A stretch of DNA of 64,000 nt from Parcubacteria group bacterium (GTDB lineage: Bacteria; Patescibacteriota; Minisyncoccia; JACPHC01): NCBI GenBank assembly GCA_016188775.1, contig JACPHC010000006.1:618-64617 (forward strand). The letters run 5' to 3'. Shown one piece after another: positions 1 through 64,000 of the stretch. The position numbers and the translations under genes are program-made. The notes below the pieces were generated by a model that was not told the origin of the DNA, searched no databases, and saw only the letters and a list, made by a program, of their open reading frames with translations. Numbering within the stretch: the stretch's first letter is position 1; each line of letters opens with the position of its first letter.

Positions 1-240
1 ACGAGTCAAACTGAACGTATTCGCGTAGATGCTTCCGGCAACGTCGGCATCGGGACCACGACGCCTCAAAGTCTTTTGCAGGTAGCCAGCAACTACATTC
101 AGTTTCCTGCGATATCTGGAGCTGCGCCGGCGGCCGTGGACTGCGATGCGACTGCTGAAGCCGGCCGGATGGTGGTTCGAACCGATGGAGCAGCCAATCT
201 CTATATTTGCGCGGGCGTGGGCGGCTGGATTAGTAAATAA
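1..240 (+). CDS. 3' end of a truncated upstream ORF, product unknown. Its ...SGNVGIGTTTP... Gly/Thr/Ala-rich C-terminus resembles fibre or surface-protein tails
   Basis: The open frame runs from the window edge to TAA at 238-240. GC content is about 55%, far above the rest of the window. The motif identification is from memory only. Confidence 0.3.
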   Translation, partial: TSQTERIRVDASGNVGIGTTTPQSLLQVASNYIQFPAISGAAPAAVDCDATAEAGRMVVRTDGAANLYICAGVGGWISK

Positions 241-302
241 AGCCTCTAATCAAAAATGCGCTATAATATCGCGCGACTATTTATAGCAAGTAAAGTCGAG
301 CT

Positions 303-1193
303 ATGCCCAATATTCAAACATTATTTAAAGACTATCTTGACTATTTAGAAATTGAAAAAAACCGCTCTATTAAAACGCGGGAAAATTACGAACATTATTT
401 AAATCGTTTTTCAGAATTCACCAAAATCCAAAATCCGGAAAATATCACTGACGAGGAGGTCAGAAAATACCGAATAGAATTAAATCGCCTTTCTCCGCCG
501 CTTTCCAAAATCACTCAAAATTATCATATTATCGCTTTAAGAAATTTTCTCAAATATCTCGCCAAGCGAGAAATCAAAACTTTAAGTCCGGAAAAAATCG
601 AGCTGGCGCGAATTCCGCAAAGAGAAATAGATATTTTGGGCTACGCGGATTTGGAGCGATTGCTCAAGACGCCACAAAGCGGCGATCTTTTTGCTCTCCG
701 AGACAAAGCGATTTTGGAAACTTTATTCTCCACCGGTCTTCGCGTCTCAGAGCTAGTGCGTTTAAACAGAGATTCAATCGATTTAAAAAGAAAAGAATTT
801 AGCGTCCGGGGAAAAGGCGGAAAAATCCGAGTGGTATTTCTATCGCCTCAGGCCGTTTCCGCCATTAAAAATTATCTGGAAAAAAGAGGGGATATCGAAG
901 AATCTCTTTTTGTCAGCGCCAATGAAAAAAATAAAACGCCGAGCCGACTGACCAGCCGCACGATTGAAAGACTGATTAAAAAATACGCGACTCAGGCCGG
1001 CATTGCCAAGAAAGTCACGCCTCACTCCCTGCGCCACCTTTTCGCCACTGATCTTTTGCAAAACGGCGCGGATTTAAGGTCGGTCCAATCCCTTTTGGGC
1101 CACGCCAATGTTTCCACTACCCAAATTTACACTCATTTTACCGATCGAGAACTCAAAGAAATCCATCAAGCTTTTCACGGAAAAAAAAGATAA
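303..1193 (+). CDS. tyrosine site-specific recombinase, XerC/XerD family
   Basis: 296 aa. The C-terminal catalytic signature ...HSLRHLFATDLLQNGADLRSVQSLLGHANVSTTQIYTH is present. The N-terminal SAM-like core-binding region is present (YLDYLEIEKNRS). Confidence 0.85.
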   Translation: MPNIQTLFKDYLDYLEIEKNRSIKTRENYEHYLNRFSEFTKIQNPENITDEEVRKYRIELNRLSPPLSKITQNYHIIALRNFLKYLAKREIKTLSPEKIELARIPQREIDILGYADLERLLKTPQSGDLFALRDKAILETLFSTGLRVSELVRLNRDSIDLKRKEFSVRGKGGKIRVVFLSPQAVSAIKNYLEKRGDIEESLFVSANEKNKTPSRLTSRTIERLIKKYATQAGIAKKVTPHSLRHLFATDLLQNGADLRSVQSLLGHANVSTTQIYTHFTDRELKEIHQAFHGKKR

Positions 1194-1213
1194 GAATATA
1201 CAAAATTCAATCA

Positions 1214-1426
1214 TTTGTCATTGCGAGAAGCGAAGCGACGAAGCAATCTTATTTGTCATTGCGAGAAGCGAATCGACGAAGCAATCTTATTTGTCATTGC
1301 GAGAAACTGAAAGGAGCGTGGCAACCTCATTTGTCGTTGCGAGAAACTGAAAGGAGCGTGGCAATCTCATAATTTGAACTAAATATTTATTAGATTGCTT
1401 CGGCGATTTCATCGCCTCACAATGAC
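1214..1426. repeat. Composite copy of the family-1 miniature palindromic element. Four tandem left halves (TTTGTCATTGCGAG...GCAATC) are followed by one right half (GATTGC...CACAATGAC)
   Basis: Read directly from the sequence. The termini are GTCATTGCGAG / CTCGCAATGAC, with a subterminal GCAATC/GATTGC pair. The predicted ORF 1108..1350 lies wholly inside the repeat and is judged spurious. Confidence 0.7.
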
Positions 1427-1493
1427 GATTGGTTCGCAATATTTCAAAAATCCATTTTCTTCGCTTTTTAAAAACAAAATTATTTTACAAACA

Positions 1494-1526
1494 AAAACCT
1501 GCTATTCGCGCAGGTTTTTTAAAATT
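1494..1526. terminator. Hairpin (AAACCTGC..GCAGGTTT) with a T tract, overlapping the stop of the minus-strand gene. It is probably a bidirectional terminator
   Basis: aaaacctgctattcgcgcaggtttttt. Confidence 0.4.
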
Positions 1527-2836
1527 AAATCTTTGAGAATTAAGCCTTGAAGACTATCGTAAACAATATCGCCGATTTCCGGCCCGACGGAAACTCTCAT
1601 TTGATAAGGATATTTTTTTGCTTGCCAATCGTTTTTGAAAATTATATAACCCAACTCGTCATTGACCAACCCTAAAATAAATCGGCGTTTAACTTTATGG
1701 ATAGCGAGAACTTGGCGCAATGCTTGGCCGATATTCGGCATGGCTTCGCCGGGAATTGTCAAAAATACGGCTTGGCCAATTCTGATAGAATTTACCTCGG
1801 TCTCAATTTTTCCTTCATTGTCCCTCCTTTCTTCAATCACGCCCAAAAAAATCATCATTTTAAATTTCCAGTCTTCCATCGGAACTTTAATTAATTTCTG
1901 CCGAACGACAATTTCCGGATTTTTTTCTTCTTCTTTATTCTTTAAAGCGGAAAAAATTTTTTCCGATAAAAGCTGGCCGTTAATTTCAACCGTGCCCCAA
2001 TCGTTACGATTGCCTTCGTGATGATTGACTATAGCCCCGACTCCACCTTGGGCGCCGTTGATAAAAACAGGCGTTCCGCCTAATTCTTTTTCCAATCTCT
2101 CATAAACCGGCCAAAGAATATCCGCGCTGACGTAATTGCCATAAATCAAATTGGGATGCATGGCGTAATTAAATAATAAAGCGATATTTTTGCCGCCGGC
2201 ATCGTCGAGCGACATAATTTCCAGAGGAGCGTTGTTTAATATTTCGGACCCGAAAGAGATTTTAGCTTTTTTAAAATTATCCCAGGAAGAACGAATACAA
2301 GATGCGGCCCGCTTTTTCACGCTCGCGATGTAATTATTATCTTTGCCGGAGATAAAAAATATCGGCCCCCAAAGACCCATTGTGTCCGGGGCCGCATGAG
2401 TATGCGTAAAAGCTAAAAACAAATGAGAAGGGGGGATAATGTCAGCAACGCTTTTTTTAATTTCATTGATATCACCTCGGCCCATACCGATTAAATCAAA
2501 GGAGGCGAAAACTAATCCGTTTTGGCCGTCGTGTATTGATAAACACCGAACCCAAATATCGTCATGAATGTCTTCGGCCACCCGAAAATTGATTCCAAAT
2601 CCGTAGCCGGCCAAATAAAATCTGTTCGCCTTGATGTCCGGCGTAATTTTTTCTTTAGCCGCGCCGGCCAAAACTTCGTTGTTGCCAAGCCGGCCGGATA
2701 AAATCGGCGGATCGTAATGATTGGGATTGAATTCCGGCCTGTTGAAAAAATCATTTTTAATGGCCATTTCTTTGGCGCAGCCGAAACAAAATAAAATCAT
2801 GAAAAAACCGATTATTCGTTTCACTTTATCCTCCAA
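1502..2836 (-). CDS. Secreted or lipoprotein hydrolase with an N-terminal domain resembling neutral/alkaline ceramidase
   Basis: 444 aa. It has a signal peptide with a lipobox-like LFCFGC. The motifs GYGFGINFRVAEDIHDDIWVRCL and FTHTHAAPD recall the conserved GYA...GxHxRL..RAF and HTHSGP motifs of neutral ceramidase. This match is recalled, not searched. Confidence 0.4.
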   Translation of the reverse strand: MEDKVKRIIGFFMILFCFGCAKEMAIKNDFFNRPEFNPNHYDPPILSGRLGNNEVLAGAAKEKITPDIKANRFYLAGYGFGINFRVAEDIHDDIWVRCLSIHDGQNGLVFASFDLIGMGRGDINEIKKSVADIIPPSHLFLAFTHTHAAPDTMGLWGPIFFISGKDNNYIASVKKRAASCIRSSWDNFKKAKISFGSEILNNAPLEIMSLDDAGGKNIALLFNYAMHPNLIYGNYVSADILWPVYERLEKELGGTPVFINGAQGGVGAIVNHHEGNRNDWGTVEINGQLLSEKIFSALKNKEEEKNPEIVVRQKLIKVPMEDWKFKMMIFLGVIEERRDNEGKIETEVNSIRIGQAVFLTIPGEAMPNIGQALRQVLAIHKVKRRFILGLVNDELGYIIFKNDWQAKKYPYQMRVSVGPEIGDIVYDSLQGLILKDLILKNLRE

Positions 2837-3030
2837 AACAAGTTTTTAAAGTGCTTCTAATTTGAAGATAATACTTAAAAATAAAATTGGCAAATAAAAA
2901 TAAATATTATACATTGCATTTTAATTTATCACGATAATTGGCCATGGCTTAATAGCTCAATAGCTTAATAGCTTAATAAAACTTAAGCGCTTGATGTAAT
3001 TACTAAAAATTAAATAAAGAATAATAAAAA

Positions 3031-3109
3031 ATCAAAAAATCTTTATCAAAAAATCTTTATCAAAAAATCTTTCTACATACTTTCAAACGATCGTTTGAAA
3101 GTATGTAGA
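3031..3109. repeat. Three tandem 14-bp repeats (ATCAAAAAATCTTT), immediately followed by a perfect 38-bp palindrome (TCTACATACTTTCAAACGATCGTTTGAAAGTATGTAGA)
   Basis: Read directly from the sequence. The feature lies in the intergenic region upstream of the minus-strand ceramidase-like gene. A further 8-bp AATAGCTY x3 tandem lies at 2951-2978. Confidence 0.8.
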
Positions 3110-3139
3110 ATATAACATAATTAAAAATAATTAAAACAT

Positions 3140-3172
3140 AAAAGACCTGAAAAATTTTTCAGGTCTTTTAAT
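3140..3172. terminator. Rho-independent terminator hairpin (AGACCTGAAAAA/TTTTTCAGGTCT) flanked by A/T tracts
   Basis: aaaagacctgaaaaatttttcaggtctttt. It lies just downstream of the minus-strand gene ending at 3195. Confidence 0.6.
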
Positions 3173-3194
3173 AAAATTTTACTGCGTAAAATTT

Positions 3195-3587
3195 TTATCG
3201 TTTTCTTTCCGCTTCTCTCGCGGCATCATACATATTTTTTTGACTCAGCCACAACTGACAGCTTGGCCAGCCTGGCTTTTCCCAACAATGCGAAGGCATT
3301 GGGCCGGGGTGAGGCACTGAAAATTCCAAATAGTACCGTTTCTCAACCCGGGCGCAATCCGTATGGGGATAGGGATTGCGATTATAATCGCATTTATACT
3401 CCCAAGTTCGCCACATTGGCCACCAGCCGGCAATCGCGCGCTGTCTGGCATTATAATCGTCCTTTTGAACCTCAACCGGTATCGGTTGATAATAGCCAAT
3501 ACAGCCGCTGAGAAAAATCGCCATTAGCAATACGGTAAAAATATTCAATCCGAATCCTATCGCGTCGTCTATTTTCTGATAATTCAT
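3195..3587 (-). CDS. Small Cys/Trp-rich putative lipoprotein of unknown function
   Basis: 130 aa. It has an N-terminal hydrophobic segment ending in LSGC (lipobox-like) and a W/C/P/Y-rich mature part. Confidence 0.5.
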   Translation of the reverse strand: MNYQKIDDAIGFGLNIFTVLLMAIFLSGCIGYYQPIPVEVQKDDYNARQRAIAGWWPMWRTWEYKCDYNRNPYPHTDCARVEKRYYLEFSVPHPGPMPSHCWEKPGWPSCQLWLSQKNMYDAAREAERKR

Positions 3588-3821
3588 TTCTCCTCCTTTT
3601 AAAAGTGAAAAAACAATTTTTCCAATAATCCAATGAATTTAAAATTTTTAAACACCTAATATATAATATATCAAAAAATATAATATTGAGTAATGAAGAG
3701 TAAAAACACAATTTATTTTAAAATAACTGATAATACAATAACTCTAAAATAGGTTTTTGTCAAATTTTTTTCATTATTACGTCTCCATGCAGGCATAACG
3801 CAATAAAGGATATTTTTTTGT

Positions 3822-3862
3822 CTTACTAAACTTAATTGGACGGCCGTTTAATTAGTTTAGTA
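3822..3862. promoter_or_regulatory. Copy 1 of a ~40-bp palindromic motif centred on GACGGCCGTC (CTTACTAAACTTAATTGGACGGCCGTTTAATTAGTTTAGTA)
   Basis: Seen directly. Two further copies lie at 30109-30149 and 48696-48735. The arms ACTAAAC/GTTTAGT are inverted repeats around a perfect GACGGCCGTC palindrome. Confidence 0.6.
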
Positions 3863-4011
3863 TGAATATCAATTGCTTAAGTTTAGAAAAGTTTATAAAT
3901 TAAAGAATTTACACCTTTAGCGACGATCGTAAATAAAAGTGTAAATTTCAAAAAATAAACGCATATAGAGCAATCAATGGGGAGTTGAACTCTCATAAAT
4001 TACTCTAAAAA

Positions 4012-4020
4012 TTATCCACA
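4012..4020. promoter_or_regulatory. Perfect DnaA-box consensus TTATCCACA upstream of the first gene of the T4SS-like cluster
   Basis: Exact 9-mer match. It is followed by TGTATAAT (-10-like) at 4047-4054. A single box has uncertain significance. Confidence 0.3.
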
Positions 4021-4111
4021 ATTTGTTTCTTGTTTAATTAAAATATTGTATAATACTGACACAACCGTGAATAATAATTTTTTCAACTCAAAAAAGAGGG
4101 TTATTTTGGGA

Positions 4112-5824
4112 ATGGTTTTTGTTATTTTATTTTTGGCGCTGATTGTTCCTTTAAAAACCGAGGCTTCTATATGGAATCCACTTGACAATCTTTTAGACGC
4201 TATCATAACTGCTATTGTTCAAATATCTAATTTTCTAGTTGGATGGATTCTCTATATTATTCTTACCCCATTAGGCATATTCGCCGGCTGGCTTCTTGAT
4301 CCGACACTGATCCCGATTATTAACAGCGATGTTGTGACAACCGGTTATAAAATCACTTTGGATTTAGCCAATATGTTTTTTGTTTTGATTATTATAGTTA
4401 TCGCGTTCGCGACAATTTTTCGAATTAAAAGTTATGGCGCGGAGAGTCTTTTACCGAACTTAATTATCACCGCGGTCCTAATTAATTTCAGTAAAGTGAT
4501 TGCCGGAGTGGTCATTGATTTTTCCAATGTTTTAACCTCTTTTTTCCTCGAGAGAATATCAAGCAATTCCAGCGGCGTCTCGGCATCAATCGCCAACGCT
4601 CTTAAAGCGGCGGCTCTTTTTCCCACAAATCTTCCATCGGGCACCGGATCAAGTTTAGCGGGCTGGTTGAATGTTCTGGGCGGAATAATAGTCACTTGGA
4701 TTTTCGCTTTAGTAACCATCGCCGTCTTTGCTTCTTTTGTAGTTTTATTATTTTCCAGGGTTTTTGCCTTATGGATGCTTCTGATCGGAGCGCCTTTGGC
4801 TTGGCTTTTTCGAATCTTGCCTAAAACCCAAAAATATTGGAATGATTGGTGGGAAAAATTAATCAGCTGGTCTTTTGTCGCTCCTGTTTTTTCTTTTTTT
4901 CTTTATTTAGCCCTTAAAACCAATCAAACCATGAAAGATGCGCTTGGAAATCCACTTACGGACAACACTGGAGCGGGCGCTGAATTATCAAAAACTAATC
5001 CTATGCTTGAGCCGACTTTTTTGCTCAATTACATAGTTTTAATAGGCCTTCTATTGTATGGCGTTAAAACTTCCAAAAAAATGGCCGATTATATGCCTCA
5101 AGCCTTGTCAGCCGGCTGGCAAAGCGCCAAGGGCGGTTTTAAAAAAGCCGCTGGCATAAAAAGCCTTCAAGAACGAGCTAAAGAATTTGGGGGGAAAGTT
5201 GGCGAAAAAACCTCGCAAATCGCTTCTCGTTTACCCGGGGCCGGTCTTGTTTTACCCAAAGCCGGGGAAATAAGAACTGCCAGAAAAATAGAAAAAGGAG
5301 CCAAAAAAACGGGAGAACAGGCCAAACAAGAAATGGATGTTATTAAAAAACGAGCTCGAGGAGCAGTGTTAACCAAGGAAGAACAAAAAATAGCCGATAA
5401 TCCTCAATATTTAGCAAAAACGGAACAAACAGCGTTAGAAAAACAAGCTCGAGGAGCAGTGATGACTCCGGAAGAACAAAAAACAGCTGCAAGGCTTGAT
5501 GCTGCTTACGCTACCAGCGATCTTGATTTTGGCCGTAATGTTATTGAACAAAAAGCAAAAAATATCGCCCAACGCAGCACTATTGGTCAAAGATTAAAAA
5601 TAAGAGCCAAAAGCGTAATACGCCCGTCGGGAATCCTTACACCCACTCCCACCGCTGATGAGGCCGCGCTTCTTTTAGCCACTTCGCATAAAACTTATAA
5701 AAAAGAGTTTGAAAAACGCAAAAAAATAAATCAATGGCCTTATTCTGAAGGACAAAAAACTGCAAAAGAAAAAGCTTTGGAATCACTGGAAGAGTATTTT
5801 AAACCGCCGCCAACTTCGCCATAA
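4112..5824 (+). CDS. Polytopic membrane protein resembling VirB6/TrbL/PrgH-like T4SS channel components, with a Lys-rich hydrophilic C-terminal domain
   Basis: It has about 6 or more predicted TM helices after a signal-like N-terminus, then a roughly 200-aa charged tail. The start at ATG 4112 is preferred because it is preceded by AAGAGGG (Shine-Dalgarno). The ORF-track start 4046 is the alternative. The family call rests on topology and context only. Confidence 0.4.
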   Translation: MVFVILFLALIVPLKTEASIWNPLDNLLDAIITAIVQISNFLVGWILYIILTPLGIFAGWLLDPTLIPIINSDVVTTGYKITLDLANMFFVLIIIVIAFATIFRIKSYGAESLLPNLIITAVLINFSKVIAGVVIDFSNVLTSFFLERISSNSSGVSASIANALKAAALFPTNLPSGTGSSLAGWLNVLGGIIVTWIFALVTIAVFASFVVLLFSRVFALWMLLIGAPLAWLFRILPKTQKYWNDWWEKLISWSFVAPVFSFFLYLALKTNQTMKDALGNPLTDNTGAGAELSKTNPMLEPTFLLNYIVLIGLLLYGVKTSKKMADYMPQALSAGWQSAKGGFKKAAGIKSLQERAKEFGGKVGEKTSQIASRLPGAGLVLPKAGEIRTARKIEKGAKKTGEQAKQEMDVIKKRARGAVLTKEEQKIADNPQYLAKTEQTALEKQARGAVMTPEEQKTAARLDAAYATSDLDFGRNVIEQKAKNIAQRSTIGQRLKIRAKSVIRPSGILTPTPTADEAALLLATSHKTYKKEFEKRKKINQWPYSEGQKTAKEKALESLEEYFKPPPTSP

Positions 5825-5852
5825 CAAAAATTATTAAAACTAACTACTAAAT

Positions 5853-6248
5853 ATGCCAATACCAAACACAATTTACGGCTTAAGTCATTTTTCCAGCGAC
5901 CAAATTAAAGCTTTGGCCCATGCCTTGGAGGCCGAGGAATTAAATCCGTACACTATTTACAAACAAAGACCGGACGCTCTGCCGGAACGGGAACTGGAAG
6001 ATGTTATAAAAAAAATGAGTCCGGAAGAAGCCTCGGACATTGTGCCGGACAGTTTTAGCGGAGAGAAAGGGATAGAAATAGTTTCTTCCCTGTCTCTGCG
6101 CCAACTTGAAAAAATAGGCTCGGATGGCGACCCGATTCTAAAAGAAACGATTAAAATCAGTCTGGAAAAAGCTATTGAAAAAAAACCGGGCGATTTCAAT
6201 CTTCAAAAAATTTTAAATTATATTAATAACAGCCCAGCCTGGCAATAA
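5853..6248 (+). CDS. Hypothetical acidic soluble protein
   Basis: 131-aa ORF with no recognisable motif. Confidence 0.45.
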   Translation: MPIPNTIYGLSHFSSDQIKALAHALEAEELNPYTIYKQRPDALPERELEDVIKKMSPEEASDIVPDSFSGEKGIEIVSSLSLRQLEKIGSDGDPILKETIKISLEKAIEKKPGDFNLQKILNYINNSPAWQ

Positions 6249-6278
6249 AACTATGCCTATCCAAAAACTCAACCAACT

Positions 6279-6369
6279 GTCATTGCGAGGAGCGGAGCGA
6301 CGAAACAATCTAATAAATATTAGTTCAAATTATGGGATTGCCACGCTCCTTTCAGTCTCTCGCGATGAC
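6279..6369. repeat. Copy B of the family-1 miniature palindromic element
   Basis: CTGTCATTGCGAGGAGCGGAGCGACGAAACAATC ... GATTGCCACGCTCCTTTCAGTCTCTCGCGATGAC. Its right-half core is the reverse complement of the core of the third and fourth tandem units of copy A. Confidence 0.75.
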
Positions 6370-6400
6370 AAAAAAGTTTTCGAACGGACTAAATAAAACT

Positions 6401-7090
6401 ATGGAAGAATTAAAAAAATCCAATCCTTTAATAGCCGAGGAAGAAGAAATGGTTCCCAAACCATCCAAGGATCAAATTGTCTTATGGGAAGAATTGGAAA
6501 AAAGAGTGCCGGAGGAAAATGTCATTGTCTGGACCGAAGGATTCTACCAACTGCCCCAAAATATCCGCGATTATTTAGCTCGCGAAGATACGAGTTTAAA
6601 AATAAAAAATCTCGCCATAAATTTTAATTTCAATCAAGCCGAAACCCAATATTTAAACCGCCTGATTAACGGCTTTTTTATCGGCGCTATTAATCCCTCC
6701 AATTTCTTTGATTATCTCAAAAAGGGCTTTAAAAATTTAAAGGACGAGGAAGTCAAAAAATTAGCGGAAAATATCCGCGAGGCCATATTTCTGCCTCAAA
6801 GAGATTTTCTCCGTCAAAAACATAATTTGGAAGAAACTAAAACTTCTCAACCGGCTCCGGCGCCAAAACAATTGCCAATTGATCAAGATATTTATCGGGA
6901 ACCGGCCGACGAAGAGCCAAAAATCCCGCCTCAAGCCAACGGCGTGGTTTTTCTCTCCGATGACATAAAAATCAAACTGGATGATCCTCAACGTCTGAAA
7001 AAATTAGGCAAATTTTTAATTGATCTGGGTGAAAAAACTATTGAAAAAAAGAGGAAAAAAGACGCGGAAAACGAGATTTTTAAAATTTAA
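6401..7090 (+). CDS. Hypothetical Lys/Glu-rich soluble protein
   Basis: The ORF-track start at 6332 lies inside repeat copy B and is probably not used. In-frame ATGs at 6365 and 6401 are more plausible. Confidence 0.45.
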   Translation: MEELKKSNPLIAEEEEMVPKPSKDQIVLWEELEKRVPEENVIVWTEGFYQLPQNIRDYLAREDTSLKIKNLAINFNFNQAETQYLNRLINGFFIGAINPSNFFDYLKKGFKNLKDEEVKKLAENIREAIFLPQRDFLRQKHNLEETKTSQPAPAPKQLPIDQDIYREPADEEPKIPPQANGVVFLSDDIKIKLDDPQRLKKLGKFLIDLGEKTIEKKRKKDAENEIFKI

Positions 7091-7102
7091 TTTTTTATAA
7101 AT

Positions 7103-7573
7103 ATGGCGCATTCTCCAATAGACAAGGCGGCATTAGCGATTGCCCAGCGGATAGCTAATAAATTAAATAATTTAATTGAACAAGGCCATGATACAATAGC
7201 TTTTTTATTAGCTATTCTTTTAGCTTTTTTGAAAGACGGAATGGATGTGATTCTAGATTTGATGCTGATAGGAGAAATTCCAATTATTGGTCAAATGCCA
7301 GGAATTCTAATTTCCGCGATTTTAATGTATTTTTTATGGGGGAAAGGATGGTTTAATACGACAAAAGTAAAAATAATATTATGGGGACTTGGGGTTTTTG
7401 CTGATAATCTGCCTTTTTTGATAAATGATTTACCATTAACTGTCTTGACAGTTTTGATGGCTTGGCATGTTGTGCGTAAAAGAGCCAAAAAAGCCAAAAA
7501 AGATTTAGACAAATTAAGTAAAAAAACAATAAAAGAATTAGAACAAATTGATAAAGAATTAGAAACAGCTTAA
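7103..7573 (+). CDS. Small integral membrane protein (3-4 TM helices) with a Lys-rich C-terminus
   Basis: 156 aa, hydrophobic core. No family assignment is possible by eye. Confidence 0.45.
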   Translation: MAHSPIDKAALAIAQRIANKLNNLIEQGHDTIAFLLAILLAFLKDGMDVILDLMLIGEIPIIGQMPGILISAILMYFLWGKGWFNTTKVKIILWGLGVFADNLPFLINDLPLTVLTVLMAWHVVRKRAKKAKKDLDKLSKKTIKELEQIDKELETA

Positions 7574-7623
7574 TAAATATAGAGCGATTAATAAAAAAAT
7601 GATATAATAAAAAATACTAATCA

Positions 7624-8511
7624 ATGAGATTAGCTTTAAATCCAAAAATAAATTCAATGATTTTACCGGCGGTTAGCCTGCTGACCGTTTTAGGTATTGG
7701 TTTAATCGGTTTTGGTGTTTTTAAATCCGGCAATAAATTGGAAATAGAATTTAAAAACGGCCGGCTGACTCCTCAAAGCACCCAAAATATCAGCGAAATT
7801 TTTTCTCAAAATCTCAAAAAGGCGATTTCCCAAAACGTCGCTCCGGAAAAAATTTTTGAAAACACAAAGTTGAATTTCAAAAGCGACGAAACTTTAACCG
7901 CGCTTTTATCTCAAAATTTTCTTTCCGAAATAACCAAAAAAAATCCGGCCCAAATTCAAGATCCGTCTTTTATAGAAGCTCTTAAAGATTCATCTGATCC
8001 GGCAAGTTTTCTGGGAATCAGCGATTTAAATCCGGCTTTTGCCGATAAATCAAAAGAAATTATGAATTCATTGATTTACAACCCGCCGAGCTTTACTACC
8101 AAAAATAACGCCAGTTTGAAAGATAAAGTAAATTATTTCTCCGCTCTTAAAAATTTAATCTTGCCGTTTCAAAAAACAAACCCTTTAATTATCCAGGCAG
8201 CGCTGCAAACAAAAAATTACGCCGAACTGGATAGACGGATTGAAAAATTAAAAACCTCTCTCTTGAGCTTTGAAAAATTAGAAGCGCCGAAAGAATACAT
8301 CGATCTTCATAAAAAAATAATCAGTTTTAACGGCTATCAAATCAACGTTTTTGAAGAAATAAAAAAAGCCGGGGAAAATAACGATCCTTTAAAGCAATAT
8401 CTGATTATAATTTCTTACGATGAAATTTTAAATAATAATTATAAAACAACTATTTTAGAAACAATAAACGAAGCTAAAAAAATGATTAGCGAGATTAAGA
8501 AACTAAAATGA
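7624..8511 (+). CDS. Bitopic membrane protein, with an N-terminal TM helix and a ~250-aa extracytoplasmic domain. The topology is VirB8-like
   Basis: 295 aa with one TM helix near the N-terminus. The VirB8 comparison rests on topology and context only. Confidence 0.4.
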   Translation: MRLALNPKINSMILPAVSLLTVLGIGLIGFGVFKSGNKLEIEFKNGRLTPQSTQNISEIFSQNLKKAISQNVAPEKIFENTKLNFKSDETLTALLSQNFLSEITKKNPAQIQDPSFIEALKDSSDPASFLGISDLNPAFADKSKEIMNSLIYNPPSFTTKNNASLKDKVNYFSALKNLILPFQKTNPLIIQAALQTKNYAELDRRIEKLKTSLLSFEKLEAPKEYIDLHKKIISFNGYQINVFEEIKKAGENNDPLKQYLIIISYDEILNNNYKTTILETINEAKKMISEIKKLK

Positions 8512-10535
8512 AAAAACTCCTCACAATTATATTAATTTTTTCTCTCATCGTTTCTTCTTTTATTTTCAGCTTTCAAAAAACTTACGCTGGAGAACCTGTG
8601 ACCGATCCCCTCACTGAATTTATGACAGGTCTCACGTCTTTTGTAACAACTGTCTCGTCAATATATGACCAGATAGCTAACGAAGATAGCATTTTTGCCA
8701 CAGCGGCTAAATACGCATTATTGGTAGCTGGAACGCTTATTATGAACCAGATAACTAATGATATGATAAATTGGATTAACAACGGATTTGACGGCAAGCC
8801 GGGTTTTGTTCAAAATCCTGAAGGATTAATTAAAAAAGTCGGAGACCAAGCGGCCGGTTCTATTTTAACGACTCTGGCCGGCAATCAACTCTGCGAGCCG
8901 TTCAAATTAAATATTCAGATACCGTTGCAGGAAGTCTCGTCTTTTAACGATGAAGTTCAATGCACCCTCACGAAAATAGTTGAAAATATTGATTCTTTTT
9001 ATGACGATTTTTCAACCGGCGGCTGGCTCGCTTGGGTTCATTTAACCAAACCGCAAAATAACGCCATTAGCTCTTATTTAATGATCCAAGATGAATCGGC
9101 GCGCCAAGAGAGCAAATCCACAAAAAATACTTTTGACGAAATAAACCGCAATCAAGGATATTATTCCGTCAAAGAATGCAGCGCGAGCTTTGATTCTATA
9201 GATGTCCCCACCGGAGAAAAAAACGGAGTCAGAACGTTAACCGGTAAAACCCAAGAGAATATCTGGGATCAAGTCGCTAAAGCTGTCACTGATAGCGGCG
9301 GTGAAACGGTTTATCGCATAAAAGGTGAAATTCAATGTTCAACTAAAACTCCGGCGCAAGTTGTTTCAGGCACCTTAAATGAAACTATTACCGGAGGAAA
9401 TAAAATAATGCAACAATCAATATCCGATTTAACCGCGTCTTTAGGACTGCAAGGCAGTTTTTTTCAACCATTTATTACAGCGATGTTGAACGCCTTAATT
9501 AATAAAGGCGTTATGGAAGGATTGGCCGCGGCCCAAACAGCTTTAACCAACACGGAATCTTCGCCAATTAACTCTGTTCCCTCCGACGAAGCGGTTGATG
9601 ACTCTACTTTAGTAGACACAACCAGATCCGATATAGCCCAAGTTGAAAGCATTAAAAGATCCCTTAATCCGGGTTTAAAACAACAACTTTCATTAGTCTC
9701 TGACGCTTTAATTCCCGCAATTGATGTGGCCGGCCAAATTCAACAAACCGAAATTAATATATTAGAAACTGAAGGAAAAATGGCCGCTATAAACGAGGCT
9801 TTAGTTAAAGGCGGTCGAGCCGCGTCCTGCGTTTTTCCAACTGATACTACTGACAGAACAATTACCACTATTATAACTTCTACCAATGCCACTTATCCCA
9901 ATGCCACTGCTCTTGATGATAAAATGGCAAGAACTATAGACGTTAATGTTACTGACAGTAAATATGGAAAAGGAACGCCAGCTACAACTTTGCGTATTAT
10001 CACCGCCACTGCTCAAACAACCGATCTCTTCGGCAATACTTTTGTTAATGTAGGCGTCAATTCAGTGACAGCAATTTCGTCTCCTCAATATCAAACTCCT
10101 ATTGACGCTGCGCTTAGCAATTATACCACTGAAAAAACCAGCGCTGATAACGCTTTAAATAATATTGATCCGACAATGACTAGTCTTCAAATTTATTTAG
10201 ACAACGCTGATTCATTTATTGAAATTGGCAACGCCAATGTTCAAGCCGGGACCACAATTGCCCAATCTGACAAAGATACGCTCCAGCAAAATAAAGATAA
10301 TGCCCTTAATAGTCTAGCGCCGATTATAAGCCCAGAAACTGCCAATGATTTTTCCAGTTATAATTCAAAAATTTCCGATTTAAACGTGGAGACGTTTGAC
10401 CGCGCCGACAATATTAATCGCGAAGTCGGCTCATCCAGTTCAACCGATCCCCTAACTCTTTACGGACAATTAAACGACGCCAGCGGCGCTCTCGCTTCAA
10501 TTCAATCTTCTTACGCCGCTTGCGCCGCCTTTTAA
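8508..10535 (+). CDS. Large secreted Thr/Ser/Asn-rich protein, a candidate surface, adhesin or pilus-associated protein
   Basis: 675 aa with a cleavable-type signal peptide (MKKLLTIILIFSLIVSSFIFSFQKTYA). Its start overlaps the upstream stop by 4 nt, suggesting translational coupling. Confidence 0.5.
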   Translation: MKKLLTIILIFSLIVSSFIFSFQKTYAGEPVTDPLTEFMTGLTSFVTTVSSIYDQIANEDSIFATAAKYALLVAGTLIMNQITNDMINWINNGFDGKPGFVQNPEGLIKKVGDQAAGSILTTLAGNQLCEPFKLNIQIPLQEVSSFNDEVQCTLTKIVENIDSFYDDFSTGGWLAWVHLTKPQNNAISSYLMIQDESARQESKSTKNTFDEINRNQGYYSVKECSASFDSIDVPTGEKNGVRTLTGKTQENIWDQVAKAVTDSGGETVYRIKGEIQCSTKTPAQVVSGTLNETITGGNKIMQQSISDLTASLGLQGSFFQPFITAMLNALINKGVMEGLAAAQTALTNTESSPINSVPSDEAVDDSTLVDTTRSDIAQVESIKRSLNPGLKQQLSLVSDALIPAIDVAGQIQQTEINILETEGKMAAINEALVKGGRAASCVFPTDTTDRTITTIITSTNATYPNATALDDKMARTIDVNVTDSKYGKGTPATTLRIITATAQTTDLFGNTFVNVGVNSVTAISSPQYQTPIDAALSNYTTEKTSADNALNNIDPTMTSLQIYLDNADSFIEIGNANVQAGTTIAQSDKDTLQQNKDNALNSLAPIISPETANDFSSYNSKISDLNVETFDRADNINREVGSSSSTDPLTLYGQLNDASGALASIQSSYAACAAF

Positions 10536-10664
10536 ATTAGAAAATTAATCCCGTTAAAAATCGCGGATACGTAATTAAAATATGATATATATAAAAAATA
10601 AAATTTATAAATAATAAAATAGAGCCTCGGATGCTTTTTGCGCCCGCATTCTATTTTTAACGGG

Positions 10665-11387
10665 ATGAAAAAATTTTTTCTTACAATTTTCATTTCTTTG
10701 TTAATGCCTTTTTTAACATTGGCTATCGTAGCTAAATCAAAACCTCAACTTAATCAGCCGCTTCAAATCATTCTTTCTTGGACGGTTCCCTCTTCAATAC
10801 CTTCTCTTTACAAAGGCCGAGCCTTGCCGACTTTAAATTCATTTGTCCAAGTCAATGCCGATGCAATAAATGGAACGGATAAAAAAGAAAATCTCATCTT
10901 TAAATGGTTTGTTGATAACGACTATCAGCCTTTAGTTTCGGGCCGAAATAAAAATAATTTTAAATTTCAAATTAAAAAAGGGGTGGACGACCTTTATAAT
11001 ATCAAGCTGGAACTTCGCAAAACCGACTCCAGTCAAACGCTCTTGGCGACCAAAAATATTTTTATTCCCATCACCAATCCGGAAATTATCTTTTATAAAT
11101 TAAATAATGAAACGGCGATTAATAAAGAAATAAATATGTCCATTGGCCAATCTATTGATATAACAGCTGAACCTTATTTTTTCAACTCGCCGAAAGGAAA
11201 TTTAAAATATGAATGGACGATAAACGGAGGAAAAGCGAAAACGGAAAAACCGGATATTTTGAATTTAACGGCTCCGGAAGGAAAACTGCTCTCTCCGGTC
11301 TTAAAATCCATTGGGCTTAAAATCAGCAAAACCTTTTTTCCGGCCCAGCAAACGGAAGAATCTTTTAATTTAAAAATTTCCCAATGA
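10665..11387 (+). CDS. Secreted hypothetical protein
   Basis: Signal peptide MKKFFLTIFISLLMPFLTLAIVA. The start at ATG 10665 is preferred over the track start at 10638. Confidence 0.5.
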   Translation: MKKFFLTIFISLLMPFLTLAIVAKSKPQLNQPLQIILSWTVPSSIPSLYKGRALPTLNSFVQVNADAINGTDKKENLIFKWFVDNDYQPLVSGRNKNNFKFQIKKGVDDLYNIKLELRKTDSSQTLLATKNIFIPITNPEIIFYKLNNETAINKEINMSIGQSIDITAEPYFFNSPKGNLKYEWTINGGKAKTEKPDILNLTAPEGKLLSPVLKSIGLKISKTFFPAQQTEESFNLKISQ

Positions 11388-12271
11388 AAAAAATCATTAT
11401 TGTTGTTATATTTTTAGTTTTTTTCGTTAATTTAGCTCAAGCGGTTGAATTGACCTATCCGTCCGTTGGGCAAGGCATAACCACTCCCGCCGGCGCCACC
11501 AGCGATTTAGGAAATTATCTCGCATATGTTTACACTCTCGGCTTAGGCGCTTCCGGCATTGCCGCTTTGGCAATGATTGTCTGGAGCGGCATCAAATATA
11601 TGACTTCGGAAATTGTCACTTCCAAAGAAGAAGCGCGCAAAGATATTCAAGCCGCTCTTTTTGGACTGGCTTTGCTTCTGGGCGCTTATTTGATCTTAAA
11701 CACCATTAATCCTAATTTAGTCAGCTTAACTAATCCTGAGCTTGAAAGGCCGGCTGCGGTTCAAGGATATTGCGGCACGTCCGGACAAAAACAATCTGAA
11801 TTTACTCCGCCAAGTTGTTGCTCTGGCTATCAATCTGATAATGAAGGTATATGTAGATACGTCGGTCTAACTGAAGGCAGCGCTTGCCCTGCCACGATAA
11901 CAAACGGCGTTAACTGCTCAAGCGACCAGGTTTGCTCTAATAACAAATGCAAAGTTAAAGCATCATTCAATGAAACCTGCAGCGATGTGAAAAATAGTTC
12001 AGATTGCCTTTCAGGCCTCACCTGCATATCAACAGGGATAATTGGCGGTAATTGTCATAAGCCAACGGGCCAAAGAGTCGAAAGCGAATATTGCGGAGAT
12101 AATATTAATAGTTGCGGTTCCGGATTAAAATGTTCTGCCGGTATTTGCGTGGTCAGTACTTCTACCACAGCAAAAACAACTAACGAAGCCTGCACCAGTG
12201 GTCCTGAATGCCAAAGCAATCGATGCGAATACCCTGATAGCAGATCAACTAGTAGAACGTGCCAACCTTAA
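11384..12271 (+). CDS. VirB2/TrbC-like T4SS pilin domain (signal peptide plus two hydrophobic helices) fused to a ~180-aa Cys-rich C-terminal extension
   Basis: Signal MKKIIIVVIFLVFFVNLAQA. Helix 1 is LGASGIAALAMIVWSGIKYM, followed by a polar turn TSEIVTSKEEARKDIQ, then helix 2 AALFGLALLLGAYLILNTINP. The C-terminus has four C-x(5-7)-C-x-SG-x-C-x(3-8)-C-like modules. Confidence 0.5.
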   Translation: MKKIIIVVIFLVFFVNLAQAVELTYPSVGQGITTPAGATSDLGNYLAYVYTLGLGASGIAALAMIVWSGIKYMTSEIVTSKEEARKDIQAALFGLALLLGAYLILNTINPNLVSLTNPELERPAAVQGYCGTSGQKQSEFTPPSCCSGYQSDNEGICRYVGLTEGSACPATITNGVNCSSDQVCSNNKCKVKASFNETCSDVKNSSDCLSGLTCISTGIIGGNCHKPTGQRVESEYCGDNINSCGSGLKCSAGICVVSTSTTAKTTNEACTSGPECQSNRCEYPDSRSTSRTCQP

Positions 12272-12277
12272 TAGACT

Positions 12278-12676
12278 ATGCAATTTCAAGTCCCCCAATT
12301 CATTGAAGTGGAAGATAAAATCATCGGCCCTCTCACGCTCAAACAATTTCTTTATATCGCCGCTCCCGTAGGCTTTACTTTTCTTTTAAAATTTTTCTTA
12401 AGTCTGCCGTTTATGATTCTTTTAGGCGGGCCGACCGTGCTTTTCGGTTTCGCTCTGGCGTTTTACAAACCCGGCGGCCGGCCTTTTATCGTAATGATAA
12501 AATCTTTTTTTAATTTTCTGTCCAAGCCCCGTCTTTATATGTGGCAGCATCCGCGAACAAAAGAAATCACTCTGGAAAAAGAACTTATTCCCCAAACTAA
12601 AAGATTAAAAGAGCAAAAATGGAAATTGAACATATTTTCCGCCAAAGGCGGATCCGCCTCTGGCGGGAAAAAATAA
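12278..12676 (+). CDS. PrgI/VirB3-like small membrane protein of Gram-positive-type T4SS
   Basis: 132 aa. The N-terminus MQFQVPQFIEVEDKIIGPLTLKQFLYI is followed by two TM helices, and the gene sits immediately upstream of VirB4. The family is recognised from memory. Confidence 0.5.
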   Translation: MQFQVPQFIEVEDKIIGPLTLKQFLYIAAPVGFTFLLKFFLSLPFMILLGGPTVLFGFALAFYKPGGRPFIVMIKSFFNFLSKPRLYMWQHPRTKEITLEKELIPQTKRLKEQKWKLNIFSAKGGSASGGKK

Positions 12677-12798
12677 ATTTTGACAATTTGTTATTTAAAT
12701 TAAAATTAAAGTATGGCACCCGCCTTCGCTAAAAGCTTCGGCGGATGCTCATAATTGTAGCGAAATTTATTTCGCTATAATTATAAATTTCGACAATT

Positions 12799-13449
12799 AT
12801 GGCAAAACCTGAAGCGTCGACTCAACAATTTGTTATAATAGATCAAATCCGCGATAACGTGGTGTTTTTAAAAGACGGACAAATGCGCGGAATTTTAGCC
12901 GCCTCTTCTCAAAATTTCGCCCTAAAAACCGAAGAAGAACAGCAAGCGACTCTTTATCAATTCCAAAATTTTCTAAACACTTTGGATTTTTCTTTGCAAA
13001 TTGTCGTTCATTCCCGCAAATTGGATATCGCTCCTTATCTTTCCTATTTGGAAGAGGCGACCAGAAAAGAAGACAACGAACTGATGAAAATTCAAACACA
13101 AGAATACACGGAATTTATCCGTTCTTTTGTCCAAGGCTCAACGATTATGACTAAAAGTTTTTATGTTGTGGTGCCATTCGCTTTACTGGCCGGCGCGAAA
13201 AAAACCGGCGGAATTTTGAGCCTTTTCAAAACCGCGGCTGCTCCGGCCAAAACCTTGGCTAAAATGTCCGAAAAAGAATTCCAGGCTTATAAAAACCAGC
13301 TGGATCAAAGAATGGATCAGGTGGCGGCCGGGCTGACCAGGACCGGCACTCGGACCATTTCGCTCGACGCCGACAGCCTGACGGAACTTTTTTATGAAAT
13401 TTATAATCCCGGCGAAGTCAAACAAAAACCGAGAGAAATACCGGAGTAA
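12799..13449 (+). CDS. N-terminal ~216 aa of a Gram-positive-type VirB4 (TcpF/PrgJ/TrsE-like), separated from the ATPase body by an in-frame 219-bp insert
   Basis: The motif FVIIDQIRDNVVFLKDGQMRGILAASSQNFALKTEEEQQATLYQFQNFLNTLDFSLQIVV matches the conserved start of VirB4-like proteins. It is in the same reading frame as 13669..15444. Confidence 0.5.
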   Translation: MAKPEASTQQFVIIDQIRDNVVFLKDGQMRGILAASSQNFALKTEEEQQATLYQFQNFLNTLDFSLQIVVHSRKLDIAPYLSYLEEATRKEDNELMKIQTQEYTEFIRSFVQGSTIMTKSFYVVVPFALLAGAKKTGGILSLFKTAAAPAKTLAKMSEKEFQAYKNQLDQRMDQVAAGLTRTGTRTISLDADSLTELFYEIYNPGEVKQKPREIPE

Positions 13450-13485
13450 TGAATGGACATATAATAAAAATATTCTACAATCGAA

Positions 13486-13567
13486 GTCATTGCGAGGCGA
13501 TTAAATCGCCGAAGCAATCTCTCGACAATTGAGATTACTTCGTCGGCTTATGCCTCCTCATAATGAC
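13486..13567. repeat. Copy C of the family-1 miniature palindromic element, lying inside the gap that splits VirB4
   Basis: GTCATTGCGAGGCGATTAAATCGCCGAAGCAATC ... CTCATAATGAC. Confidence 0.7.
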
Positions 13568-13668
13568 AAACAAATTATTTATTTGATTTGAGAATAGTAA
13601 TAGTTACTTATAGGATATTTGGCGAATGCATAATAATGCTATCAAATCTCACAATTAAAATTTGAACC

Positions 13669-15444
13669 ATGACTAATAATACTGAAACAATCCTAACTGA
13701 AGGAACGGTTTCAATCAAAGATATTATCGCCCCTTCGGCTCTGGAAGTTAACGCCAATTTTATAAAAATCGGCGGCAAAATCGCCCGCACTTTTTTTGTT
13801 ATTTCCTACCCAAAATTTTTAACCACGAATTGGCTTTCGCCGATTATAAATCTGGATAAAATTTTGGATGTTTCTTTATTTTTTCACCCGGTTGACACCG
13901 CTATAGTTTTAAAAAACCTCCGCAAAAAAGCCGCCCAAGTCGAATCCCAATTAATGGCTCGGGAAGAAAAAGGCCAAACCCGGGATCCGGTGCTGGAAGC
14001 CGCCATTGCCAACATTGAAGAATTAAGGGATCGGTTGTCGCAGGCCACGGAAAAACTTTTTAAATTTGGACTTTATTTTACTTTATGGGGAGAATCTTTG
14101 GAAGAATTGGAAAAAACAGAAAATGAAATTCGGACAATGCTGGAAGGCCGACTGATAATGACCAAAACAGCCACTTATCAGCAGGAAGAAGGATTTAATT
14201 CAGCTCTGCCAACCAATGACGACCAACTCCAAATCACTATGCCTATGAACACCGACACCATTTCCAGCGCTTTTCCTTTTGTTTCTTTTGACCTAACTTC
14301 CAATAAAGGCATACTTTACGGCATCAACCGGCACAATAACAGCCTGATAATTTTTGACCGGTTTTCTTTGCCTAATTACAACTCTCTGATTTTTGCCACC
14401 TCGGGCGCGGGCAAATCTTACACCACCAAACTAGAAGTTTTGCGAGCAATGATGCTGGGCTCGGACGTGATGATTTTAGATCCGGAAAATGAATACGAAT
14501 ATCTATCCCAGACAGTCGGAGGAAGTTTTTTTCGCATATCTCTGACGTCTAAACATCATATTAATCCTTTTGATCTGCCAAGACCGCGATCGGACGAAAA
14601 TCCGGCTGATGTTTTAAGATCCAATATTATTAATCTGGTCGGCCTGCTTCGCATTATGCTGGGCGGCCTGAGCCCGGAAGAAGACGGCTTGATTGACCGG
14701 GCCATCACTGAAACTTACGCCGCGCGAAACATTACCGTGGAAAGCGATTTTTCCAACGCCGAGCCGCCTTTGATGTCCGATCTTCAAACAGTTTTAGAAA
14801 GCCTGGAAGGCGGAAAAAATTTAGCCACGAGACTGGAAAAATACACCCGAGGCAGTTACGCCGGATTTCTTAATCAGCCGTCCAATGTTGATATCGGCAA
14901 CCGCCTGGTTGTTTTTTCTATTCGGGATATGGAAGACGAGCTCCGTCCAATCGCGATGTATATTATTCTCCATTTCATCTGGAACGAAATCCGTCGGGAA
15001 ATTAAAAAACGAATTTTAATAGTGGATGAAGCCTGGGTTTTAATGAAACATGAAGACGGCGCTTCTTTCCTTTTTGGGATTGCCAAAAGAGGAAGGAAGT
15101 ATTATTTGGGACTTACCATTATCACGCAAGACGTGGCGGATCTTATGAATAGCCCTTACGGTAAGCCCATTGTCACCAATTCCTCTATGCAACTTTTGTT
15201 AAAACAATCGCCGGCCACGATTGAAACGGTTGTTAAAACATTTAATCTGACGGATGAAGAAAAATTCCTGCTGCTGGAATCAAACGTCGGGGAAGGAATA
15301 TTTTTTGCCGGACTCAAGCACGCGGCTATAAAAGTAATCGCCTCCTACGCCGAAGATCAAATTATCACATCGGATCCTTCTCAACTACTGGCGATTCAAA
15401 AAGCCAAAGAGCAATTAGTCCAAGCTGAAGAAAAAGTGATTTAA
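13669..15444 (+). CDS. VirB4/TrbE/CagE-family T4SS ATPase (central and C-terminal parts)
   Basis: Walker A is LIFATSGAGKSYT and Walker B is RILIVDEAW. The N-terminal region IIAPSALEV..IGGKIARTFFVISYPKFL..WLSPII is typical of VirB4. Walker A sits at residue ~243 of this ORF. That only fits the usual position if the 216 aa of the upstream ORF are added. Confidence 0.85.
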   Translation: MTNNTETILTEGTVSIKDIIAPSALEVNANFIKIGGKIARTFFVISYPKFLTTNWLSPIINLDKILDVSLFFHPVDTAIVLKNLRKKAAQVESQLMAREEKGQTRDPVLEAAIANIEELRDRLSQATEKLFKFGLYFTLWGESLEELEKTENEIRTMLEGRLIMTKTATYQQEEGFNSALPTNDDQLQITMPMNTDTISSAFPFVSFDLTSNKGILYGINRHNNSLIIFDRFSLPNYNSLIFATSGAGKSYTTKLEVLRAMMLGSDVMILDPENEYEYLSQTVGGSFFRISLTSKHHINPFDLPRPRSDENPADVLRSNIINLVGLLRIMLGGLSPEEDGLIDRAITETYAARNITVESDFSNAEPPLMSDLQTVLESLEGGKNLATRLEKYTRGSYAGFLNQPSNVDIGNRLVVFSIRDMEDELRPIAMYIILHFIWNEIRREIKKRILIVDEAWVLMKHEDGASFLFGIAKRGRKYYLGLTIITQDVADLMNSPYGKPIVTNSSMQLLLKQSPATIETVVKTFNLTDEEKFLLLESNVGEGIFFAGLKHAAIKVIASYAEDQIITSDPSQLLAIQKAKEQLVQAEEKVI

Positions 15445-15455
15445 AAAAATAATTT

Positions 15456-16580
15456 ATGTCTAGACGCAATCTAATAATTTTAATATCGGCGGTGATTTTG
15501 ATAATAATAACTATTATTTTAATCCTGACAGTTTTTTTGCGCCGGCCCGGCCCATTACCAACGCCCGCGCCTTCAGGAGGGGGGTTTATTATCCCCGAAG
15601 AACCGACTCTTCCAACGGTTTCTAAAGAAAAGGTTCGCGCTTTGAGCGAAAATCCGGCCGGCGCTTTGCATATAGTCAATGATCGGCCGCGATTCTGGGA
15701 TAAAGAAACCGGCTTCATTTTCGAAACCAGCCCTGACGGCGCCGAACCAAAAAGAATTTCTCGCGATCAACTGGCCGATGTTGTCAATATCCTGCCGCTT
15801 TCCGACAATGAAAAAATTGTTTTGGCGGAGAAAGAAAATAACCAAATAAAATATTCAATCTACAACCTTGTTTCTGGGACAAAAAATCTTCTGCCAAACG
15901 GGATTAAATCAATCGCCGTTTCACCAGACGGGAAAAAAATCGCTCTCTATTTAACTGACGGCCAAAAAAATAAACTGGTTATTACCGACGCGGACGCCAT
16001 AAACGCTAAAACAGTCGCGGAACTTAACCTGGATAAAATAAATCTCTCCTGGACCAACGCCAATATGATTTTAATGGCTGAACCGGCCTCAGGTCTGGCC
16101 TCAAGCAGTATTTTAAGTTTTAACGCGGAAAAAAAGCAACCGGATTTGATTGTTGATAATTTATTCGGACTGGAAGCTATTACCTCTTCTGATTTCTCAA
16201 AAATGATTTATTCAAAAACTAATCAAGCCGGCGGCGGCCTTTCTCTTAATCTTCTGGATTTAAGCACAAGAGAAGCGAAAAGCCTGGCTATCGGCACTTT
16301 CGCTTCCAAATGCGTTTTTTCGAAATCTAATCGAGAAATTTTTTGCGCCGTTCCGTCTGAACTGAAATCTTCAATATTGCCGGATGATTACTATAAAGGA
16401 ATATTGAGAACCAATGATTCTTTATTTAAAATCAACCTGGAAACAGCGGAATTTAGCGAAATAATAAACGGCTTTGAACGTCCGTCTTTCGATATTGTCA
16501 AACCTCTTTTAAATTCGTCAGAAGACTTTTTATTCTTTATAAATAATTTGGACGACAAGCCTTACTCAATTAAACTTTAA
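15456..16580 (+). CDS. Membrane-anchored protein with a TolB-like/beta-propeller-like extracytoplasmic domain
   Basis: N-terminal TM helix, then repeated SPDGKKIALY-type blades. Confidence 0.4.
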   Translation: MSRRNLIILISAVILIIITIILILTVFLRRPGPLPTPAPSGGGFIIPEEPTLPTVSKEKVRALSENPAGALHIVNDRPRFWDKETGFIFETSPDGAEPKRISRDQLADVVNILPLSDNEKIVLAEKENNQIKYSIYNLVSGTKNLLPNGIKSIAVSPDGKKIALYLTDGQKNKLVITDADAINAKTVAELNLDKINLSWTNANMILMAEPASGLASSSILSFNAEKKQPDLIVDNLFGLEAITSSDFSKMIYSKTNQAGGGLSLNLLDLSTREAKSLAIGTFASKCVFSKSNREIFCAVPSELKSSILPDDYYKGILRTNDSLFKINLETAEFSEIINGFERPSFDIVKPLLNSSEDFLFFINNLDDKPYSIKL

Positions 16581-17022
16581 TCACGGGTTTAATAATAACA
16601 TAACGCTCCGGCTCATTTCCTTCGCTTTCGGTTGTCAAATCAACTTCTCCGGCCAGCGCCAAATGAGCCGTTCTTCTCTCATAAGCGGACATTGAAGGCA
16701 AAGCAACGACTTTTTTAAAAAAGCGCGCTTCTTTCGCTTTTTCCAAAACCATTTCTTTAATCTCTTTCTCTCTGAATTCGCGCCAATTATTCACGTCAAT
16801 TATAAATGAAGGAGCTTCGCCCATCCGTTTCCGAATCACCAGATAAATCAGGTGATTAAAAGCCGCCAAAACTTCCGGCTTATTATTTGTCCAGCGATCG
16901 AGATCGCCGATAAAAATATTATATTTATTTTTATCGGCGTCTTGAGATAATTCAATCGTATGCTCAAAGCCCAAAACATTGATAAATTCTCTGATTAAAT
17001 TTTTTAATTGGTCTTCGTTCAT
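16570..17022 (-). CDS. jag: Jag/KhpB-like R3H-domain RNA-binding protein
   Basis: 150 aa in the conserved position downstream of yidC. The C-terminus has R3H-like ...YERRTAHLALAGEVDLTTESEG. Confidence 0.6.
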   Translation of the reverse strand: MNEDQLKNLIREFINVLGFEHTIELSQDADKNKYNIFIGDLDRWTNNKPEVLAAFNHLIYLVIRKRMGEAPSFIIDVNNWREFREKEIKEMVLEKAKEARFFKKVVALPSMSAYERRTAHLALAGEVDLTTESEGNEPERYVIIKPVIKV

Positions 17023-17151
17023 CTCGCACGATGCAGATCGCGATCGAAAGACGCAATCCGCTTGTATTAATTTTTTATAATTTCAAATTTATAATATTCG
17101 CGTATATCCCGAGAAGAAGCGATCGCGACTTCGTACGGGATAAAACTAAAT

Positions 17152-17898
17152 TCAATTCTTCTGTATTTTAGATTCTAGATTCTGATTATTGACGTGTTTT
17201 TCTTTATAAGGAAACCGTAAGGACAGATACTGCTGTAAAATAGCAAAGAGATTAAAAGTTGTCCAGTAAAGAGCAATAGCCGCTGGCCAAGATAAAGAAA
17301 TAAAGCCGATCAGGGCCGGAAAAACATAGACCATCTGTTTGTTTAATATATTGGAAAGATCGCCGGGGCTGGTGGTTTTTTGATCTTTCGGCAACATCAT
17401 TTTTGACTGCCAAAATTGAGAAACGCCGGCTAAAGCCGCGAGCGCTATATTGCGAGTCTGACTCAAATCAATAAAGCCGAGAAAAAGGGGATTGATTTGA
17501 CCCGGATTTTTCACGAAATCGTACAAAAAATTTAAAGAAGACTGATCAAGTCCGACGCGAAAAACCTTCAAAAGAGCGAATAAAACCGGAATTTGAATCA
17601 AAATAGTTAAAAAACCGGAAAAAGGATTAACTCGATGTTCTCGATAAAGATTGAGCAATGCCCGGCTTTGTTCTTCTTTGCTTTCTTTAAAATTTTTTTG
17701 AATTTCCTTAATTTTCGGCTGCAGCAAAGTCATTTCTCTTTGTGACTTTAACGCTTTTTGAGAAAGAGGATAAAGAATCAAACGGACAAAAATTGTCAGT
17801 AAAATAATTGCCACGCCAATATCGGGAACAAGGTCGTAAAAAAATATTAATAAATTAAATAGCGGCAGAAAAAGAAAATTATTGAATAATGAAGACAT
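17152..17898 (-). CDS. yidC: Membrane protein insertase YidC/Oxa1 (short form)
   Basis: 248 aa with 5 TM helices, in the rnpA-yidC-jag context. Confidence 0.75.
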   Translation of the reverse strand: MSSLFNNFLFLPLFNLLIFFYDLVPDIGVAIILLTIFVRLILYPLSQKALKSQREMTLLQPKIKEIQKNFKESKEEQSRALLNLYREHRVNPFSGFLTILIQIPVLFALLKVFRVGLDQSSLNFLYDFVKNPGQINPLFLGFIDLSQTRNIALAALAGVSQFWQSKMMLPKDQKTTSPGDLSNILNKQMVYVFPALIGFISLSWPAAIALYWTTFNLFAILQQYLSLRFPYKEKHVNNQNLESKIQKN

Positions 17899-17906
17899 TT
17901 TTATTA

Positions 17907-18254
17907 TTAATTAATGATGTTATTTTGTTTTAAAATTAATTCAAAAGTTTTTTGAATATCTTTAAAATTTGCTTTGGCCGCTTCCGGAGTCAAGCTAATC
18001 ACAATATCGAAACTTTTTGAAAATGCGGATGATTTAAGAATCGCCCGAGCCGCTTCTCTCATCTTTCTTTTTAAGCGATTCCTTAAAGTTGATTTTTTAG
18101 ACACTTTGGTTGAAATAATAAAACCAAATCGGCTTTCCGGCAGATAATTCGGCGAATATCTTAAAATTAAAAAGCCGCTCTTAAAAATCCGACCGCGCTG
18201 AAAAACATTATCAAAATCTTTTTTTTCAGTTATCCGATTGCGTCGAGCTAACAT
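17907..18254 (-). CDS. rnpA: Ribonuclease P protein component
   Basis: 115 aa basic protein lying between rpmH and yidC. Confidence 0.75.
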   Translation of the reverse strand: MLARRNRITEKKDFDNVFQRGRIFKSGFLILRYSPNYLPESRFGFIISTKVSKKSTLRNRLKRKMREAARAILKSSAFSKSFDIVISLTPEAAKANFKDIQKTFELILKQNNIIN

Positions 18255-18389
18255 TTAAACCGTGATATTCCAGCGCCCTTTTTTCTGGCGGCGTTTTAAA
18301 ACTTTTTTACCCCCGGCCCGGCTTTTTCTTTTTAAAAATCCGTGCGTCTTTTTACGTTTTTTCTTTTTAGGCTGATAAGTAATGGACAT
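18255..18389 (-). CDS. rpmH: 50S ribosomal protein L34
   Basis: Hand translation of the minus strand gives MSITYQPKKKKRKKTHGFLKRKSRAGGKKVLKRRQKKGRWNITV. It is absent from the ORF track because it is shorter than 60 aa. Confidence 0.85.
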   Translation of the reverse strand: MSITYQPKKKKRKKTHGFLKRKSRAGGKKVLKRRQKKGRWNITV

Positions 18390-18502
18390 ATTTTAATTAT
18401 TTAATTAAGATTAGCCTAGCATTAAATTCATCAACAATCAATCCACACTTTATTCACTAAATTTATTCTTGACTATATATATTCACAGCTTATTATAAAA
18501 AT

Positions 18503-19891
18503 ATGGGGGACGAAAAAATATTTTCAAAAGAAGAATTATGGCAAGCGGCCCTTGGCGAAATAGAGCTTAATATTTCAAAAGCGAATTTTTTAACTTGGCT
18601 TAAAAATACTTCCATTGATTCCATTAAAGAAGGAGTAGTGGTGATTAGCGTGCCTAATCATTTTTCAAAAGAATGGCTGGAAAATAAATATCATAAATTT
18701 ATTTTCCAAGCTTTAAAAAAATTAATTTCGGAAATCAATAAAATTGATTATATTATCAACGCCAATGCGGAAAATAAAAATACCGCCGCTCCGGAAAAAG
18801 AAAAAACTAAAAAAATCAATGAAACAGCCTTATTAAAAGAGCAACTTAGTCTCGCTGAAATTGAAATCAATCCAGAAACAAATCTTAATCAACGCTATAT
18901 GTTTGATACTTTTATTGTCGGATCTTCCAACGAACTGGCGCACGCGGCGGCCTTAAGCGTGGCTAAAAATCCCGGTCAGACCTACAATCCTTTGTTTATT
19001 TATGGAGGAGTGGGGCTTGGCAAAACTCATCTTTTGCAGGCAATCGGCAATGAAGCCCAAAAAAAAGAGAAATTAAGAGTAAAATACGTCACTTCGGAAA
19101 AATTTACCGAAGAAGTGGTAACCGCTATTCAAAACCACACAATGAATCAATTAAAAAATAACTATCGTAAAACCGATATTTTAATTGTCGATGATATTCA
19201 ATTTTTAGTCGGTAGAGAAAAAACTCAAGAAGAATTTTTTCATCTTTTTAATACTTTATACGAAAAAAATAAACAAATTATTCTTTCCTCGGATCGACCT
19301 CCTAAATCTATTGCCACGCTCGAAGACCGTCTGCGGTCGCGTTTTTCCGGTGGAATGATCGCGGATATCGGATATCCGGATTTTGAAACGCGTCTCGCTA
19401 TTTTAAAAACGAAAGTCGCGGCTCATAATTTTAAAATAAATGAAAATATTTTAATTTATATCGCCAACGCTATTACTCAAAATATTAGAGAAATTGAAGG
19501 CTGCCTAACACGACTAATCGCTTTTACTCGTCTAACTAAAAAAGAACCCACCGAAGAAGAAGCTATTAGAATACTTAATGAAGTGATAAAAACTCCTAAA
19601 AAAATTTTTAACATTAAGCAAATAATAAAAACAGTGGCTAATTTTTATGATATTGAGGAAAAAGATTTAATAGCTAAAAACCGACAAAAAGAAATTGTTA
19701 AACCCCGGCAAGTCGCGATGTATCTTTTAAGAGAAGATTTAAAGTCTTCTTTCCCGTATATCGGAAAAAAATTTGGCAATCGCGATCACACGACAGTTAT
19801 TTACGCTTGCGAAAAAATTAATGATTTAATTAAAACAAATGAAACAATAAAACAGGAAATTGGGATAATTCGCGAACGTTTAAATAACTAG
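18503..19891 (+). CDS. dnaA: Chromosomal replication initiator DnaA
   Basis: AAA+ Walker A GGVGLGKTHLL. The C-terminal DNA-binding domain is present. The gene is divergent from rpmH and upstream of dnaN. Confidence 0.95.
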   Translation: MGDEKIFSKEELWQAALGEIELNISKANFLTWLKNTSIDSIKEGVVVISVPNHFSKEWLENKYHKFIFQALKKLISEINKIDYIINANAENKNTAAPEKEKTKKINETALLKEQLSLAEIEINPETNLNQRYMFDTFIVGSSNELAHAAALSVAKNPGQTYNPLFIYGGVGLGKTHLLQAIGNEAQKKEKLRVKYVTSEKFTEEVVTAIQNHTMNQLKNNYRKTDILIVDDIQFLVGREKTQEEFFHLFNTLYEKNKQIILSSDRPPKSIATLEDRLRSRFSGGMIADIGYPDFETRLAILKTKVAAHNFKINENILIYIANAITQNIREIEGCLTRLIAFTRLTKKEPTEEEAIRILNEVIKTPKKIFNIKQIIKTVANFYDIEEKDLIAKNRQKEIVKPRQVAMYLLREDLKSSFPYIGKKFGNRDHTTVIYACEKINDLIKTNETIKQEIGIIRERLNN

Positions 19892-20099
19892 GAATAAATT
19901 GTGGAAAAAATATTGAATAAATAGTTGAAAATTATTTTTAAAAAATTATTTTTAAAAATATCCACAATTAAAATATATATTATTCACTGAATAACATATT
20001 AAAAATTAGCTAATAAAAAGCATTTTTGGAAAAAAATAAATAAAAAGTCATCTTAATAATAATAAATTTAATTAATAATAATAATAAAATTTAATTATA
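19892..20099. promoter_or_regulatory. Putative oriC segment: an AT-rich dnaA-dnaN intergenic region with DnaA-box-like 9-mers
   Basis: TGTGGAAAA at ~19901 and ATATCCACA at ~19961 are each one mismatch from TTATCCACA. A long AT-rich tract (AATAATAATAAATTTAATTAATAATAATAATAAAATTTAATTATAATGG) precedes dnaN, whose ATG is its final three bases. More boxes (AATCCACAC, ATTCACAG) lie upstream of dnaA at 18440-18480. Confidence 0.45.
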
Positions 20100-21200
20100 A
20101 TGGAAATAATTTGTTTGCGAGAAAATTTATTAAAAGCGATAAATCAAACGGAAAAAATTATTGGAAAAAATTTTTCTCTTCCGATTTTAAATAATCTTTA
20201 TTTTAAAACCGAAAAAGGAAGATTGAAGATTACCGCTACTAATCTCGAAATCGCTATTTCCAGCTGGGTGCCGGGAAAAATAAATGAGGAAGGAGAAACG
20301 ACTATTCCGGCGAAAATTATTTCCGGTATTATTTCCGGTCTGTCCGATGATAAAATAAACCTTAGATTTAAAGATAATTTATTAATAGTTAAAACAGATA
20401 ATTATCAGGCTCAAATTAATACTATTAACCCGAAAGAATTTCCTTTAATTCCTAAAATAAAAAGTGAAAATAAAATAAAAATTAATCAAAAAATTTTAAA
20501 AAAACATCTTTCGCGGGTTATAAAAGTCGTTAGTGAAAGCACTATTAATTCCGTTCTTTCGGGAATTTTAGTGGATAATAAAAAAAAGGAAATTAAATTT
20601 GTGGCTACGGATAGTTTTCGTCTGGCCGTCAGTATTGAAAAAAAAGAGAATGAAAATGAAGAAATTTCTTTCATTATTCCTTTTAGAACCGCGCTGGAAA
20701 TTATTAGATTAAGTTCTGACAAAGATTTTGACGTTGAAATTAATATAGGAGAAAATCAGGCGGTATTTATTTTTGAACAGTCGGAAATTATTTCCAGACT
20801 AATTGAAGGGAAATTTCCCGATTACGAAAAAATAATTCCCAATAATTTTGAAACAAAAATATTTCTTGATAAAAACGATTTTTTAAAAAATATTAAATTA
20901 GTCGGTCTATTTTCCGCCCGTCTTGGTGAAATAAAAATTAATCCTTTAAATGATAAAGAAAATCTAGAAATAAAAGCTGAAGAAAATAATTTAGGAACAA
21001 ATAAATCCGTTATTTCAGCTCAAATTCAAGGAAAAACAGAAGAAGTTGTTTTTAATTATCGTTATCTTTTAGATGGTCTTGATAATTTAGAAGAAAATAA
21101 AATTATTTTTTCTTTAAATGGAAATTCCGGCCCGTCTTATTTGAATTCATTAAATAAAGCCGATTATTTTTATCTTTTGATGCCAATTAGGAATCAATAA
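20100..21200 (+). CDS. dnaN: DNA polymerase III beta sliding clamp
   Basis: 366 aa immediately after dnaA, with a three-domain clamp-like length and pattern. Confidence 0.85.
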   Translation: MEIICLRENLLKAINQTEKIIGKNFSLPILNNLYFKTEKGRLKITATNLEIAISSWVPGKINEEGETTIPAKIISGIISGLSDDKINLRFKDNLLIVKTDNYQAQINTINPKEFPLIPKIKSENKIKINQKILKKHLSRVIKVVSESTINSVLSGILVDNKKKEIKFVATDSFRLAVSIEKKENENEEISFIIPFRTALEIIRLSSDKDFDVEINIGENQAVFIFEQSEIISRLIEGKFPDYEKIIPNNFETKIFLDKNDFLKNIKLVGLFSARLGEIKINPLNDKENLEIKAEENNLGTNKSVISAQIQGKTEEVVFNYRYLLDGLDNLEENKIIFSLNGNSGPSYLNSLNKADYFYLLMPIRNQ

Positions 21201-23691
21201 ATAAAGTTAAAGATGCTTCCGCTTGATTGCCGAATTTATCAAATATTCTGATTTGAATTAAATATTGGCCGGCCGGTCCTTGAAAATTTGCCTGCCAAGG
21301 CGAATTTTTTAATGACTCGAAAATTTCTCCGTTGGCGAAAAAATCAATTTTAGAAATTTCAAATAGAGATTCAACCGCGACCGAGATTGGAATGTTTATT
21401 CCGCCAAAAAAGCGAGAATTTGAAAAAGGAGAAACTGAAATAATTTTAGGCCTATTTTCTTCCGTGTGAATATTATCGAAGTCTTGAGGAGGAAGATTAA
21501 TAATAAATCCTCCTCGAGAAGCCAGCCATTTTTTAATTCCCGCTTCCCAATTCTCAAATTGCGAATCTTGTGATGGATTTTCCTGAACTGGGCCTAAAAT
21601 ATCATCTTTATTTATAAAATAAAGAATTGAATGAGGTTCGTCTTGATAGGCGCGTTCTTCTATAAATTCCGGAGGAGTTAAGGATGTTGCTATAAGTCCG
21701 GAAATAGTATCGATGGATATTTTTTTGATGTTTTGATAGGAGCCGGAAAGAATTGGCTTTTGAATTTCTTTTTCCATTGGCTTAGGTAAAAAAGTGGTTT
21801 GCTTGTCTTTTAAGACTTCTTTTAAAAAATTATGCCAAATTGGAGCGGCGGCCATAGCTCCTCCTCCGCTTTTAACCAAGGGACTGTTGTCATTATTTCC
21901 AACCCAAACTCCGACAACTATTTCCGGCGTGTAGCCGACAGTCCAAGCGTCGCGGTAGTCTTGGGAGGTGCCGGTTTTAGCCGCCACTTGGCGGTCTTCG
22001 AAATAAAGAGGGCTAGCCGGTCCAAAAATAGGCGTTCGGGCGTTGTTGTCGGAAAGGATATCGGAGATGGTTCGAGCAATTTCCGGATCAATTATTTGAA
22101 AAGAATTATTTTTATATTCTTCTATGATATTTCCGTTTTTATCTTCTATTTTTAAAATAGCGGTTTTAGGATGTTTGGAGCCGTCATTGGCAAAAACGCC
22201 GTAAGCGGCCACCAAATCAATCAGTTTTACTTCTCCGCCTCCTAAAACTAAAGATAGGCCGTAGCGGTCCCGATTTTTTAAAGTGGTAATCCCCATATCT
22301 TGAGCCAGATTAATGGTTTTATTAATGCCGGCGATGTAGAGAGTTTTGACCGCTGGAACGTTGATTGATTGAGCTAGGGCTTCTCGGAGAGAAATAGGTC
22401 CCCGATATTTTTCATCGTAATTTTGAGGATGATAACATTTTTCTTGGCTAATTAAAACTCCTTCTTTTGGTTTACCGTCCGAGTCGCAGAGGGGATTAAA
22501 TTCGGTAAAAACATCAAAAAGAGTTGTTTCCGGCCTTAATCCTTTTTTAAAAGCCAGAGTGTAAGCGAACGGCTTGAAGGCCGAACCGGGCTGACGGTTA
22601 GCAGTGGCCACATTAAAATTTCCTTCATTTTTTAAATCAAAATAATCACGAGAGCCGACCATAGCCAAAATTTGGCCGGTTTTTGGATCGATGGCCGTCA
22701 AGGCGGCGTTTTTAGCTTTAAATAATTTTTCGTTCTGAGCCGCCCCTTCTTTGATTGTTTTTTCGGCTATTTTTTGAAGGTCAGTATCAATGGTCGTGTG
22801 AACTTTAAGACCGCCTTGTTCAAGAAAATTTTCGCCGTAACGCTCGGTCAAATAATCGCGCACATACATAATAAAATGAGGGGCCTGAATTTTTTCTCTT
22901 TGAGGCAAAAAATTTATTTTGATCGCGCTGTTTTTTCGGTAATCCTCCTCATTGATATATCCGAATTCTTTCATCCTTTCCAAAATAAATTCCTGCCGAT
23001 TTTTTAGTTCCTTAAAATTAGAGCCGTAAGGCGAATAGTAAGTTGGCGCTTTTGGCAGGCTTGCCAGTAAAGCCGCTTCTGAAACAGAAAGAGATTCGGT
23101 CTTTTTCCCGAAAAAAGTTTCAGCCGCCGCTTCAATGCCGTAGGCGTTGGATCCGTAAGATATTTGATTCAAATAAAGTTCCAGTATTTCTTCTTTGGAA
23201 AAATTTTTTTCAATTTCGTAAGCAAGCATTACTTCTTTGATTTTTCTGGCGATGGTTTTCTGCCGTCCCAAAAAAGCGTTTTTAACCAGTTGCTGGGTGA
23301 TAGTCGATCCTCCCTGGGTAAATTTACCTTCCAAAATATTAACTACTAAAGCCCGCAAAATGGATTTGACGGAAAAACCGGAATGATTCCAGAAATTCGC
23401 GTCTTCGGCGACTACCGTCGCCGCTTTGACATAGGAAGGAATTTCATCCCGCGAAATAACGGTTCGCTTTTCTTCGCCGTGGATTTCATAAAGAATTTGC
23501 TCGCCGGAGCGATCATAAATTTTTGTGGATTCATGAAGCGCTATTTTGCTTATTTGGGTCGGATCGGGAAGATCGCGGCGAAAATACAAAAAGACCCCCG
23601 CCAAGGAGACTGCTGAGGTAAAAATAAAAAACAAAAAGAAAACAAAAATAAATTTTAATATCGATTTCATTGAAAAAATAATTCCCCTCAT
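21187..23691 (-). CDS. Class A penicillin-binding protein (transglycosylase plus transpeptidase, PBP1A-like) with a C-terminal extension
   Basis: TM anchor. The GT51 motifs EDANFWNHSGF and GGSTITQQLVKN are present, as are the TP motifs SAFKP and KTGTS. Confidence 0.85.
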   Translation of the reverse strand: MRGIIFSMKSILKFIFVFFLFFIFTSAVSLAGVFLYFRRDLPDPTQISKIALHESTKIYDRSGEQILYEIHGEEKRTVISRDEIPSYVKAATVVAEDANFWNHSGFSVKSILRALVVNILEGKFTQGGSTITQQLVKNAFLGRQKTIARKIKEVMLAYEIEKNFSKEEILELYLNQISYGSNAYGIEAAAETFFGKKTESLSVSEAALLASLPKAPTYYSPYGSNFKELKNRQEFILERMKEFGYINEEDYRKNSAIKINFLPQREKIQAPHFIMYVRDYLTERYGENFLEQGGLKVHTTIDTDLQKIAEKTIKEGAAQNEKLFKAKNAALTAIDPKTGQILAMVGSRDYFDLKNEGNFNVATANRQPGSAFKPFAYTLAFKKGLRPETTLFDVFTEFNPLCDSDGKPKEGVLISQEKCYHPQNYDEKYRGPISLREALAQSINVPAVKTLYIAGINKTINLAQDMGITTLKNRDRYGLSLVLGGGEVKLIDLVAAYGVFANDGSKHPKTAILKIEDKNGNIIEEYKNNSFQIIDPEIARTISDILSDNNARTPIFGPASPLYFEDRQVAAKTGTSQDYRDAWTVGYTPEIVVGVWVGNNDNSPLVKSGGGAMAAAPIWHNFLKEVLKDKQTTFLPKPMEKEIQKPILSGSYQNIKKISIDTISGLIATSLTPPEFIEERAYQDEPHSILYFINKDDILGPVQENPSQDSQFENWEAGIKKWLASRGGFIINLPPQDFDNIHTEENRPKIISVSPFSNSRFFGGINIPISVAVESLFEISKIDFFANGEIFESLKNSPWQANFQGPAGQYLIQIRIFDKFGNQAEASLTLFIDS

Positions 23692-24037
23692 TTTGCCCTT
23701 TTAAATTTTTTCACCCGCTAAAAATGGGCGGATAAAAATTCTGGGCGCGTCAATGAGGGGAATATCTATATTCTATATCTTAATATCCTTCTTCTTCCTC
23801 TTCTTCTTCAAAATTTTCTTCTGTTTCTTCCGGCGTTTTTTTTTCGTCTATATCGGCGTCAGGGTCCAGTTCGGTTTTATCATCGCTGGGATATCCCGTA
23901 GCGTCGTCGTTTTGAAGACGGTAGCGATTGTAAGAACCTATTGATTCTTCAAGCATTATAAATTAGAGATGACCTCGTTCTTATTTTTTTTAAGACACAT
24001 ATTCGACCTTTGGGTTTTAAAGATTATTTTTAAGATT

Positions 24038-24071
24038 GTCTCAGGGGAGCGGGATTTGAATCCTGCTCCCC
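24038..24071. terminator. Strong hairpin (TCAGGGGAGC..GCTCCCCTGA) downstream of ruvC
   Basis: tcaggggagcgggatttgaatcctgctcccctga. Confidence 0.45.
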
Positions 24072-24242
24072 TGATTATATTTTTATTGTTTTTGTCTTGT
24101 CAAGCCCCGTAGAGCAACTTCGAAAAAATTTCTTGCTGTCGTTATTTTAAATGTTTAAAAAATTATTAAAACTGAATAATTAGAGCAGATTTAATATCTA
24201 AAAGATGAAATTTTAGACAGCATTCGAAGTTGTCTTACGGGG

Positions 24243-24704
24243 TCAAGCCCAAGCCGCGATGGCTATGGCTAAAGCGTCGGCGGCGTCATCCGGCTTTGGG
24301 ATTTTTTTTAAATTCAGTAATTTTTGAACCATAAGGCTAACTTGTTTTTTATCGGCTCGGCCGTAAGAAGTCAAGGATTGCTTGACTTGAATCGGCGTCA
24401 CTTCTTTTATTTTTAAATTCATTTTTTGGGCCAAAAGTAAAATAACTCCTCTGATTTCGGCGATATTCAAAGCGGTTTTTGCGTTTTTGGCAAAAAAAAG
24501 CCGCTCAATGGCCAAAAAATTTGGATTTTGTTTTTGAATAATTTTTGAAAGGGAATCATGGAGAATCATTAGCCGCTCCGATTGCGCGAGCGTTTTGGCG
24601 GTTTCCAAACAGCCATAATCCAGGCAGGAGATTCGACTGTTATTTTTTAATATAATGCCGTATCCCAACCGGGCGATTCCTGGATCAATTCCTAAAATAA
24701 TCAT
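24243..24704 (-). CDS. ruvC: Holliday junction resolvase RuvC
   Basis: MIILGIDPGIARLGYGII... with catalytic Asp/Glu pattern. Confidence 0.85.
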   Translation of the reverse strand: MIILGIDPGIARLGYGIILKNNSRISCLDYGCLETAKTLAQSERLMILHDSLSKIIQKQNPNFLAIERLFFAKNAKTALNIAEIRGVILLLAQKMNLKIKEVTPIQVKQSLTSYGRADKKQVSLMVQKLLNLKKIPKPDDAADALAIAIAAWA

Positions 24705-24744
24705 AAAACTTTTTTACGAAATAATTTTTCGGAATAATAACAAG

Positions 24745-24831
24745 AAGTCATTCTAAAATTTTTTAGGCACCCTCGGCGGATTATATAATTTGATTAAAGA
24801 GCCTCGACCTTAAAAATTTTTAGAATAACTT
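24745..24831 (-). repeat. Family-2 ~86-bp element, with termini AAGTATYCTAAAAATTTTT / AAAAATTTTTAGRATACTT and a core containing TTATATAAT. It lies 40 bp upstream of ruvC in the same orientation
   Basis: The reverse complement aligns with the copies at 38299-38384 and 39737-39822, with a few mismatches. Confidence 0.7.
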
Positions 24832-24934
24832 CTTTAATTATTATAAGCGAAAGAAAGGGGTTTTTGAAAATCGTCTTTAAAAATCCCTTTCGCTTATTTT
24901 AAAAAAATATTTCGCAAGAGGCCTATAATATTAT

Positions 24935-25675
24935 TCAATTTTTTATGTTTGAATATATTTCCTGAACGTCTTCCTGATCGTCTAAGGCTTCAAAAAGCTC
25001 TTCAATTTTCTTTTTTGCCGCCTGATTAGTTATTTGAACGGGATTTTTAGCCACCAAATCAATCGAAGCCGAGATTATTTCAACCCCTTTTTTAATAAGC
25101 CTGTTTTTTATATTTTCAAGATTTTCCGGTTTCGCGTAAACGTCAATTTTTTCTTCGTGCGATTCTAAATCTTCGGCTCCGGCCTCGATAATATCCAATT
25201 CCTTGTTTTCGTCAATTTTATTTTTTTTAATTTCAATAACGGCCCTTTTTTCAAACATCCAGGAAACCGATCCCGGCTCGGCCAACTTGCCTTCGTATTG
25301 GGAAAGAATGTGTTTGATTTCTGCCACGGTTCTATTGCGGTTATCCGTGATCGCTTCCAGCATTAGAGCCGTTCCTCCCGGTCCGTAAGCTTCATAGATT
25401 ACTTCTTCAAAATTAGACGTTTCTTTTTCGCCCACTCCCTGCCTTGTCGGCAGGGAGGCTTTTTTAATCGCCCGGTCAATCGAATCATTGGGCATATTGA
25501 AGGTTTTGGCTTTTTCAATCGCCAATTTCAGCTGATAGTTAATGTTTGGGTTATCTCCTTTTTCTTTGACCGCCAGAATGATGTTTTTTGAAAGTTTGGA
25601 AAATAGCTGACCTCTTTTTTGATCAGCTATGCCTTTTTTATGTTTAATTTGAGACCACTTAGAATGCCCGGACAT
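24935..25675 (-). CDS. YebC/PmpR-family probable transcriptional regulatory protein
   Basis: MSGHSKWSQIKHKKG... is the canonical N-terminus. The gene is linked to ruvC as in many bacteria. Confidence 0.85.
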   Translation of the reverse strand: MSGHSKWSQIKHKKGIADQKRGQLFSKLSKNIILAVKEKGDNPNINYQLKLAIEKAKTFNMPNDSIDRAIKKASLPTRQGVGEKETSNFEEVIYEAYGPGGTALMLEAITDNRNRTVAEIKHILSQYEGKLAEPGSVSWMFEKRAVIEIKKNKIDENKELDIIEAGAEDLESHEEKIDVYAKPENLENIKNRLIKKGVEIISASIDLVAKNPVQITNQAAKKKIEELFEALDDQEDVQEIYSNIKN

Positions 25676-25678
25676 TTT

Positions 25679-26191
25679 TTAGTGTTTAGTTTTTAGCGCC
25701 TCTTCCCACCAATAATTGATAATTTTTTTGACTTCATTTGGATGAGGAATTGAATTGAAAATAAAAGGCTCTTTTTCAGCGGCAGTATAAATTTTTAAAT
25801 CGCCAAAGTCAAGCCAGGTGGCGATAAAACCGTTAATCTCGATATTGATATTCTGAATAGTTGAAAGGCGAAATTCGTGAGTTTCTTGATTAAAATATCC
25901 TTTTTGCTCAACTTCTAAAATTCTTTCATTAGTAAGAACCAGGTAATCTAAAAGATAATCAAAGATAATAAAAAAAGCTGTTCCAATCAAAAAAAGAGCA
26001 TAAAGAGATGAAGACAAGAAAAAAAATTTGAGAAATATCCCCCCTGTTTCAAGAGGAAGGGATTTAATTATCAGCCAGATAAAAATCGGCATAAAAATTA
26101 AAACAACTAAAACGGCCAGTTTTGCGTATATCGTGAAATAATGCCGTCTGGAGATCAAAAGTATTTTTTCATCGGAAGGAATATCTATCAT
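25679..26191 (-). CDS. Membrane protein with two N-terminal TM helices and a C-terminal PH-like domain, function unknown
   Basis: 170 aa. Confidence 0.4.
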   Translation of the reverse strand: MIDIPSDEKILLISRRHYFTIYAKLAVLVVLIFMPIFIWLIIKSLPLETGGIFLKFFFLSSSLYALFLIGTAFFIIFDYLLDYLVLTNERILEVEQKGYFNQETHEFRLSTIQNINIEINGFIATWLDFGDLKIYTAAEKEPFIFNSIPHPNEVKKIINYWWEEALKTKH

Positions 26192-26236
26192 AAAAAATTT
26201 TAATTTTCAATTTCTAATTTCTAAATAGTTTTAAAA

Positions 26237-26449
26237 TTACGCGTTGAAAATTTCACTCCAAGGGATATTTAAAAAAGCAAAAATTGATATCAAGATAGAG
26301 ACAATAGAGATAATTGAGAAAATAAAAATTACTTTATTGACGATGGAATCGCCTTTGACGGCGAATTTTTTTAAATGCCAGACATTAAGAGAGAAAAAAA
26401 CCGCGTAAATTCCGAGAATAAAAATATAGATTAAAAGTGGCAGCAGCAT
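26237..26449 (-). CDS. Small hydrophobic protein, 70 aa
   Basis: Two TM helices. It lies between ruvB and the 170-aa membrane protein. Confidence 0.3.
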   Translation of the reverse strand: MLLPLLIYIFILGIYAVFFSLNVWHLKKFAVKGDSIVNKVIFIFSIISIVSILISIFAFLNIPWSEIFNA

Positions 26450-26454
26450 ATTTA

Positions 26455-27492
26455 TTACAGCAATTTATTTTGTCTTTCTTGATCAGTGAGAGAATTTAGT
26501 CCCAGATGTTTGTAGGCCATTGTGGTAGCTAATCGGCCCTTGGGAGTTCTTTCAATAAAACCGCGCTGAAGTAAAAAAGGTTCGTAGATATCGGCGATCG
26601 TGTCTTCTTCTTCAGCCGTGGCCGCGGCCAGGGCTCTTAAGCCGACCGGCCCGCCTTTGAAACGGTGAATTATAGTTTCCAAAAGTTTTCGGTCCGTCGG
26701 CTCAAGCCCTTTTTCGTCAATTTCCAGCATTTTTAAGGCTTCTTGAGCGACGTTTTCATCAATAATATTTAAATTTTTTACTTGCGCGAAATCGCGAGAT
26801 CGTTTGAGCAGGCGGTTGGCGGTTCTGGGGGTGGCGCGGCTGGATTTGGCAATGATATTCTTCGCTTCTTTTGAGACATTGACGTTTAAAATTTTAGCCG
26901 ATCGGGCGATAATATTTTCAATATCTTCTATTTCATAAAAACCAAGGCGAAAAGTGACGCCGAAGCGCGATCTTAAAGGGCCGGATAAAAGATCGATTCG
27001 GGTCGTTGCCGCCACTAATGTAAAAGGAGGAAGGTCGAGTTGGATACTTCGGGCGCCCGGGCCTTTGCCGATAATGATATTTAAATGACGGCTTTCCATG
27101 GCCGGATAAAGAATTTCTTCAACCAGTTTATTTAAACGATGAGCCTCGTCAATAAAAAGAATTTCATTGGGTTCCAGATTGGTTAAAATAGCGGCCAGAT
27201 CCCCGCCGCGTTCAATAGCCGGACCGGAAGTCACTCGGCAGAGAGCGGACATTTCTTTGGCGATTAAATGAGCCAAAGTTGTTTTGCCCAACCCGGGCGG
27301 GCCGTATAAAAGCACGTGCTCAATGGTTTCATTCCTTTTTTTGGCCGCCTCGGTCAGAATTTTGACGTTTTCTTTTATTTTTTTTTGGCCAATAAAATCG
27401 TTCCAGCTTTTGGGCCGTAAAGCCAGATCTATTTCTTTATCTTTAACCTCTTTTTCTTTAGGTCTTGACAAATCTTCGTCTTTCATATACAA
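26455..27492 (-). CDS. ruvB: Holliday junction branch-migration helicase RuvB
   Basis: AAA+ Walker [15 protein letters not shown], Walker [11 protein letters not shown], plus a winged-helix C-terminus. Confidence 0.95.
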
Positions 27493-27665
27493 TATATAAG
27501 CATCAATTATGCTCTCATCAACCTCTAGGCAATTAAGGCATTACCATGACTTAAAGGGATTTTTCTTAGTTTTGGGTAATTGGGCCGCGGCGCGATTATT
27601 CCTCGGGAAAATCTTTAACTCCGAGAGACTTCGGAGTCTTGCCTAGAGATTGATGGGATCATAAT

Positions 27666-29324
27666 TCAACCGACCACGCTTTCTACTTCATTGATTGAAG
27701 TTAATCCTTGAAGTATTTTCAAAAATCCGTCTTGTTTTAAAGTGATCATTCCTTTTTTGATGGCCAAATCTTGAATGGCGAATTGGGAAGGGGAAGAGAG
27801 AATCAAATTTTTCATTTTCTCGTTCATTTCCAGAATTTCCACTATGGCTACTCGGCCCTTATATCCCGTGTTATTGCATTCCGGGCAGCCAGTCTCCCGG
27901 AATATTTTTGTTTGGGCGTTTAAAGGTTGGGAGAGAAAATTAGCCGGAACGTTTTTGAGAATCGTTTTGATTTTTTTTAATTCTTCTTGAGTCAATTTAT
28001 CTTCTTTTTTGCATTCTTGGCAGAGTTTGCGGACCAGACGTTGGGCAACGGCAAGATTGAAAGCCGCGGCAATAATGGCCGGATTCATGTCCATTTCAAT
28101 CAAGCGGGGAATGGTGCCGGCCGCGTCATTGGTATGCAGAGTGGAAAAAACCAGATGGCCAGTCAGGGCGGATTGCAGAGCGATTTCAGCCGTTTCTTTA
28201 TCCCGCATTTCGCCGATTAAAATCACGTCCGGGTCTTGGCGTAAAATTGAGCGCAGAGCCGTGGCGAAAGTGTAACCTTTGTCCGGCGCGACTTGAGTTT
28301 GAGTGATGCCGGCCAAATGGTATTCCACCGGATCTTCAACTGTGATGATTTTCATTTCCGGCGAATAGACTCTTTTTAAAAAAGCGTAGAGCGTGGTGGT
28401 TTTTCCCGAACCGGTCGGCCCGGTCATAACAATCATGCCGTTGGGTTTGACTATTTCTCTCTCAAATGTTTTCAAGGCGTCGGGACGAAAACCCAGTTCG
28501 TTTAATTCGACATTTATCGCTTTGGGATTTAAAATTCTCAAGACGATGTTTTCGCCCCAGGCGCCCGGAGCTAGCGCGACTCTGACTTCCACGGATTCGT
28601 CAGCCAGCAAAATGGTGAAACGGCCGTCTTGAGCCCGGTCCCGAATATTGATTTTTAAACCGGCCAAAAGCTTTATTCTGGAAAGGATTTGATTGTAAAT
28701 TTTGGGATTAAAAAAGAAAATATCCTGCAAAGAGCCGTCGATGCGAAGCCTTAACCGCACTTCTTTTTCCTGGGCTTCAAAATGGATATCCGAAGCGTTT
28801 AAAGTGACCGCGCCGGCGAAAGCGAATTCCAGTATTTTAACGAGTTGAAATCCCTCGAGAGTTTTAAATTTTTTTTCTAAAACTTCAAGATTATTGATTT
28901 TTGTTTTGAATTCTTCCAGTTCTTCTTTATGAATGATAATTTTTCCGGTGATGCTTTCAACGGGTTTTCTGATTCTTTCGTAAACCCGCCAAGCTTTATT
29001 GAGACTGGTCAAAGAAACGACTAAAAGTTGAATGGCGTATCCTTGATTTTTAAGTTCGGAAATAATTATTTTTGTTTCGGCGTTTTCCGGATCAAAAACG
29101 GCTATTTTTAAATTTTTGGCAGTTTTGCCGATGACGGCCAGATAGCCTCGCCGCGATTTATCTTCAGGAATAAGACCGATGGCCTCGGGGCCCGGGGCCA
29201 ATATTGCGAGATTGGCGTAATTGGCGCCGCTTTTAGCGGCTTTTCTTTCAGCTTCTCTTTCCTCGGCTCCCAGGCGCAAGGTCGCCAGTTTTTCTTGTTG
29301 TGTTTTGTCGGAAAAAGTAACCAT
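27666..29324 (-). CDS. GspE/PilB-family secretion or type IV pilus assembly ATPase
   Basis: Walker A MTGPTGSGKTTTLYA. The C-terminal tetracysteine is CQEC...CPEC. An N-terminal GspE_N-like domain is present. Confidence 0.85.
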   Translation of the reverse strand: MVTFSDKTQQEKLATLRLGAEEREAERKAAKSGANYANLAILAPGPEAIGLIPEDKSRRGYLAVIGKTAKNLKIAVFDPENAETKIIISELKNQGYAIQLLVVSLTSLNKAWRVYERIRKPVESITGKIIIHKEELEEFKTKINNLEVLEKKFKTLEGFQLVKILEFAFAGAVTLNASDIHFEAQEKEVRLRLRIDGSLQDIFFFNPKIYNQILSRIKLLAGLKINIRDRAQDGRFTILLADESVEVRVALAPGAWGENIVLRILNPKAINVELNELGFRPDALKTFEREIVKPNGMIVMTGPTGSGKTTTLYAFLKRVYSPEMKIITVEDPVEYHLAGITQTQVAPDKGYTFATALRSILRQDPDVILIGEMRDKETAEIALQSALTGHLVFSTLHTNDAAGTIPRLIEMDMNPAIIAAAFNLAVAQRLVRKLCQECKKEDKLTQEELKKIKTILKNVPANFLSQPLNAQTKIFRETGCPECNNTGYKGRVAIVEILEMNEKMKNLILSSPSQFAIQDLAIKKGMITLKQDGFLKILQGLTSINEVESVVG

Positions 29325-29545
29325 AAATCCTGATTGGATTATTAGACTTTTTTCTAAAGACCTTTTGCAAAATAATTTTTCGTAACGAAATTCGCAAATT
29401 TCGAGCGAAAATTATGAAGAGCGACGAAGCGTATTTTAATTAAAATACGTTGAGGAGCTCTGAATAATTTGTAGCCGAAATTTGAAGATTGCAGTAGAAA
29501 GAATTATTTTACAAAAGGTCTTATAATTATTTTACTTTAAAGGCG

Positions 29546-30052
29546 CTACTTTAACAAGCTAAAAAGCCTGATCGCGGTTTCTTTTAAATCGCCGGTTCGG
29601 CTTTGAAAAAAAGCCGTTTCCCTGCTTTCAGTTTTTATTTCGTCCAAGCGGCTGATTTTTCCGATTTTCAAAAATTGATCAACAATATTTTTATTTTCAG
29701 CTTGAATAAATCCTCTGGGTTCTTTTTTGGCGGTTTCGTAGACAACCAGCTGAGTCTTGGCCGGGATAACGTTGGAAAATTTTTTAAAAATTTCAACCAG
29801 ATGAGAGGGTCCGGTGTTGGTTTTTTGAAAATCTTCGTTTTTTAAAATTGAAAAAAAGAATTTTTTTTGCGGGTGATAGGAAGCGCGGGAGGCGATTCGG
29901 CCGAAAAGACGAAGTAAAGGTTGAGAAATTAAAGAGTTTTCTTCTTGATCGAGATAAAGCATCAGGCACTCGCCTTCTTTTTCATAGCGGACTTTATCAA
30001 TTATCGGCATATTGGCGCCTAATTTGATAATGAGTTTTTCTTGAGTTTCCAT
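29546..30052 (-). CDS. Hypothetical protein
   Basis: 168-aa ORF with no recognisable motif. Confidence 0.4.
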   Translation of the reverse strand: METQEKLIIKLGANMPIIDKVRYEKEGECLMLYLDQEENSLISQPLLRLFGRIASRASYHPQKKFFFSILKNEDFQKTNTGPSHLVEIFKKFSNVIPAKTQLVVYETAKKEPRGFIQAENKNIVDQFLKIGKISRLDEIKTESRETAFFQSRTGDLKETAIRLFSLLK

Positions 30053-30108
30053 CTTTGCGTCCTACACTAACGCCGGATTTTTAAGCCGTCAAGTGGATAA
30101 GCGATACG

Positions 30109-30149
30109 CTTACTAAACTAATTGGACGGCCGTCAAATCAGTTCAGTAA
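30109..30149. promoter_or_regulatory. Copy 2 of the GACGGCCGTC-centred palindromic motif (CTTACTAAACTAATTGGACGGCCGTCAAATCAGTTCAGTAA)
   Basis: It lies in the divergent region between the minus ORF starting at 30052 and tsaE at 30205. A partial direct repeat TAAGCCGTCAAG lies just upstream at 30083. Confidence 0.6.
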
Positions 30150-30204
30150 AGTTTGAAATTGATTATCCCTTTTTTTATTATAAATAAATCTGATAAAATT
30201 AATT

Positions 30205-30654
30205 ATGCGTTTAAAAATTATTTCCCAAAACGCGAAAGAGACTCAAAAAATCGCTTTTATTTTAGGCCAAGCAATACGCAAAGAAAAAGGCCGCCGAACT
30301 GCTCGGGTAATCGCCCTGGAGGGCAATTTAGGCAGCGGTAAAACTATTTTTACGCAAGGGTTGGCCAAGGGGTTAAAAGTGAAAGGGCGAGTTCTTTCTC
30401 CGACTTTTATTTTGATGAGGCCGCACCAGTTAGGGAAATTTCAAGGCTGTTTTTATCACATTGACAGTTATCGCTTAAAAGGAGAAACTGATCTTTTAAA
30501 TTTGGATTTTGAAACTATTTTCAAAGAGCCGAAAAATATTATTGTTATTGAATGGCCGGGCCGGGTCAAAAAAATTCTGCCCCAAGACGCGATTTGGATT
30601 AAATTTAAAATAATTGGAAAATTAAAGAGAGAGATTTCTTTTTTAATAAAATAA
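30205..30654 (+). CDS. tsaE: tRNA threonylcarbamoyladenosine biosynthesis protein TsaE
   Basis: P-loop LEGNLGSGKTIFTQGLAKGL and the expected ~150 aa size. Confidence 0.8.
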   Translation: MRLKIISQNAKETQKIAFILGQAIRKEKGRRTARVIALEGNLGSGKTIFTQGLAKGLKVKGRVLSPTFILMRPHQLGKFQGCFYHIDSYRLKGETDLLNLDFETIFKEPKNIIVIEWPGRVKKILPQDAIWIKFKIIGKLKREISFLIK

Positions 30655-30661
30655 AATCGCT

Positions 30662-33256
30662 ATGCCTAAATTAATTCTAATTGATTCTCACGCCCTGATT
30701 CATCGGGCCTATCACGCCTTGCCGCCTTTGATTACTAAAAAAGGCGAAGTGGTCGGCGCGGTTTACGGTTTTTCCAGTCTTTTGATTAAAATTATTAAAG
30801 AGATGAGACCGGATTATCTGGTCGCGGCTTTTGACAGGCCGGAGCCGACTTTTCGGCACGAAGAATATAAAGAATACAAAGCTCAAAGACCCCCTACGCC
30901 ATCGGATTTGGAATCCCAGTTCGTCGTCGTGAAAGATGTTTTAAGGGCTTTTTCTATTCCGGTTTTGGAAAAATCCGGCTATGAGGCTGACGACATTATC
31001 GGCGCGATTGCCCAGAAAATAAAAAAAGAGAAACCGAATATTGAAATAATTATTTTAAGCGGCGATTTGGATTTGCTTCAATTGGTTGATTCCAACGTTT
31101 CGGTTTTGGCTTTAAAAAAAGGAATTTCCGAGACAATTCTTTACGATCTCAAGGCTATTAAATTAAGATACGACCTTTTACCCGAAGAGTTGGTGGATTA
31201 TAAAGCGTTGGTCGGCGATCCATCCGATAATATTCCCGGGGTTCGAGGCATTGGCCCTAAAAGAGCGACGGAACTCGTTAAAAAATACGGCCCAGTTGAA
31301 AATATGAAAGATTTTTTGAAAGAGGAAGAATACAAAATAGCTCTTTTTTCAAAAAAATTAACCAAGATAAATCGAGACGTTCCGATGGAATTTGACTTGG
31401 AAAAAGCGCGTTTTTCTTTGACGGTCACAACCAAAATTAAAGAAATTTTTCACGAATTAGGCTTTAAAACATTAATGGCGCGCCTGGAGCCTCAAAAAAC
31501 GCTTTTTGAGATAAATCAAGAAAAAATGGCTGGTCAAAAAAATAACGGGCTAAAAAATGAATTTAGACCGCTGGGAAGTGAAAATATCCAGGATTTCGCA
31601 AACACGGCTAAAAAACGGGGGAATTTACTAATTATTTACGATGAAAAGGAGGCGGAATTTTTTGTTTCAGCGGATAATCAAAATTTTTTCCAGTTGGATA
31701 AAAATAATGCCACTTTTGATAAAAGAGTTTTAGAAATTATTTGGCCATTATTAAAAGATGAAAAAATCGAAAAATGGGGCTGGGATTTAAAGCCGTTTTT
31801 GAAGATAATAATGAAGCCAAACGAGCCAAGCAACGATTTTTTGTCATGGTTGGACAAGAATCGGTTTATTGATCTTAAAATCGTTGCCTGGCTTTTAGAT
31901 TCGGGCCGGAGATCTTACAATTTAAAAGAAATTTTATCGTTTGAAACCGGCCAAGAAACTTATGAAGGACTTTTGATTTTGAAAAATATTTTTTTGGCCA
32001 ATATCAAAAAATTGGGATTGGAAAAAGTTTTTTTTGAAATTGAGACGCCTCTTATTCCGATTTTAGCTAAAATGGAAAACCGGGGGATTTCAGTCAATCA
32101 AAAGCAACTGGCCCAAATGGCTCAAAAATTTGAAAAAGAAACAGCTGATTTAAAAAATAAAATTTTTTATCTGGCCGGCGGCAATTTTAATCCCAATTCC
32201 GGCCGGGAACTCAAAGAGGTTCTTTTTGAACGTTTAAAAATTTCAAAAGCCGGACTTAAAAAGACTCCCAAAGGAGAAATTTCCGTCGCGGCCGATGAAC
32301 TTTTAAAACTGGAACAGGCGCATCCGATTGTTCCTTTGATGTTAAAATTGCGGGAGTTGACGAAATTAAAATCCACCTATATCGACCCTTTGCCTGATTT
32401 AATAGATAAAAAAGATAATCGGATCCATACCGCATTTTTTCAGACAGGCACCGCCACCGGTCGGTTGAGTTCGGCCAGTCCCAATTTGCAGAATTTGCCG
32501 GCTCGTTCGGAATTTTCAAAAGATATCAGGAGTATTTTTGAAGCCAGTCCGGGTTTTGAGTTCGCGGCTTTTGATTATTCCCAGCTTGAACTTCGCATTA
32601 TCGCTTCTTTGGCCAATGATGAAAAAATGATCGCCGCTTTTAAAAAAAACGAAGATATTCATGTCCGAGTGGCGGCGGAAATTAATAATGTTCCCGTTGA
32701 GAAAGTGAGCGGCCAGATGCGTCAGGCGGCCAAAGCCCTGAATTTCGGCTTGATTTACGGCATGGGGATTTTAGGCTTTGCCAAAAGCGCCGGCATTTCC
32801 CGGGAGGAAGCCGAGTCTTTTATGGCCGAATATTTCGCTGATTTTGCCGGCCTCGCCCATTATATTGAATTTTTTAAAGAAGAAGCGCGTAAAAACGGAT
32901 TGGCCAGAACCGTTTTTGGGCGGGTTCGATTTTTGCCGGAGATTAATTCGCCTCGGGAAAATTTACGGAAAGAAGCGGAGCGAATGGCCGTGAATATGTC
33001 GGTGCAGGGACTGGCCGCGGATATAATGAAGCTCGGCATGAATAAAATCGAACAACAATTGGGCGGATCCGAGGAAGTATTTTTGATTCTTCAAATTCAC
33101 GACGAATTGGTGTTTGAAATAAAATCTGATAAAATAAAAGAAAATGTCGCCATTATCAAAAATATAATGGAGAATATCTATGATTTGAAATCCGGTCTTA
33201 AGGTTGATATCGAATCCGGCAATAATTTAGGAAATTTAAAAAGCGTAAATATATGA
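30662..33256 (+). CDS. polA: DNA polymerase I
   Basis: The 5'-3' exonuclease N-terminus (LILIDSHALIHRAYHAL) is present. Polymerase motif A is DYSQLELRI, motif B is RQAAKALNFGLIYG and motif C is LQIHDELVFE. Confidence 0.95.
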   Translation: MPKLILIDSHALIHRAYHALPPLITKKGEVVGAVYGFSSLLIKIIKEMRPDYLVAAFDRPEPTFRHEEYKEYKAQRPPTPSDLESQFVVVKDVLRAFSIPVLEKSGYEADDIIGAIAQKIKKEKPNIEIIILSGDLDLLQLVDSNVSVLALKKGISETILYDLKAIKLRYDLLPEELVDYKALVGDPSDNIPGVRGIGPKRATELVKKYGPVENMKDFLKEEEYKIALFSKKLTKINRDVPMEFDLEKARFSLTVTTKIKEIFHELGFKTLMARLEPQKTLFEINQEKMAGQKNNGLKNEFRPLGSENIQDFANTAKKRGNLLIIYDEKEAEFFVSADNQNFFQLDKNNATFDKRVLEIIWPLLKDEKIEKWGWDLKPFLKIIMKPNEPSNDFLSWLDKNRFIDLKIVAWLLDSGRRSYNLKEILSFETGQETYEGLLILKNIFLANIKKLGLEKVFFEIETPLIPILAKMENRGISVNQKQLAQMAQKFEKETADLKNKIFYLAGGNFNPNSGRELKEVLFERLKISKAGLKKTPKGEISVAADELLKLEQAHPIVPLMLKLRELTKLKSTYIDPLPDLIDKKDNRIHTAFFQTGTATGRLSSASPNLQNLPARSEFSKDIRSIFEASPGFEFAAFDYSQLELRIIASLANDEKMIAAFKKNEDIHVRVAAEINNVPVEKVSGQMRQAAKALNFGLIYGMGILGFAKSAGISREEAESFMAEYFADFAGLAHYIEFFKEEARKNGLARTVFGRVRFLPEINSPRENLRKEAERMAVNMSVQGLAADIMKLGMNKIEQQLGGSEEVFLILQIHDELVFEIKSDKIKENVAIIKNIMENIYDLKSGLKVDIESGNNLGNLKSVNI

Positions 33257-33660
33257 CAAAAAACATTATTTTAATTTTAGCGATTATTTTGGTTGTCGGC
33301 GGTTTGGGTTATTACAGTTTTTACGGCTCATCGTCTTCGCCGTCTTCTTCCGCGACGACTCCTTTGACAAGCCCGGAATCCTCCGCTAAAGAATGGAATG
33401 TTATTTACGAGAATAATAAATTTAATCCCGATTCTCTGAAAATTAAATTCGGAGATATTGTTATTTTTGAAAATCTCGGCGATTTTCCAATGTGGCCGGC
33501 TTCCAATCCTCATCCGGCTCACAGCGATTTGGCCGGCTTTGACGCTCTTCGAGGCTATATTCAAAACGAATCTTATAAATTTGTTTTTACTCAAAAAGGC
33601 GCTTGGAGCTATCACAATCATTTAAATCCCGAAGCCGGCGGTAAAATCATCGTGGAATAA
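33253..33660 (+). CDS. Secreted small protein with a cupredoxin-like beta-sandwich pattern. No Cys ligand is present
   Basis: Signal or TM helix, Ser-rich linker, then ...KIKFGDIVIFEN...YKFVFTQKGAWSYHNHLNPEAGGKIIVE. Confidence 0.35.
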   Translation: MTKNIILILAIILVVGGLGYYSFYGSSSSPSSSATTPLTSPESSAKEWNVIYENNKFNPDSLKIKFGDIVIFENLGDFPMWPASNPHPAHSDLAGFDALRGYIQNESYKFVFTQKGAWSYHNHLNPEAGGKIIVE

Positions 33661-33884
33661 TGCGTAAGAATTAACAGCGTTATTTACATCATAATATCGT
33701 CTTTGATAATTCGCCAAGAAAACCCTTCGCGGGCCGAGCGGGCATGGTTTCGCCAAAGGCGAAGAGCGAGGCCGAGATGGAGCGCAATTTCCCGCCGGGG
33801 AAATTGATAGCGTGTTTTCGAGCGAATCGTCAAAAGCGATAGAATATTTAAAAATGAAAACAGCGCTATGAAATTTTACAAATA

Positions 33885-35135
33885 ATGCAAATTCTTTTAA
33901 CCATCGCTCCTCTGATTTTAGGGGCGGCTATTATATTTTCCGGCATTCTTTTTTTGGTTTTTCTGCTTTTATTTTTTCGCAGCGTCAATAAGCGTGAACG
34001 GGTTATTAAAACCGAGAGAGATTTTTTTGAAAATTTGATTGACAGCCTTGAAGACGGCGCGATTTTTATTAATCGGGAGAATAAAATGACGGTTATTAAC
34101 AAAACCTCGGAATCGCTTTTAGAAATTCAAAGAGCCGATACTTTAGGCCTGGATATTGAAGCCGAAATTTTGGAAAGAGAGAAATTTCGCACGCTTCGCC
34201 AAGTTTTAACTCCGGCCTTGGCTTCTTCTTTTCGAATCCTTTCAAAATCGGAAGATAGAGAGGAGATAGTTGAAATTTTAATCAAAGAGCCCCGGGAAAA
34301 AACTTTTTTAGTCACGAGTTTGCCGATTTACGCGGCTGGGACAGCTGATCGGATCGGATACTTAAAAATTATTAGAGACATATCTCGGGAAAAAGCCCTG
34401 GAGCGGGTGCGTTCGGAATTCATTACTATCGCCGCTCATCAGCTTCGGACGCCTCTCGCGGCCATTAAATGGTCTTTAAAAATGCTTCTTGATGAAGATT
34501 TGGGAGGTATAAGCGGCGAGCAAAAAGACATTCTTCAAAAAGGCTATGATTCCAATGATCGAATGATTCAACTGGTTTCCGAGCTTTTAGACGCGGCCAG
34601 AATCGAGGAGGGCCGGTTCGGCTACGAATTCATCGAAACTGATTTTATTTCTTTTATGGAAGATGTTGTTAATAATTTAAAAAAACAAGCCGAAGAAGCC
34701 GGCGTAAAACTTTTTTTGCGTAAACCTAAAGAATCAATTCGGCCGATTAAATTTGATCCGAATAAATTAAGACTGGTGGTGGAAAATTTGATCGATAACG
34801 CGATTCGTTACACCTTGTCGGGCGGCCAGATTGATGTTATGATTGAAAAAGACCCCTCTTTTATTAAAGTTAAAATCGAAGATACGGGAGTGGGTATTCC
34901 GGCTCATCAATTAAGCCGCCTTTTTACGAAATTTTTCCGCGGCGAAAATGTTATGCGGCTTCAGACTGAAGGCAGCGGCCTTGGGCTTTTCATTTCCAAA
35001 AATATTATCGAAGGACATAACGGAGAAATTTGGGCCGAATCTCAGGAAGGCAAAGGCAGCAGTTTTTATTTCACGATTCCAATCGAATCCCAGATGACTT
35101 CCAAAAAGGGCGTTTCTTTTGGTAAAATTGTGTAG
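33885..35135 (+). CDS. Sensor histidine kinase (two TM helices, PAS-like, HisKA and HATPase_c domains)
   Basis: H-box IAAHQLRTPLAAI, N-box LIDNAIRYT, and G-boxes DTGVGIP and GSGLGL. Confidence 0.9.
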   Translation: MQILLTIAPLILGAAIIFSGILFLVFLLLFFRSVNKRERVIKTERDFFENLIDSLEDGAIFINRENKMTVINKTSESLLEIQRADTLGLDIEAEILEREKFRTLRQVLTPALASSFRILSKSEDREEIVEILIKEPREKTFLVTSLPIYAAGTADRIGYLKIIRDISREKALERVRSEFITIAAHQLRTPLAAIKWSLKMLLDEDLGGISGEQKDILQKGYDSNDRMIQLVSELLDAARIEEGRFGYEFIETDFISFMEDVVNNLKKQAEEAGVKLFLRKPKESIRPIKFDPNKLRLVVENLIDNAIRYTLSGGQIDVMIEKDPSFIKVKIEDTGVGIPAHQLSRLFTKFFRGENVMRLQTEGSGLGLFISKNIIEGHNGEIWAESQEGKGSSFYFTIPIESQMTSKKGVSFGKIV

Positions 35136-35163
35136 TGGAAAAATATATGATATAATTTCAAAT

Positions 35164-35946
35164 ATGCCGAAACGGATACTTATTATAGAAGACGAGGAAA
35201 TACTTCTCGACCTTTTGCAAAATAAATTGGAAAAGTCCGGCTACGAAGTAATGGCCGCGCGAGACGGAATGGAGGGCCTTTCGGCCATGGAAAAAGAAAA
35301 ACCGGATTTGATTCTGCTCGATATCCTGATGCCGGTAATGAACGGAATGGAGGTTTTGAAAATAATGCATCGGAATAAAATTTTGTCCGAGATTCCCGTC
35401 ATCATTCTTTCCAATTCGGGACAGGAAGTGGAAGTGGATGAAGCCGTCAAATTAGGCGCGAAAGATTATTTAATCAAGGCGGAATTTGACCCCGACGAAG
35501 TTTTGGAAAAAGTTAAAAAACAATTAAGCGAAGATCCAATGCCCAACGAAGAAAAATTGCCAACCGAATCAACGCGTATTTTGCTCGTTGAAGACGACAA
35601 GTTTTTGCGCGATTTAATTTCGCAAAAATTAATTAAAGAGGGATTTAATTTGTCCGTGGCCATTGACGGCGAAGAAGGATTGAAAAAAACCTTGGAAGAA
35701 AAGCCTCAATTGGTTCTGCTGGATATTATTTTGCCCGGCATAGACGGTTTTGAAGTTTTAAGCAAAATTCGCGCCAACGCCGAAACGGCCAAAACGCCGG
35801 TGATTCTTTTGTCTAATCTCGGAGCCAAAGATGATGTTGAGAGGGGATTGCAGTTGGGCGCGGACGATTATATGATCAAGGCTCATTTCACGCCCGGGGA
35901 AATTATCGCCAAAGTGAAAAATATCATCCAATTGAAGCATTCGTAA
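35164..35946 (+). CDS. Response regulator with two tandem receiver domains and no output domain
   Basis: REC1 runs RILIIEDEE...LILLDILMP...KAEF and REC2 runs RILLVEDDK...LVLLDIILP...KAHF. The start at 35164 is preferred over 35119. Confidence 0.85.
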   Translation: MPKRILIIEDEEILLDLLQNKLEKSGYEVMAARDGMEGLSAMEKEKPDLILLDILMPVMNGMEVLKIMHRNKILSEIPVIILSNSGQEVEVDEAVKLGAKDYLIKAEFDPDEVLEKVKKQLSEDPMPNEEKLPTESTRILLVEDDKFLRDLISQKLIKEGFNLSVAIDGEEGLKKTLEEKPQLVLLDIILPGIDGFEVLSKIRANAETAKTPVILLSNLGAKDDVERGLQLGADDYMIKAHFTPGEIIAKVKNIIQLKHS

Positions 35947-35954
35947 AAAGTTTT

Positions 35955-36830
35955 ATGCCCGAGTTGCCAGAAGTGGAAACAATCGTTCGGGATTTAAAGA
36001 AAAAAATCATCGGCCGGAAAATTATCGACGCTTGGGTCGATACGCCGAAATTGATCAAAAATCCGAAAAATTTTTCCGATTTTAAAGAAAAAATAAAAAA
36101 CAGAAAAATTCTGGACGCTTGGCGAAGAGGCAAGAATATTATTTTAAGTTTATCGGGCGGAAAAACTTTATTGATTCATCAGAAAATGACCGGCCATCTT
36201 TTGGTGGGTCAATGGAAATGGCAAAAAAATAATTGGCAGCCAATTGGCGACGGCTATCTTAAAGAAAAGGTGAACAATTATATTCATCTTTTATTTTTTT
36301 TAGATGACAACCGGATGTTCGCGTTGTCGGACGTAAGAAAATTTGCCAAAGCGATTTTAATTGATTCGGAAAACTTAAATCAACTTTCGGATATAAAAAA
36401 TCTCGGTCCGGAGCCGCTGGATAAAAAATTTACTTTTGCTAAATTCAAAGAAAGATTAAAAAATAAAAAAGGAAAAATTAAACAAATTTTATTGAATCAG
36501 GAAATTATCGCCGGATTGGGCAATATTTACGCCGACGAAACTTTGTTCTTGGCTCGCCTTCATCCAACGCGGCGACTGGAGAGCCTAAATAACGCAGAGC
36601 TGGCGCGGATTTATAAATCCAGCCGATTGGTTTTAAAAAAAGCCATCCGTTTGAGGGGAACTTCCATCAGCGATTACCGCGATACCGCGGGCAAACCCGG
36701 CGGCTATGATAAAGTCCGCTTGGTTTATCGCAGAGAAGGCGAAAAATGCCCCAGGCCTTGCCAAGGTCTGGTTCAACGGATTAAAATCGGAAACAGATCC
36801 GCTCATTTTTGCCCAAAATGCCAGAAATAA
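35955..36830 (+). CDS. mutM: Formamidopyrimidine-DNA glycosylase
   Basis: N-terminal MPELPEVE and a C-terminal zinc finger C..C...C..C. Confidence 0.9.
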   Translation: MPELPEVETIVRDLKKKIIGRKIIDAWVDTPKLIKNPKNFSDFKEKIKNRKILDAWRRGKNIILSLSGGKTLLIHQKMTGHLLVGQWKWQKNNWQPIGDGYLKEKVNNYIHLLFFLDDNRMFALSDVRKFAKAILIDSENLNQLSDIKNLGPEPLDKKFTFAKFKERLKNKKGKIKQILLNQEIIAGLGNIYADETLFLARLHPTRRLESLNNAELARIYKSSRLVLKKAIRLRGTSISDYRDTAGKPGGYDKVRLVYRREGEKCPRPCQGLVQRIKIGNRSAHFCPKCQK

Positions 36831-36835
36831 ATAAT

Positions 36836-36870
36836 TTACGAGGCTTAGCCTCGTAAATTAATATTTTTTC
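36836..36870 (+). terminator. Rho-independent terminator after mutM
   Basis: tttacgaggcttagcctcgtaaa followed by a T tract. Confidence 0.55.
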
Positions 36871-36897
36871 AAACTTATCTCATCATCTTTAATTTAA

Positions 36898-37827
36898 ATG
36901 CTTTATTTTCTTTACGGCGAGGACTCGTACCGGGCTCGCCAAAAATTAAACGAAATTATCAACGAATATCAAAAGAAAAATTCCGGCCTTTTGAATTTTT
37001 CCCGTTTTGATCTCGAAGAAGATCTTATAAATAAAATTTTTGATGAGTCGCGGAATGCCAATTTATTGGGTAAAAAATTAACGGTTGTTGAAAATATTTC
37101 TTTTTTACCGAAAAATTTCGAGGAAAAATTTATCAAAACTTTGGATTTTTTAAAAAACGATAAAGAAATAATTATTGTTTTATTTGAGCCTGGGAAACTG
37201 GACGCTAAAAAGAAAATCTTTAAAGAGCTGAAAGAAATCGCTAAAAATCAGGAATTTAAAAAAATAACCGGCCGAGAATTGGCGGTTTGGACCAAAAAAG
37301 AAATTAAAGCCGAAGGAGGCGAGATTGACAGCCAAGTCCTTGATCTACTGATCGGACTTTTTCAGAACTCATGGGAAATCGCTTCGGAGATTAAAAAACT
37401 TGTCAATTATTCGCCGAAAATCAGCGAAGAGAGTATTTTAACTTTGTCGCAGAATCGAGCGGAGGTCAGCGTTTTTAAATTCATTGATTCGATACTGGCA
37501 AAACAAAAATATCAGTCTTTAATTTTATTGGAAAAAATTTTAAAAAATGGAGAATCGGAGCTTAATGTTTTGGGTCTTTTGGCTTATTATTTTCGCAATC
37601 TTTTAAGATTAAATTCTTTAAATCAAAAAGGATTGAGCGGGCGAGAAGCGGCGGCCGCGGCCGGTCTTCATCCCTACGCCGCTTCCAAAATGACCGCGGC
37701 TTTTAGATTTTTCGGCCTTCAAGAATTAAAAAAATTCTATTCTCAAATTTTGAAAATAGAATTTTTGATTAAAAGCGGTCAAATCGATCCTCGCGACGGT
37801 CTTTGGCAGTTCTTGCTTGATGTTTAA
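36898..37827 (+). CDS. holA: DNA polymerase III delta subunit
   Basis: MLYFLYGEDSYRARQKLNEI N-terminus and the expected ~310 aa size. Confidence 0.75.
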   Translation: MLYFLYGEDSYRARQKLNEIINEYQKKNSGLLNFSRFDLEEDLINKIFDESRNANLLGKKLTVVENISFLPKNFEEKFIKTLDFLKNDKEIIIVLFEPGKLDAKKKIFKELKEIAKNQEFKKITGRELAVWTKKEIKAEGGEIDSQVLDLLIGLFQNSWEIASEIKKLVNYSPKISEESILTLSQNRAEVSVFKFIDSILAKQKYQSLILLEKILKNGESELNVLGLLAYYFRNLLRLNSLNQKGLSGREAAAAAGLHPYAASKMTAAFRFFGLQELKKFYSQILKIEFLIKSGQIDPRDGLWQFLLDV

Positions 37828-37884
37828 AAATTTACTTTATTATGTGCTCGTTTAATATTTTATGACTGACGATGCTGTTAAAAT

Positions 37885-37973
37885 GTCATTGCGAGCGACC
37901 GAAGGAAGCGAAGCAATCTCAAAAACTCGCATAAATATAAGATTGCCACGGCGTCTTCGACGCCTCGCAATGA
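37885..37973. repeat. Copy D of the family-1 miniature palindromic element
   Basis: GTCATTGCGAGCGACCGAAGGAAGCGAAGCAATC ... GATTGCCACGGCGTCTTCGACGCCTCGCAATGAC. Confidence 0.8.
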
Positions 37974-38009
37974 CAAAAAGCGAATTCTCTAATGGTTTGC
38001 GGAATAAGT

Positions 38010-38276
38010 CTATTTGACTGATTTATTCAAAGAAAGCGAGAGACGGGACTTTAAACGGCTGGCTCGGTTTTTTTTAATGAGATTAATTTTGGCGGATTTA
38101 TCCAAGATTTTAAAAACCGCTGGTAAATTTTTTTTAGCCTCGGCTATTTTTTTGCCTTTAACGAAAGAGCGAAAAATCTTGATCGCGTCTTTAAGGGCGT
38201 TTAATTTCTTTAAATTTTTTATTCTGTTTCTTTGGCTTTTTCTTAAAGCTTTTTTGGCTGATTTTGTGATTGGCAT
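38010..38276 (-). CDS. rpsT: 30S ribosomal protein S20
   Basis: MPITKSAKKALRKSQRNRIKN... Confidence 0.85.
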   Translation of the reverse strand: MPITKSAKKALRKSQRNRIKNLKKLNALKDAIKIFRSFVKGKKIAEAKKNLPAVFKILDKSAKINLIKKNRASRLKSRLSLSLNKSVK

Positions 38277-38298
38277 ATTTGTTAAAATAATGATAAAT

Positions 38299-38384
38299 AA
38301 GTATCCTTAGAAATTTTTGAGGTCGAGGCGCTTTAATGAAATTATATAATCCGCCGAGGGTACCTAAAAATTTTTAGGATACTT
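38299..38384 (+). repeat. Family-2 ~86-bp element upstream of the ccdA-like gene
   Basis: AAGTATCCTTAGAAATTTTTGAGGTCGAGGCGCTTTAATGAAATTATATAATCCGCCGAGGGTACCTAAAAATTTTTAGGATACTT. Confidence 0.8.
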
Positions 38385-38473
38385 ATTGAAAATATCATAT
38401 TCCAAAATAGGAAGTCAAATCAATCAAATTCGTAAATTTTGTTTGCAAAATAAAATTATGGTATAATTTTTAT

Positions 38474-39715
38474 ATGGAACAAAATCCAATGCCCCAAAAC
38501 TTAACTAATCAAACCGAAGCCAGATGGCGCTATTTGTTTGTTATTTTGGCTATTTTGCTTTTTCTTATTTTTATAGGTGGCCTTTTTTGGATTTTTACGG
38601 TTTTCAAGGGTTCGCCCATAGGTTTGGGCTGGTTTTTATTCAGTTTTGCCGCCGGGCTTTCAATGATCGTTCTTCCTTGCACTTTGCCTTTGGCCTTTGT
38701 GATCGTGCCTCTTTCAATGGGCAAGGGCTACGTCAAGGGATTTTTAATCGCCTTGAGTTTTGGTTTGGGCGTGGCCATTACTTTAAGTTTTTACGGGGTT
38801 TTGGCCGCGATTTTAGGCAAGGCGATTTTGGGAGCGGCGGCTGGAATCGAGGTGGTTAAAAATATTTTTTACGTTATTGCCGGTATTTTCGCCATTATTT
38901 TTTCTTTGGGCGAGCTGGGATTTTTAAAAATTCGTCTGCCGAGCTACACGGGCGCGGCCCCGGGGTTTATTCAAAGAAAAAATGATATTTTGAAAGCTTT
39001 GCTTTTGGGGCTGTTTTTGGGTAATATCGGCATTGGCTGTCCGCATCCGGCCACCCCGATTATTTTGGGGCAAATTGGCATCGTGGGCAATGTTTTTTAC
39101 GGCTGGCTTTTATTTTTTATTCACGCTATTGGCCGAATCATTCCGCTTTTACTGCTCGCGGTTTTAGGAATTTTGGGCATTAACGCGACCAAGGGCTTGC
39201 TCAAGCATAAAGACGCGATTGGCCGAGCCACGGCTTGGGGAATGGTTTTTGTCGGCGCTTTTCTTTTCACTTTGGGATTTTTTTCTCACGATTGGTGGGT
39301 CGCCTCCGGCACTCATTCGCTTTTGGAAGTTGTGACACAAGAAGAGCGGATTATTGATATTTTAGGCCAACGCTTAGGAGCCGGCCGCGGTCATGCCCAC
39401 GGTTTTGAAGAAATCATTGGCAAGGCCGGATTTTTCGGATTGCCGTTATGGCTGGGCAACTGGGTTTTTGTAGCTTTGATGGTTATTCCTATCTGGTGGC
39501 ATTGGCGGCGGGAAAAAAAACGAGTGGCGATTTTGCCGGAGCCGGAAAAAATCAATGAGAACAAGGTATTATTATGGAAAAAATGGTTTTTTATCGCTCT
39601 GACCATTCTTTTAGCCGTCTTATTTATTTGGGCGATTCCTCTTTGGTTCCGGCATCAGGCTGACGAACATAAGGAGATGATTGATAATCACGTTGGCCGG
39701 ATTGAAAATAAATAA
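38474..39715 (+). CDS. CcdA/DsbD-family thiol-disulfide transfer membrane protein (extended)
   Basis: Polytopic. The motifs are Cys1 in LSMIVLPCTLPL and Cys2 in GIGCPHPATP. Confidence 0.55.
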   Translation: MEQNPMPQNLTNQTEARWRYLFVILAILLFLIFIGGLFWIFTVFKGSPIGLGWFLFSFAAGLSMIVLPCTLPLAFVIVPLSMGKGYVKGFLIALSFGLGVAITLSFYGVLAAILGKAILGAAAGIEVVKNIFYVIAGIFAIIFSLGELGFLKIRLPSYTGAAPGFIQRKNDILKALLLGLFLGNIGIGCPHPATPIILGQIGIVGNVFYGWLLFFIHAIGRIIPLLLLAVLGILGINATKGLLKHKDAIGRATAWGMVFVGAFLFTLGFFSHDWWVASGTHSLLEVVTQEERIIDILGQRLGAGRGHAHGFEEIIGKAGFFGLPLWLGNWVFVALMVIPIWWHWRREKKRVAILPEPEKINENKVLLWKKWFFIALTILLAVLFIWAIPLWFRHQADEHKEMIDNHVGRIENK

Positions 39716-39736
39716 TTTTTAGTTTTTTAATTTAAT

Positions 39737-39822
39737 AAGTATTCTAAAAAATTTTTGAGGTCGAGGCGCTTTAATGAAATTATATAATCCGCCGAGGGTA
39801 CCTAAAAATTTTTAGGATACTT
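39737..39822 (+). repeat. Family-2 ~86-bp element upstream of the thioredoxin-like gene
   Basis: It is nearly identical to 38299-38384. Confidence 0.8.
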
Positions 39823-39849
39823 ATTGAACATTATTTTATCAAAAAGTTT

Positions 39850-40104
39850 ATGATTCTTTTAGAAGAAGTGGTGGCGCCGGGCTGCCACATTTGCAAAGAA
39901 TTTGAAAAATTTTGGGAAACGATCAAGGGAGATTTTCCCAATGTTGAGTTTAAAAAAATTGACGTTACCGCGCCTGAAGGAATGGCCATAGCCCAAAAAT
40001 ATATGATTTTCGCTTCCCCGGGAATTATTATCAATAATGAACTTTTTTCCACCGGCGGGTTTGACAAAGAAAAAATCGTGAAAAAATTGAAAGAGCTGTC
40101 GTAA
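39850..40104 (+). CDS. Small thioredoxin/glutaredoxin-like protein (CxxC = CHIC)
   Basis: 84 aa, APGCHICKEF. Confidence 0.5.
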   Translation: MILLEEVVAPGCHICKEFEKFWETIKGDFPNVEFKKIDVTAPEGMAIAQKYMIFASPGIIINNELFSTGGFDKEKIVKKLKELS

Positions 40105-40124
40105 GAATTGTTATCATTTTAAAT

Positions 40125-40562
40125 ATGTTTACCTTTTCCGAAAATTCAAAAAAATACGCCCCGCTTATTTTAAGAATGGGATTGGCTATTGTTTTTTTGC
40201 TTTTTGGCTACCACAAATTGGTTCAGCCCGGACAAGCGCAGGCCGAAGTTCAGCTTTTGCTTGATATTGGACTCGGAACGGCCGCGGCTTTGAATTATTA
40301 TCTTGGCATTATGGAGATTCTTATTGGTCTTTCGCTGCTTTTGGGCTGGCAGATTAAATATTTCGCGCCAGTCTCGGGGTTTTTAGTGATAATCATTTTT
40401 GGCTCAATTTTATGGAAATATGGCTTTACTCTTAGTCCGGAGCGCGTTGATCCGACGCTTTTTCGGGACGCGGGATTGATTGGCGCCTGTTTTGCTTTAT
40501 GGATTTTGGGAGCCGGAGCTTGGAGTATAGATGAATGGCTAGAGGAAAGAAAAAAGCGCTAG
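40125..40562 (+). CDS. DoxX-family membrane protein
   Basis: 145 aa with 4 TM helices and the DoxX-like LILRMGLAIVFLLFGYHKL. Confidence 0.55.
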   Translation: MFTFSENSKKYAPLILRMGLAIVFLLFGYHKLVQPGQAQAEVQLLLDIGLGTAAALNYYLGIMEILIGLSLLLGWQIKYFAPVSGFLVIIIFGSILWKYGFTLSPERVDPTLFRDAGLIGACFALWILGAGAWSIDEWLEERKKR

Positions 40563-40565
40563 ATA

Positions 40566-40967
40566 TTATTCCGTGACGATGAATTCGCCGGTTTGTTGGT
40601 AATGACCTTGGCCGCAGGGAACCGAGCAGTAAAAATTAAAAGTTCCGATTTTGGAAGCGATAAAATCAATTGTCGTTTCCCTTTTAGGAAAAAGACGTTT
40701 GTTGATGCCAAAAGTTTCCATGGCAAAGCCGTGATCGTAAGCGTCTTCGTTGAAAATTTTTAAAATCACCCGGTCGCCGATTTTAGCTTGAATGACGCGA
40801 GGATCCCATTTCCATTGATTTTCTAAAACCCTCATTTTGATTTCCAGAATTTTGCCCGAAGCCTGAACCGGCGCTATTTCCGGCGGCCGATAATATTTTT
40901 GATAAATTACGCCGGTGACGATTAAAAATCCGGCAAAAAGAAGTATTGTGACAAATTTATTTTGCAT
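40566..40967 (-). CDS. Membrane-anchored cupredoxin with a CuA-type (COX2-like) Cys-x3-Cys-Gly-x2-His site
   Basis: N-terminal TM helix. The motif FYCSVPCGQGHYQQ matches C-x-x-x-C-G-x-x-H. Confidence 0.5.
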   Translation of the reverse strand: MQNKFVTILLFAGFLIVTGVIYQKYYRPPEIAPVQASGKILEIKMRVLENQWKWDPRVIQAKIGDRVILKIFNEDAYDHGFAMETFGINKRLFPKRETTIDFIASKIGTFNFYCSVPCGQGHYQQTGEFIVTE

Positions 40968-41186
40968 AATTATACATAATAATCCGAATATTATTTACAT
41001 TATTTAAAGAAATGGATACCTATTCGCGGAACCGCTGTCGGCTCGCTCCTGCGGCTCGCCGCAGCTTAACTCTCGGCGTCAAAACTTTTGCTTCGCAAAA
41101 GACCAATCTTTTGACGCCTCCGAGATATTCCGCTTGATAGGCATCCATTTCTTTGGATTAATTTTTAAAAATTAATTTCTATAAAT

Positions 41187-43616
41187 ATGGAAAACGGTAA
41201 ATTAGAAAGAAAAATTTTTAAAGTCAGGGGCATGCATTGCGCCGCCTGCAAAAATTTGATTGAAAAAATTATTTCCAAACAGCCGGGCGTGAAACAGGCC
41301 GAGGCGAATTTCGGTTCGGAATCGTTGAACATCGCTTACGATCCGACTCAATCGACGCCGGAAAAAATGAACGCGCTTTTATCAAAAGCCGGCTATTCTT
41401 TAATTATAGCAGACGAAGAAGCGAAAAGCGAAGAGCTTTTTGAAAAGGAGCATGAGGCGGAAATTCAAAGCCTGAAAAAACGGACCATTATCAGTTTTAT
41501 TTTAGCCTCGCCGATCATTCTCTATTATATGTATGTTCATATGTTCAATGTCGAACATATCCACGCTTTTTGCTGGGGAGGCGGAGGGCTGATTGAGGGA
41601 TTAAAAACAGGCTGTTTGGGAGGCTCTTTGATTGATCTTAACTGGATTTTCTTTTTGTTGACCACGCCGATTCAGTTGGGCGTGGGCTGGATTTTTTATC
41701 GGAATTCCTGGACCGCCATTCGGGTTGGATCGGCTTCAATGGATGTTTTGGTGGCGCTGGGCACCAGCGCGGCTTACGCGATTTCCGCTGTCGGATTTCT
41801 TTTTTCCGATATTGCTTTTTTGAATCAATATTGGCAGGGATTGGATCATCCGTTTTGGGAGTCGTCAGCCGCTCTTCTTTCTTTTATCATTTTAGGCCGG
41901 TATTTTGAGGCTCGGTCAAAAGGCCAAGTGACTTCGGCGATCAGAAAATTGATGAATTTGGCGCCAAAAACAGCGATTGTCGTCAGGGACGGGAAAGAGA
42001 TTGAAATTCCGATTAAAGATATTCAAATAGGCGATGTGTTTTTAGTAAAACCCGGGGCCAATGTGCCGACCGATGGCGTTATTATGGAAGGCGAGTCGTC
42101 CATTGACGAGAAAGTCGTTACCGGCGAATCAATGCCGGTTGGAAAAAAAGCCGGCGATCAAGTCATCGGCGCGACTAATAACACTTACGGATTTTTGAAA
42201 TGCAGAGCCGTTAAGGTCGGCCAAGACACGCTTCTTTTTCAAATTATTAAAATGGTGCGCGAGGCCCAATCTTCAAAAGCCGAGATTCAGGACGTGGCCG
42301 ATCAAGTTTCGGAAAGATTTGTGCCGATCGCCATTATTATTTCTCTTTTAGCTTTTTCATTTTGGTATTTTGTTATGGGATTGGAAGTAATCCCGTCGCT
42401 TTTATTTATGATCGCGGTTTTAGTGATTTCTTGTCCTTGCGCTTTGGGGCTGGCCACGCCCACGGCTTTAATGGTCGGCACGGCTCGGGGCGCCCAGTTC
42501 GGCATTTTAATCAAAGGAGCGCAGGCCTTAGAAAATTCTTATAAAATTAACGCCGTGGCTTTTGATAAAACCGGAACCTTGACCAAAGGTAAACCGGCGG
42601 TCACCGATGTTATTCCAATTGGCAATATGACGCGCGAAGAAGTTTTAAGAATCGCCGCCATTGCCGAGCGGGGCTCGGAGCATCCATTGGCCAAAACCAT
42701 CGTGGCAGCGGCTGAAAATCCTCCTGAGCCGAAAAAGCTTGTCGCTTTGGGCGGCCGAGGGATAGAAGCGGAATATGAAGGCAAACAGATTTTGGTTGGC
42801 AATGAAGTTTTAATGGATGAGCGCGGCATTAATATTTCGTCTTATCAAAAAGATTATGAAAAACTTCAAGACGAAGCTAAAACCGTTGTTTTCGCGGTTT
42901 ATGACGGTCGGCCGATTGGCATTATCGCTTTGGCCGACACTTTGAAAGATTATGTTAAAGAGGCGATCACTGAACTTAAAAAAATGAAAAAAGAGGTAAT
43001 GATGATCACCGGCGATAATGAAAAAACCGCCAAAGCCATCGCCGCCAGTCTTGGCATTGACGCGTATTTTGCCAAAGTTTTGCCGGAGAAAAAAGAGGAG
43101 CTGATTGCCAATCTTCAGCAAAAAGGGAAAATTGTGGCTATGGTCGGCGACGGTATCAATGACGCGCCGGCTTTGGCTAAAGCCAATCTTGGCATCGCGG
43201 TCGGGTCCGGCACGGATGTGGCGATTGAAACCGGCGATATAATTTTGATTAAAGACGATCTTCGGGACGTGGTGACGGCCATTGATCTTTCCCGCCGAAC
43301 TATTGTAAAAATCTGGCAAAATTTTTTCTGGGCCTTTGTTTACAATATCGTGGCCATTCCGATCGCGGCCGGGTTTCATCTTTTAATAACCCAAACCGCG
43401 GGTCAAGCCTCGCCTTGGGTGGTCGGCTTTGCTCAAACTCTTCATTCTTTCCTGGGGCCGACAGTCTCGCAGATATTTTTAAATCTTTCCCAATCGTCTT
43501 TGAGGCCGGAAATCGCCGGTTTTGCCATGGCCTTTTCATCGGTTTCAGTCGTCACTAATTCGCTTTTATTAAATCGCTACAAAGAGCCGAAATTCGCGAG
43601 AGTGGAAAATAAATAG
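41187..43616 (+). CDS. copA: Copper-translocating P1B-type ATPase
   Basis: N-terminal HMA domain GMHCAACKN, the CPC motif, DKTGTLT, and GDGINDAPAL. Confidence 0.9.
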   Translation: MENGKLERKIFKVRGMHCAACKNLIEKIISKQPGVKQAEANFGSESLNIAYDPTQSTPEKMNALLSKAGYSLIIADEEAKSEELFEKEHEAEIQSLKKRTIISFILASPIILYYMYVHMFNVEHIHAFCWGGGGLIEGLKTGCLGGSLIDLNWIFFLLTTPIQLGVGWIFYRNSWTAIRVGSASMDVLVALGTSAAYAISAVGFLFSDIAFLNQYWQGLDHPFWESSAALLSFIILGRYFEARSKGQVTSAIRKLMNLAPKTAIVVRDGKEIEIPIKDIQIGDVFLVKPGANVPTDGVIMEGESSIDEKVVTGESMPVGKKAGDQVIGATNNTYGFLKCRAVKVGQDTLLFQIIKMVREAQSSKAEIQDVADQVSERFVPIAIIISLLAFSFWYFVMGLEVIPSLLFMIAVLVISCPCALGLATPTALMVGTARGAQFGILIKGAQALENSYKINAVAFDKTGTLTKGKPAVTDVIPIGNMTREEVLRIAAIAERGSEHPLAKTIVAAAENPPEPKKLVALGGRGIEAEYEGKQILVGNEVLMDERGINISSYQKDYEKLQDEAKTVVFAVYDGRPIGIIALADTLKDYVKEAITELKKMKKEVMMITGDNEKTAKAIAASLGIDAYFAKVLPEKKEELIANLQQKGKIVAMVGDGINDAPALAKANLGIAVGSGTDVAIETGDIILIKDDLRDVVTAIDLSRRTIVKIWQNFFWAFVYNIVAIPIAAGFHLLITQTAGQASPWVVGFAQTLHSFLGPTVSQIFLNLSQSSLRPEIAGFAMAFSSVSVVTNSLLLNRYKEPKFARVENK

Positions 43617-43619
43617 CAT

Positions 43620-44732
43620 ATGCTTCATCAACTCTCAGATAAAAAACTTTATCTCGCTAGCGTTTTAGCCACTAGCGTTATCTCCGCCACGGTTTTATTT
43701 TCTCAATCTCCTTCATCTAAACCTTTTCGCAATATCGAAGATTTTATTCTCTTTGGCAAAGAAGGTATTCACTTGGCTGAAGATGTCCAGAGTTTAAGCG
43801 GTAATATTGGTTCAGACAAAATTATAGAAATTCAAGAAAGATCAAAGATAATCGGCCATCTTTTTTCTCAAGAGATTAAATTAGCTGAAAATACGGAAAT
43901 AGATGGCAATATCATCACTCAACAATTAGAACAAACTCCAACAACTAAAATACTTGGCACCACATCAAAAGAAATAACTTTTCCCGTAGCTAAGATTCCA
44001 GATATTCCTGATTTTCAAATAGGCGTCCAAGATATTGAAATAACTCAAAAAGATTTTATTCTCCCAGCCGGATTGTTTCGCGATATCAAAGTCAAAGAAA
44101 ATGCCAGCCTGATTATGGCTGGCATTTATAATTTTCGCTCTCTTCGCGCTGATGACAACAGCGCTATTCTTTTTGATGGTCCAATTACAATCAATATTCA
44201 ATCCTCGTTTAGATTGGGTCAAGGTACCATTGTTACTCCTAAACTTTCTAACCTTTCTGTAAAAGAAATTAAAATCAATTTTACCGGCACTGAAACAATT
44301 CAGATTGGTAATCGTTTTATTTTAGGTTTTCGACTTGTGGCTCCCAATACAAGCGTAGATGTTGGCGAAGAAGCGCTTTGGCGAGGCTCAATTTGGGCAA
44401 GGGAGGTGAGGGTAGGAGAAAATTCTTTGATAAGCAAAGAAGATAGTTTTGAGAAAGAAAGCGATTTAACAAAAGTTATTGAGGATCAAGGATTGAAATT
44501 TATTAGTAATGAAATTTTGATTCTTTTTAAAAACGAAGCAACACAATTTGATATTCAACAAGTTGTTAATTTAATAAACGGTAAAGTAGTTGGATTTATT
44601 CCTAATCCGCTCATTGTTAAAATAGAGGTACCAATTCTTACTATTCAAGACTTAAATGATAAAATTCAACTAATTAAAAATTCAAATAATCCGTTGATTG
44701 TGGAAGTTATACAAAATTTAATTGGTAGATAA
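43620..44732 (+). CDS. Membrane-anchored hypothetical protein
   Basis: 370 aa with an N-terminal TM helix. Confidence 0.4.
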   Translation: MLHQLSDKKLYLASVLATSVISATVLFSQSPSSKPFRNIEDFILFGKEGIHLAEDVQSLSGNIGSDKIIEIQERSKIIGHLFSQEIKLAENTEIDGNIITQQLEQTPTTKILGTTSKEITFPVAKIPDIPDFQIGVQDIEITQKDFILPAGLFRDIKVKENASLIMAGIYNFRSLRADDNSAILFDGPITINIQSSFRLGQGTIVTPKLSNLSVKEIKINFTGTETIQIGNRFILGFRLVAPNTSVDVGEEALWRGSIWAREVRVGENSLISKEDSFEKESDLTKVIEDQGLKFISNEILILFKNEATQFDIQQVVNLINGKVVGFIPNPLIVKIEVPILTIQDLNDKIQLIKNSNNPLIVEVIQNLIGR

Positions 44733-45033
44733 ATTTATGGAGAAGAAATACCTTTTAATGTCGATTATTATTAATATTTTCTATTGGCTTATTATTTTAT
44801 TTGATATTATTGGAGATAAATACAATATTAGTAATATTTCAACTTTTGTCTCTATTTTTATAGTCTGGATTATATTTGTATTATTTATATTAATACCATT
44901 ACTAATAATTGTTGGTTTCATCTACATTTTTTTTTCTAAAAACAAAAAAATTGTTTTGTTGGGATTATTAATTAATTTAATTACCGTTAGTTTTTTAATT
45001 TTTTCATTATTCACTCTCCAGGTTCGAAGATAA
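44722..45033 (+). CDS. Small membrane protein
   Basis: 103 aa with 3 TM helices. Confidence 0.35.
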   Translation: MVDKFMEKKYLLMSIIINIFYWLIILFDIIGDKYNISNISTFVSIFIVWIIFVLFILIPLLIIVGFIYIFFSKNKKIVLLGLLINLITVSFLIFSLFTLQVRR

Positions 45034-45037
45034 AAAT

Positions 45038-46558
45038 ATGAAAAGATATTTTCAAAAATTGATATTTCCAATTATTATAATGCAATTATTAACTGCTTAT
45101 CCTATTTTTGCTCAACAATTTATTTTAACAAAAGATTTTTTAAATCTTGAAAAAATCAATCCTAATTTATTCAGTTCTTACAAGAATATAAAAATAAGTG
45201 AAGCGTGGAATATAGTAGAAAGCATAAACCCAATTTTTATTCGGCCAATCAAAATTGGAATTATTGATTCGGGTATTGATGATAAGCATCCAGAATTTCA
45301 TAATGTGAATTTAGGAAATACACCCTTAAGCGCTAAATTTGATCATGATCTACTTGGTCATGGGACTCAAATTTCTGGTATTATCGGCGCGAATAATATT
45401 TCGATAATATCTTCTCAAAATTATATAACTCCACAGATGAATGGTATTGTCAGTGGAATTAAAAATCTAGATTACGTTATCGAACATCGTTATGACGGCG
45501 GTCTTAATCTATTTAAAATTCTATTTAATATTTTTGAATTAGCAGCAATTGAGAATGTAGATGTTATTAATATTAGTTCGGCGGCTAGCCATTCTATATG
45601 TAATGCCATTTTATTAAATTCTGCGGAGGGCATATTTTTTGCAGCCATTGCCCCTTATATTCATACTTTATTTATTACAAGCGCCGGTGAAACCTTGCCT
45701 AACGTTTCTGACGCAGAATGTTTTCTTCCCGGCGCTTTAGGCGGTGGTTTATTATCATTATCCAATGTAATCAATGTTGGCGGTTTAGATTCCACGGTAA
45801 ATAATCGTTGGCCTAATTCGCCGTTTGGTTCAGCGGTTAATATATCTGCTCCGGCAGTTAATGTTTACGCTCCTCGTCCGCCACAAATAAGAGAATTAGA
45901 GGGGCAATATGATCAAAATTTCAGCGGCACCTCTGCTTCCGCTCCTATGGTCGCCGGTGTCGCTGCCATCCTTAAAGCTATTAAACCCGAATTAACTCCG
46001 AGTGAAATTAAAGATATTCTTCAAAAATCTGCCGATCCGATTATTACTGATAAACCTTTAGGCAGTGGCTGTTTTGATCCTAATAATAACCCTCAAGGAT
46101 TTAATGGCTGCAGATTGAACGCTTTAGAGGCGGTTTGTCATTTTAAAGTTTTAAACTGTCTTCGAGCTGGCAGCCCTTTAATTAGAAATTTGCCGTTAGG
46201 CTATATTACCACAGTGGCTGGAAGCGGTGGTTTTGGTCTTAGTTTAGAAGGGTTTAGTGGAGATGGAGGTCCAGCGATTGCCGCTCGTTTTTTTCAGCCA
46301 GTCGCTGTAGTTTTGGATAAATCAGGTAATCTTTTTGTCGCTGATTGGATAAATCATCGAATACGAAAAGTCGATGCTAAAACAGGCATAATTACCACAG
46401 TGGCTGGAAGCGGGAATACCGGTCAAAAAGGCGATAATGGTCCGGCCATAGAAGCGGAATTAGCAGGTCCTTTTGGAGTAGCTATTGATTCAGCGGGTAA
46501 TCTTTTTATTGCGGATACATTCAACCATCGTGTTCGTGCTGTCCGTTTAGTTCCATAA
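45038..46558 (+). CDS. Secreted subtilisin-like (S8) serine peptidase with C-terminal NHL repeats
   Basis: Asp is in IGIIDSGID, His in GHGTQISGIIGA, and Ser in GTSASAPMVAGVAAIL. The NHL-like repeats are NHRIRKVD and NHRVRAV. Confidence 0.7.
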   Translation: MKRYFQKLIFPIIIMQLLTAYPIFAQQFILTKDFLNLEKINPNLFSSYKNIKISEAWNIVESINPIFIRPIKIGIIDSGIDDKHPEFHNVNLGNTPLSAKFDHDLLGHGTQISGIIGANNISIISSQNYITPQMNGIVSGIKNLDYVIEHRYDGGLNLFKILFNIFELAAIENVDVINISSAASHSICNAILLNSAEGIFFAAIAPYIHTLFITSAGETLPNVSDAECFLPGALGGGLLSLSNVINVGGLDSTVNNRWPNSPFGSAVNISAPAVNVYAPRPPQIRELEGQYDQNFSGTSASAPMVAGVAAILKAIKPELTPSEIKDILQKSADPIITDKPLGSGCFDPNNNPQGFNGCRLNALEAVCHFKVLNCLRAGSPLIRNLPLGYITTVAGSGGFGLSLEGFSGDGGPAIAARFFQPVAVVLDKSGNLFVADWINHRIRKVDAKTGIITTVAGSGNTGQKGDNGPAIEAELAGPFGVAIDSAGNLFIADTFNHRVRAVRLVP

Positions 46559-46560
46559 AT

Positions 46561-47802
46561 ATGAAAATTATATTCAACAATTTTTATTCTCAATCACTTT
46601 TTCGGGCTTTATCGGCTCTAATCATAGCTATTCTTTTTATGCCTTTGGTATTTTTTCTCGGAGCAAGAAATGATCTTTTATTTCCAAAAGCGATTTATTT
46701 TGAAATTTTAGTCGAAGTCGCTTTAGCTGTTTTTATTAGTCTTATTTTAATTGATCGGCGTTTTTTTCCAAAAGCTAGTCATCTTACGGTTACGCTTTTT
46801 ATTTTTTTTATTTTTTTAACCTTATCGGCTATTTTTGGCGTTGATCCTTATCGAAGTTTTTTTGGCGATATTTTTCGGATGGAGGGTTTGATTACTCTTT
46901 ATCATTTTTTTATTTTTTTCTTAATTGTAAGTTCTCTTTTTAAAGTTAAACCCGATTTTATTTGGACATTATTAAAAATATCTTTTGGGGTTGGAATTTT
47001 GGCTGGATTGAGCGCGATAATTGAGCTAATGAGAAGAAAAGTGGAAATCAGCAGCTTTCGGGGCGGAGGATTGATTGGTAATCCAGCAGTTTTAAGCAGT
47101 TATCTTATTTTTATAATTTTTTTTGGAGGAATTTTAGCGTTTAAATCGAGAAATATCGCGGCGCGCTATTTCTTCGTCGTCGGTTCTCTTTTTTTGACCG
47201 CTATTTTATTTTTAACTCAAACTAGAGGCGCTTTCGTCGGATTTATTTCTGGAATAATCGCTACTCTCTTTTTTATTTTTTTATTTGAACCGCGAAAAAA
47301 GTTCGGTTTAATTGCCGGCGGAATTTTAATTGTTTTTTTTCTTGTCGGATTTTTGATTTTTATTAATCCCGATTCATTATTTGTTCAAAAAATTCCTCTA
47401 ATTAATCGCCTGACCAAGATTAATCGGGAGGATCCGACCACTAAAACGCGTCTTTTATCAATTAAAACTTCCTGGAACGCCATTAAAGAAAGGCCAATTT
47501 TGGGTTTTGGCCAAGAGCACTATGATTTTGCATATTTCCGACACTTTAATCTCGGTTTTACTTCTATTAGCGAATATTTTAATTTTGATCGATCGCACAA
47601 TAAACTTTTAGATATTGCGGTCATGAACGGCGTTCCGGCTTTGATTATTTATTTGACGCTTTTCTTCTTTATTTTTAAAATTATTTTTTCCGAGCGGTTC
47701 AAAAAAGAGGAATCGCCGGTTACGAGAAGTTTTTTTTCGGATTACCCATTGCTTATTTTGTTCAAAATTTATTTCTTTTTGACTCTCTGGTTGTTTATTT
47801 AA
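46561..47802 (+). CDS. O-antigen ligase (Wzy_C)-like polytopic membrane protein
   Basis: Multiple TM helices and the ...LTQTRGAFVGFISG... Wzy_C-like motif. Confidence 0.5.
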   Translation: MKIIFNNFYSQSLFRALSALIIAILFMPLVFFLGARNDLLFPKAIYFEILVEVALAVFISLILIDRRFFPKASHLTVTLFIFFIFLTLSAIFGVDPYRSFFGDIFRMEGLITLYHFFIFFLIVSSLFKVKPDFIWTLLKISFGVGILAGLSAIIELMRRKVEISSFRGGGLIGNPAVLSSYLIFIIFFGGILAFKSRNIAARYFFVVGSLFLTAILFLTQTRGAFVGFISGIIATLFFIFLFEPRKKFGLIAGGILIVFFLVGFLIFINPDSLFVQKIPLINRLTKINREDPTTKTRLLSIKTSWNAIKERPILGFGQEHYDFAYFRHFNLGFTSISEYFNFDRSHNKLLDIAVMNGVPALIIYLTLFFFIFKIIFSERFKKEESPVTRSFFSDYPLLILFKIYFFLTLWLFI

Positions 47803-48446
47803 TGTTTTTTTTATTTTTAGCTATTTTGGATAATTTTTATACGCCAAAAGCGGTCTCAAAAATAACCTCGATTAATTTATCTTTCGTCAGTTTTAAAACT
47901 TCCGCTATTTTTATTTTCATTTTTTTAATTATTACCGGCTTATTTATTTACAAATTTCACTGGCAACCTTTTTTAGCTTCTCTGGAAGCAGGCGGAAAAG
48001 CGCAGGGAGTAAAATATGTTAGTAAAGAAATGTTAGATTGGTATAAAAAAGCTTATGAGCGAAACACATATTTAAGCAGTCAAATTGCCGAAGATGTGGC
48101 TCAAAACACGATGAGTTTAGCCGAAGCCGGAATTTATGATGAACAGTTTTTTAAAGAATCCAGTCGAATTATCGAAGAAGCTTTTTTGAAAGAACCAAGC
48201 TATATTCGTTTAGGTATTCGAATTGAGAGAATTTATCTGTTATTATTTAATTACGACAAGAGTTATTTAGATCGAGCAGAAAAAATTTTAAATATTCTTA
48301 TAGCTGAAGCGCCGGCCTTTCCTTATCTTAAAAATGATTTAGGCAGGGTAAAACTCGCTAAAGGCGAAAACAAAGAGGCATTTGAATTTTTTCGCCAGTC
48401 AGCTGAACAGGCGCCGAATATTAATCTGGACTTAAAAATCCAGTGA
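47802..48446 (+). CDS. TM plus TPR-like domain protein, possibly the frameshifted C-terminal continuation of the O-antigen-ligase-like gene
   Basis: It starts exactly where the upstream ORF stops, next to a T8 homopolymer. Wzy_C proteins often carry C-terminal TPR extensions. Confidence 0.4.
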   Translation: MFFLFLAILDNFYTPKAVSKITSINLSFVSFKTSAIFIFIFLIITGLFIYKFHWQPFLASLEAGGKAQGVKYVSKEMLDWYKKAYERNTYLSSQIAEDVAQNTMSLAEAGIYDEQFFKESSRIIEEAFLKEPSYIRLGIRIERIYLLLFNYDKSYLDRAEKILNILIAEAPAFPYLKNDLGRVKLAKGENKEAFEFFRQSAEQAPNINLDLKIQ

Positions 48447-48461
48447 GGGTATAATTTAAAA

Positions 48462-48677
48462 ATGGTCAAAAAATTATTCACAATCGAAGGGATGCATTGC
48501 GGCGCTTGCGCCGCCGGCATTGAACTGATTCTTTCTAACACCGAAGGAATCAAATCCGTTAAAGCTGATTACGAAGGCAAAAAAGCCGAGGTGGAATACG
48601 ATGAGGCGAAATTGAGCGCGGATGATGTAATCAACGCCATCGCGGACGCCGGCTTTGGAGCGAAAGCCGTATCGTAA
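48462..48677 (+). CDS. copZ: Copper chaperone CopZ (HMA domain)
   Basis: 71 aa, GMHCGACAAGIE. Confidence 0.8.
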   Translation: MVKKLFTIEGMHCGACAAGIELILSNTEGIKSVKADYEGKKAEVEYDEAKLSADDVINAIADAGFGAKAVS

Positions 48678-48695
48678 AAAACTTTTCCAGCCACT

Positions 48696-48735
48696 CACTA
48701 AACTTATTTGACAGCCGTCTCAATAGCTTAGTAAG
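48696..48735. promoter_or_regulatory. Copy 3 of the GACGGCCGTC-family palindromic motif (ACTAAACTTATTTGACAGCCGTCTCAATAGCTTAGTAAG), lying between convergent copZ and uvrB
   Basis: The reverse complement aligns with copies 1 and 2. Here the centre reads GACAGCCGTC. Confidence 0.5.
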
Positions 48736-50670
48736 TTAATTATTATTTTTTTTCTTAATTTCATCTCTTAAAACAGCGGCTTGTTCGAAATTAAGATCAA
48801 TAATAGCTTTTTTCAATTCTCGTTTGAGCGTTTTCAGATTATGATTTTCAAAAGCGTCCGTTAAGATCGTTTTTTCTTGTTTTGATTTATGAGCTTTGGA
48901 AAATAAATCTTCACTGATTATTTTGCTGATTGTTTGAGGAATAACGCCGAATTTTTTATTGTGCGCCTCTTGATACTGACGACGCCTTTTTGTTTCCTCG
49001 ATCGCTTTTCGCATTGAGCCAGTGATATTGTCCGCGTACATTATGACTTGGCCGGCCGAATGCCGAGCCGTCCGGCCGATAATTTGAATTAAAGAAGTTT
49101 CGCCCCTCAAAAATCCTTCTTTATCCGCGTCCAAAATGATAACTAAAGAAACCTCGGGCAAATCCAACCCTTCCCGCAAAAGATTGACGCCGACAATGGC
49201 GTCGTATTTTCCCCGTCTTAAATCATTGAGAATTTTTGGCCGTTCCAAGGTTTTTATTTCCGAATGAATATAATTGACGTTAATATCGCGTTCTTTTAAA
49301 AATTCGTTTAAATCTTCAGCCAAGCGTTTGGTGATGGTTAAAATTAAAACCCGCTCATTATTATTTTTTCTTTTTTTGACTTCTTCAATCAGATTTTCAA
49401 CTTGATTTTTAGTCGGCCGGATTTCTATTTTTGGATCAAGCAGTCCCTGCGGTCTTATCAACTGCTCCGCGATATTTTCGCTTTTTTTGAGCTCATAAGG
49501 CCCGGGGGTGGCCGAGACATAAATCGCCTGACTGACTTTTTTTTCAAATTCATCAAATTTAAGCGGGCGATTGTCCAGGGCCGAAGGCAGGCGAAAGCCG
49601 TAGTCAACCAAAATTTGTTTTCTTTGGCGATCTCCTTCATGCATTCCTCGAATTTGCGGGATTGATAAATGCGATTCGTCAATGACGGTTAAAAAATTTT
49701 CGGGAAAATAATCCAGCAGGGTAAAAGGCGGTTCGCCCGGGGCGCGGAAAGAAAGATGCCGGGAATAATTTTCAATTCCGTGAGCGTAGCCGATTTTTTC
49801 CAAAAGTTCCAAGTCGTATTTTGTTTTTTGTTCCAATCTTTGAGCTTCCAGAAATTTTTTTTCACTTTTAAATTGTTCAAGACGTTTTTTTAATTCTTTT
49901 TTAATGTTTAAAATCGCGATTTTTATTTTTTTTTGCGGAGTGACGAAATGTTTGGCCGGAAATATCCTAATCTTGATTTTATTCGTTCTTTTTTCGTTTT
50001 CTTTCGAGGTAATTCTAACGATTTGATTTTTATTAATTTCAATTAAAATAATATTTTGGCCGGTCGGCGAACCGATTTCGATTTCATCGCCATAAGCCCG
50101 AACCAGCCCCGGTCCGATTAAAAGCGAACGTTCGTATTGCAATATGGCCAGCTGTTTTAAAAGAGAGCGCTGCGAGATTTTTTCCCCGACTTTTAAATTT
50201 AGAGAAATTTTTTCATATTCGGCCGGATCGCCGATGCCGTAAATGCAAGAGACCGAAGCGATAATAATCGTGTCCGGCCGCTCAAACAAAGAAGCGGTGG
50301 CAGCGTGCCGAAGATGATCGATAAATTCGTTTATTTTGGCGTCTTTTTCAATATAAGTGTCGGTGGGCGGCAAATAAGCCTCGGGCTGGTAATAATCATA
50401 GTAACTGACAAAATAATGGACTGCGTTGGCGGGGAAAAATGATTTTAATTCCTGAAAAAGTTGGGCCGCCAGAGTTTTGTTGGGCGAAATTATCAAGGCC
50501 GGCCTTTGTTCTGCTTCAATAATTTTAGCCATCGTGAATGTTTTACCCGAGCCGGTGACGCCCAAAAGAGTTTGGTGTTTTCGGCCGGCTTTTAATCCTT
50601 CAATCAATTTTCGGCCGGCTTTTTCTTGATCAATAGTCGGTTTAAATTTTGAGACGATTTGAAATCGCAT
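48736..50670 (-). CDS. uvrB: Excinuclease ABC subunit B
   Basis: Walker A GVTGSGKT and a C-terminal UVR domain. Confidence 0.95.
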   Translation of the reverse strand: MRFQIVSKFKPTIDQEKAGRKLIEGLKAGRKHQTLLGVTGSGKTFTMAKIIEAEQRPALIISPNKTLAAQLFQELKSFFPANAVHYFVSYYDYYQPEAYLPPTDTYIEKDAKINEFIDHLRHAATASLFERPDTIIIASVSCIYGIGDPAEYEKISLNLKVGEKISQRSLLKQLAILQYERSLLIGPGLVRAYGDEIEIGSPTGQNIILIEINKNQIVRITSKENEKRTNKIKIRIFPAKHFVTPQKKIKIAILNIKKELKKRLEQFKSEKKFLEAQRLEQKTKYDLELLEKIGYAHGIENYSRHLSFRAPGEPPFTLLDYFPENFLTVIDESHLSIPQIRGMHEGDRQRKQILVDYGFRLPSALDNRPLKFDEFEKKVSQAIYVSATPGPYELKKSENIAEQLIRPQGLLDPKIEIRPTKNQVENLIEEVKKRKNNNERVLILTITKRLAEDLNEFLKERDINVNYIHSEIKTLERPKILNDLRRGKYDAIVGVNLLREGLDLPEVSLVIILDADKEGFLRGETSLIQIIGRTARHSAGQVIMYADNITGSMRKAIEETKRRRQYQEAHNKKFGVIPQTISKIISEDLFSKAHKSKQEKTILTDAFENHNLKTLKRELKKAIIDLNFEQAAVLRDEIKKKNNN

Positions 50671-50834
50671 AAAATAAGAATTAAAAGCGAAGGAAATGGA
50701 TTTTTAAAATCGCAGGCGTGGTCGGCTAAATTTGCGAAGCAAATTTAGGGCTACGGCGATTTTAAAAAATCCGTTTCCGAAGAGTTATAATTTTGCGTTG
50801 CGTTTTATTTTTTAAGATTATATGATTAAATGTA

Positions 50835-51908
50835 ATGTTGGAAATCGAACAAATTACAAGCGATGATTTTAAAAATCAATGGAATGAGTTTGCGTTGAGC
50901 CAACAAACTAAAGAGTCTTTTGGATCGTTTGCCGGCTCTTTTTTTCAGTCTTGGGAATGGGGCGAATTCCAGGTCCTTTTAGGCCGGCCGATTTTACGTT
51001 TGGCTGTCAGAGACGAGGATAAAAAAATAATCGCTCTGGCGTCATTTATACATTATTCATTGCCATTTGGCAAGGCCCAGATTTACGCTCCCAGAGGCCC
51101 GATTTTGCGTCAGGATTTATGGAATACGAAAAAGAGCCAAGAAATTTTTTTAGCGATTTTAGAGGCAATTAAGACTGCCAGGGTTGAAAATAACAGCATT
51201 TTTTTAAGGACTGAACCGAGCCTAACTGCCCAGCCCGATTTTTTTAAAAAAGCCGGTTTTCAACCTTTTGCCGACGACGTCCAGCCGCGGGAAAACCAAA
51301 TTTTGGATTTAAAGAAATCCGAAGAAGAACTTTTATCCGAAATGCATCCGTCCGCCCGGCATAATATTCGTCTGGCCAAAAAGAGAGGCGTTATTATCAG
51401 GGAATTAACTCAAAAAAGCGAAAACGATCAAAAGATTTTTTTCGATTTAATGAAGAAAACCTTGCAAAGGCAGCGATTTCGATCGCAGCCAAAACAATAT
51501 TACAATTTGATGCTGGATTTTTTTCAAAGAAGGGGAGAAAATCAAAATCGCCAGAGCGTGAAAATCGCTTTTTTTGAAGCGATCTGGAATGGAAAAACCG
51601 TCGCGGCCAATATCGTTTTTCTTTTCGGCTCTCACGCGACTTATCTTTTCGGCGGCTCGGATTTGGCTTTTAGCGGCATTAAAGCCCCGATTTTGCTTCA
51701 TTGGGAATCAATGCTTCGTTTGAAAAAAGACGGCTATTTAAGTTATGATCTGGGCGGGATTTCCCGTCAAAAATGGCCCGGCCTGACTGATTTTAAAACT
51801 CGGTTCGGCGGTCAGACTATTAAACTCATTGGCTCATACGATTTTGTTTTTAGCCCGTTTTGGTATTATATTTATAAATACGGGAGAAGACTTAAAAGAT
51901 CGCTATGA
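50835..51908 (+). CDS. FemAB-family peptidoglycan interpeptide-bridge aminoacyltransferase
   Basis: 357 aa with the FemAB-like ...FLFGSHATYLFGGS... motif. Confidence 0.6.
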   Translation: MLEIEQITSDDFKNQWNEFALSQQTKESFGSFAGSFFQSWEWGEFQVLLGRPILRLAVRDEDKKIIALASFIHYSLPFGKAQIYAPRGPILRQDLWNTKKSQEIFLAILEAIKTARVENNSIFLRTEPSLTAQPDFFKKAGFQPFADDVQPRENQILDLKKSEEELLSEMHPSARHNIRLAKKRGVIIRELTQKSENDQKIFFDLMKKTLQRQRFRSQPKQYYNLMLDFFQRRGENQNRQSVKIAFFEAIWNGKTVAANIVFLFGSHATYLFGGSDLAFSGIKAPILLHWESMLRLKKDGYLSYDLGGISRQKWPGLTDFKTRFGGQTIKLIGSYDFVFSPFWYYIYKYGRRLKRSL

Positions 51909-52474
51909 TTTCTACTATTGAAGGACAACTCAAAGAAAAGAATGGCAAGTCCGTTATTTTGGAAACGGGCGGCATTGGTTACGAAATTTTTGTTTCAAGT
52001 CGGACGCTCAAAGAATTAAACGAATTTAACCATTCGATCAAGCTTTGGACATTTTTAAGCATTCGGGAGGATCGCATGGAACTTTATGGATTTTTAAACA
52101 AGGAAGAACTGGATTTTTTTCATCTTTTGGATTCAGTGGCTGGCGTCGGGCCAAAAGGAGCTCTGGCTATTTTGGGGTTATCCGACTTGACCCGTTTGAA
52201 AGCCGCTGTTTTTCAGGAAGACAGCAAATTTTTGACCAAAGTCGCCGGCATCGGGAAAAAAACGGCGGAACGGATTATTCTGGAACTCAAAAATAAAATT
52301 AAAGATATTGAAAATCTGCCGGCCCTTGAATCCGATCACGAAATTCTTGACGCTTTGGTTGAGTTGGGATATAGCGCCAGAGAAGCCAAGGCCGCGATTG
52401 AAAAAATCCCCGACGAGGCCCAGGGGCTTGAACCAAGATTAAAATCCGCCTTAAAATCGCTGTCGAAAAAATGA
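51905..52474 (+). CDS. ruvA: Holliday junction DNA helicase RuvA
   Basis: MISTIEGQLKEK...GGIGYEIFVS and the HhH motifs. Confidence 0.9.
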   Translation: MISTIEGQLKEKNGKSVILETGGIGYEIFVSSRTLKELNEFNHSIKLWTFLSIREDRMELYGFLNKEELDFFHLLDSVAGVGPKGALAILGLSDLTRLKAAVFQEDSKFLTKVAGIGKKTAERIILELKNKIKDIENLPALESDHEILDALVELGYSAREAKAAIEKIPDEAQGLEPRLKSALKSLSKK

Positions 52475-53088
52475 TACCAAACATCCTTATTAATTTATCC
52501 CGTTTAGGTTTTTTGATTTTTTTGATTTTTCAGGCGCTAAACTTAAAAGGTATTTTGAATTTCCAGCCGACTTTCAGTTGGGAAGGATTAATCACTACTT
52601 CGCTTTTTATCTGGTTTAGCGTTGAGTTCATCCATTATTATTTAAAAAATCGGAATTTGCGGTCTTTAAGCTCGTTTGTTTTTGTTTTAGGTTTTATTCC
52701 CACTTCCGTTGATTTTTTCGGCGATATCCTGCATTTTTACGATCGTTTTTATTGGTATGATCGGGCCGCTCATTTTTCCGCCGCTTCCAGTTTGGCCATC
52801 CTGGCTTTGATAATTTTATCAAATCTTAGAAAAAAAAATTATTTCAATTGGAGTTTGGTCATGCTTCTTTTTATAGTTTTTTCCGTCACCCTCATCGGCG
52901 GCGTTTTTTATGAAATTGAAGAATATTTGGAAGATCGATTGTACTGGAGCCGTCAGCTTCGTTTGGGAGACGGTCCGGACACGGTCGAAGATATTATGTT
53001 TGACGCTTTCGGCGGCTTGTTCGTGACTTGGACGGCGTTTATTTATCAGAAAGTGAAAAATGCTCGAAAAAATTCTTCGGCTTCTTAA
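52471..53088 (+). CDS. Polytopic membrane protein, unknown
   Basis: 205 aa with 5 TM helices. Confidence 0.4.
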   Translation: MIPNILINLSRLGFLIFLIFQALNLKGILNFQPTFSWEGLITTSLFIWFSVEFIHYYLKNRNLRSLSSFVFVLGFIPTSVDFFGDILHFYDRFYWYDRAAHFSAASSLAILALIILSNLRKKNYFNWSLVMLLFIVFSVTLIGGVFYEIEEYLEDRLYWSRQLRLGDGPDTVEDIMFDAFGGLFVTWTAFIYQKVKNARKNSSAS

Positions 53089-54316
53089 AACTTATATTAT
53101 TCCGAAATCTATTTTTAATCTGGCTCGGCCGAGCTATCATTATTTTCTGGCGGGTTTGTCCGCTTTTTTTTACGGCTTCCCGTCAAAAAAATTAAAAGTT
53201 ATCGGCGTCACCGGCACTAAAGGAAAATCTTCCACGGTTTATCTTTTAAGCCGGATTTTTGACGCGGCTCGTCTCAAAAATGCCGTTTTATCTTCAATTG
53301 AAATAAAAATCAACGGTGAAATTCAGCCCAATTTTCAAAAAATGACTATGCCGGGCCGGTTTTTTATTCAGAAATTTTTAGCCGAAGCGGTTTCTTCTGG
53401 ATGCGAGTTTGCGATTTTAGAAACGACTTCGGAAGGCATTAAACAGTTTCGGCATAAATTTATTGATTTTGAAGCCGCGGTTTTCACGAATTTGAGTCCG
53501 GAGCATATTGAATCGCACGGCTCTTTTGAAAAATACCGCCAGGCGAAATTGGAACTTTTTCAAGCCGTTAAAAAAATTCATATTATTAACGCGGACGATC
53601 CGTCAGCGAAATATTTTTTGGAAATCCCGGCGGCTAAAAAAATTCAATACGGAAAAAATAATAATTCTTTCGGCTCTTTGGATTTAAAATTGGAAGGAGA
53701 GTTTAATTATTACAACGCTTTGGCCGCCGGTGAAACCGCGCTTGCTTTGGATGTTGATAAAGAAATCATTAAAAAAGCCCTCGCAAGCGTGGAAACTATT
53801 TCCGGCAGATTTGAATATATTAACGCCGGGCAAGATTTTAAAGTAGTTGTTGATTATGCTCATACGCCGGATTCTTTGGAAAAAGTTTATCAGACGATTA
53901 AGGTAAAAGATAAAGACGCGAGGTTGATCTGCGTTTTGGGCGCGGCTGGCGGCGGCCGAGATAAATGGAAAAGACCGGTGATGGGAGAAATTGCCGCAAA
54001 ATATTGCGATAAGATTATTTTGACCAATGAAGACCCGTATGACGAAAATCCAAGCCGGATTTTATCGGAGATAAAATCCGGAATTTCCAATTCCCCCGCC
54101 AGTCGGACAGGCAGGCAATTTCTATTTTCCAATTTATTTGAAATTTTAGATCGGAAAAAAGCGATTCAAAAAGCTTTGGGATTGGCGAAAAAAGACGATT
54201 TTGTTATTATTATTGGTAAAGGTTCGGAAAAATGGATGATGCTGGAAAATGGCAAAAAAATTCCTTGGGATGAACGGGAGACGGTTAAAGAAATTTTAAA
54301 AGGTCGAAAAATATGA
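53060..54316 (+). CDS. Mur ligase, MurE-like UDP-MurNAc-tripeptide synthetase
   Basis: P-loop VIGVTGTKGKSST and DYAHTPDSLEKVY. The protein is short (418 aa) and carries ENPS where mDAP-type MurE has DNPR. Confidence 0.6.
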   Translation: MLEKILRLLKTYIIPKSIFNLARPSYHYFLAGLSAFFYGFPSKKLKVIGVTGTKGKSSTVYLLSRIFDAARLKNAVLSSIEIKINGEIQPNFQKMTMPGRFFIQKFLAEAVSSGCEFAILETTSEGIKQFRHKFIDFEAAVFTNLSPEHIESHGSFEKYRQAKLELFQAVKKIHIINADDPSAKYFLEIPAAKKIQYGKNNNSFGSLDLKLEGEFNYYNALAAGETALALDVDKEIIKKALASVETISGRFEYINAGQDFKVVVDYAHTPDSLEKVYQTIKVKDKDARLICVLGAAGGGRDKWKRPVMGEIAAKYCDKIILTNEDPYDENPSRILSEIKSGISNSPASRTGRQFLFSNLFEILDRKKAIQKALGLAKKDDFVIIIGKGSEKWMMLENGKKIPWDERETVKEILKGRKI

Positions 54317-54357
54317 AAATTAAACAGCTCAAAATATAATACCTTGAATTGCAAAAT

Positions 54358-54458
54358 GTCATCGCGAGCGAGCCCTAAGGCGAGCGCGGCGATCTCGCGT
54401 TTATATACAGAAGCGTAGGATTGCCGCGTCGCTCGCTTTGTTCGCTCCTCGCAATGAC
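54358..54458. repeat. Copy E of the family-1 miniature palindromic element (GC-rich core variant)
   Basis: GTCATCGCGAGCGAGCCCTAAGGCGAGCGCGGCGATC ... GATTGCCGCGTCGCTCGCTTTGTTCGCTCCTCGCAATGAC. Confidence 0.75.
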
Positions 54459-54493
54459 ATCTTTTTGAGAATTTCGTAATTCATAGATAATAT

Positions 54494-54706
54494 ATGGATA
54501 ACTATCTTCACAATTTAATTCATCAGCTTTCCGAGGACTTGGACAGTCTTTGGAGATACGATACGTACAAAGACGATTCTAAAAATTTTTGCGACCATTG
54601 CCACGGACTTTGGGATAAAATGAGAAAAATGGACGAAGACAAAGCCCAGCTTTTGATTGACGAACTTTTAATGCACGTTAAGGAAGGCAAGGTTAAAATT
54701 AAATAA
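54494..54706 (+). CDS. Small hypothetical protein
   Basis: 70 aa, Cys/His-containing. Confidence 0.3.
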   Translation: MDNYLHNLIHQLSEDLDSLWRYDTYKDDSKNFCDHCHGLWDKMRKMDEDKAQLLIDELLMHVKEGKVKIK

Positions 54707-54717
54707 ATCCCGTTAAA

Positions 54718-55569
54718 GTGAAATTAAAGTTTTTAAAAATTCCTTTATTTTTAGAGGAAGCCGCTTTTTTTGGTCTGGCTCAAGTTTTGGGAATTTTATC
54801 CGCCTGGAAAACCTCTATTTTTTTAAATGAATCGGTTCCTCAAATTAAAACGGAAGAATCTTTTTCCGGACTCCAATTTATTATTTATTTTTTGATCGGC
54901 ACGCTAGTTATTTTCATTTTTTTGCGTTTTTTTAAATCAAACATTCCTTTTAAATTTTTCTTTTATCTGACGGTTTTTAGCGGAATGAATTTAATTTTTT
55001 CTTCTTTTTTTAGCGCCAATCTAGCTCTGATTTTATCCTTTGCTTTGGTTGTTTTTTTGTTTATCCATCCCCGAGTCTGGCTTCACAATTTGGTTTTTAC
55101 TTTGGGAGTCGGCGGTCTGGGCGGGCTGTTGGGTATTAGCTTAACGCCTTGGACCGCTGTTTTGATTTTAATCGTTTTATCTATTTACGATTGGATCGCG
55201 GTTTATAAAACCAAGCATATGGTTAAACTCGCCAAGGAGATGATTCAACGGGGAGCGATTTTCGCCCTGATTCTGCCGGAAAAAATTCGGGATTTATTTA
55301 TACTTCCCAATTATGAAGTTAAGCCCGGAGAAGGGAGGGCTTTTTTTCTGGGCGGCGGAGACGTGGCTTTGCCTCTGCTTCTTTCCGCCTCGGTTTTAAC
55401 TTTTTATGGATTAAAAATCAGCGCTCTGACCGCGGTTTTTTCTTTATTCGGTCTTTTGGCCACTCATTTATTGTTTATTCTTCAGGAGAGGAAAAAACCT
55501 ATGCCGGCTTTGCCGCCAATCGCCCTTTTTACGATTGCGGGATTTTTGATTGGCAGATTGATTTTCTAA
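54718..55569 (+). CDS. Presenilin/signal-peptide-peptidase-family intramembrane aspartyl protease (A22-like)
   Basis: Polytopic, with the YD motif (SIYDWIAVY), the GxGD motif (FLGGGDVALP) and a C-terminal PAL motif (MPALPPIA). Confidence 0.6.
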   Translation: MKLKFLKIPLFLEEAAFFGLAQVLGILSAWKTSIFLNESVPQIKTEESFSGLQFIIYFLIGTLVIFIFLRFFKSNIPFKFFFYLTVFSGMNLIFSSFFSANLALILSFALVVFLFIHPRVWLHNLVFTLGVGGLGGLLGISLTPWTAVLILIVLSIYDWIAVYKTKHMVKLAKEMIQRGAIFALILPEKIRDLFILPNYEVKPGEGRAFFLGGGDVALPLLLSASVLTFYGLKISALTAVFSLFGLLATHLLFILQERKKPMPALPPIALFTIAGFLIGRLIF

Positions 55570-55712
55570 TTTTTTACTACAATGCGATTACGATCGTGAG
55601 CTCATTGTAGTGAGAAAATAGAAAAGAAAGAAAAAAACGAAAAGATTGATTTTCCAAAAAAGTTTTGATAAAGTCATTTGAATAAAAAATCGATCTTTAA
55701 AAAGGAGGAAAA

Positions 55713-55871
55713 ATGCCTGTTTGCTGTCAAGAATTAGAAGAGAAAAAAAGTTTTTTAAAAATGGAATTTGTGAATGTTTGTCCTTTTTGTGGAACTGTTT
55801 TAAGCCCGGAAAGGTTTAAAACAATAATAAAAGAAATTGAAAAGGAGAAAAAAGATGCAATGCAAGGATAA
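55713..55871 (+). CDS. Small zinc-ribbon protein, 52 aa
   Basis: Strong SD AAAGGAGG upstream, with CC..C..CPFC. It is absent from the ORF track because it is shorter than 60 aa. Confidence 0.45.
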   Translation: MPVCCQELEEKKSFLKMEFVNVCPFCGTVLSPERFKTIIKEIEKEKKDAMQG

Positions 55872-56073
55872 GAAATGCGGAGGTGAAGTAGATTTTAAAT
55901 TGATGAATGGAATAATGGTGAGACTTGGGCCTAGCGAATTGGATCAAGGTTTTCCTTGCAAAAAGTGCGGCCAATTATACAAAAATCACGGCGGATTGGT
56001 TTCTAGGGAAATCAAGGGGAAAATTAAATTTCTGTATTTAAATAAAAAAACTCTTGAAATAGAGCTTAGATGA
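55855..56073 (+). CDS. Small zinc-ribbon protein, 72 aa
   Basis: SD AAGGAG at 55842-55847. The motifs are C..C....C..C. It overlaps the upstream small ORF by 17 nt. Confidence 0.45.
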   Translation: MQCKDKKCGGEVDFKLMNGIMVRLGPSELDQGFPCKKCGQLYKNHGGLVSREIKGKIKFLYLNKKTLEIELR

Positions 56074-56078
56074 AGACT

Positions 56079-56108
56079 TGTCCCCATTATGGGGACTTTT
56101 TCTTTTTT
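56079..56108 (+). terminator. Rho-independent terminator
   Basis: gtccccattatggggac followed by ttttcttttttt. Confidence 0.7.
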
Positions 56109-56138
56109 AAAAAAATTGCTAATTTATTTATAGTATTA

Positions 56139-56213
56139 GCCCTCGTAGCTCAACGGATAGAGCGTAGGCCTCCGGAGCCTAAGACAGGGGTTCAATTCCT
56201 CTCGAGGGCACCA
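56139..56213 (+). tRNA. tRNA-Arg (anticodon CCG)
   Basis: Folded by hand. The acceptor stem is GCCCTCG/CGAGGGC, the D arm GCTC-AACGGATA-GAGC, the anticodon arm TAGGC-CTCCGGA-GCCTA, and the T arm AGGGG-TTCAATT-CCTCT. The discriminator is A and the CCA end is encoded. Confidence 0.85.
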
Positions 56214-56216
56214 AAA

Positions 56217-56407
56217 TAAAAAACCCGCGCCCGGGTTTTTTATTTTGGTGTATATTTACGACCGCGCTCGAACTTGCTTTAACCCCACACCTAAATTTTA
56301 GGTATGGGGGTTTATCAAAAATTCCTGAACTAAGGAAGTCCGCCGCCAGCCGCCGCTCTGAACGAGTAGGCAGCGGGGCTTCACTTGCGGCTCGTGGGGA
56401 AAATTCT
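56217..56407. repeat. Left copy of a ~190-bp near-perfect inverted repeat, beginning 4 nt after the tRNA CCA end
   Basis: Its reverse complement matches 59756-59946 with only 2 mismatches. It includes the hairpin AAAACCCGCGCCCGGGTTTT and a GC-rich block. Confidence 0.9.
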
Positions 56408-56447
56408 TGACATGACACAAATTTATTTAGGTGATATAATCAAAATC

Positions 56448-56909
56448 ATGAATAAAAAAGTTTTATTTTTTGTTGTTATAATAATCGCTGTTATTTCAAT
56501 CAGTGCATATTTTTGGCTACAGAAGGCAGATGTTCTTATTTCTACTCCTGCTTCACGAAAAACATCGCCTACACCAACTTCAAATGAGCTGACTACAAAA
56601 GTAAAGAACCCCACTATTGCTAATTCGGCAAACGATCTTGTCGGCAACAACAACCTTGAAAGTATCGGCTTAATTTGGGATAGAGAAGAAGGCGCGGTAG
56701 AATATGTTATTTTCCGCTCCGATTTCATAAGCGGCCCCTTTGTGGAATTTAGACGTATTCGTGCAGGTATTGAGATACGCGCAAACACCGAGGATATTAC
56801 ACCGGATGCTAGGACAAAAACGCTTTGCTATAAAATTGAAGCAAGAGACATTGCCGGAAAGATCATTAGAATTTATGAACCGATATGCGTGCCAAAGTGG
56901 CAAGAATAA
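56448..56909 (+). CDS. Membrane-anchored or secreted protein that is a single-domain paralog of a domain within the downstream large protein
   Basis: The start at ATG 56448 is preferred. It is preceded by ATGACA, 17 nt, then TATAAT ending 7 nt upstream. The track start 56385 lies inside the inverted repeat. Residues ~60-150 duplicate residues ~160-245 of ORF 56931..59684. Confidence 0.55.
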   Translation: MNKKVLFFVVIIIAVISISAYFWLQKADVLISTPASRKTSPTPTSNELTTKVKNPTIANSANDLVGNNNLESIGLIWDREEGAVEYVIFRSDFISGPFVEFRRIRAGIEIRANTEDITPDARTKTLCYKIEARDIAGKIIRIYEPICVPKWQE

Positions 56910-56930
56910 ATCATCAGAATAAATTTAATT

Positions 56931-59684
56931 ATGGACAGTACCGAAGTTAATCAGACAAAAATTTCAGTTAAGCACGTTGCTACTGCAATTGTGGGCTTAG
57001 TTTTTATTGTTTTTGCCAGCCAGATTCCACAACCTACGAGCAGTTCAACAGTAATTCCGCCTGGAGGAATTGCTTTTGGGCCGGAAACATTTATCCGTTC
57101 AACGGATAAACCGGCAACAATAATTAGAAACTTTAGTGTTGCAAATCCAGATGCAAATTATTTCATCCAGATTCAAAATGGGGAAAATAGCACAAATCGA
57201 GTAAGTAGCGCAATTATAAAACTGAATGATCAAACCATTGTACCGCCCAACGAGTTTAACCAAAATGTTCCAGGATTAAGCAAGGGCATTGTTTTACAAC
57301 AAACCAATACTCTTGAAGTAGAACTCAGAAGTATGCCAAATAGCAGATTAACAGTTACGATCCGGCGAGAGATGATTAATACGACGATACAAAATAAAAG
57401 AAACGATCTTGTCGGCAACAACAACCTTGAAAGTATCGGCTTAGTTTGGGATAGAGAAGAAGGCGCGGTAGAATATGTTATTTTCCGCTCTGATTTCATA
57501 AGCGGCCCCTTTGTGGAGATCGGGCGAGCACCAACTGGCCTGGATAGAAGAACTAATGCAGAAGATATAACGGCCGACGCTAGAAAAAAGACACTCTGTT
57601 ATAAAGTTGAGGCGAGAGATATCGCCGGGAAAACAATACGAACCTACGAGCCAGTGTGCGTTTCCTCGCATGTTGCCAATCCTCATGAACTGGATGATTT
57701 AAGCAAAAGAATTTCCCCGGAGACTTTTTGCTTGAACGAACAACAACTCACTGATACATCCACAATGTCTCTAAGCGATATAGGGGTCTTTTTGCAAAAA
57801 TGGGACAGCTTCTTGATCCGCCAAGATAAAGATGTCGATGGCGTTCCGATTGACCCAGCCACAATTATTGCCAGTTCATCGGCGTCATTCGGGATTAATC
57901 CGCAAGCTATTCTTGGAACCCTCGAAAGAGAATCTGCAGCGATTACGAGGACATCTCCTCCACCGGAAACAACATTGAGGTTAATTATGGGTTTTGATTT
58001 AGCGCACCCAACTACAATCAGGCAACAAATTCAAGACGGAACAGCGCAATATCGTAGAGACTTTGATAGGTTAACGGGAGGCGAACCAACTGCCGGCGGT
58101 TGGCAGTTAGGTATTTCTAAAACTACTCTTGATGGTGTTGCTGTTGTGCCGCGCACAAAAGTATCTGCTGGAATGTTTTCGTACGATCCAGAAGTGGGTA
58201 TCGGTTGGGGTGGTAATACTGGCGCGGGAGGAAATTTTTTCCTTTGTCGAAGATGGGCCTCATTCAATTTTCCCATCCCACCCCAAGCGGTTACTCTGGA
58301 CCAACCCGCTGATGTCACTGCGACTTCATTAAAACTTTCTTGGGCGTTGCCCGCCTTCCCCGACCCCGACTTTTTACACTATAAAATTTTCCGCTCCACC
58401 AGCCCCAATGTTACCGAGAATGACACATTGGTAGCTACCATCACCAACCAATCCCAAACAGTACTTGCTAATACCGGACTTACACCAAACACCACTTTTT
58501 TCTATCGCGTCTTTGCGGTTGATCAAGATAATCTTTCCACCGGCAGCAATGAAGTATCTGCAAAAACGTCATTAGCTGTCGGATTAGCTAATACTCCCTG
58601 GCCAATGCTTAGGCATGACATGCAGCACTCAGGAAAATCTGTCTTTGTTGGCATAGATACTCCGGTATCAAAGTGGTTTCTCAATCTTCCAGATTTTGTA
58701 TTTTTTGAACTCGCTATTGGCAACGAGGGTGTTCTTTTCGGAAAAACAAGAAGCGATCAACTCCTTGCTATCAATCCAGACGGAACATTAAAATGGCAAT
58801 TGCAGTTAGAGCCGTCTCCTATTTTTACGCTTGGTTCAACTCCTGCCATTGCGGCTGATGGTGCCATTATTATAGGGGCTAAAAAGATCTACGCGGTGAA
58901 CCCGGATGGTTCAATTCGATGGTCTTTTGAATCTCCAGCTGATGAATTTTCACGTTCTTCCCCGGCGATCGGTTCCGATGGCACCATTTATATTGCCTCG
59001 ACCAATCTTTCGGTAGCAAAACTTTTCGCAATTAACCCGGATGGTACATTAAAGTGGCAGCAACCAGTCGGCTTTTTAAGTTTTGACTCTCCGGCGGTTG
59101 CTAATGACGGCACAATCTATATTCGAGCCCGAGGGAGTTCAAGCGCTTTTGATGCGCAGCTTTTAGCTTTTAATTCTGACGGATCACTTCGCTGGAGTTT
59201 CTTGCTTCCAGACGGAGAATCTAATCCATTGGTCGCTCAGGATGACACTGTATACCACATTGGCTACGACAACTTCTTGTACGCGATTAGTTCCAACGGC
59301 AATCTAAAATGGAAACAACGGATTAGCCCGGGATCAACTTCAGTATTTTCTAAAATTGGCTTAGACAATGATAGCAATGTTTATGTGGGGGCACACAGAG
59401 AAGGGAAAATTGTTTCCTATAATTCCTCTGGCAATCTCCGCTGGACATTGTCAATTGGTTTTCCGGTCAATTGCATCGGAGTAATGGACGCAAGTGAAAC
59501 TTTATATATAGGCACTAATAGTCACGGAGGAGTCTTTGCTGTTACGAAAGATGGTACTATAAAATGGCATTTTGTTTCCCCAGATAACCCTTTAGATATC
59601 GTTGGTTGTCCAATACTTGATCAAAACAGAACGCTTTATGTTGCCACTAATTCTCCGACACGAGTTTATGCGATCACGCAGTAG
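56931..59684 (+). CDS. Large membrane-anchored surface protein with a conserved N-proximal domain, an FN3 domain and a C-terminal PQQ-like beta-propeller repeat region
   Basis: N-terminal TM helix. The FN3 signature is LKLSWALP...FFYRVFAVDQDN. At least 7 repeats of the type DGT(L/I)KWQ, DGS(I/L)RWSF, NGNLKWK and SGNLRWT are present. Confidence 0.65.
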   Translation: MDSTEVNQTKISVKHVATAIVGLVFIVFASQIPQPTSSSTVIPPGGIAFGPETFIRSTDKPATIIRNFSVANPDANYFIQIQNGENSTNRVSSAIIKLNDQTIVPPNEFNQNVPGLSKGIVLQQTNTLEVELRSMPNSRLTVTIRREMINTTIQNKRNDLVGNNNLESIGLVWDREEGAVEYVIFRSDFISGPFVEIGRAPTGLDRRTNAEDITADARKKTLCYKVEARDIAGKTIRTYEPVCVSSHVANPHELDDLSKRISPETFCLNEQQLTDTSTMSLSDIGVFLQKWDSFLIRQDKDVDGVPIDPATIIASSSASFGINPQAILGTLERESAAITRTSPPPETTLRLIMGFDLAHPTTIRQQIQDGTAQYRRDFDRLTGGEPTAGGWQLGISKTTLDGVAVVPRTKVSAGMFSYDPEVGIGWGGNTGAGGNFFLCRRWASFNFPIPPQAVTLDQPADVTATSLKLSWALPAFPDPDFLHYKIFRSTSPNVTENDTLVATITNQSQTVLANTGLTPNTTFFYRVFAVDQDNLSTGSNEVSAKTSLAVGLANTPWPMLRHDMQHSGKSVFVGIDTPVSKWFLNLPDFVFFELAIGNEGVLFGKTRSDQLLAINPDGTLKWQLQLEPSPIFTLGSTPAIAADGAIIIGAKKIYAVNPDGSIRWSFESPADEFSRSSPAIGSDGTIYIASTNLSVAKLFAINPDGTLKWQQPVGFLSFDSPAVANDGTIYIRARGSSSAFDAQLLAFNSDGSLRWSFLLPDGESNPLVAQDDTVYHIGYDNFLYAISSNGNLKWKQRISPGSTSVFSKIGLDNDSNVYVGAHREGKIVSYNSSGNLRWTLSIGFPVNCIGVMDASETLYIGTNSHGGVFAVTKDGTIKWHFVSPDNPLDIVGCPILDQNRTLYVATNSPTRVYAITQ

Positions 59685-59755
59685 TAAAGCAGGGATATAA
59701 GAAGGAATTCTTCCAAATCAAAATTGTTGGGGATGAATAAAGCAATGTATTAAAG

Positions 59756-59946
59756 AGAATTTTCTCCACGAGCCGCAAGTGAAGCCCCGCTGCCTACTCG
59801 TTCAGAGCGGCGGCTGGCGGCGGACTTCCTTAGTTCAGGAATTTTTGATAAACCCCCATGCCTAAAATTTAGGTGTGGGGTTAAAGCAAGTTCGAGCGCG
59901 GTCGTAAATATACACCAAAATAAAAAACCCGGGCGCGGGTTTTTTA
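59756..59946. repeat. Right copy of the ~190-bp inverted repeat
   Basis: See the left copy. An extended -10 element TGGTATAAT at 59957-59965 follows immediately. Confidence 0.9.
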
Positions 59947-59972
59947 AAATTATTTGTGGTATAATTTCTTTG

Positions 59973-61325
59973 ATGTCTCATCTTTCTTTTTTCGGCGGAG
60001 TTGAAGAAGTGACCGGTTCAAATTATCTTTTGGAACATAAAGATAAAAAGATTTTGATTGATTGCGGAATGTTTCAGGGTTCGCGTTTTGCCGAAGAAAA
60101 AAATTTCGAACCTTTTCCTTATAATCCTAAAAAAATCGATTTTTTAGCCATTACTCATTCGCACATTGATCATATCGGCCGCATTCCAAAACTTTATCGG
60201 GAAGGTTTTCGAGGCAAAATTTTTTCCACCCGGCCGATCAAAGATTTCGCGGAACTTTTTTTATCCGACAGTCTTAAACAGTTGGAAGATATAGCGAGAG
60301 ATTTTAAAAAAGAACCCTTTTTTGACGAAAAAGATTTAATCGGCGCGATGAATCTTTTTGAAACCTACGACTACGGAGAAAAAATCGATCTGGGAGAAAA
60401 TTTTTATTTGATTTTTCGCGATGCCGGCCATATTTTGGGCTCCAGTATTATTGAAGTTTTTATAAACGGACAAAAATTGGCCTTTACCGGCGATTTAGGC
60501 AATCCGCCAACGCCGATTTTGAAACCAACCGAACGAATTTCTAACGCCGATTGGCTGATTATGGAGGCGACTTACGGCAATCGTTTGCACGAGGATAAAT
60601 TAAAAAGAAAGACGTTGTTGGAACGGGCCATTGAAGACACGGTGACCCAGGGCGGAGTTTTAATGATTCCGGCTTTTGCCATGGAAAGAACGCAGGAGAT
60701 ACTTTACGAATTGGACGAGCTGGTGAAAAATCATCGAATTCCCCGGATTCCCATTTTTATTGACAGTCCCTTGGCTATTAAAGCCACGAATATTTATAAA
60801 AAATACACCGATTATTATAATCAGGAGGCGATTAGCCTGATTCGTTCCGGCGAAGATTTTTTCCGTTTTTCCGGACTTAAATTCACCGAAACAAAAGAAG
60901 AATCAAAAAAAATCAACGATGTTCCGGCGCCAAAGATTATTATTGCCGGTTCCGGCATGTCCAACGGCGGCCGGATTTTGCATCATGAGCGCCGATACCT
61001 GGCCGATCCCAAAAGCCTTCTTTTGATTATCGGCTATCAAGCTTTTGGTTCGCTTGGCCGGAGATTGCTTGACGGAGAGAAAGAGGTCCGGCTGTTTGGC
61101 GAAACTATTCCGGTTCGGGCTCGGGTTCGGGCGATTGGCGGCTATTCGGCTCACGCGGACCAAGAAGGGCTTTTGGAATTCGTTTCCAATATGCGCGAAA
61201 CTTTAAAAAAAGTTTTTTTGGTGCACGGTGAATTCGGAGCCGCGGAAACTCTGGCTTTAAAAATCAAAGACGAAATGGCAATTGAGGCGATTATACCAAA
61301 ATTTGGAGAAAAATTTGAAATTTGA
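59973..61325 (+). CDS. MBL-fold beta-CASP family ribonuclease (RNase J / CPSF-like)
   Basis: HxHxDH motif in ITHSHIDHIGRIP, plus DAGH, EATYGN and a C-terminal His. The ATG at 59973 lies only 7 nt after the -10 hexamer, which suggests a leaderless transcript. Confidence 0.6.
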   Translation: MSHLSFFGGVEEVTGSNYLLEHKDKKILIDCGMFQGSRFAEEKNFEPFPYNPKKIDFLAITHSHIDHIGRIPKLYREGFRGKIFSTRPIKDFAELFLSDSLKQLEDIARDFKKEPFFDEKDLIGAMNLFETYDYGEKIDLGENFYLIFRDAGHILGSSIIEVFINGQKLAFTGDLGNPPTPILKPTERISNADWLIMEATYGNRLHEDKLKRKTLLERAIEDTVTQGGVLMIPAFAMERTQEILYELDELVKNHRIPRIPIFIDSPLAIKATNIYKKYTDYYNQEAISLIRSGEDFFRFSGLKFTETKEESKKINDVPAPKIIIAGSGMSNGGRILHHERRYLADPKSLLLIIGYQAFGSLGRRLLDGEKEVRLFGETIPVRARVRAIGGYSAHADQEGLLEFVSNMRETLKKVFLVHGEFGAAETLALKIKDEMAIEAIIPKFGEKFEI

Positions 61326-61343
61326 TACAATATTTATACAACT

Positions 61344-61430
61344 GTCATTGCGAGTCCCGCTTTAGCGGGGCGTGGCAATCTCTTCTTTTGACTAATTTTA
61401 GAGATTGCTTCGCTTTCAGCTCGCAATGAC
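61344..61430. repeat. Copy F of the family-1 miniature palindromic element
   Basis: GTCATTGCGAGTCCCGCTTTAGCGGGGCGTGGCAATC ... GATTGCTTCGCTTTCAGCTCGCAATGAC. Confidence 0.8.
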
Positions 61431-61478
61431 AAAATATGCTTTTATATAAATTCTATTAATGAAGTTAAAATTATTTTT

Positions 61479-62099
61479 ATGTCTAAATTATCGAACGCTC
61501 AAAAATATCATTTAAAATATAAAATCGCGGTTTCCGGCGCGGCCGAATCCGGCAATTGTTCGGATTACGCCTTGGAAAAAGCTAGGGAAATCGGCAAAGA
61601 AATCGTCAAACAAGGCGCGGTTTTAGTCACTGGCGCCACTACCGGCATTCCTTATTGGGCCGCGAAAGGAACTAAAGAAGAAGGAGGTATTAGCATCGGT
61701 GTTTCGCCGGCGGCCTCGGAAAGGGATCATGTTAAAAAATATCGGCTGCCTATAGATTATTTTGACATTATGATTTATACCGGCTTTGAATATTCCGGCC
61801 GGAATTTATTGATGACTCGGGCGGCCGATGCCGTGATTGTCATCTGCGGCCGGATGGGCACGTTAAACGAGTTCACTATCGCCTTTGAAGATCATAAAGC
61901 CATCGGCGTGCTTTTGGGCACCGGCGGGACCGCCGATATGCTTCGGGAAATCGTGGCCAGAGCTCATCGGGGTCCGGGGAAAATTGTCTACGACGACAAT
62001 CCTAAAAAATTAGTGGAGCGGCTTTTGAAAATTATTAAAAAAGAAAAAATGGCCGATGTTGTCAAGCAAAGAATTTTGGCTCGACAAGGGAAAATTTAA
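61479..62099 (+). CDS. Rossmann-fold nucleotide-binding protein of the TIGR00725 / SLOG (LOG-DprA-like) family
   Basis: IAVSGAAESGNCSDYALEKAREIGKEIVKQGAVLVTGATTGIPYWAAKG...GISIGVSP. Confidence 0.45.
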   Translation: MSKLSNAQKYHLKYKIAVSGAAESGNCSDYALEKAREIGKEIVKQGAVLVTGATTGIPYWAAKGTKEEGGISIGVSPAASERDHVKKYRLPIDYFDIMIYTGFEYSGRNLLMTRAADAVIVICGRMGTLNEFTIAFEDHKAIGVLLGTGGTADMLREIVARAHRGPGKIVYDDNPKKLVERLLKIIKKEKMADVVKQRILARQGKI

Positions 62100-62131
62100 A
62101 GGTCCGAATAATTTATTAATAAAATAAAATA

Positions 62132-62389
62132 ATGGAAGCCGAAGAAAAATTAGTCGGTGTCATTACCCATTATTATCCGAAAATAAAAGTGGGCGTCATT
62201 GAATTGGCGGATAATTTGAGCGTTGGCGACAAAATTCGGATCAAGGGCAATTCAACCGATTTTGAGCAAATCGTTAGTTCAATTCAGGTTGAACATAGAG
62301 ACATTCAGCAGGCGAAAAAAAGCGAAGTAGTGGGGATCGGACTGGATCAGCCGGCGAGCGAAAATTACAAAGTTTATAAAGCCCAGTAA
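62132..62389 (+). CDS. Small hypothetical protein
   Basis: 85-aa ORF. Confidence 0.35.
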   Translation: MEAEEKLVGVITHYYPKIKVGVIELADNLSVGDKIRIKGNSTDFEQIVSSIQVEHRDIQQAKKSEVVGIGLDQPASENYKVYKAQ

Positions 62390-62390
62390 A

Positions 62391-62834
62391 ATGATTTTCA
62401 CCGATTTTAGTTATGAAATTTTAATTCAGCTTATTTTAGCCGTGATTCTTGGAGCGGTTATTGGTTTTGAGCGAACCGTTTCTGGCAAGGCCGCCGGTCT
62501 TCGAACTTACGCTTTAGTGACTTTAGGGTCAACGATTTTCACTATTCTTTCCCGTTTGGCTTTTCGGCCCGATGTTTTAAACAACCAATTTGACCCGACC
62601 AGAATCGCCGCTCAAATCGTTGTGGGTATCGGTTTTATTGGCGCCGGCTTAATCGTCATCAAAGAACAAAAACTTCAGGGACTGACAACCGCGGCCGGTC
62701 TTTGGACAGCCGCGGCCGTGGGAATGGCTATCGGCGCCAAGTTTTATTTTACCGCCCTGTCCAGCGTTTTTTTAATCGTTTTAATTTTAGCCATTTTAAG
62801 ATGGGCGAGAATTGAGGAACGATTTTCTAAATGA
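62391..62834 (+). CDS. MgtC/SapB-family membrane protein
   Basis: ILAVILGAVIGFERTVSGKAAGLRTYALVTLGSTIF. Confidence 0.65.
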   Translation: MIFTDFSYEILIQLILAVILGAVIGFERTVSGKAAGLRTYALVTLGSTIFTILSRLAFRPDVLNNQFDPTRIAAQIVVGIGFIGAGLIVIKEQKLQGLTTAAGLWTAAAVGMAIGAKFYFTALSSVFLIVLILAILRWARIEERFSK

Positions 62835-63967
62835 CCATCAGTCGTTTTTATTTGGCCATAAGCATTTTAGTCGGCGCGATTGTCGGAGTAGGAATTTTTA
62901 GCTTGCCCTATTTGGCTTCCCAGGCGGGTTTTTTTGTTTCTCTTTTTTGGCTGACTCTTTTGGCTTTAGTTTCTGCTTATCTTCACTTGATGTATGGCGA
63001 AATTATTTTACGGACTGGCCAAGAACATCGTTTCCCCGGTTACGTCCGTTATTATCTCGGAAAAATTTGGGGCCTTCTTTCGTCTTTTTCCACGATTTTT
63101 GGCCTTTGGCTGTCCCAACTTGTTTATATTATAGTCGGCGCGGGATTTTTAGAGCTGATTTTTAAAAATTTCGTGAAGCCTCCTCCCGGTTTTTGGGCTT
63201 TTTCTTTGTTTATTTTGGGCGCTTTTTTTATTTATCTTGATATTACTCGGTTAGCCAAAGGAGAATTATTTTTTAATTTTTTTTTAATTTTAATTTTTTT
63301 TTTGATATTTTTAGCCAGTTGGTCGTTGATTCGTTTTGAAAATTTTTACGGTTTTTCTCGGCAAAATTTTTTCCTTCCTTACGGCGCCACTCTTTTCACT
63401 CTCACCGGCCTGATGAGTATCGCGGAAGTCAAAGAAGTGTTGGCGCCGGATTTTTCGCTTTTCAAAAAAGCGATTAAGGCGGGTATTTTTATTTCGGCGT
63501 TAATTTCTTTGATTTTTTTAATAACCGTTTTGGGAGTCAGCGGCAACTTAACCAGCGAAAATTCTATTGCCGGTCTGGAAAAATTTTTGCCAAGATCAAT
63601 TATCGCGCTTCTGTCTGGGTTTGGCTTTCTAGCTGTTTTTACTTCATTTTTAACCACAGGATTTAGTTTGAAAAAAGTTTTTTGGTATGACTGGGCCGTT
63701 CCGAAAAATTTATCTTTTTTTTTCGCGGTCTTACCGCCGATTATTTTTTATTTTTCCAGCTTTAAAAATTTTATTGAGATTATCAGTTTTAGCGGAACTA
63801 TTTTTTTAGGCTTCGATGCTCTTCTTTTGCTTTTTATTTATCGAAAATCAAAAACCAAAGGAGATAGAAGTCCGGAATATAGCTTGCGATCTTCAATTCT
63901 CCCTCTTTTTATTGGTATAATATTGGTATTGGGAGTTTTAGCTTATTTTTTTAAAAATCCTATATAA
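62831..63967 (+). CDS. Polytopic transporter-like membrane protein, possibly an amino-acid permease
   Basis: 378 aa with about 11 TM helices and no diagnostic motif. Confidence 0.35.
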   Translation: MTISRFYLAISILVGAIVGVGIFSLPYLASQAGFFVSLFWLTLLALVSAYLHLMYGEIILRTGQEHRFPGYVRYYLGKIWGLLSSFSTIFGLWLSQLVYIIVGAGFLELIFKNFVKPPPGFWAFSLFILGAFFIYLDITRLAKGELFFNFFLILIFFLIFLASWSLIRFENFYGFSRQNFFLPYGATLFTLTGLMSIAEVKEVLAPDFSLFKKAIKAGIFISALISLIFLITVLGVSGNLTSENSIAGLEKFLPRSIIALLSGFGFLAVFTSFLTTGFSLKKVFWYDWAVPKNLSFFFAVLPPIIFYFSSFKNFIEIISFSGTIFLGFDALLLLFIYRKSKTKGDRSPEYSLRSSILPLFIGIILVLGVLAYFFKNPI

Positions 63968-63976
63968 TAATTAAAG

Positions 63977-64000
63977 AAGTTATTCTAAAAATTCTAGAAT
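63977..64000 (+). repeat. Probable 5' end of a fourth family-2 element, truncated by the window edge
   Basis: AAGTTATTCTAAAAATT matches the family-2 left terminus. Confidence 0.35.

Follow-up and report, generated by a model that had tools for sequence, protein, structure and literature searches.

The window analysed here is a 64,000-nt stretch of DNA from a Parcubacteria group bacterium (GCA_016188775.1, JACPHC010000006.1:618-64617), in which short palindromic repeats are gathered at six intergenic loci. The first locus is an array (1216-1427) that begins 22 nt after a XerC/D-like integrase gene (303-1193; Phage_integrase family) and consists of four head-to-tail units and one inverted unit: 1216..1250 (+; TGTC tag, core AAGCGAAGCGACGAA; covariance model score 55.2 bits, E 1.4e-12), 1254..1288 (+; 50.5 bits, E 2.6e-11), 1292..1328 (+; core AAACTGAAAGGAGCGTG, exact terminus; 19.7 bits, E 4.5e-3), 1332..1368 (+; 22.4 bits) and, as the inverted partner of the last of these and closing the array, 1391..1427 (-; CGTC tag, core hairpin GGCGATGAAATCGCC; 32.2 bits; DNA fold -6.8 kcal/mol, z -2.1). 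At each of the other five loci, two unlike units form an inverted pair with their tags outward. Dimer 2 comprises 6278..6312 (+; 53.9 bits) and 6334..6370 (-; 23.0 bits; accompanied by a spurious ATG at 6332), and dimer 3 comprises 13485..13521 (+; AGTC tag, core hairpin GCGATTAAATCGC; 33.8 bits; DNA fold -8.9 kcal/mol, z -3.25) and a degenerate right unit at 13531..13568 (-; GTCATTATGAG, GTAATC; 26.2 bits). Dimer 4 pairs 37884..37920 (+; 33.1 bits), whose core is also present in a Patescibacteria locus (L017), with 37939..37975 (-; core hairpin GGCGTCGAAGACGCC; 34.8 bits; DNA fold -9.4 kcal/mol, z -2.9). Dimer 5 pairs a GC-rich variant at 54357..54396 (+; GTCATCGCGAG...GCGATC; 26.6 bits) with 54417..54459 (-; 45.0 bits), and dimer 6 pairs 61343..61382 (+; core hairpin TCCCGCTTTAGCGGG; 30.0 bits; DNA fold -9.0 kcal/mol, z -3.1) with 61401..61431 (-; short core CTGAAAGCGAA; 34.9 bits).

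At up to one mismatch, the terminus GTCATTGCGAG is matched 14 times in the 64-kb window against 0.60 expected, a count reached in none of 100 shuffles, and every match falls within the six loci where an earlier note on this DNA had placed a dispersed family of miniature palindromic elements. The degenerate right end of copy 3 (13557-13567) was recovered at two mismatches, and the subterminal motif CGWRGCAATCY gave 17 matches against 6.8 expected. A covariance model of the half-unit, run over the entire window with filters off, found exactly 15 units (E 1e-12 to 4.5e-3) and no singleton outside the six loci. Tandem Repeats Finder reported a 38-nt period with 4.1 tandem copies at 1211-1370, in agreement with the tandem left halves noted there before. 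That the repeats in the six loci are real, and that the repeating unit is a 31-43-nt hairpin (REP) present in 15 copies, is thus well supported; the earlier description of a ~90-bp element bounded by terminal inverted repeats is not supported, the unit being found in tandem as well as inverted. The core types listed in that description, and the sharing of half-cores in either orientation, were correct: 1392-1426 is 94% identical to reversed 13486-13520, and 1330-1402 (spacer included) 92% identical to reversed 6301-6372. Such sharing had been ascribed to modular recombination between copies; independent REP units are the simpler explanation. Every dimer in the window differs from the others, and identity between related units is 88-94%, which gives no hint of a recent burst.

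Each unit is laid out, 5' to 3', as an unpaired YGTC tag, a basal stem of 5 bp (ATTGC paired with GCAAT), an asymmetric purine internal loop (GA opposite G-N-R, followed by a closing G-C pair), an apical hairpin and a tail of 2-3 nt. The tags of the 15 window units are TGTC in 13, CGTC in one and AGTC in one; the tail is mainly CTC or CTT here and CCA in alphaproteobacteria (over all loci, CCA 48% and CTC 26%; window units have CTC, CTT, CTA or CCC, never CCA). In the apical hairpin, sequence and length are free while pairing is kept: many sequences and lengths occur, spread over length classes, often with tandem G.A pairs or a GNA triloop (GNA triloops dominate: GAA 31, GCA 17, GTA 8, GGA 8). 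The core between the two conserved arms is mostly 7-27 nt, and the rare longer values are probably mis-paired termini. At pairs 5-32, 6-31 and 7-30, 37-39 of the 39 distinct units have A-U or U-A, and four apical pairs change on both sides, giving a covariation score that was reached in none of 500 shuffles. Folding of single units recovers the basal stem and the apical hairpins, with z as low as -3.25; whole dimers, whose folding had been proposed as a check, reach -31 to -62 kcal/mol (z -3.9 to -9.6).

The same anatomy recurs in the wider material. All fetched DNA together yielded 627 distinct exact termini, and 545 of them are followed, at a distance of 13-60 nt, by an exact GCAATC, which chance would place there in ~1% of cases. 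Just before GCAATC, 94% of the 545 read CGAA, CGCG or CGTG over 4 nt; their tag base is mostly C (63%), otherwise chiefly T (33%). Neither GCAATC, nor the preceding 4 nt, nor the tag base was part of the search pattern that yielded the 627 termini. In the 258 dimers, position -1 is a pyrimidine in 96%, homodimers number only 19 (7%), and cores were of unequal length in 203 of 242.

All six loci lie 17-56 nt past a stop codon, between co-directional genes in five cases and convergent genes in one, with none between divergent genes; the genes beside them are functionally unrelated. The view that all copies are intergenic is sound once two exceptions that had been attached to it are corrected. 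One was that a copy interrupts VirB4: the 216-aa ORF upstream of copy 3 is a separate gene for a TraC-like protein (PF26593), which stands alone as a ~210-225-aa gene in 120 of the 120 matches listed (2147 had E≤1e-5), and the ATPase domain of the 591-aa VirB4 aligns with the solved VirB4 C-terminal domain 4AG5. The other was an overlap with a predicted start codon; the one inside copy 2 is an artefact of longest-ORF calling: the first 13 residues of ORF 6332-7090 are translated repeat, and an in-frame ATG follows at 6401, past the element. That the elements generate spurious small ORFs was confirmed.

Di Nocera, De Gregorio & Rocco (2013, BMC Genomics 14:522; PMC3733652) described a superfamily of CGTC-tagged REPs with this organization: a CGTC or TGTC (or CCTC) tag, a stem opening with A-T pairs and a CCA tail; mostly inverted dimers, with heterodimers frequent and head-to-tail arrays rare; and a position after the 3' ends of ORFs, between co-directional or convergent genes, with no linked transposase. 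Window units share with it the YGTC tag, the A-T stem start, the outward inverted heterodimers, the post-ORF position and the lack of a linked transposase; the tail is CTC or CTT in the window genome, and the superfamily consensus, CCA, is the tail in 48% of loci overall. The nearest likeness to a single family is with CGTC-3, whose peptides as given in the paper decode to CGTC-ATTGCCGGG-CTTGA-CCCGGCAAT-CCA, so that CGTCATTGC...GCAATCCA is common to CGTC-3 and the window unit; both have the tag and ATTGC...GCAAT, and each may be read as ending in a 3-nt tail. CGTC-1, the group of Neisseria dRS3 and Rickettsia RPE-6, likewise starts CGTCATT..., ends ...AATCCA, has a GAAA or GNA-type loop and forms clusters and dimers, but its stem is a perfect 8 bp (ATTCCCGC with GCGGGAAT), whereas that of the window unit is interrupted. 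In the paper's text, families CGTC-1 to CGTC-4 have uninterrupted stems of 8-9 bp and loops of 4-5 nt, unlike the 5-bp stem, 2x3 purine internal loop and variable apical hairpin found here, with 20-45 nt from tag to tail. The peptides that window units would encode (VIAS/VIAR, SLRG, HCE, LAMT) are missing from the paper's list of intragenic REPs, and Patescibacteria are not among the five phyla in which, by its account, CGTC repeats were reported; the authors also state that "bulged" hairpins, the kind to which the window unit belongs, could have escaped their own search (PMC3733652). By the paper's text, then, the assignment of the window repeats to the CGTC-tagged REP architecture, with an interrupted stem that sets them apart from the four families, is well supported; the subfamily may already be catalogued, for example among the "Bradyrhizobium CGTC-1 with loops of different length" that the paper mentions.

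Apart from one chance-level Pfam match, nine stop-free element translations had no family match in NCBIfam or Pfam even at E≤10. NCBIfam presumably includes models of the Rickettsia palindromic element (RPE) peptide domains, and in this the translated window elements differ from them.

The better-known GTAG REPs of E. coli and Pseudomonas (BIME, REPIN) are linked with RAYT (Y1 HUH) transposases, a single-copy RAYT gene being flanked by REPs. Like the window units, they have a 5' unpaired tetranucleotide, an imperfect hairpin and a position after genes; BIMEs, like the window dimers, are inverted doublets of two unit types (Y and Z REPs); and they too make no target-site duplication, a single-stranded DNA mechanism having been proposed. 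The window units differ in having YGTC in place of GTAG, and in the absence of a RAYT-like gene from the window and ~2 Mb of flanks. REPIN populations are also mostly lineage-specific, whereas the window terminus recurs in many phyla. Overall, it is well supported that the window elements are pairs and arrays of a ~36-nt hairpin repeat whose type, the CGTC-tagged REP, is known from earlier work, and that they are no classical miniature transposons. We consider it reasonably probable that these REP units are non-autonomous, spread in trans and kept after genes.

The window termini recur at at least 120 loci in genomes (many phyla) and at least 120 in a viral collection; that the 11 nt are invariant from phylum to phylum is partly ascertainment, because these collection scans demanded an exact terminus. 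At site 3, the 219 nt of window sequence that include dimer 3 correspond to a gap of 3 nt in a relative with 81% protein identity; at site 6, 153 nt including dimer 6 correspond to a gap of 20 nt in a 61% relative. These empty-site comparisons involve relatives at 61-81% protein identity and do not delimit the insertions cleanly. The additional 219 nt at site 3 are longer than the dimer itself (84 nt), and the flank duplication that was suspected is not significant. In an 82% relative the contig stops exactly at TGTCATTG, 87 nt past the stop of the same gene; the corresponding distance in the window is 17 nt. No unit is present in three syntenic loci of 21 kb from Parcubacteria, and alphaproteobacterial GTA-like operons, though orthologous, carry the dimer in many different intergenic sites. 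Relatives do not have the copies fixed at orthologous positions, which makes mobility or turnover plausible; to this extent the suggestion of mobility in the earlier note stands, though not the classical MITE mechanism it had in mind.

No transposase was found close by: a RAYT/TIRYT HMM run against the window and the 120 genome and 120 viral loci listed gave no match at E≤1, no Y1 or other transposase was found in the window or ~2 Mb of flanks, and no gene family recurs beside or between units. The search covered 64 kb of the window genome, and a RAYT-like gene may lie unlinked in the rest of it. One possibility, in our estimate unlikely but the most serious of the alternatives, is that the units are fossils, spread by an enzyme since lost and now subject only to decay, local slippage or recombination, and deletion; spread by a dedicated enzyme that was later lost is one of the two hypotheses of Di Nocera et al. 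(PMC3733652). The failure to find a linked transposase in any DNA searched would fit, as would the differences among all window units (the closest non-adjacent pair being the 94% pair above), the visible degeneracy of the right arm of dimer 3, and a tandem array that could arise by slippage. Yet the window species and its ~81% relative have the family, and syntenic regions of three other Parcubacteria lack it; in that relative the offset after the same gene is different, which implies gain or movement within the lineage. The variety of sites occupied in the GTA operons, and the number of loci with intact termini in each of the two collections, also argue against pure decay.

A host-selected, immobile cis-regulatory element (a 3'-UTR stabiliser, an attenuator between operon genes or a site for a chromosomal protein), kept by selection at every site, appears improbable as a full account. 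It would agree with the constant position shortly past stop codons of co-directional or convergent genes, with very stable folding and a structure kept by covariation, and with E. coli REPs, which stabilise upstream mRNA and bind gyrase, IHF and Pol I. Against it, orthologous sites are empty in relatives, the flanking genes are functionally unrelated, and no element was overlapped by a match to any covariance model of Rfam 15, at the gathering threshold or even at E≤10. The earlier suggestion that the elements could act as terminators is not sustained for intrinsic terminators: no consensus terminator coincides with them at the five of six loci scanned (1-15000 and 37000-56000), and most copies are trailed by A-runs, not T-runs, with no U-tract after the elements. 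Regulation alone would also leave the spread of the repeats unexplained, and is compatible with units spread in trans as a secondary effect.

The reading as classical MITEs, ~90-bp elements with 11-bp terminal inverted repeats moved by DDE cut-and-paste with target-site duplications, is very improbable. Perfect or near-perfect 11-12-bp inverted termini, small dispersed intergenic copies and presence/absence differences between relatives all recommend it, and MITEs such as the Correia/NEMIS elements of Neisseria would, like the window elements, form strong RNA hairpins if transcribed. MITEs, however, are derived from an IS with matching ends and make target-site duplications, and the check for such duplications was negative: across the 258 dimers, direct repeats in the flanks are at chance for k≥3 (k=4, 0 observed against 0.9 expected), and k=2 alone is slightly over-represented (13 against 4.2). 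No transposase was found in the window or ~2 Mb of flanks, and the half-unit is an autonomous repeat module, with its own internal stem, four repetitions in tandem and a different partner in 93% of dimers. The MITE reading is largely refuted.

Sites for a tyrosine recombinase (Xer-like or integron attC-like) are very unlikely: the array does adjoin a Phage_integrase-family gene, and attC sites are imperfect palindromes recognised as folded single strands, but the five other window loci are distant from any recombinase gene, a homologue of that integrase lies near the element in 0 of 120 genome and 2 of 120 viral loci listed, cassette organisation is absent, and the unit is not known to resemble the attC core sites R' and R'' in sequence.

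If the window repeats are indeed CGTC-type REP units spread in trans, each would form its hairpin on single-stranded DNA, and the tag and hairpin foot would be recognised by an enzyme encoded elsewhere, on the model of GTAG REPs and RAYT; units would then be copied to new intergenic sites without target-site duplication. Copies lying so soon after stop codons are probably co-transcribed with the upstream gene, in whose transcript they would probably form a very stable 3' stem-loop, a setting in which the REPs found after genes in E. coli shield mRNA from 3' exonucleases.

The dispersed palindromic repeats described in the earlier note form a real family. At one mismatch or fewer, GTCATTGCGAG has 14 matches on the two strands of the window against 0.60 expected, a number reached by none of 100 shuffles, and all 14 fall inside the six intervals originally reported; the subterminal motif CGWRGCAATCY has 17 matches in the window (6.8 expected). 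The elements are 82-101 bp long, with the inverted termini, subterminal GCAATC/GATTGC pair and variable cores as first described. The right end of copy 3 (13485-13568) is degenerate, and is detected once two mismatches are allowed; the composite locus (1216-1427) has a 38-nt period, with 4.1 tandem copies. Run over the window with filters off, a covariance model of the unit, made from 39 distinct examples, finds exactly 15 units (E 1e-12 to 4.5e-3), every one within the six loci. Its sole other match below E=1 (49658-49687, minus strand; 15.9 bits, E 0.047; CGTCATTGACGAATCGCATTTATCAATCCC) lies within uvrB, where it codes for the helicase motif V-I-D-E-S-H, and was set aside as most likely due to chance; the text of Di Nocera et al. 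(2013; PMC3733652) describes true REP insertions within the uvr genes of certain other species. The window lies on a 65,327-bp contig of a Parcubacteria (Patescibacteria) MAG, and the same stretch of DNA is present in two independent Logan assemblies.

The repeating unit is half of what had been called an “element.” In self-comparison, similarity between copies never runs past the termini, and single halves, some with a spacer, reappear at loci other than their own, in the same or the opposite orientation: 1392-1426 is 94% identical to 13486-13520 reversed, and 1330-1402 is 92% identical to 6301-6372 reversed. The ATTGC in the terminus of each half is paired with the GCAAT in its subterminal motif. 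Folded alone, many halves form this hairpin plus a second, apical stem-loop (z down to -3.25), and the dimers, as single strands, fold at -31 to -62 kcal/mol (z -3.9 to -9.6). On its own strand the unit runs YGTC / ATTGC / GA / G [apical hairpin] C / G-N-R / GCAAT / C-Y/C-N. Among 627 distinct exact termini in all DNA fetched, 545 have an exact GCAATC 13-60 nt downstream (chance about 1%), preceded in 94% of these 545 by CGAA, CGCG or CGTG; C accounts for 63% of their tag bases and T for 33%, and the tail reads CCA in 48% and CTC in 26% of termini across all the DNA fetched. None of these features (GCAATC, preceding bases, tag base, tail) was part of the search pattern. In the apical part, pairing is kept while sequence and length vary, as in GCGATTAAATCGC, GCCTGCTTTGCAGGC, GACCGAAGGTC and GA-GC-GAA-GC-GA, the last of which has tandem G.A pairs in place of the C-G pairs of other units; among units of the 35-nt length class, both members of four pairs change, and 0 of 500 shuffles reach the observed covariation score. 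GNA triloops predominate among the predicted loops; GNA mini-hairpins of the d(GCGAAGC) type are unusually stable in DNA.

This family is a member of the CGTC-type REPs, a known kind. GTAG- and CGTC-tagged REPs were defined by Di Nocera, De Gregorio and Rocco (2013; PMC3733652), whose text gives the CGTC superfamily an unpaired CGTC tag, often TGTC, stems starting with A-T pairs, and a CCA tail, and places it mainly in inverted dimers, often heterodimers, just after ORFs and with no linked transposase. Peptides in that text decode to CGTC-ATTGCCGGG-CTTGA-CCCGGCAAT-CCA for CGTC-3 and CGTC-ATTCCCGC-GAAA-GCGGGAAT-CCA for CGTC-1. The present unit has the same tag and the same ATTGC...GCAAT, and its tail is CCA in part of the collected termini but CTC, CTT, CTA or CCC in the window; the units of the 2013 text have 8-9-bp stems and 4-5-nt loops, whereas the present one has an internal loop and a variable hairpin instead of the inner stem. 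The authors say there that bulged units were possibly missed by their own search, and the peptides encoded by the present unit do not appear in the intragenic-REP list of the text. What is distinctive, relative to the text of PMC3733652, is the interrupted hairpin and a host range reaching Patescibacteria; this subfamily may have been catalogued before.

Five of the window loci (6278-6370, 13485-13568, 37884-37975, 54357-54459 and 61343-61431; dimers 2-6) are inverted pairs of units with their tags outward, and the sixth, the array at 1216-1427, consists of four head-to-tail units plus an inverted one. Homodimers make up 19 of the 258 dimers from all sources, and the partners differ in core length in 203 of 242, most commonly 9 with 15. 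All six window loci lie 17-56 nt past a stop codon; co-directional genes flank five of them and convergent genes the sixth, and divergent genes flank none. A role as terminators, one of those suggested in the earlier note, is unsupported: a consensus intrinsic terminator coincides with none of the five window loci scanned, and most copies are followed by A-runs, not T-runs. The suggestion of a roughly 90-bp MITE with terminal inverted repeats fares no better, since the repeating unit is half that element and no target-site duplication flanks the 258 dimers: at k>=3 their flanking direct repeats are at the level of the shuffles, and only k=2 shows a slight excess.

Orthologous sites differ in whether and where they carry a dimer. 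A relative with 81% identity in the TraC-like protein has TAA-TAA-ATG, a 3-nt gap, vs 219 nt including dimer 3 in the window; in a 61% relative, the beta-CASP and SLOG genes are 20 nt apart, vs 153 nt including dimer 6. Three syntenic 21-kb Parcubacteria loci contain no units. In an 82% relative (locus L123, 2400-2418, SRR22387820), the contig stops exactly at TGTCATTG, 87 nt past the beta-CASP stop codon; because the offset in the window is 17 nt, the position of the repeat differs between the two. The repeat evidently broke this relative's assembly, and it breaks short-read assemblies of such genomes. Among orthologous GTA operons (IMG/VR loci) the dimer has many alternative intergenic positions: in different genomes it follows the capsid gene, the major tail gene or g14, precedes g15, or lies in the g13-g14 spacer. 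In a further Parcubacteria genome (GCA_016186395.1; locus L249, about 11400-11480), the beta-CASP/SLOG spacer is 340 nt long and contains another palindrome, TCTAAGGACTAAAG ... CTTTAGTCCTTAGA, and lacks CGTC-type units; the palindrome may belong to a different repeat family at this type of site.

We know of no enzyme found since 2013 to mobilise the CGTC REP superfamily. All-against-all clustering of ORFs from 120 genome loci gave no recurrent gene family beside the elements, the clusters being generic families only (ABC transporter, response regulator, SDR, acyl-CoA dehydrogenase, LysR); the families recurring in the viral loci are GTA or phage structural genes, as follows from the selection of these contigs as viral. 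ORFs bounded by two units likewise include no recurrent family. An HMM for RAYT (the Y1 HUH transposase of GTAG REPs) and TIRYT, made from 12 sequences aligned in the supplement of PMC3733652, had no match at E<=1 in the window, genome loci and viral loci (about 2 Mb in total), and Pfam annotation of the window ORFs includes no transposase. A XerC/D-like integrase gene (303-1193) adjoins the array; it was rejected as a partner, having no counterpart near elements in the 120 genome loci and one in only 2 of 120 viral loci. On the elements themselves, Rfam gave no match at E<=10; Pfam and NCBIfam gave nothing on their translations beyond one chance-level Pfam hit, and the literal termini and subterminal motifs recovered unrelated primers only from the papers searched.

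A scan of 185,579 species-representative genomes with GTCATTGCGAG-N55-85-CTCGCAATGAC matched at least 120 loci, against an estimated 2 or so expected by chance. Record titles name Bradyrhizobium, many other Alphaproteobacteria (including Rickettsiales and Micavibrio), along with Gammaproteobacteria, Bacteroidota, Ignavibacteriota, Planctomycetota, Desulfobacterota, Chloroflexota, Zixibacteria, Margulisbacteria and Patescibacteria, a spread that may include MAG binning errors; the invariance of the terminus across phyla is partly ascertainment, since the scans required it exactly. Units from Patescibacteria, Chloroflexota and Desulfobacterota tend to combine CTC with TGTC, and those from Alphaproteobacteria CCA with CGTC; such lineage-specific tails and tag bases argue against simple contamination. 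IMG/VR also yielded at least 120 loci, many of which (L132-L247) are GTA-like or phage structural clusters, judging their proteins by eye, on high-GC, probably alphaproteobacterial contigs. In Sphingobacterium sp. UBA1575 (locus L063, 2729-2885), the tag and 5' arm alone (CGTCATTGCGA/G) form four copies, spaced 15-18 nt, in front of a normal dimer, and a second copy of the right terminus CCTCGCAATGACG lies 33 nt from the first; such partial copies of the ends may be the footprint of a copying mechanism.

Two effects on genes had been proposed for copies in the window. The first, interruption of VirB4, does not hold: the 216-aa ORF before dimer 3 (12799-13449) is a stand-alone gene for a TraC-like protein (PF26593), which in each of the 120 matches listed (of 2147 at E<=1e-5) is likewise encoded separately and is about 210-225 aa long, and residues 211-568 of the 591-aa VirB4 (13669-15444) align with the solved VirB4 C-terminal domain 4AG5. 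Separate TraC-like and VirB4 genes also occur in the related loci that were fetched. Compared with shuffles, an apparent duplication of the virB4 5' end flanking dimer 3 was not significant. The second, overlap with a start codon, is an artefact of ORF calling: the ATG at 6332 belongs to dimer 2 (right unit), the ORF starting there opens with 13 residues of translated repeat, and an in-frame ATG follows at 6401. For the 131-aa ORF upstream of dimer 2, a homology search returned the query alone. The TraC-like and VirB4 genes belong to a Patescibacteria-type type IV secretion cluster (4046-16580), about 3 kb downstream of the integrase gene, which also includes a T4SS pilin-like gene at 11384 and a PrgI/VirB3-like gene at 12278. 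It is followed by a replication-origin region (16570-21200), with an R3H (Jag-like) gene, yidC and rnpA on the minus strand and dnaA (18503-19891) and dnaN (20100-21200) on the plus strand; cumulative GC skew has its minimum in the window at about 18-20 kb. Strong terminator-like hairpins unrelated to the REP family are present at 3071-3110 and 3139-3170 (18-bp and 14-bp stems then T-runs, minus strand) and, as a bidirectional 11-bp stem, at 44099-44127. Further along are a bacterial presenilin-type signal-peptide peptidase gene (PF06550; 54718-55569), with the same gene neighbours in a related Parcubacteria locus, and tRNA-Arg(CCG) (56139-56213), the only RNA gene detected in the window.

Judged by analogy with the GTAG REPs and by the turnover at orthologous sites, the mechanism most likely to account for these repeats is one in which hairpin units would be mobilised in trans as single strands and would then persist as 3' stem-loops. 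A bolder proposal, which we consider improbable, is that the ATTGCGAG-type unit is a pan-bacterial single-strand hairpin spread, without a dedicated linked transposase, by a conserved, unlinked ssDNA-processing enzyme present even in minimal CPR genomes; the same tag and hairpin foot do occur in Bradyrhizobium, Bacteroidota, Chloroflexota, Planctomycetota and Patescibacteria, with their tiny genomes. If it were true, a Parcubacteria genome of about 1 Mb with about one unit per 4 kb would cut the question of the CGTC REP mobiliser to a short list of candidate genes.

In practical terms, the units yield spurious ORFs and false N-terminal extensions, and break metagenome assemblies. CGTC-tagged REPs are among the most widespread of bacterial repeats, and in the subfamily described here the stem is interrupted and the apical hairpin co-varies freely, with a tag and hairpin foot constant over many phyla; the tag, basal stem and purine internal loop are probably the recognised parts. 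Abundant in a Parcubacteria genome of reduced size, the subfamily widens the known host range and provides a small-genome system in which to seek the missing enzyme.

Follow-up and report, generated by a model that had tools for sequence, protein, structure and literature searches.

Gene content and layout of the cluster

The window analysed here is a stretch of 64,000 nucleotides from a Parcubacteria (Paceibacteria) genome. Between positions 4046 and 16580 it holds a chromosomal type IV secretion system (T4SS) gene cluster of ultra-small Patescibacteria. Twelve open reading frames (ORFs), designated A to L in order, lie co-directionally on the plus strand (Table 1). The first-pass annotation was right about the orientation and counted eleven genes; the number rises to twelve because the N-terminal domain of VirB4 forms a separate ORF of 216 aa. 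Successive genes are spaced by 28, 83, 12, 50, -4, 102, -4, 6, 122, 219, and 11 bp, so that the short or overlapping junctions initially described apply to most of the cluster, with three of the eleven exceeding 100 bp. REP-like palindromic insertions are found in the 83-bp B/C and the 219-bp J/K junctions, the latter spacer measuring 5-13 bp in the relatives inspected. The G+C content of the cluster matches that of the rest of the window. Some start codons probably lie inside the listed frames: that of A at TTG 4106 or ATG 4113, downstream of the ribosome binding site AAGAGGG, that of C at ATG 6365 or 6401, and that of G at ATG 10665.

Table 1. Features of the cluster and its surroundings, in window coordinates
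Feature	Position	Strand	Description
Palindrome	~3823..3863	.	near-perfect, ~40 nt, CTTACTAAAC-TAATTGGACGGCCGT-AAT-AGTTTAGTA; upstream of cluster
DnaA box	4012..4020	+	perfect consensus TTATCCACA; only perfect copy in window
A	4046..5824	+	VirB6/TrbL-like polytopic membrane protein, extended-VirB6 type
B	5853..6248	+	soluble acidic protein, 131 aa; no detectable homolog in related loci
REP/MITE-like palindromic element	6264..6379	.	B/C junction; termini GTCATTGCGAG...CTCGCGATGAC; overlaps first ATG of C
C	6332..7090	+	soluble, probably cytoplasmic, at most 252 aa; no TM segment
D	7103..7573	+	small membrane protein, 156 aa; directly 3' of VirB4 in some relatives
E	7624..8511	+	bitopic, 295 aa, one N-terminal TM segment; VirB8-like by topology only
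F	8508..10535	+	secreted or anchored protein, 675 aa; conserved N-domain, residues ~75-285
G	10638..11387	+	exported, tandem Ig/PKD-like beta-sandwich repeats
H	11384..12271	+	VirB2-like pilin; signal peptide; two-helix pilin domain, residues ~40-115
I	12278..12676	+	PrgI/VirB3-like, two TM segments; PF12666, 29.9 bits (gathering score 27)
J	12799..13449	+	TrsD-like, VirB4 N-terminal domain as separate gene; PF26593 TraC-like
REP/MITE-like palindromic element	13486..13570	.	within J/K spacer
K	13669..15444	+	VirB4-family ATPase, Gram-positive MPF_FATA-like type; Walker A ATSGAGKS, Walker B ILIVDE
L	15456..16580	+	TolB-like beta-propeller, last cluster gene; N-terminal TM anchor, residues 6-24
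jag/R3H	16570-17022	-	context, outside machine
yidC	17152-17898	-	context, outside machine
rnpA	17907-18254	-	context, outside machine
rpmH	18255-18389	-	context, outside machine
dnaA	18503-19891	+	context, outside machine
dnaN	20100-21200	+	context, outside machine

Motor and channel components

The best-characterized product of the cluster is the ATPase K, which retains intact Walker A and B motifs and is the sole P-loop protein of the cluster. It matches the Pfam families P-loop_TraG (1.1e-25), AAA_10, TraC_F_IV, and CagE_TrbE_VirB, as well as the VirB4 structure 4AG5 from Thermoanaerobacter (4.6e-39), to which it scores 137 bits versus 27 bits to the MPF_T VirB4 TrwK. At least 546 VirB4 relatives were found. 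The best 80 of them, all annotated as CPR/Patescibacteria metagenome-assembled genomes or unclassified bacteria, show 63-69% identity to K, the range seen for Paceibacteria VirB4s, and their loci served as the comparison set of 80 related loci. The nearest plasmid VirB4s, from Firmicutes and Actinobacteria (CD1110 family), are 28-36% identical. Judged by similarity, K appears to belong to a Patescibacteria VirB4 group nested in MPF_FATA.

Immediately 5' of VirB4 lies J in 78-79 of the 80 related loci, always in that position. Its NCBIfam matches are TrsD (2.5e-5) and positions 99-233 of VirB4_plasma (7.9e-11). The PrgI/VirB3-like protein I is present in 75-76 of the 80 loci. A comprises 7-8 hydrophobic segments and a hydrophilic C-terminal tail of about 250 aa, and has orthologs in 63 of the 80 loci. 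The Pfam scan gave no match for A itself; its NCBIfam match to CD3337/EF1877 is weak, and hhalign against R388 TrwI returned an E value of 1.1e-3 with a probability of 20%. Four of 31 A orthologs matched TrbL/VirB6 (PF04610), the best at 8.6e-8. This indirect evidence suggests that A, which lies near virB4, is VirB6/TrbL-like.

The VirB4, PrgI/VirB3, VirB6-like, and VirB2-like calls of the first-pass annotation were borne out by profile and PDB matches of K, J, I, and H and by the orthologs of A. I and J match their families directly, and H and A are recognized mainly via their orthologs, so that family matches extend beyond the ATPase, the point on which the first reading had made itself depend. 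The assignment to a T4SS-derived machine of the Gram-positive, MPF_FATA-like type likewise holds, given the identity of K to plasmid VirB4s and the PrgI and TrsD families. The cluster encodes a predicted membrane motor and channel module, formed by A, I, J, and, by its motifs, a catalytically intact K. Encoded alongside are H, as the VirB2-like pilin, and F, G, and L, which are envelope proteins conserved in relatives.

Pilin and envelope proteins

H itself matches T4SS_pilin (PF18895) at 2.7e-4, under the Pfam cut-off for the window protein; 29 of its 31 orthologs match this family, and seven of the 31 match TrbC/VirB2 (PF04956). Its C-terminal tail of 180 aa contains 20 cysteines, and this tail might be incompatible with polymerisation. 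In relatives, it is replaced by cell-wall hydrolase domains (VanY, NlpC/P60, or SLT_2).

The N-domain of F carries the motifs WINxGFxGxPxF, GGW, and NNP and a conserved cysteine, and found no match in Pfam and PDB searches; the C-terminal half varies and resembles coiled coils. Orthologs are present in 38-42 of the 80 related loci, where the gene lies directly upstream of VirB6, and the family is large (4,018 clusters at E<=1e-3). The suggestion that F could be an adhesin was overstated: the Ig-like or discoidin C-terminal modules in a few family members offer a lead only. The AF2 model of F has a pLDDT of 44.7. A role as VirB5-like pilus-tip protein was considered and rejected, with an hhalign probability of 0.3% for the F profile (71 sequences) against R388 TrwJ. 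One of the 71 family members matched DUF4141 at 2.5e-5.

Orthologs of G occur in 55-58 of the 80 loci and match Ig_3, PKD, PKD_3, and BiPBP_C, with weak PDB matches to Ig-like structures. From the alignment consensus, G appears to be about one repeat shorter than its relatives of ~330 aa. L is present in 60-61 of the 80 loci, and its 3' end overlaps that of the convergent jag by 11 nt. The ortholog profile matches PDB TolB at 1.1e-10, which, with the single N-terminal transmembrane segment, agrees with the membrane-anchored beta-propeller first proposed.

The VirB8-like topology ascribed to E stands as far as its bitopic nature goes; Pfam gave no VirB8 family match, and a homolog search of the related loci found none. 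A weak DUF6376 match (7.4e-5) lies under the cut-off, and the single-sequence AF2 model is all-helical at low confidence (pLDDT 40). For C, at least 15 loci gave phmmer matches (1.7e-10 to 1.4e-4), every one of them between A and I, and its position between VirB6 and PrgI is kept in the relatives.

Origin context and conservation

The replication origin lies within 16570..21200. As initially noted, the cluster abuts it: the jag-yidC-rnpA-rpmH and dnaA-dnaN genes form the border, with dnaA 3 kb downstream in the virB4 neighbourhood, the cumulative G-C minimum falls at 19552, and one-mismatch DnaA boxes occur at 19900 and 19958. The comparison with related genomes confirmed this arrangement, since 46 of the 47 loci that reach dnaA have the same gene set followed by jag(-)-yidC(-)-dnaA(+)-dnaN(+). 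Gene order in the 80 closest loci is F-A-(C)-I-J-K-(D)-G-H-L versus A-B-C-D-E-F-G-H-I-J-K-L here. At a protein identity of 25-65%, no fewer than 60 species-level relatives keep both gene set and position, implying that purifying selection has acted over a long time; the same set in the same origin-proximal position across dozens of Paceibacteria species argues that the cluster is not a mobile element.

A tyrosine (Xer-like) recombinase is encoded at 303-1193, 3 kb upstream of the cluster. Together with the repeat elements in two junctions and the rearranged gene order, it could point to the decaying remains of an integrated conjugative element whose DNA-processing genes are gone. Such an origin is highly improbable, as all core ORFs are intact with the Walker motifs of VirB4 kept, the G+C content is that of the surrounding window, the gene set and site are conserved as described, and the recombinase is syntenic in none of the relatives from the 80 loci.

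Two motifs reported upstream of the cluster, a perfect DnaA box and a palindrome, are both present, and a TATAAT sequence follows the box by about 30 nt (4049-4054). The tight regulation they were thought to suggest was not sustained. About 0.8 perfect DnaA boxes are expected by chance in the window (estimated from base composition), and of the 54 perfect boxes in the 80 related loci none lay upstream of the first T4SS gene and 41 lay around dnaA. The 27-nt context of the box is 85% identical to positions 19943-19969 in the dnaA-dnaN spacer. The palindrome is not specific to the T4SS: it has three copies in the window, the others lying at ~30108-30148 and ~48694-48733, sites with no relation to the cluster, one of them the 3' end of uvrB, and it occurs in none of 82 loci (the 80 related ones and two Logan contigs with identical VirB4).

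Absence of DNA-processing genes

The scan took in all window ORFs of at least 120 aa except those at 56385-56909 and 61479-62099 and detected no VirD4, relaxase, VirB11, or lysin; no scanned ORF matched the relaxase, VirD4, TraG, or TrwB families of Pfam. A T2SSE-family ATPase encoded at 27666-29324 was set aside as a PilB-type type IV pilus ATPase. The absences listed in the first-pass annotation are therefore confirmed among the scanned ORFs, with one restriction. According to PMC12102498, 2,918 of 3,035 Patescibacteria genomes carry VirD4-like genes, for the most part at a distance from virB4, so that "lacking coupling protein" applies to this 64-kb window only.

As the window is part of a genome, a working conjugation or DNA-export system might draw on a coupling protein encoded elsewhere, together with a relaxase too divergent to be recognised. 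The conjugative (MPF_FATA) ancestry of the machine and the frequency of VirD4-like genes would suit this view. It is nonetheless quite improbable, since PMC12102498 reports relaxases in just 103 of the 3,035 genomes and, for Southlakia, T4SS genes that are essential and a coupling-protein homologue that is not, and the cluster occupies one fixed chromosomal site across species, unlike a mobile element. The earlier view that it is not a self-transmissible element is upheld by the scanned ORFs, free of relaxase and coupling protein, by the constant placement with respect to dnaA (46 of 47 loci), by the non-syntenic recombinase, and by the G+C content.

Comparison with known systems

The cluster resembles the Patescibacteria-clade T4SS, described by Wang 2023 (PMC10633639) and Quinonero-Coronel 2025 (PMC12102498). 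The repertoire given in the latter comprises a VirB4 clade within MPF_FATA, TrsD, PrgI, VirB6, and VirB2-like pilins, without relaxase, and in Paceibacteria it lies near dnaA/dnaN/rnpA/rpmH. The present locus shares these neighbours, the VirB4 with adjoining TrsD-like protein, PrgI/VirB3, VirB6-like protein, and VirB2-like pilin, and the lack of a nearby relaxase or coupling protein and of an outer-membrane core. As in SEML1_0006-0019 of Southlakia epibionticum, an exported Ig-like protein adjoins, there the PEGA-domain SEML1_0005; one pilin gene is found here, in contrast to the six-gene array of Southlakia (PMC10633639). Peculiar to this locus are the rearranged order, the two REP/MITE-like insertions, and the 20-cysteine pilin tail; the insertions and the tail, as well as the lack of a lysozyme/peptidase gene, set it apart from the Patescibacteria-clade systems described there.

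With MPF_FATA systems (pCF10 Prg/Pcf, pGO1 Trs, and CTn2 of the CD1110 family) the cluster has in common the VirB4 similarity noted above, the PrgI and TrsD families, and a monoderm architecture without VirB7/9/10. Unlike them, it has no coupling protein (PcfC/VirD4), relaxase, PrgK/TrsG-type hydrolase, or PrgB-type adhesin, carries a VirB2-like pilin, which is absent there, and has a fixed place on the chromosome at oriC, where they are borne on a mobile element.

The H. pylori ComB, Bordetella Ptl, and Brucella VirB systems also have no relaxase and no VirD4 coupling protein, a likeness that for the cluster refers to the window. ComB mediates DNA uptake with neither. Effector export by Ptl and Brucella VirB involves no VirD4 coupling protein (PMC12857230). 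A VirB4-driven machine can therefore move substrates without a conjugative DNA-processing module. Those three, in contrast, are diderm MPF_T-type systems with a VirB7-10 core complex, and the sequence likeness to the cluster shown here is that of the generic VirB4, VirB6, VirB3, and VirB2 families.

The VirB2/3/4/6 core might, like ComB or the Ced system of archaea, take up DNA from the environment or the host, as a nucleotide source for a bacterium unable to make nucleotides. VirD4, relaxase, and VirB11 are missing from the scanned ORFs as they are from ComB, and PMC12102498 places the T4SS of class ABY1 beside comF/recG/radA and groups some patescibacterial VirB4s with archaeal homologues. 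A competence machine is still rather unlikely here: no competence genes were detected among the scanned window ORFs, in or beside the cluster, and no cluster protein matched the VirB8/9/10 families of a ComB-type envelope core. Southlakia competence, moreover, needs ComEC and type IV pili. Deletion of comEC abolishes competence and leaves cells viable, with the T4SS still essential (PMC12857230), so that DNA uptake through ComEC does not account for this requirement.

Proposed role

The cluster is likely a vertically inherited chromosomal Patescibacteria T4SS in its Paceibacteria form, and the view of its bearer as a small-genome, probably episymbiotic bacterium is supported. Papers of 2023-2025 had already described both the absence of a relaxase and the location near the origin, which makes the finding a rediscovery; no mention of the TolB-like and F-family components was found in the available portions of PMC12102498 and PMC10633639.

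In such a machine, PrgI and TrsD would dock VirB4 at the membrane, and VirB4 would power assembly of a VirB6-based translocon and might also drive extraction of the pilin H to build a short filament or stalk on the cell surface. A cell-wall-spanning, host-facing part may be formed or decorated by F, by G with its Ig repeats, and by the TolB-like propeller L, as suggested by their conserved synteny and predicted export. In Southlakia epibionticum, a member of Saccharimonadia and thus of another class than Paceibacteria, Tn-seq showed that the T4SS is required for epibiotic growth. Since the genes have neither a relaxase nor a coupling protein with them, and since the Saccharibacteria counterpart is essential independently of ComEC, the machine may serve contact-dependent exchange with a host cell rather than conjugation, either by export of proteins or by import of host macromolecules.

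Gene content and position relative to the replication origin

The cluster comprises twelve plus-strand ORFs, named A to L, which are tightly packed apart from three spacers of more than 100 bp (successive junctions of 28, 83, 12, 50, -4, 102, -4, 6, 122, 219, and 11 bp). The first-pass annotation had described eleven co-directional genes; the common direction stands, and the number was too low because the VirB4 N-terminal domain is an ORF of its own, J.

Coordinates of the cluster and associated features (window positions, except where an individual related locus is named by its L-number)
Feature	Position	Strand
T4SS cluster	4046-16580	+
ORF A	4046-5824	+
ORF B	5853-6248	+
ORF C	6332-7090	+
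ORF D	7103-7573	+
ORF E	7624-8511	+
ORF F	8508-10535	+
N-domain of F	8625-9407	+
ORF G	10638-11387	+
ORF H	11384-12271	+
ORF I	12278-12676	+
ORF J	12799-13449	+
ORF K	13669-15444	+
ORF L	15456-16580	+
Xer-like recombinase	303-1193	
rpmH	18255-18389	-
Cumulative G-C minimum	19552	
oriC	~19.5-20.1 kb	
PilB-type ATPase (T2SSE family)	27666-29324	-
DsbD-like ORF	38474-39715	
tRNA-Arg(CCG)	56139-56213	
ORFs outside the Pfam scan	56385-56909 (174 aa), 61479-62099 (206 aa)	
Perfect DnaA box	4012-4020	
Context of the perfect DnaA box (27 nt)	3997-4023	
Similar stretch in the dnaA-dnaN spacer	19943-19969	
Palindrome copies	~3823-3863, ~30108-30148, ~48694-48733	
REP/MITE-like elements, all intergenic	1217-1426, 6279-6369, 13486-13570, 37885-37974, 54358-54458, 61344-61430	
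98-nt element	24750-24840, 38296-38393, 39734-39831	
191-nt inverted repeat	56217-56407, 59756-59946	
117-nt direct repeat	56630-56746, 57401-57517	
Pilin-VanY ORFs	L054:6558-8759, L073:11783-13627, L064:12770-14425	
Pilin-NlpC/P60 ORFs	L023:3479-5206, L080:4013-5620, L058:12777-14093, L044:12790-14538	
Pilin-SLT_2 ORF	L074:12798-13898	

ORF L overlaps the 3' end of the convergent jag/R3H gene, beyond which lie yidC, rnpA, and rpmH on the minus strand, followed by dnaA and dnaN on the plus strand. The cumulative G-C minimum and the one-mismatch DnaA boxes in the dnaA-dnaN spacer place the origin 3-4 kb from the cluster end. The cluster lies on the lagging-strand side, and its transcription runs towards oriC and meets the replication fork head-on. 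Among the related loci (L003-L082), the head-on orientation relative to dnaA is retained in 46 of 47. An origin-proximal gene-dosage effect has been proposed for these systems (Quinonero-Coronel 2025, PMC12102498), and a term search of that paper found no mention of T4SS operon orientation relative to replication. No RNA family was matched in or near the cluster by Rfam, the sole match being the tRNA-Arg. The promoter and terminator scan was uninterpretable (59 promoter-like sites where 39.5 were expected, and 24 terminator-like sites where 17.9 were).

Core components of the secretion system

K is a VirB4-family ATPase, with matches in Pfam to P-loop_TraG (1.1e-25), AAA_10, TraC_F_IV, and CagE_TrbE_VirB. 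The VirB4 structure 4AG5 is matched at 4.6e-39, compared with 9e-6 for the MPF_T VirB4 TrwK. Both Walker motifs, A and B, are intact in K, and the cluster contains no other P-loop protein. J is a TrsD-like protein corresponding to the N-terminal domain of VirB4, here with a gene of its own; it matches PF26593, NCBIfam TrsD (2.5e-5), and the mycoplasma ICE VirB4 N-region (7.9e-11). I is a PrgI/VirB3 protein with a score exceeding the Pfam gathering score.

H combines a signal peptide with a two-helix T4SS_pilin domain, after which comes a 180-aa tail bearing 20 cysteines. The window protein itself stays under the cut-off (E 2.7e-4); among 31 orthologs, 29 match T4SS_pilin and seven TrbC/VirB2. 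The pilin profile did not match R388 TrwL, a single-sequence template of little power. In A, 7-8 hydrophobic segments are combined with a long hydrophilic tail. The window protein has no Pfam match, and TrbL/VirB6 is matched by 4/31 orthologs (best 8.6e-8). With R388 TrwI, the profile of the family gave a weak alignment (E 1.1e-3, probability 20%) in the region where one would be expected.

By analogy with established T4SSs, a VirB4 hexamer would be tethered to the membrane by VirB3/PrgI and the TrsD-like domain, VirB6 would serve as translocon and pilin-assembly platform, and the pilin would be pulled out of the membrane by VirB4.

Conservation and inheritance

In NCBI, a protein from a Parcubacteria group bacterium MAG is identical to F. 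The VirB4 proteins of the best 80 of at least 546 relatives, annotated as Azambacteria, Tagabacteria, Giovannonibacteria, Nomurabacteria, Paceibacterota, and similar groups, share 63-69% identity with K. Across these 80 loci, J was present in 78-79, I in 75-76, A in 63, L in 60-61, H in 56-61, G in 55-58, and F in 38-42; C and D also have relatives there, and none were detectable for B and E. The window order runs from A to L alphabetically, and the usual order in relatives is F-A-(C)-I-J-K-(D)-G-H-L. In all 80 loci G and H are placed after K, and F, where detected, is upstream of A. Of the 47 loci extending as far as dnaA, 46 have the cluster ahead of jag(-), yidC(-), dnaA(+), and dnaN(+), as in the window.

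The closest plasmid VirB4s, from Firmicutes and Actinobacteria ('CD1110 family'), share only 28-36% identity with K. A decaying ICE is a rival, if unlikely, explanation. A Xer-like recombinase lies in the window; it is syntenic in none of the relatives, and the cluster G+C matches the remainder of the window. Given the recurrent gene set, the fixed dnaA-side position, the unremarkable G+C, and the non-syntenic recombinase, the cluster is most plausibly a vertically inherited chromosomal machine and not an island.

Components not found and the question of function

Pfam searches of nearly all window ORFs of at least 120 aa (64 kb, not the whole genome) revealed no VirD4/TraG/TrwB coupling protein, no relaxase, no VirB8/9/10, and no lysozyme, SLT, CHAP, or NlpC hydrolase. 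An ORF of 174 aa, another of 206 aa, and everything below 120 aa fell outside the scan; these are too short for VirD4 and could hold a small relaxase domain. The two ORFs at the right-hand window end are MgtC and a Trp/Tyr permease. A single-sequence AF2 model of E, made for the idea of a VirB8-like protein, was unusable (pLDDT 40). The T2SSE-family ATPase was rejected as a hidden VirB11, scoring 480 bits against PilB and 58 bits against VirB11. This PilB-type type IV pilus ATPase stands alone about 8 kb beyond the origin, on the side away from the cluster, with no pilM/N/O/C recognised beside it among the scanned ORFs.

Conjugation with distal components is a second rival. VirD4-like genes occur in 2,918 of 3,035 Patescibacteria genomes, only 148 of these genes being near virB4, and relaxases occur in just 103 of the genomes, according to a survey (PMC12102498). 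The absence of a coupling protein reported at first therefore holds for the 64-kb window and is overstated as a general statement.

The same survey found VirB4 in 2,417 genomes, mostly as one clade nested in MPF_FATA, with TrsD, PrgI/VirB3, VirB6, and VirB2-like pilins close to virB4, and the T4SS of Paceibacteria and Microgenomatia close to dnaA, dnaN, rnpA, and rpmH (PMC12102498). In Southlakia epibionticum, an essential T4SS (SEML1_0006-0019) is located near the chromosome start; it is closest to Gram-positive conjugative systems and has essential pilins, without recognizable coupling or relaxase proteins (Wang 2023, PMC10633639). A third rival, ComB/Ced-like DNA uptake, has to be weighed against the ComEC-independent essentiality in Saccharibacteria. 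From this essentiality, the relaxase and T4CP missing here, and the fixed chromosomal position, the cluster probably encodes a machine for host interaction and not for conjugation. Apart from the Patescibacteria T4SS, no T4SS is known to be essential to its own carrier bacterium.

Envelope proteins and pilin tails

Three further proteins may form cell-wall or surface parts of the apparatus, judging from synteny and export signals. L, with an N-terminal anchor and a family profile matching TolB (1.1e-10), is an anchored TolB-like beta-propeller. From the matches of its orthologs to Ig_3, PKD, and BiPBP_C, G is an exported protein built of tandem beta-sandwiches. The N-domain of F is conserved over ~150-250 aa (WINxGFxGxPxF ... 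GGW ... NNP ... and a conserved Cys) and matches neither a Pfam model nor a PDB sequence. A search of 1.84 billion representatives returned 4,018 clusters (50% identity) of this family at E<=1e-3 and 2,566 at E<=1e-10; a few members bear Ig-like or discoidin C-terminal modules. The profiles of A, F, and G gave no significant matches to PDB sequences. F was rejected as a VirB5 analogue at the sequence level (hhalign against R388 TrwJ, probability 0.3%), and its AF2 model from an 8-sequence alignment (pLDDT 44.7) was not usable for fold comparison.

The Paceibacteria H ortholog is often a single ORF in which T4SS_pilin is joined to a peptidoglycan hydrolase or peptidase domain at the C-terminus, often with a long N-terminal insert. 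Among the ten longest orthologs, eight have as their tail a peptidoglycan hydrolase of the VanY, NlpC/P60, or SLT_2 type. A hydrolase tail may make a separate VirB1-like gene unnecessary in those genomes, and hydrolase and cysteine tails raise the question of whether such pilin proteins polymerise at all. Taken jointly, these features allow a speculative reading, which we consider rather unlikely: the Paceibacteria pilin would be a modular carrier and not a plain fibre subunit, its extracellular tail swapped between peptidoglycan hydrolases and, in the window, four cysteine-knot-like repeats. Always alongside three conserved envelope proteins without a name (the F family, the Ig-repeat protein, and the TolB-like propeller), it would build an apparatus for binding and breaching the host cell wall, without counterpart in conjugative T4SSs. 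Such an apparatus was not met in the consulted parts of PMC10633639 or PMC12102498; in the latter, a term search found no NlpC, VanY, or TolB, and 'fused' or 'fusion' was used only for VirB3-VirB4.

DnaA box, palindrome, and repeats

A perfect DnaA box and a palindrome ahead of the cluster had been taken as signs of tight regulation; neither feature supports T4SS-specific control. The box (TTATCCACA) is the only perfect one in the window, and ~0.8 would be expected by chance in 128 kb, as estimated from base frequencies; one-mismatch boxes number 14 against 12.5 expected. The 80 related loci hold 54 perfect boxes, 41 around dnaA and none upstream of the first T4SS gene. With a chance-level count and no upstream box in relatives, DnaA-box regulation of the T4SS was rejected as unsupported. 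The 27-nt context of the box is 85% identical to a stretch with a one-mismatch box in the dnaA-dnaN spacer, a likeness that may be due to chance in AT-rich DNA.

The near-perfect palindrome of ~40 nt (CTTACTAAAC-TAATTGGACGGCCGT-AAT-AGTTTAGTA) has three near-identical copies, two in divergent intergenic regions (the second lying between a divergent gene pair) and the last at the uvrB 3' end. Its core is in none of 82 loci, comprising the 80 related ones and two Logan contigs with an identical VirB4. It was rejected as a T4SS operator, with copies near tsaE and the uvrB 3' end and none in related loci; both an operator and a repeat specific to this genome are conceivable readings.

The core of REP/MITE-like elements of ~90 nt with inverted termini (GTCATTGCGAG...CTCGCAATGAC) was matched 14 times in the window, where chance would give 0.6. 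The site after the Xer-like gene is a tandem array, and two sites fall within the cluster, one overlapping the first ATG of C and the other widening the J/K junction to 219 bp, against 5-13 bp in the relatives inspected. Among related loci, the core was found in L034 only. A 98-nt element with 22-nt inverted termini (AATAAGTATCCTTAGAAATTTTT...) also looks MITE-like; two direct copies, 96% identical, flank a DsbD-like ORF, and the third is inverted and 85-86% complementary. Immediately after the tRNA-Arg begins a 191-nt inverted repeat, 99% complementary, which brackets a 3.3-kb segment encoding a 917-aa surface protein with FN3 and a PQQ/BamB-like propeller. The segment includes a 117-nt direct repeat (98%), and the whole could be a cassette that is invertible or was duplicated recently.

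Significance

The T4SS-like cluster recognised at first is confirmed by its parts list and conservation, and the main line of its interpretation holds, the reading of the DnaA box and palindrome and the missing coupling protein having been overstated. Every main element has already been published, and the cluster is the Patescibacteria T4SS rediscovered. The window adds one further example of a system catalogued in about 2,400 genomes, and only the comparative by-products may be new. The pilin-hydrolase fusions, the very large unnamed F family, and the Paceibacteria-conserved TolB-like component are possibly useful to specialists, as is potentially the conserved head-on orientation beside oriC, a point relevant to the published idea of gene dosage.

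Follow-up and report, generated by a model that had tools for sequence, protein, structure and literature searches.

Classical repetitive extragenic palindromes (REPs) are present in hundreds of copies and are normally species-specific. Most Rickettsia palindromic elements (RPEs) are 100 to 150 bp long and confined to Rickettsia, and we know of no transposase for them. The genomes of bacteria of the candidate phyla radiation (CPR) are very small and are regarded as poor in mobile elements, and we know of no catalogue of short dispersed palindromic repeats for the CPR/Patescibacteria. Where REPs have been characterized, they lie mostly downstream of open reading frames (ORFs), within 20 bp of stop codons and in convergent or unidirectional gaps (PMC3733652). 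Those found inside genes prefer uvrA, uvrB, uvrC, polA, and other repair genes, and G-T pairs are frequent in REPs (PMC3733652; Di Nocera et al. 2013).

Here, we describe three palindromic sites in a 64,000-nucleotide stretch of DNA from a Parcubacteria group bacterium (JACPHC010000006.1), a stretch that we refer to as the window. They are a previously undescribed, non-coding family of short palindromic repeats. We give about an even chance to the reading that this is a new family of REP/RPE-like palindromic insertions, with a putative protein recognizing its outer and central boxes. On this reading, the element behaves like a selfish hairpin of the REP/RPE type; a control site for the secretion genes is not supported.

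Three palindromes around an origin of replication

The window is the oriC region of a Parcubacteria MAG, as evidenced by the gene order rnpA-dnaA-dnaN and a switch in GC skew. Pattern and profile matches recovered all three of the 40-bp palindromes that a first-pass annotation of the sequence had reported, and their twofold symmetry over ~40 bp is real (Table 1). The copies, c1 to c3, lie at -14.7, +11.6, and +30 kb from dnaA, with 18 to 26 kb between them and a total of three in 64 kb, and the regular-expression matches for all three are on the + strand only. The element consists of ACTAAAC, ~6 A/T-rich nucleotides, the core GACGGCCGTC (GACGG/CCGTC), another ~6 nucleotides, and GTTTAGT; the unit is an imperfect palindrome of ~36 to 42 bp, with nothing conserved beyond its ends. 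Among the window copies, the exact core occurs only in c2, while c1 has one additional T in its left arm and c3 is the most divergent.

In shuffled sequence, 0.00 occurrences of the 41-nucleotide consensus pattern are expected, and a profile built on the family recovers all three copies, with E values of ~1e-12, and has no other match in the window; its hits span the element alone. The core 8-mers ACGGCCGT and ACTAAACT each occur three times on the + strand of the 64 kb and are essentially confined to the elements. The core is reminiscent of two Neisseria GCCGTC motifs in inverted orientation, and a DNA uptake sequence (DUS/USS) was rejected on the 8-mer count, which is far below the hundreds to thousands per genome of such sequences. 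A comparison of the flanks of the three window copies found no alignable similarity, so the copies are not parts of a longer repeat; membership in a longer mobile repeat was one of the outcomes that the first-pass annotation had named as refuting its proposal.

Table 1. Positions of the window copies and their neighbors, and loci of family members in other genomes
Feature	Position or locus	Strand	Details
Xer-type tyrosine recombinase gene	303-1193		2.6 kb from c1
Membrane-protein ORF, 130 aa	3195-3587	-	One side of the c1 divergent gap
c1 palindrome	3824-3862		ACTAAAC 3825-3831; core GACGGCCGTT 3839-3848; GTTTAGT 3855-3861
T4SS-like cluster, first gene	4046-5824	+	Other side of the c1 divergent gap
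Orphan ORF, 168 aa	29546-30052	-	Start 57 bp from c2
c2 palindrome	30110-30149		ACTAAAC 30112-30118; core GACGGCCGTC 30125-30134; GTTCAGT 30141-30147
Promoter-like site	30153-30181		c2 directly upstream
tsaE	Start 30205		Start 56 bp from c2
copZ-like stop codon	48675-48677		c3 begins ~17-19 bp later
c3 palindrome	48694-48735		ACTAAAC 48697-48703; core GACAGCCGTC 48710-48719; GCTTAGT 48726-48732
uvrB stop codon	48736-48738	-	1 bp from c3
Portnoybacteria STD1_185, 4 copies	L009/L038, L012 and L013/L040, L018
Sungiibacteriota MAG, 1 copy	L017
Saccharibacteria MAG, 1 copy	L021		Sequence identical to L028
Further MAG, 1 copy	L004
Metagenome contigs with the element	L024, L027, L030

The contexts originally reported all hold: c1 is upstream of a T4SS-like cluster, c2 shares a divergent gap with the start of tsaE, and c3 is in the convergent copZ/uvrB gap. 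The first gene of the cluster begins 184 bp downstream of c1, the divergent gap around c2 is 152 bp long, and c3 fills a convergent gap of 58 bp. The 168-aa ORF beside c2 was considered as a partner protein of the element and rejected; it is an orphan whose weak relatives (E values of 1e-4 to 1e-5) are only the C-terminal parts of ~380-aa DHH-family proteins, and its AlphaFold model (pLDDT of 44.6) is too poor for use. Since its only matches are these weak ones, the ORF may be a gene remnant and not a gene for a DNA-binding protein.

The recombinase gene near c1 is one of several features that would agree with site-specific recombination, in which the palindromes would be dif-like sites for this Xer-like enzyme or very short attC-like sites. 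The palindromic arms, set around a central CGGCCG, are reminiscent of Xer sites, in which two arms enclose a spacer; one family member is 161 bp upstream of ftsK, and the outer boxes agree at six of seven positions each with the attC R''/R' consensus, RYYYAAC/GTTRRRY. Nevertheless, oriC, dnaA, and dnaN are bracketed by the three copies, all in one orientation, and recombination among the copies would delete essential genes. A dif site is expected to be a single site of 28 to 31 bp at the terminus (11-bp arms and a 6- to 8-bp spacer), whereas these copies are all within 30 kb of dnaA, and the first-pass annotation argued soundly that three copies are at odds with a dif site, which occurs once. 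The attC sites of integrons are 57 to 141 bp long and stand in cassette arrays beside IntI. By comparison, the 40-bp element has widely separated copies and no cassette array, and the recombinase scores as Xer, below the cutoff for integron integrases. No Xer or integrase gene was found near family members outside the window. Both dif/Xer and attC identities were rejected, and a recombination site of either kind is, in our estimation, very unlikely.

A sporadic family at gene ends in CPR genomes

Relatives were sought in public genomes and metagenomes by scanning for the exact pattern. Few were found, all in apparently CPR-type bacteria and with a sporadic distribution, and the counts given here refer to ~13 independent members, the window copies included. 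The element is near-identical in distant CPR lineages of differing GC content, and the metagenome loci that carry it range from 35% to 48% GC. For instance, the left arm ACTAAACTTATTTGACGGCCGTC is the same in L013, L018, and L024 and is 1 nucleotide off in c3. Portnoybacteria STD1_185 has four copies in ~42 kb, two of which are 8.3 kb apart, and the exact-pattern hits in its whole assembly also number four.

Several trivial origins were rejected. The copies differ from one another, come from independent assemblies (NCBI MAG and Logan), and lie in frame within a gene, which argues against a sequencing-adapter artifact. Isolated matches to the left arm are chance hits in coding sequence; one of these, L022, has no partner arm, and a larger element with separated arms was rejected on the same evidence. 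A phage or plasmid origin had no meaningful BLAST hit, and the single pattern hit in a viral contig (L002) is nonpalindromic.

The majority of the copies lie 0 to 20 bp past stop codons or in convergent gaps, and a stop codon is within 10 bp of 7 of the 13, mostly in convergent gaps. Gaps of every transcriptional arrangement are occupied, with divergent gaps accounting for two copies (c1 and c2). One copy overlaps the 3' end of miaA, the reading frame of which enters the element and stops within it. Another is in frame within uvrC of STD1_185 and contributes ~15 aa to a loop of the protein; two of the three reading frames of the element are open on the sense strand of uvrC. This loop is missing in 10 of 16 homologues, and a homologue that is 73% identical has an apparent decayed copy. 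The uvrC copy has the look of a ~42-bp insertion and not of a site that arose by evolution in place.

This placement bears on the first-pass suggestion that the palindromes are regulon operators and control the T4SS-like cluster. Of the ~13 members, c1 alone has T4SS genes nearby, and the copy-bearing loci outside the window had no homologue of a T4SS gene. Operators would also not be expected where most copies sit, at stops and in convergent gaps, with one inside uvrC and one over the end of miaA. Control of the T4SS was rejected on these grounds. An SOS/LexA operator, considered in view of the neighbors uvrB, uvrC, polA, ruvABC, and rmuC, was rejected too, given positions at 3' ends or within genes. 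The LexA box of Patescibacteria is reported to have a direct-repeat structure (PMC7739468), whereas the element is palindromic. A link to miaA, which directly precedes the element in two lineages, was also rejected; ~1 such coincidence is expected among 26 neighbor slots, and syntenic relatives without the element oppose it.

At the miaA/gatB junction, the element of STD1_185 sits in a gap of 91 bp. It is missing from the same junction of two Portnoybacteria relatives that share the synteny, whose MiaA proteins are 68% and 64% identical and in which the two genes overlap. A search with nhmmer of ~52 kb of these two relatives returned 0 copies, versus 4 in the ~42 kb of STD1_185. The closest relative of the genome from which the window comes has a UvrB that is 74% identical; its copZ/uvrB gap is of equal length and contains an unrelated hairpin. 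Conservation in orthologous intergenic regions, which had been put forward as a check on the operator reading, is therefore absent at both testable junctions. Insertion is deduced here from relatives at 64 to 74% protein identity rather than from a precise empty site in one more than 95% identical.

Conserved boxes and the hairpin

Across the family, the outer boxes and the central core are invariant and the A/T-rich middle is variable, and the spacers between the boxes are often noncomplementary within one genome. Fixed boxes with a variable middle are expected if a symmetric protein recognizes the element, if it forms a structured hairpin, or if both are the case. As far as sequence conservation can tell, this pattern fits the binding site for a dimeric protein that the first-pass annotation had proposed, although the regulon operator proposed alongside it is not supported. 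Boxes this similar across CPR classes are not usual among REPs and would be consistent, too, with a conserved site for a protein of the host.

It is unlikely, in our view, that a symmetric (dimeric, bipartite) protein of the host binds the boxes in duplex DNA, with the few copies per genome serving as chromosome-organization or centromere-like sites near oriC, a noncanonical analogue of parS, or as a small regulon. Besides the invariant boxes and variable spacers, the low apparent copy number would agree with such a protein, as would the positions of the window copies relative to dnaA in an oriC region without a canonical parS and the short distance between two of the four STD1_185 copies. The intragenic copy is compatible as well, since an intragenic location is normal for parS sites. 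Moreover, symmetric lineage changes, as at pair 11-33 (UA in 8, AU in 2, and CG in 1 of 11 members), could mean coevolution with a binding protein. Against such a protein, the element is absent from both testable syntenic junctions and from the ~52 kb of related Portnoybacteria DNA, its distribution across the CPR is sporadic, and the uvrC copy resembles an insertion. No candidate binding protein or ParB is encoded beside any copy, location mostly at gene 3' ends is the wrong placement for an operator, and dnaA was not seen in the ~42 kb of STD1_185 with four copies. A canonical parS was rejected outright, as neither a parS-like match (with up to two mismatches) nor a ParB domain was found in the window.

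We consider it improbable that the element is the recognition site of a new, horizontally mobile DNA-binding system of CPR bacteria, be it a noncanonical centromere or chromosome-organization site that marks the oriC-proximal region in lineages with no canonical parS near the origin or a new class of hairpin mobilized by a recombinase other than a RAYT. Under either version, the 40-bp bipartite palindrome is kept almost unchanged across CPR classes.

In each window copy, one strand turns all mismatches into G-U pairs. For c1, this is the + strand (-16.2 versus -10.6 kcal/mol), which folds better because both of its mismatches are G-T there; for c2 and c3, it is the - strand (-19.2 versus -10.4 and -17.0 versus -8.4 kcal/mol, respectively), which for c3 is the uvrB sense strand. 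The better-folding strands have RNA z-scores of -4 to -5. Over 11 members, 84.5% of cells across 17 pairs are paired. At three positions in the middle of the stem, roughly half of the members lack pairing. The covariation score, versus 0.098 in shuffles, is 0.138, a level reached in 22 of 500 shuffles, which gives only modest support to a hairpin.

Such folds would suit a hairpin that works at the RNA level, as a bidirectional terminator, a stabilizer of mRNA 3' ends, or an RNase III-type processing site. The G-U-rich strand, to which the low z-scores belong, is in each window copy a plausible transcript: the 5' leader of the T4SS-like gene (c1, + strand), the 5' leader of the 168-aa ORF (c2, - strand), and the uvrB 3' untranslated region (c3, - strand). 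The frequent placement no more than 10 bp from a stop codon, in many cases where two genes converge, points the same way, and c3 is the sole hairpin in its gap, at a place where the relative has an ordinary one. However, the stem has no U-tract, a terminator scan was empty at the three sites, and canonical GC-rich, U-tailed terminators lie beside the element at two loci, miaA/gatB and pgm (L038 and L040). The termination site offered among the initial interpretations is not supported, and a rho-independent terminator was rejected. The positions of c1 and c2 in divergent gaps, and of another family member within uvrC, do not suit an RNA function, and a generic hairpin function would leave boxes that are invariant across phyla unexplained. 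No Rfam family matched at gathering thresholds, with only noise at E values up to 10, and a known RNA family was rejected. We hold an RNA-level role to be distinctly unlikely.

Under the preferred reading, that of a REP/RPE-like insertion family, copies would arise by insertion, through copy-and-paste or gene conversion, catalyzed in trans by a putative protein that recognizes the outer and central boxes, probably on hairpin or cruciform DNA. An inserted copy would be largely neutral, and the family would spread horizontally among CPR bacteria. The RNA hairpin may secondarily affect the 3' ends or stability of transcripts, for example, in the uvrB/copZ gap. If this reading is true, a near-identical family in Parcubacteria-type bacteria, Portnoybacteria, Sungiibacteriota, and Saccharibacteria is a marker of DNA exchange, and it points to a putative trans-acting enzyme. 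The in-frame uvrC copy and the miaA extension show that the element is able to reshape the proteins of minimal genomes. Annotators should be wary of taking these palindromes for operators of the neighboring T4SS-like genes or for terminators.

Comparison with described palindromes

TIGR stem-loops have palindromic stems, two spacers of ~9 to 10 nucleotides, box C/D motifs, and an adjacent Nop-domain tas gene (bioRxiv 10.64898/2026.09.09.750476). A TIGR-Tas tigRNA was rejected, as the element has ~6 nucleotides between stems and no C/D boxes and the window has no Nop-domain gene. The parS/ParB system is similar in its low-copy palindromes, conservation across phyla, and intragenic and intergenic locations, with origin proximity shared in this window only, but its site is the 16-bp TGTTNCACGTGAAACA, as opposed to a bipartite 40 bp, and the element is absent from syntenic relatives. 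Like MITEs (Correia/CREE, TIR-only), the element is short, non-coding, essentially two inverted repeats, and intergenic, with occasional effects on transcription. It is nevertheless below the usual MITE size, has no parent IS with the same ends, and is not bordered by a target-site duplication, there being no direct repeat in the flanks.

REPs differ from the element in several respects. The stem is ~16 to 18 bp, versus 6 to 13 in REPs, and CGTC is central, whereas the REP definition has it terminal (PMC3733652). At the right end, 5 of the 13 copies have GTAG and 4 have GTAA, and this 3'-side GTAR is mirrored by YYAC on the 5' side and mostly paired, unlike the unpaired, one-sided tag of REPs. 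Apparent copy number is low (3 in 64 kb, 4 exact-pattern hits in STD1_185, and 1 elsewhere), and the sequence is nearly the same across CPR classes. No transposase or RAYT (Y1/HUH) gene was found in the window or any copy-carrying locus, and no RAYT flanked by copies (REPtron) was found in the window, L038, or L040. The failure to find these genes or an evident target-site duplication, together with the low apparent copy number, counts against a REP-like reading, as do the absence of a canonical unpaired GTAG/CGTC end tag, the modest covariation, and the distance of the relatives used to deduce insertion.

The likenesses to REPs are nonetheless extensive. The element is an imperfect palindrome in the 20- to 40-bp range, capable of forming a stem-loop and dispersed in several copies. 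It lies mostly downstream of genes and close to stop codons, with an intragenic copy in a repair gene, uvrC, and its termini are able to supply TAG or TAA stops. G-T pairs are frequent, and its plan of an outer stem, mismatches, and an inner GC-rich pairing of the GRCG/CGYC type recalls the enterobacterial GTAG-3 family. RPEs are longer than the ~40-bp element, which has CPR hosts and no sequence similarity to them. What the two share is that they are palindromic repeats of small-genome, host-dependent bacteria that leave genes undestroyed, as evidenced by the uvrC copy, an in-frame insertion in a gene whose homologues exist without the insert.

The origin region and its three palindromes

The window (38.8% GC) is the replication-origin region of the Parcubacteria-group MAG, with its cumulative GC-skew minimum at ~18 to 20 kb; an identical UvrB is recorded on an NCBI contig, and the same genome was also assembled in Logan run SRR12113424. 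No canonical parS occurs in the window, and no parAB genes lie near the origin region (16570-21200). Three copies of an imperfect palindrome (c1, c2, and c3, by ascending position) lie -14.7, +11.6, and +30 kb from dnaA and were all recovered where the first-pass annotation had placed them. A profile hidden Markov model (HMM) built from family members matched each at an E value of ~1e-12 and, across the 64 kb, found neither a fourth copy nor a half-copy. The 41-nt degenerate consensus has an expectation of 0.00 in dinucleotide shuffles, and among the three, the exact GACGGCCGTC core is in c2 only. When the copies are aligned with 60-nt flanks, similarity stops at the palindrome ends, and so they are not part of a longer mobile repeat, a possibility that the first-pass annotation had raised against its own reading.

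Coordinates of the palindrome copies, neighboring genes, and comparison loci (window positions unless a locus is named)
Feature	Position	Strand	Detail
c1	3824-3862		CTTACTAAACTTAATTGGACGGCCGTTTAATTAGTTTAGTA
c2	30110-30149		TTACTAAACTAATTGGACGGCCGTCAAATCAGTTCAGTAA
c3	48694-48735		CTCACTAAACTTATTTGACAGCCGTCTCAATAGCTTAGTAAG
Xer-type tyrosine recombinase gene	303-1193		upstream of T4SS-like cluster
T4SS-like cluster	4046-16580		Firmicutes/Tn916-type; directly beside oriC
rnpA, yidC, jag (R3H)	16.6-18.3 kb	-	origin region from 16570
dnaA	18503-19891	+
dnaN	20100-21200	+
ruvC, yebC, ruvB	24243-27492	-	clustered
Orphan 168-aa ORF	29546-30052	-
Copper/redox neighborhood	33253-33660, 38474-48677
CopA-type P-type ATPase gene	41187-43616		in copper/redox neighborhood
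ruvA	51905-52474		adjoins femAB-like gene
Element after miaA, STD1_185	L009 3206-3248
Element after miaA, second lineage	L017 3070-3112
Extended palindrome	L030 1895-1949		JGI Ga0163210_1033492
copZ/uvrB gap of relative	L031 2026-2082
uvrC homologue	L034 221-1486		ENA ERZ27293393
Different repeat	L026 900-1010		JGI Ga0209149_1116907

c1 occupies a divergent gap; 184 bp downstream of it begins the gene for a 592-aa membrane protein that opens the T4SS-like cluster (Tn916/ICE-type), whose members include PrgI-like, pilin-like, and CD1110-type VirB4 ATPase genes and a weak match to CD3337/EF1877-like membrane proteins. The Xer-type recombinase scores above the NCBIfam XerA cutoff and below those for XerC and XerD. 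c2 is in a 152-bp divergent gap between the orphan ORF and tsaE-polA, and c3 fills a 58-bp convergent gap between uvrB and a 71-aa HMA (copZ-like) gene. Only weak matches (E values of 1e-4 to 1e-5) were found for the orphan ORF, all in the C-terminal third of ~380-aa DHH-family phosphoesterases, and its AlphaFold model is unusable (pLDDT 44.6); it may be what remains of the 3' part of a truncated gene, c2 lying where the missing 5' half belongs. Elsewhere, the copper/redox neighborhood also holds two cupredoxin-like genes, a DsbD-like membrane protein, thioredoxin, DoxX, and the copZ-like gene. Since uvrB, polA, fpg, and holA are in the window too, along with ruvC-yebC-ruvB and ruvA 24 kb away from them, the surroundings of the origin are rich in DNA-repair genes.

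Gain or loss among CPR genomes

When 185,579 species genomes were scanned with exact patterns, 21 stretches matched. Those that are palindromic comprise four copies on three contigs of Candidatus Portnoybacteria STD1_185 (GCA_028717445.1) and one each in a Sungiibacteriota MAG, a Saccharibacteria MAG, and the MAG of comparison locus L004; the rest are one-armed chance matches, for example, in UDP-glucose-dehydrogenase-like coding sequence. A metagenome scan gave seven stretches, of which four or five are true members, and a viral scan gave a single, nonpalindromic match. Exact patterns miss diverged copies, and so these counts are lower bounds. With a tolerant profile, no copy was found in ~52 kb of three Portnoybacteria relatives, versus four in ~42 kb of STD1_185; the family is thus sporadic across the candidate phyla radiation (CPR). 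A metagenomic locus, L026, carries a different repeat, CGACGGCCGTCGCCGG, twice around a TTCTTGACTGTCAAGAA palindrome, which is probably unrelated and has only the GACGGCCGTC core in common.

Seven of the 13 independent members have a stop codon within 10 bp, mostly between convergent genes; divergent gaps hold two (c1 and c2), one is in an rpoC-ftsK interval, and one is within uvrC of STD1_185, in frame. In the same genome, the miaA reading frame enters the element and terminates within it. Two distant CPR lineages (MiaA 39% identical) have the element directly after miaA; chance alone would give one such case among the neighbor genes seen, and a target preference is still conceivable.

Three orthologous positions were compared. 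The closest relative available (UvrB 74% identical) matches the window in gene order and gap length at copZ/uvrB; instead of the element, its gap holds an unrelated hairpin, TTTTGTCGCA...TGCGACAAAA, the inner part of which is a CGCTATAGCG palindrome. The 91-bp miaA/gatB gap of STD1_185 holds the element and two ordinary GC-rich hairpins; in two syntenic relatives without the element the gene ends overlap, and a third has an ordinary terminator. Conservation in orthologous intergenic regions, suggested earlier as a check, was therefore not found at either gap. The uvrC copy encodes FFTTTKLFGRPSNKF in the loop between IDGGKAQL and SLAKK, where 10/16 aligned homologues have no insert. In the closest homologue (73% identical), a stretch about as long retains CTAAACTTAT and resembles a decayed copy. 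In a further uvrC homologue, L034, this loop carries another GC-rich palindrome, GGCCCGCCCTCGGCCGAGCCGAGGCGAGGCC, also in frame and flanked by the direct repeat GAAATTGGAAATT; insertions of small palindromes seem to favor this uvrC loop in CPR bacteria.

Taken together, these comparisons show that the unit is gained or lost at orthologous positions and tolerated within coding sequence, which is how an insertion element behaves, and not a regulatory or structural site inherited from an ancestor. We give about an even chance to the reading that the element would insert as a REP/RPE-like palindrome, recognized by a putative trans-acting protein through its outer and central boxes and spreading horizontally among CPR bacteria. 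Its sequence is near-identical among hosts with a locus GC of 35% to 48% and with MiaA proteins only 39% identical. The first-pass annotation had listed a regulon operator among its readings and a control element of the T4SS-like cluster as a candidate, proposals that are not supported: the positions are unlike those of operators, the gene tables show no T4SS gene, Xer/integrase, or transposase shared between the window and other element loci, and the protein families in common are housekeeping only.

Anatomy, pairing, and rejected identities

Among the 13 aligned members, the outer box (ACTAAAC/GTTTAGT) and central GACGG|CCGTC are invariant; the spacers between them are ~6 nt long, or 7 nt in two of the members, and variable, with T predominating in the left one and A in the right one. 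A perfect version, ACTAAACTTATTTGACGGCCGTCAAATAAGTTTAGT, is in L018 (STD1_185); L013 and L024 share its left arm exactly and c3 has it with one base changed, so the members look like decayed copies of a single master sequence. At L030, the palindrome is longer by 8 nt at either end (GAGTGGCA...TGCCACTC), which makes a perfect ~56-bp inverted repeat directly 3' of a PEBP-family gene.

A hairpin model pairs 84.5% of alignment cells, versus 27 to 46% with the partner column slid. The covariation score is 0.138 versus 0.098 in shuffles (reached by 22/500), with clean double changes (UA 8, AU 2, CG 1) at a single pair immediately internal to the outer box. About half of the members leave three mid-arm pairs unpaired, and 7/11 do so at the pair adjoining the core. 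A hairpin or cruciform with an 8- to 9-bp outer helix, internal loop, inner helix, and GGCC loop is plausible, and the data also fit a symmetric protein that would read two boxes per half-site. Host protein-binding sites, possibly oriC-proximal, are an alternative that we judge unlikely.

Every mismatch in c1 to c3 is a transition and reads as G-T/G-U on one of the two strands (+ in c1; - in c2 and c3), and so that strand folds much better than its opposite. This one-sidedness is suggestive of a single-strand function, from very few events, and bears on the reading that the copies are primarily RNA hairpins, to which we assign a small probability; no Rfam family matches the element. Terminators were rejected, as there is no U-tract after the stem, a terminator scan was empty at c1 to c3, and canonical terminators adjoin the element at two STD1_185 loci. 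TIGR-Tas stem-loop guides, which are common in CPR bacteria, require two ~9- to 10-nt spacers, C/D boxes, and a Nop-domain gene (bioRxiv 10.64898/2026.09.09.750476), all absent here. The Patescibacteria SOS box, reported as a direct repeat (PMC7739468), differs in symmetry, and the element's positions are wrong for an operator. Searches for phage or plasmid origin gave no meaningful matches.

Xer/attC-like recombination sites are a far less probable reading. The outer boxes resemble attC R''/R' at 6/7 positions. The unit is too short, the copies do not form arrays, and the recombinase encoded nearby is of Xer type. With three copies in the same orientation around dnaA, the element is also incompatible with dif, in agreement with the first-pass argument from copy number.

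Comparison with REP and RPE repeats

The element's genomic behavior matches that reported for REPs, which are 20- to 40-bp palindromes whose copies lie in convergent gaps <20 bp from both stop codons, whose termini supply stop codons, in which G-T pairs occur, and whose intragenic copies favor uvrA/B/C, polA, and related genes (Di Nocera et al., PMC3733652). As described there, REPs of the CGTC type, to which Rickettsia RPE-4 and RPE-6 belong, have no dedicated transposase. No RAYT gene was seen with the element in the window or the examined loci. Unlike REPs, the element lacks a one-sided unpaired GTAG/CGTC tag: its 3' end is GTAR, mirrored by YYAC, and its CGTC is central. Its stem is also longer than that of any REP family listed in that work. 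Given REP-like behavior with no tag, a longer stem, and no RAYT, we file the element as a new family of short dispersed palindromic repeats (REP/RPE-like), outside the GTAG and CGTC superfamilies.
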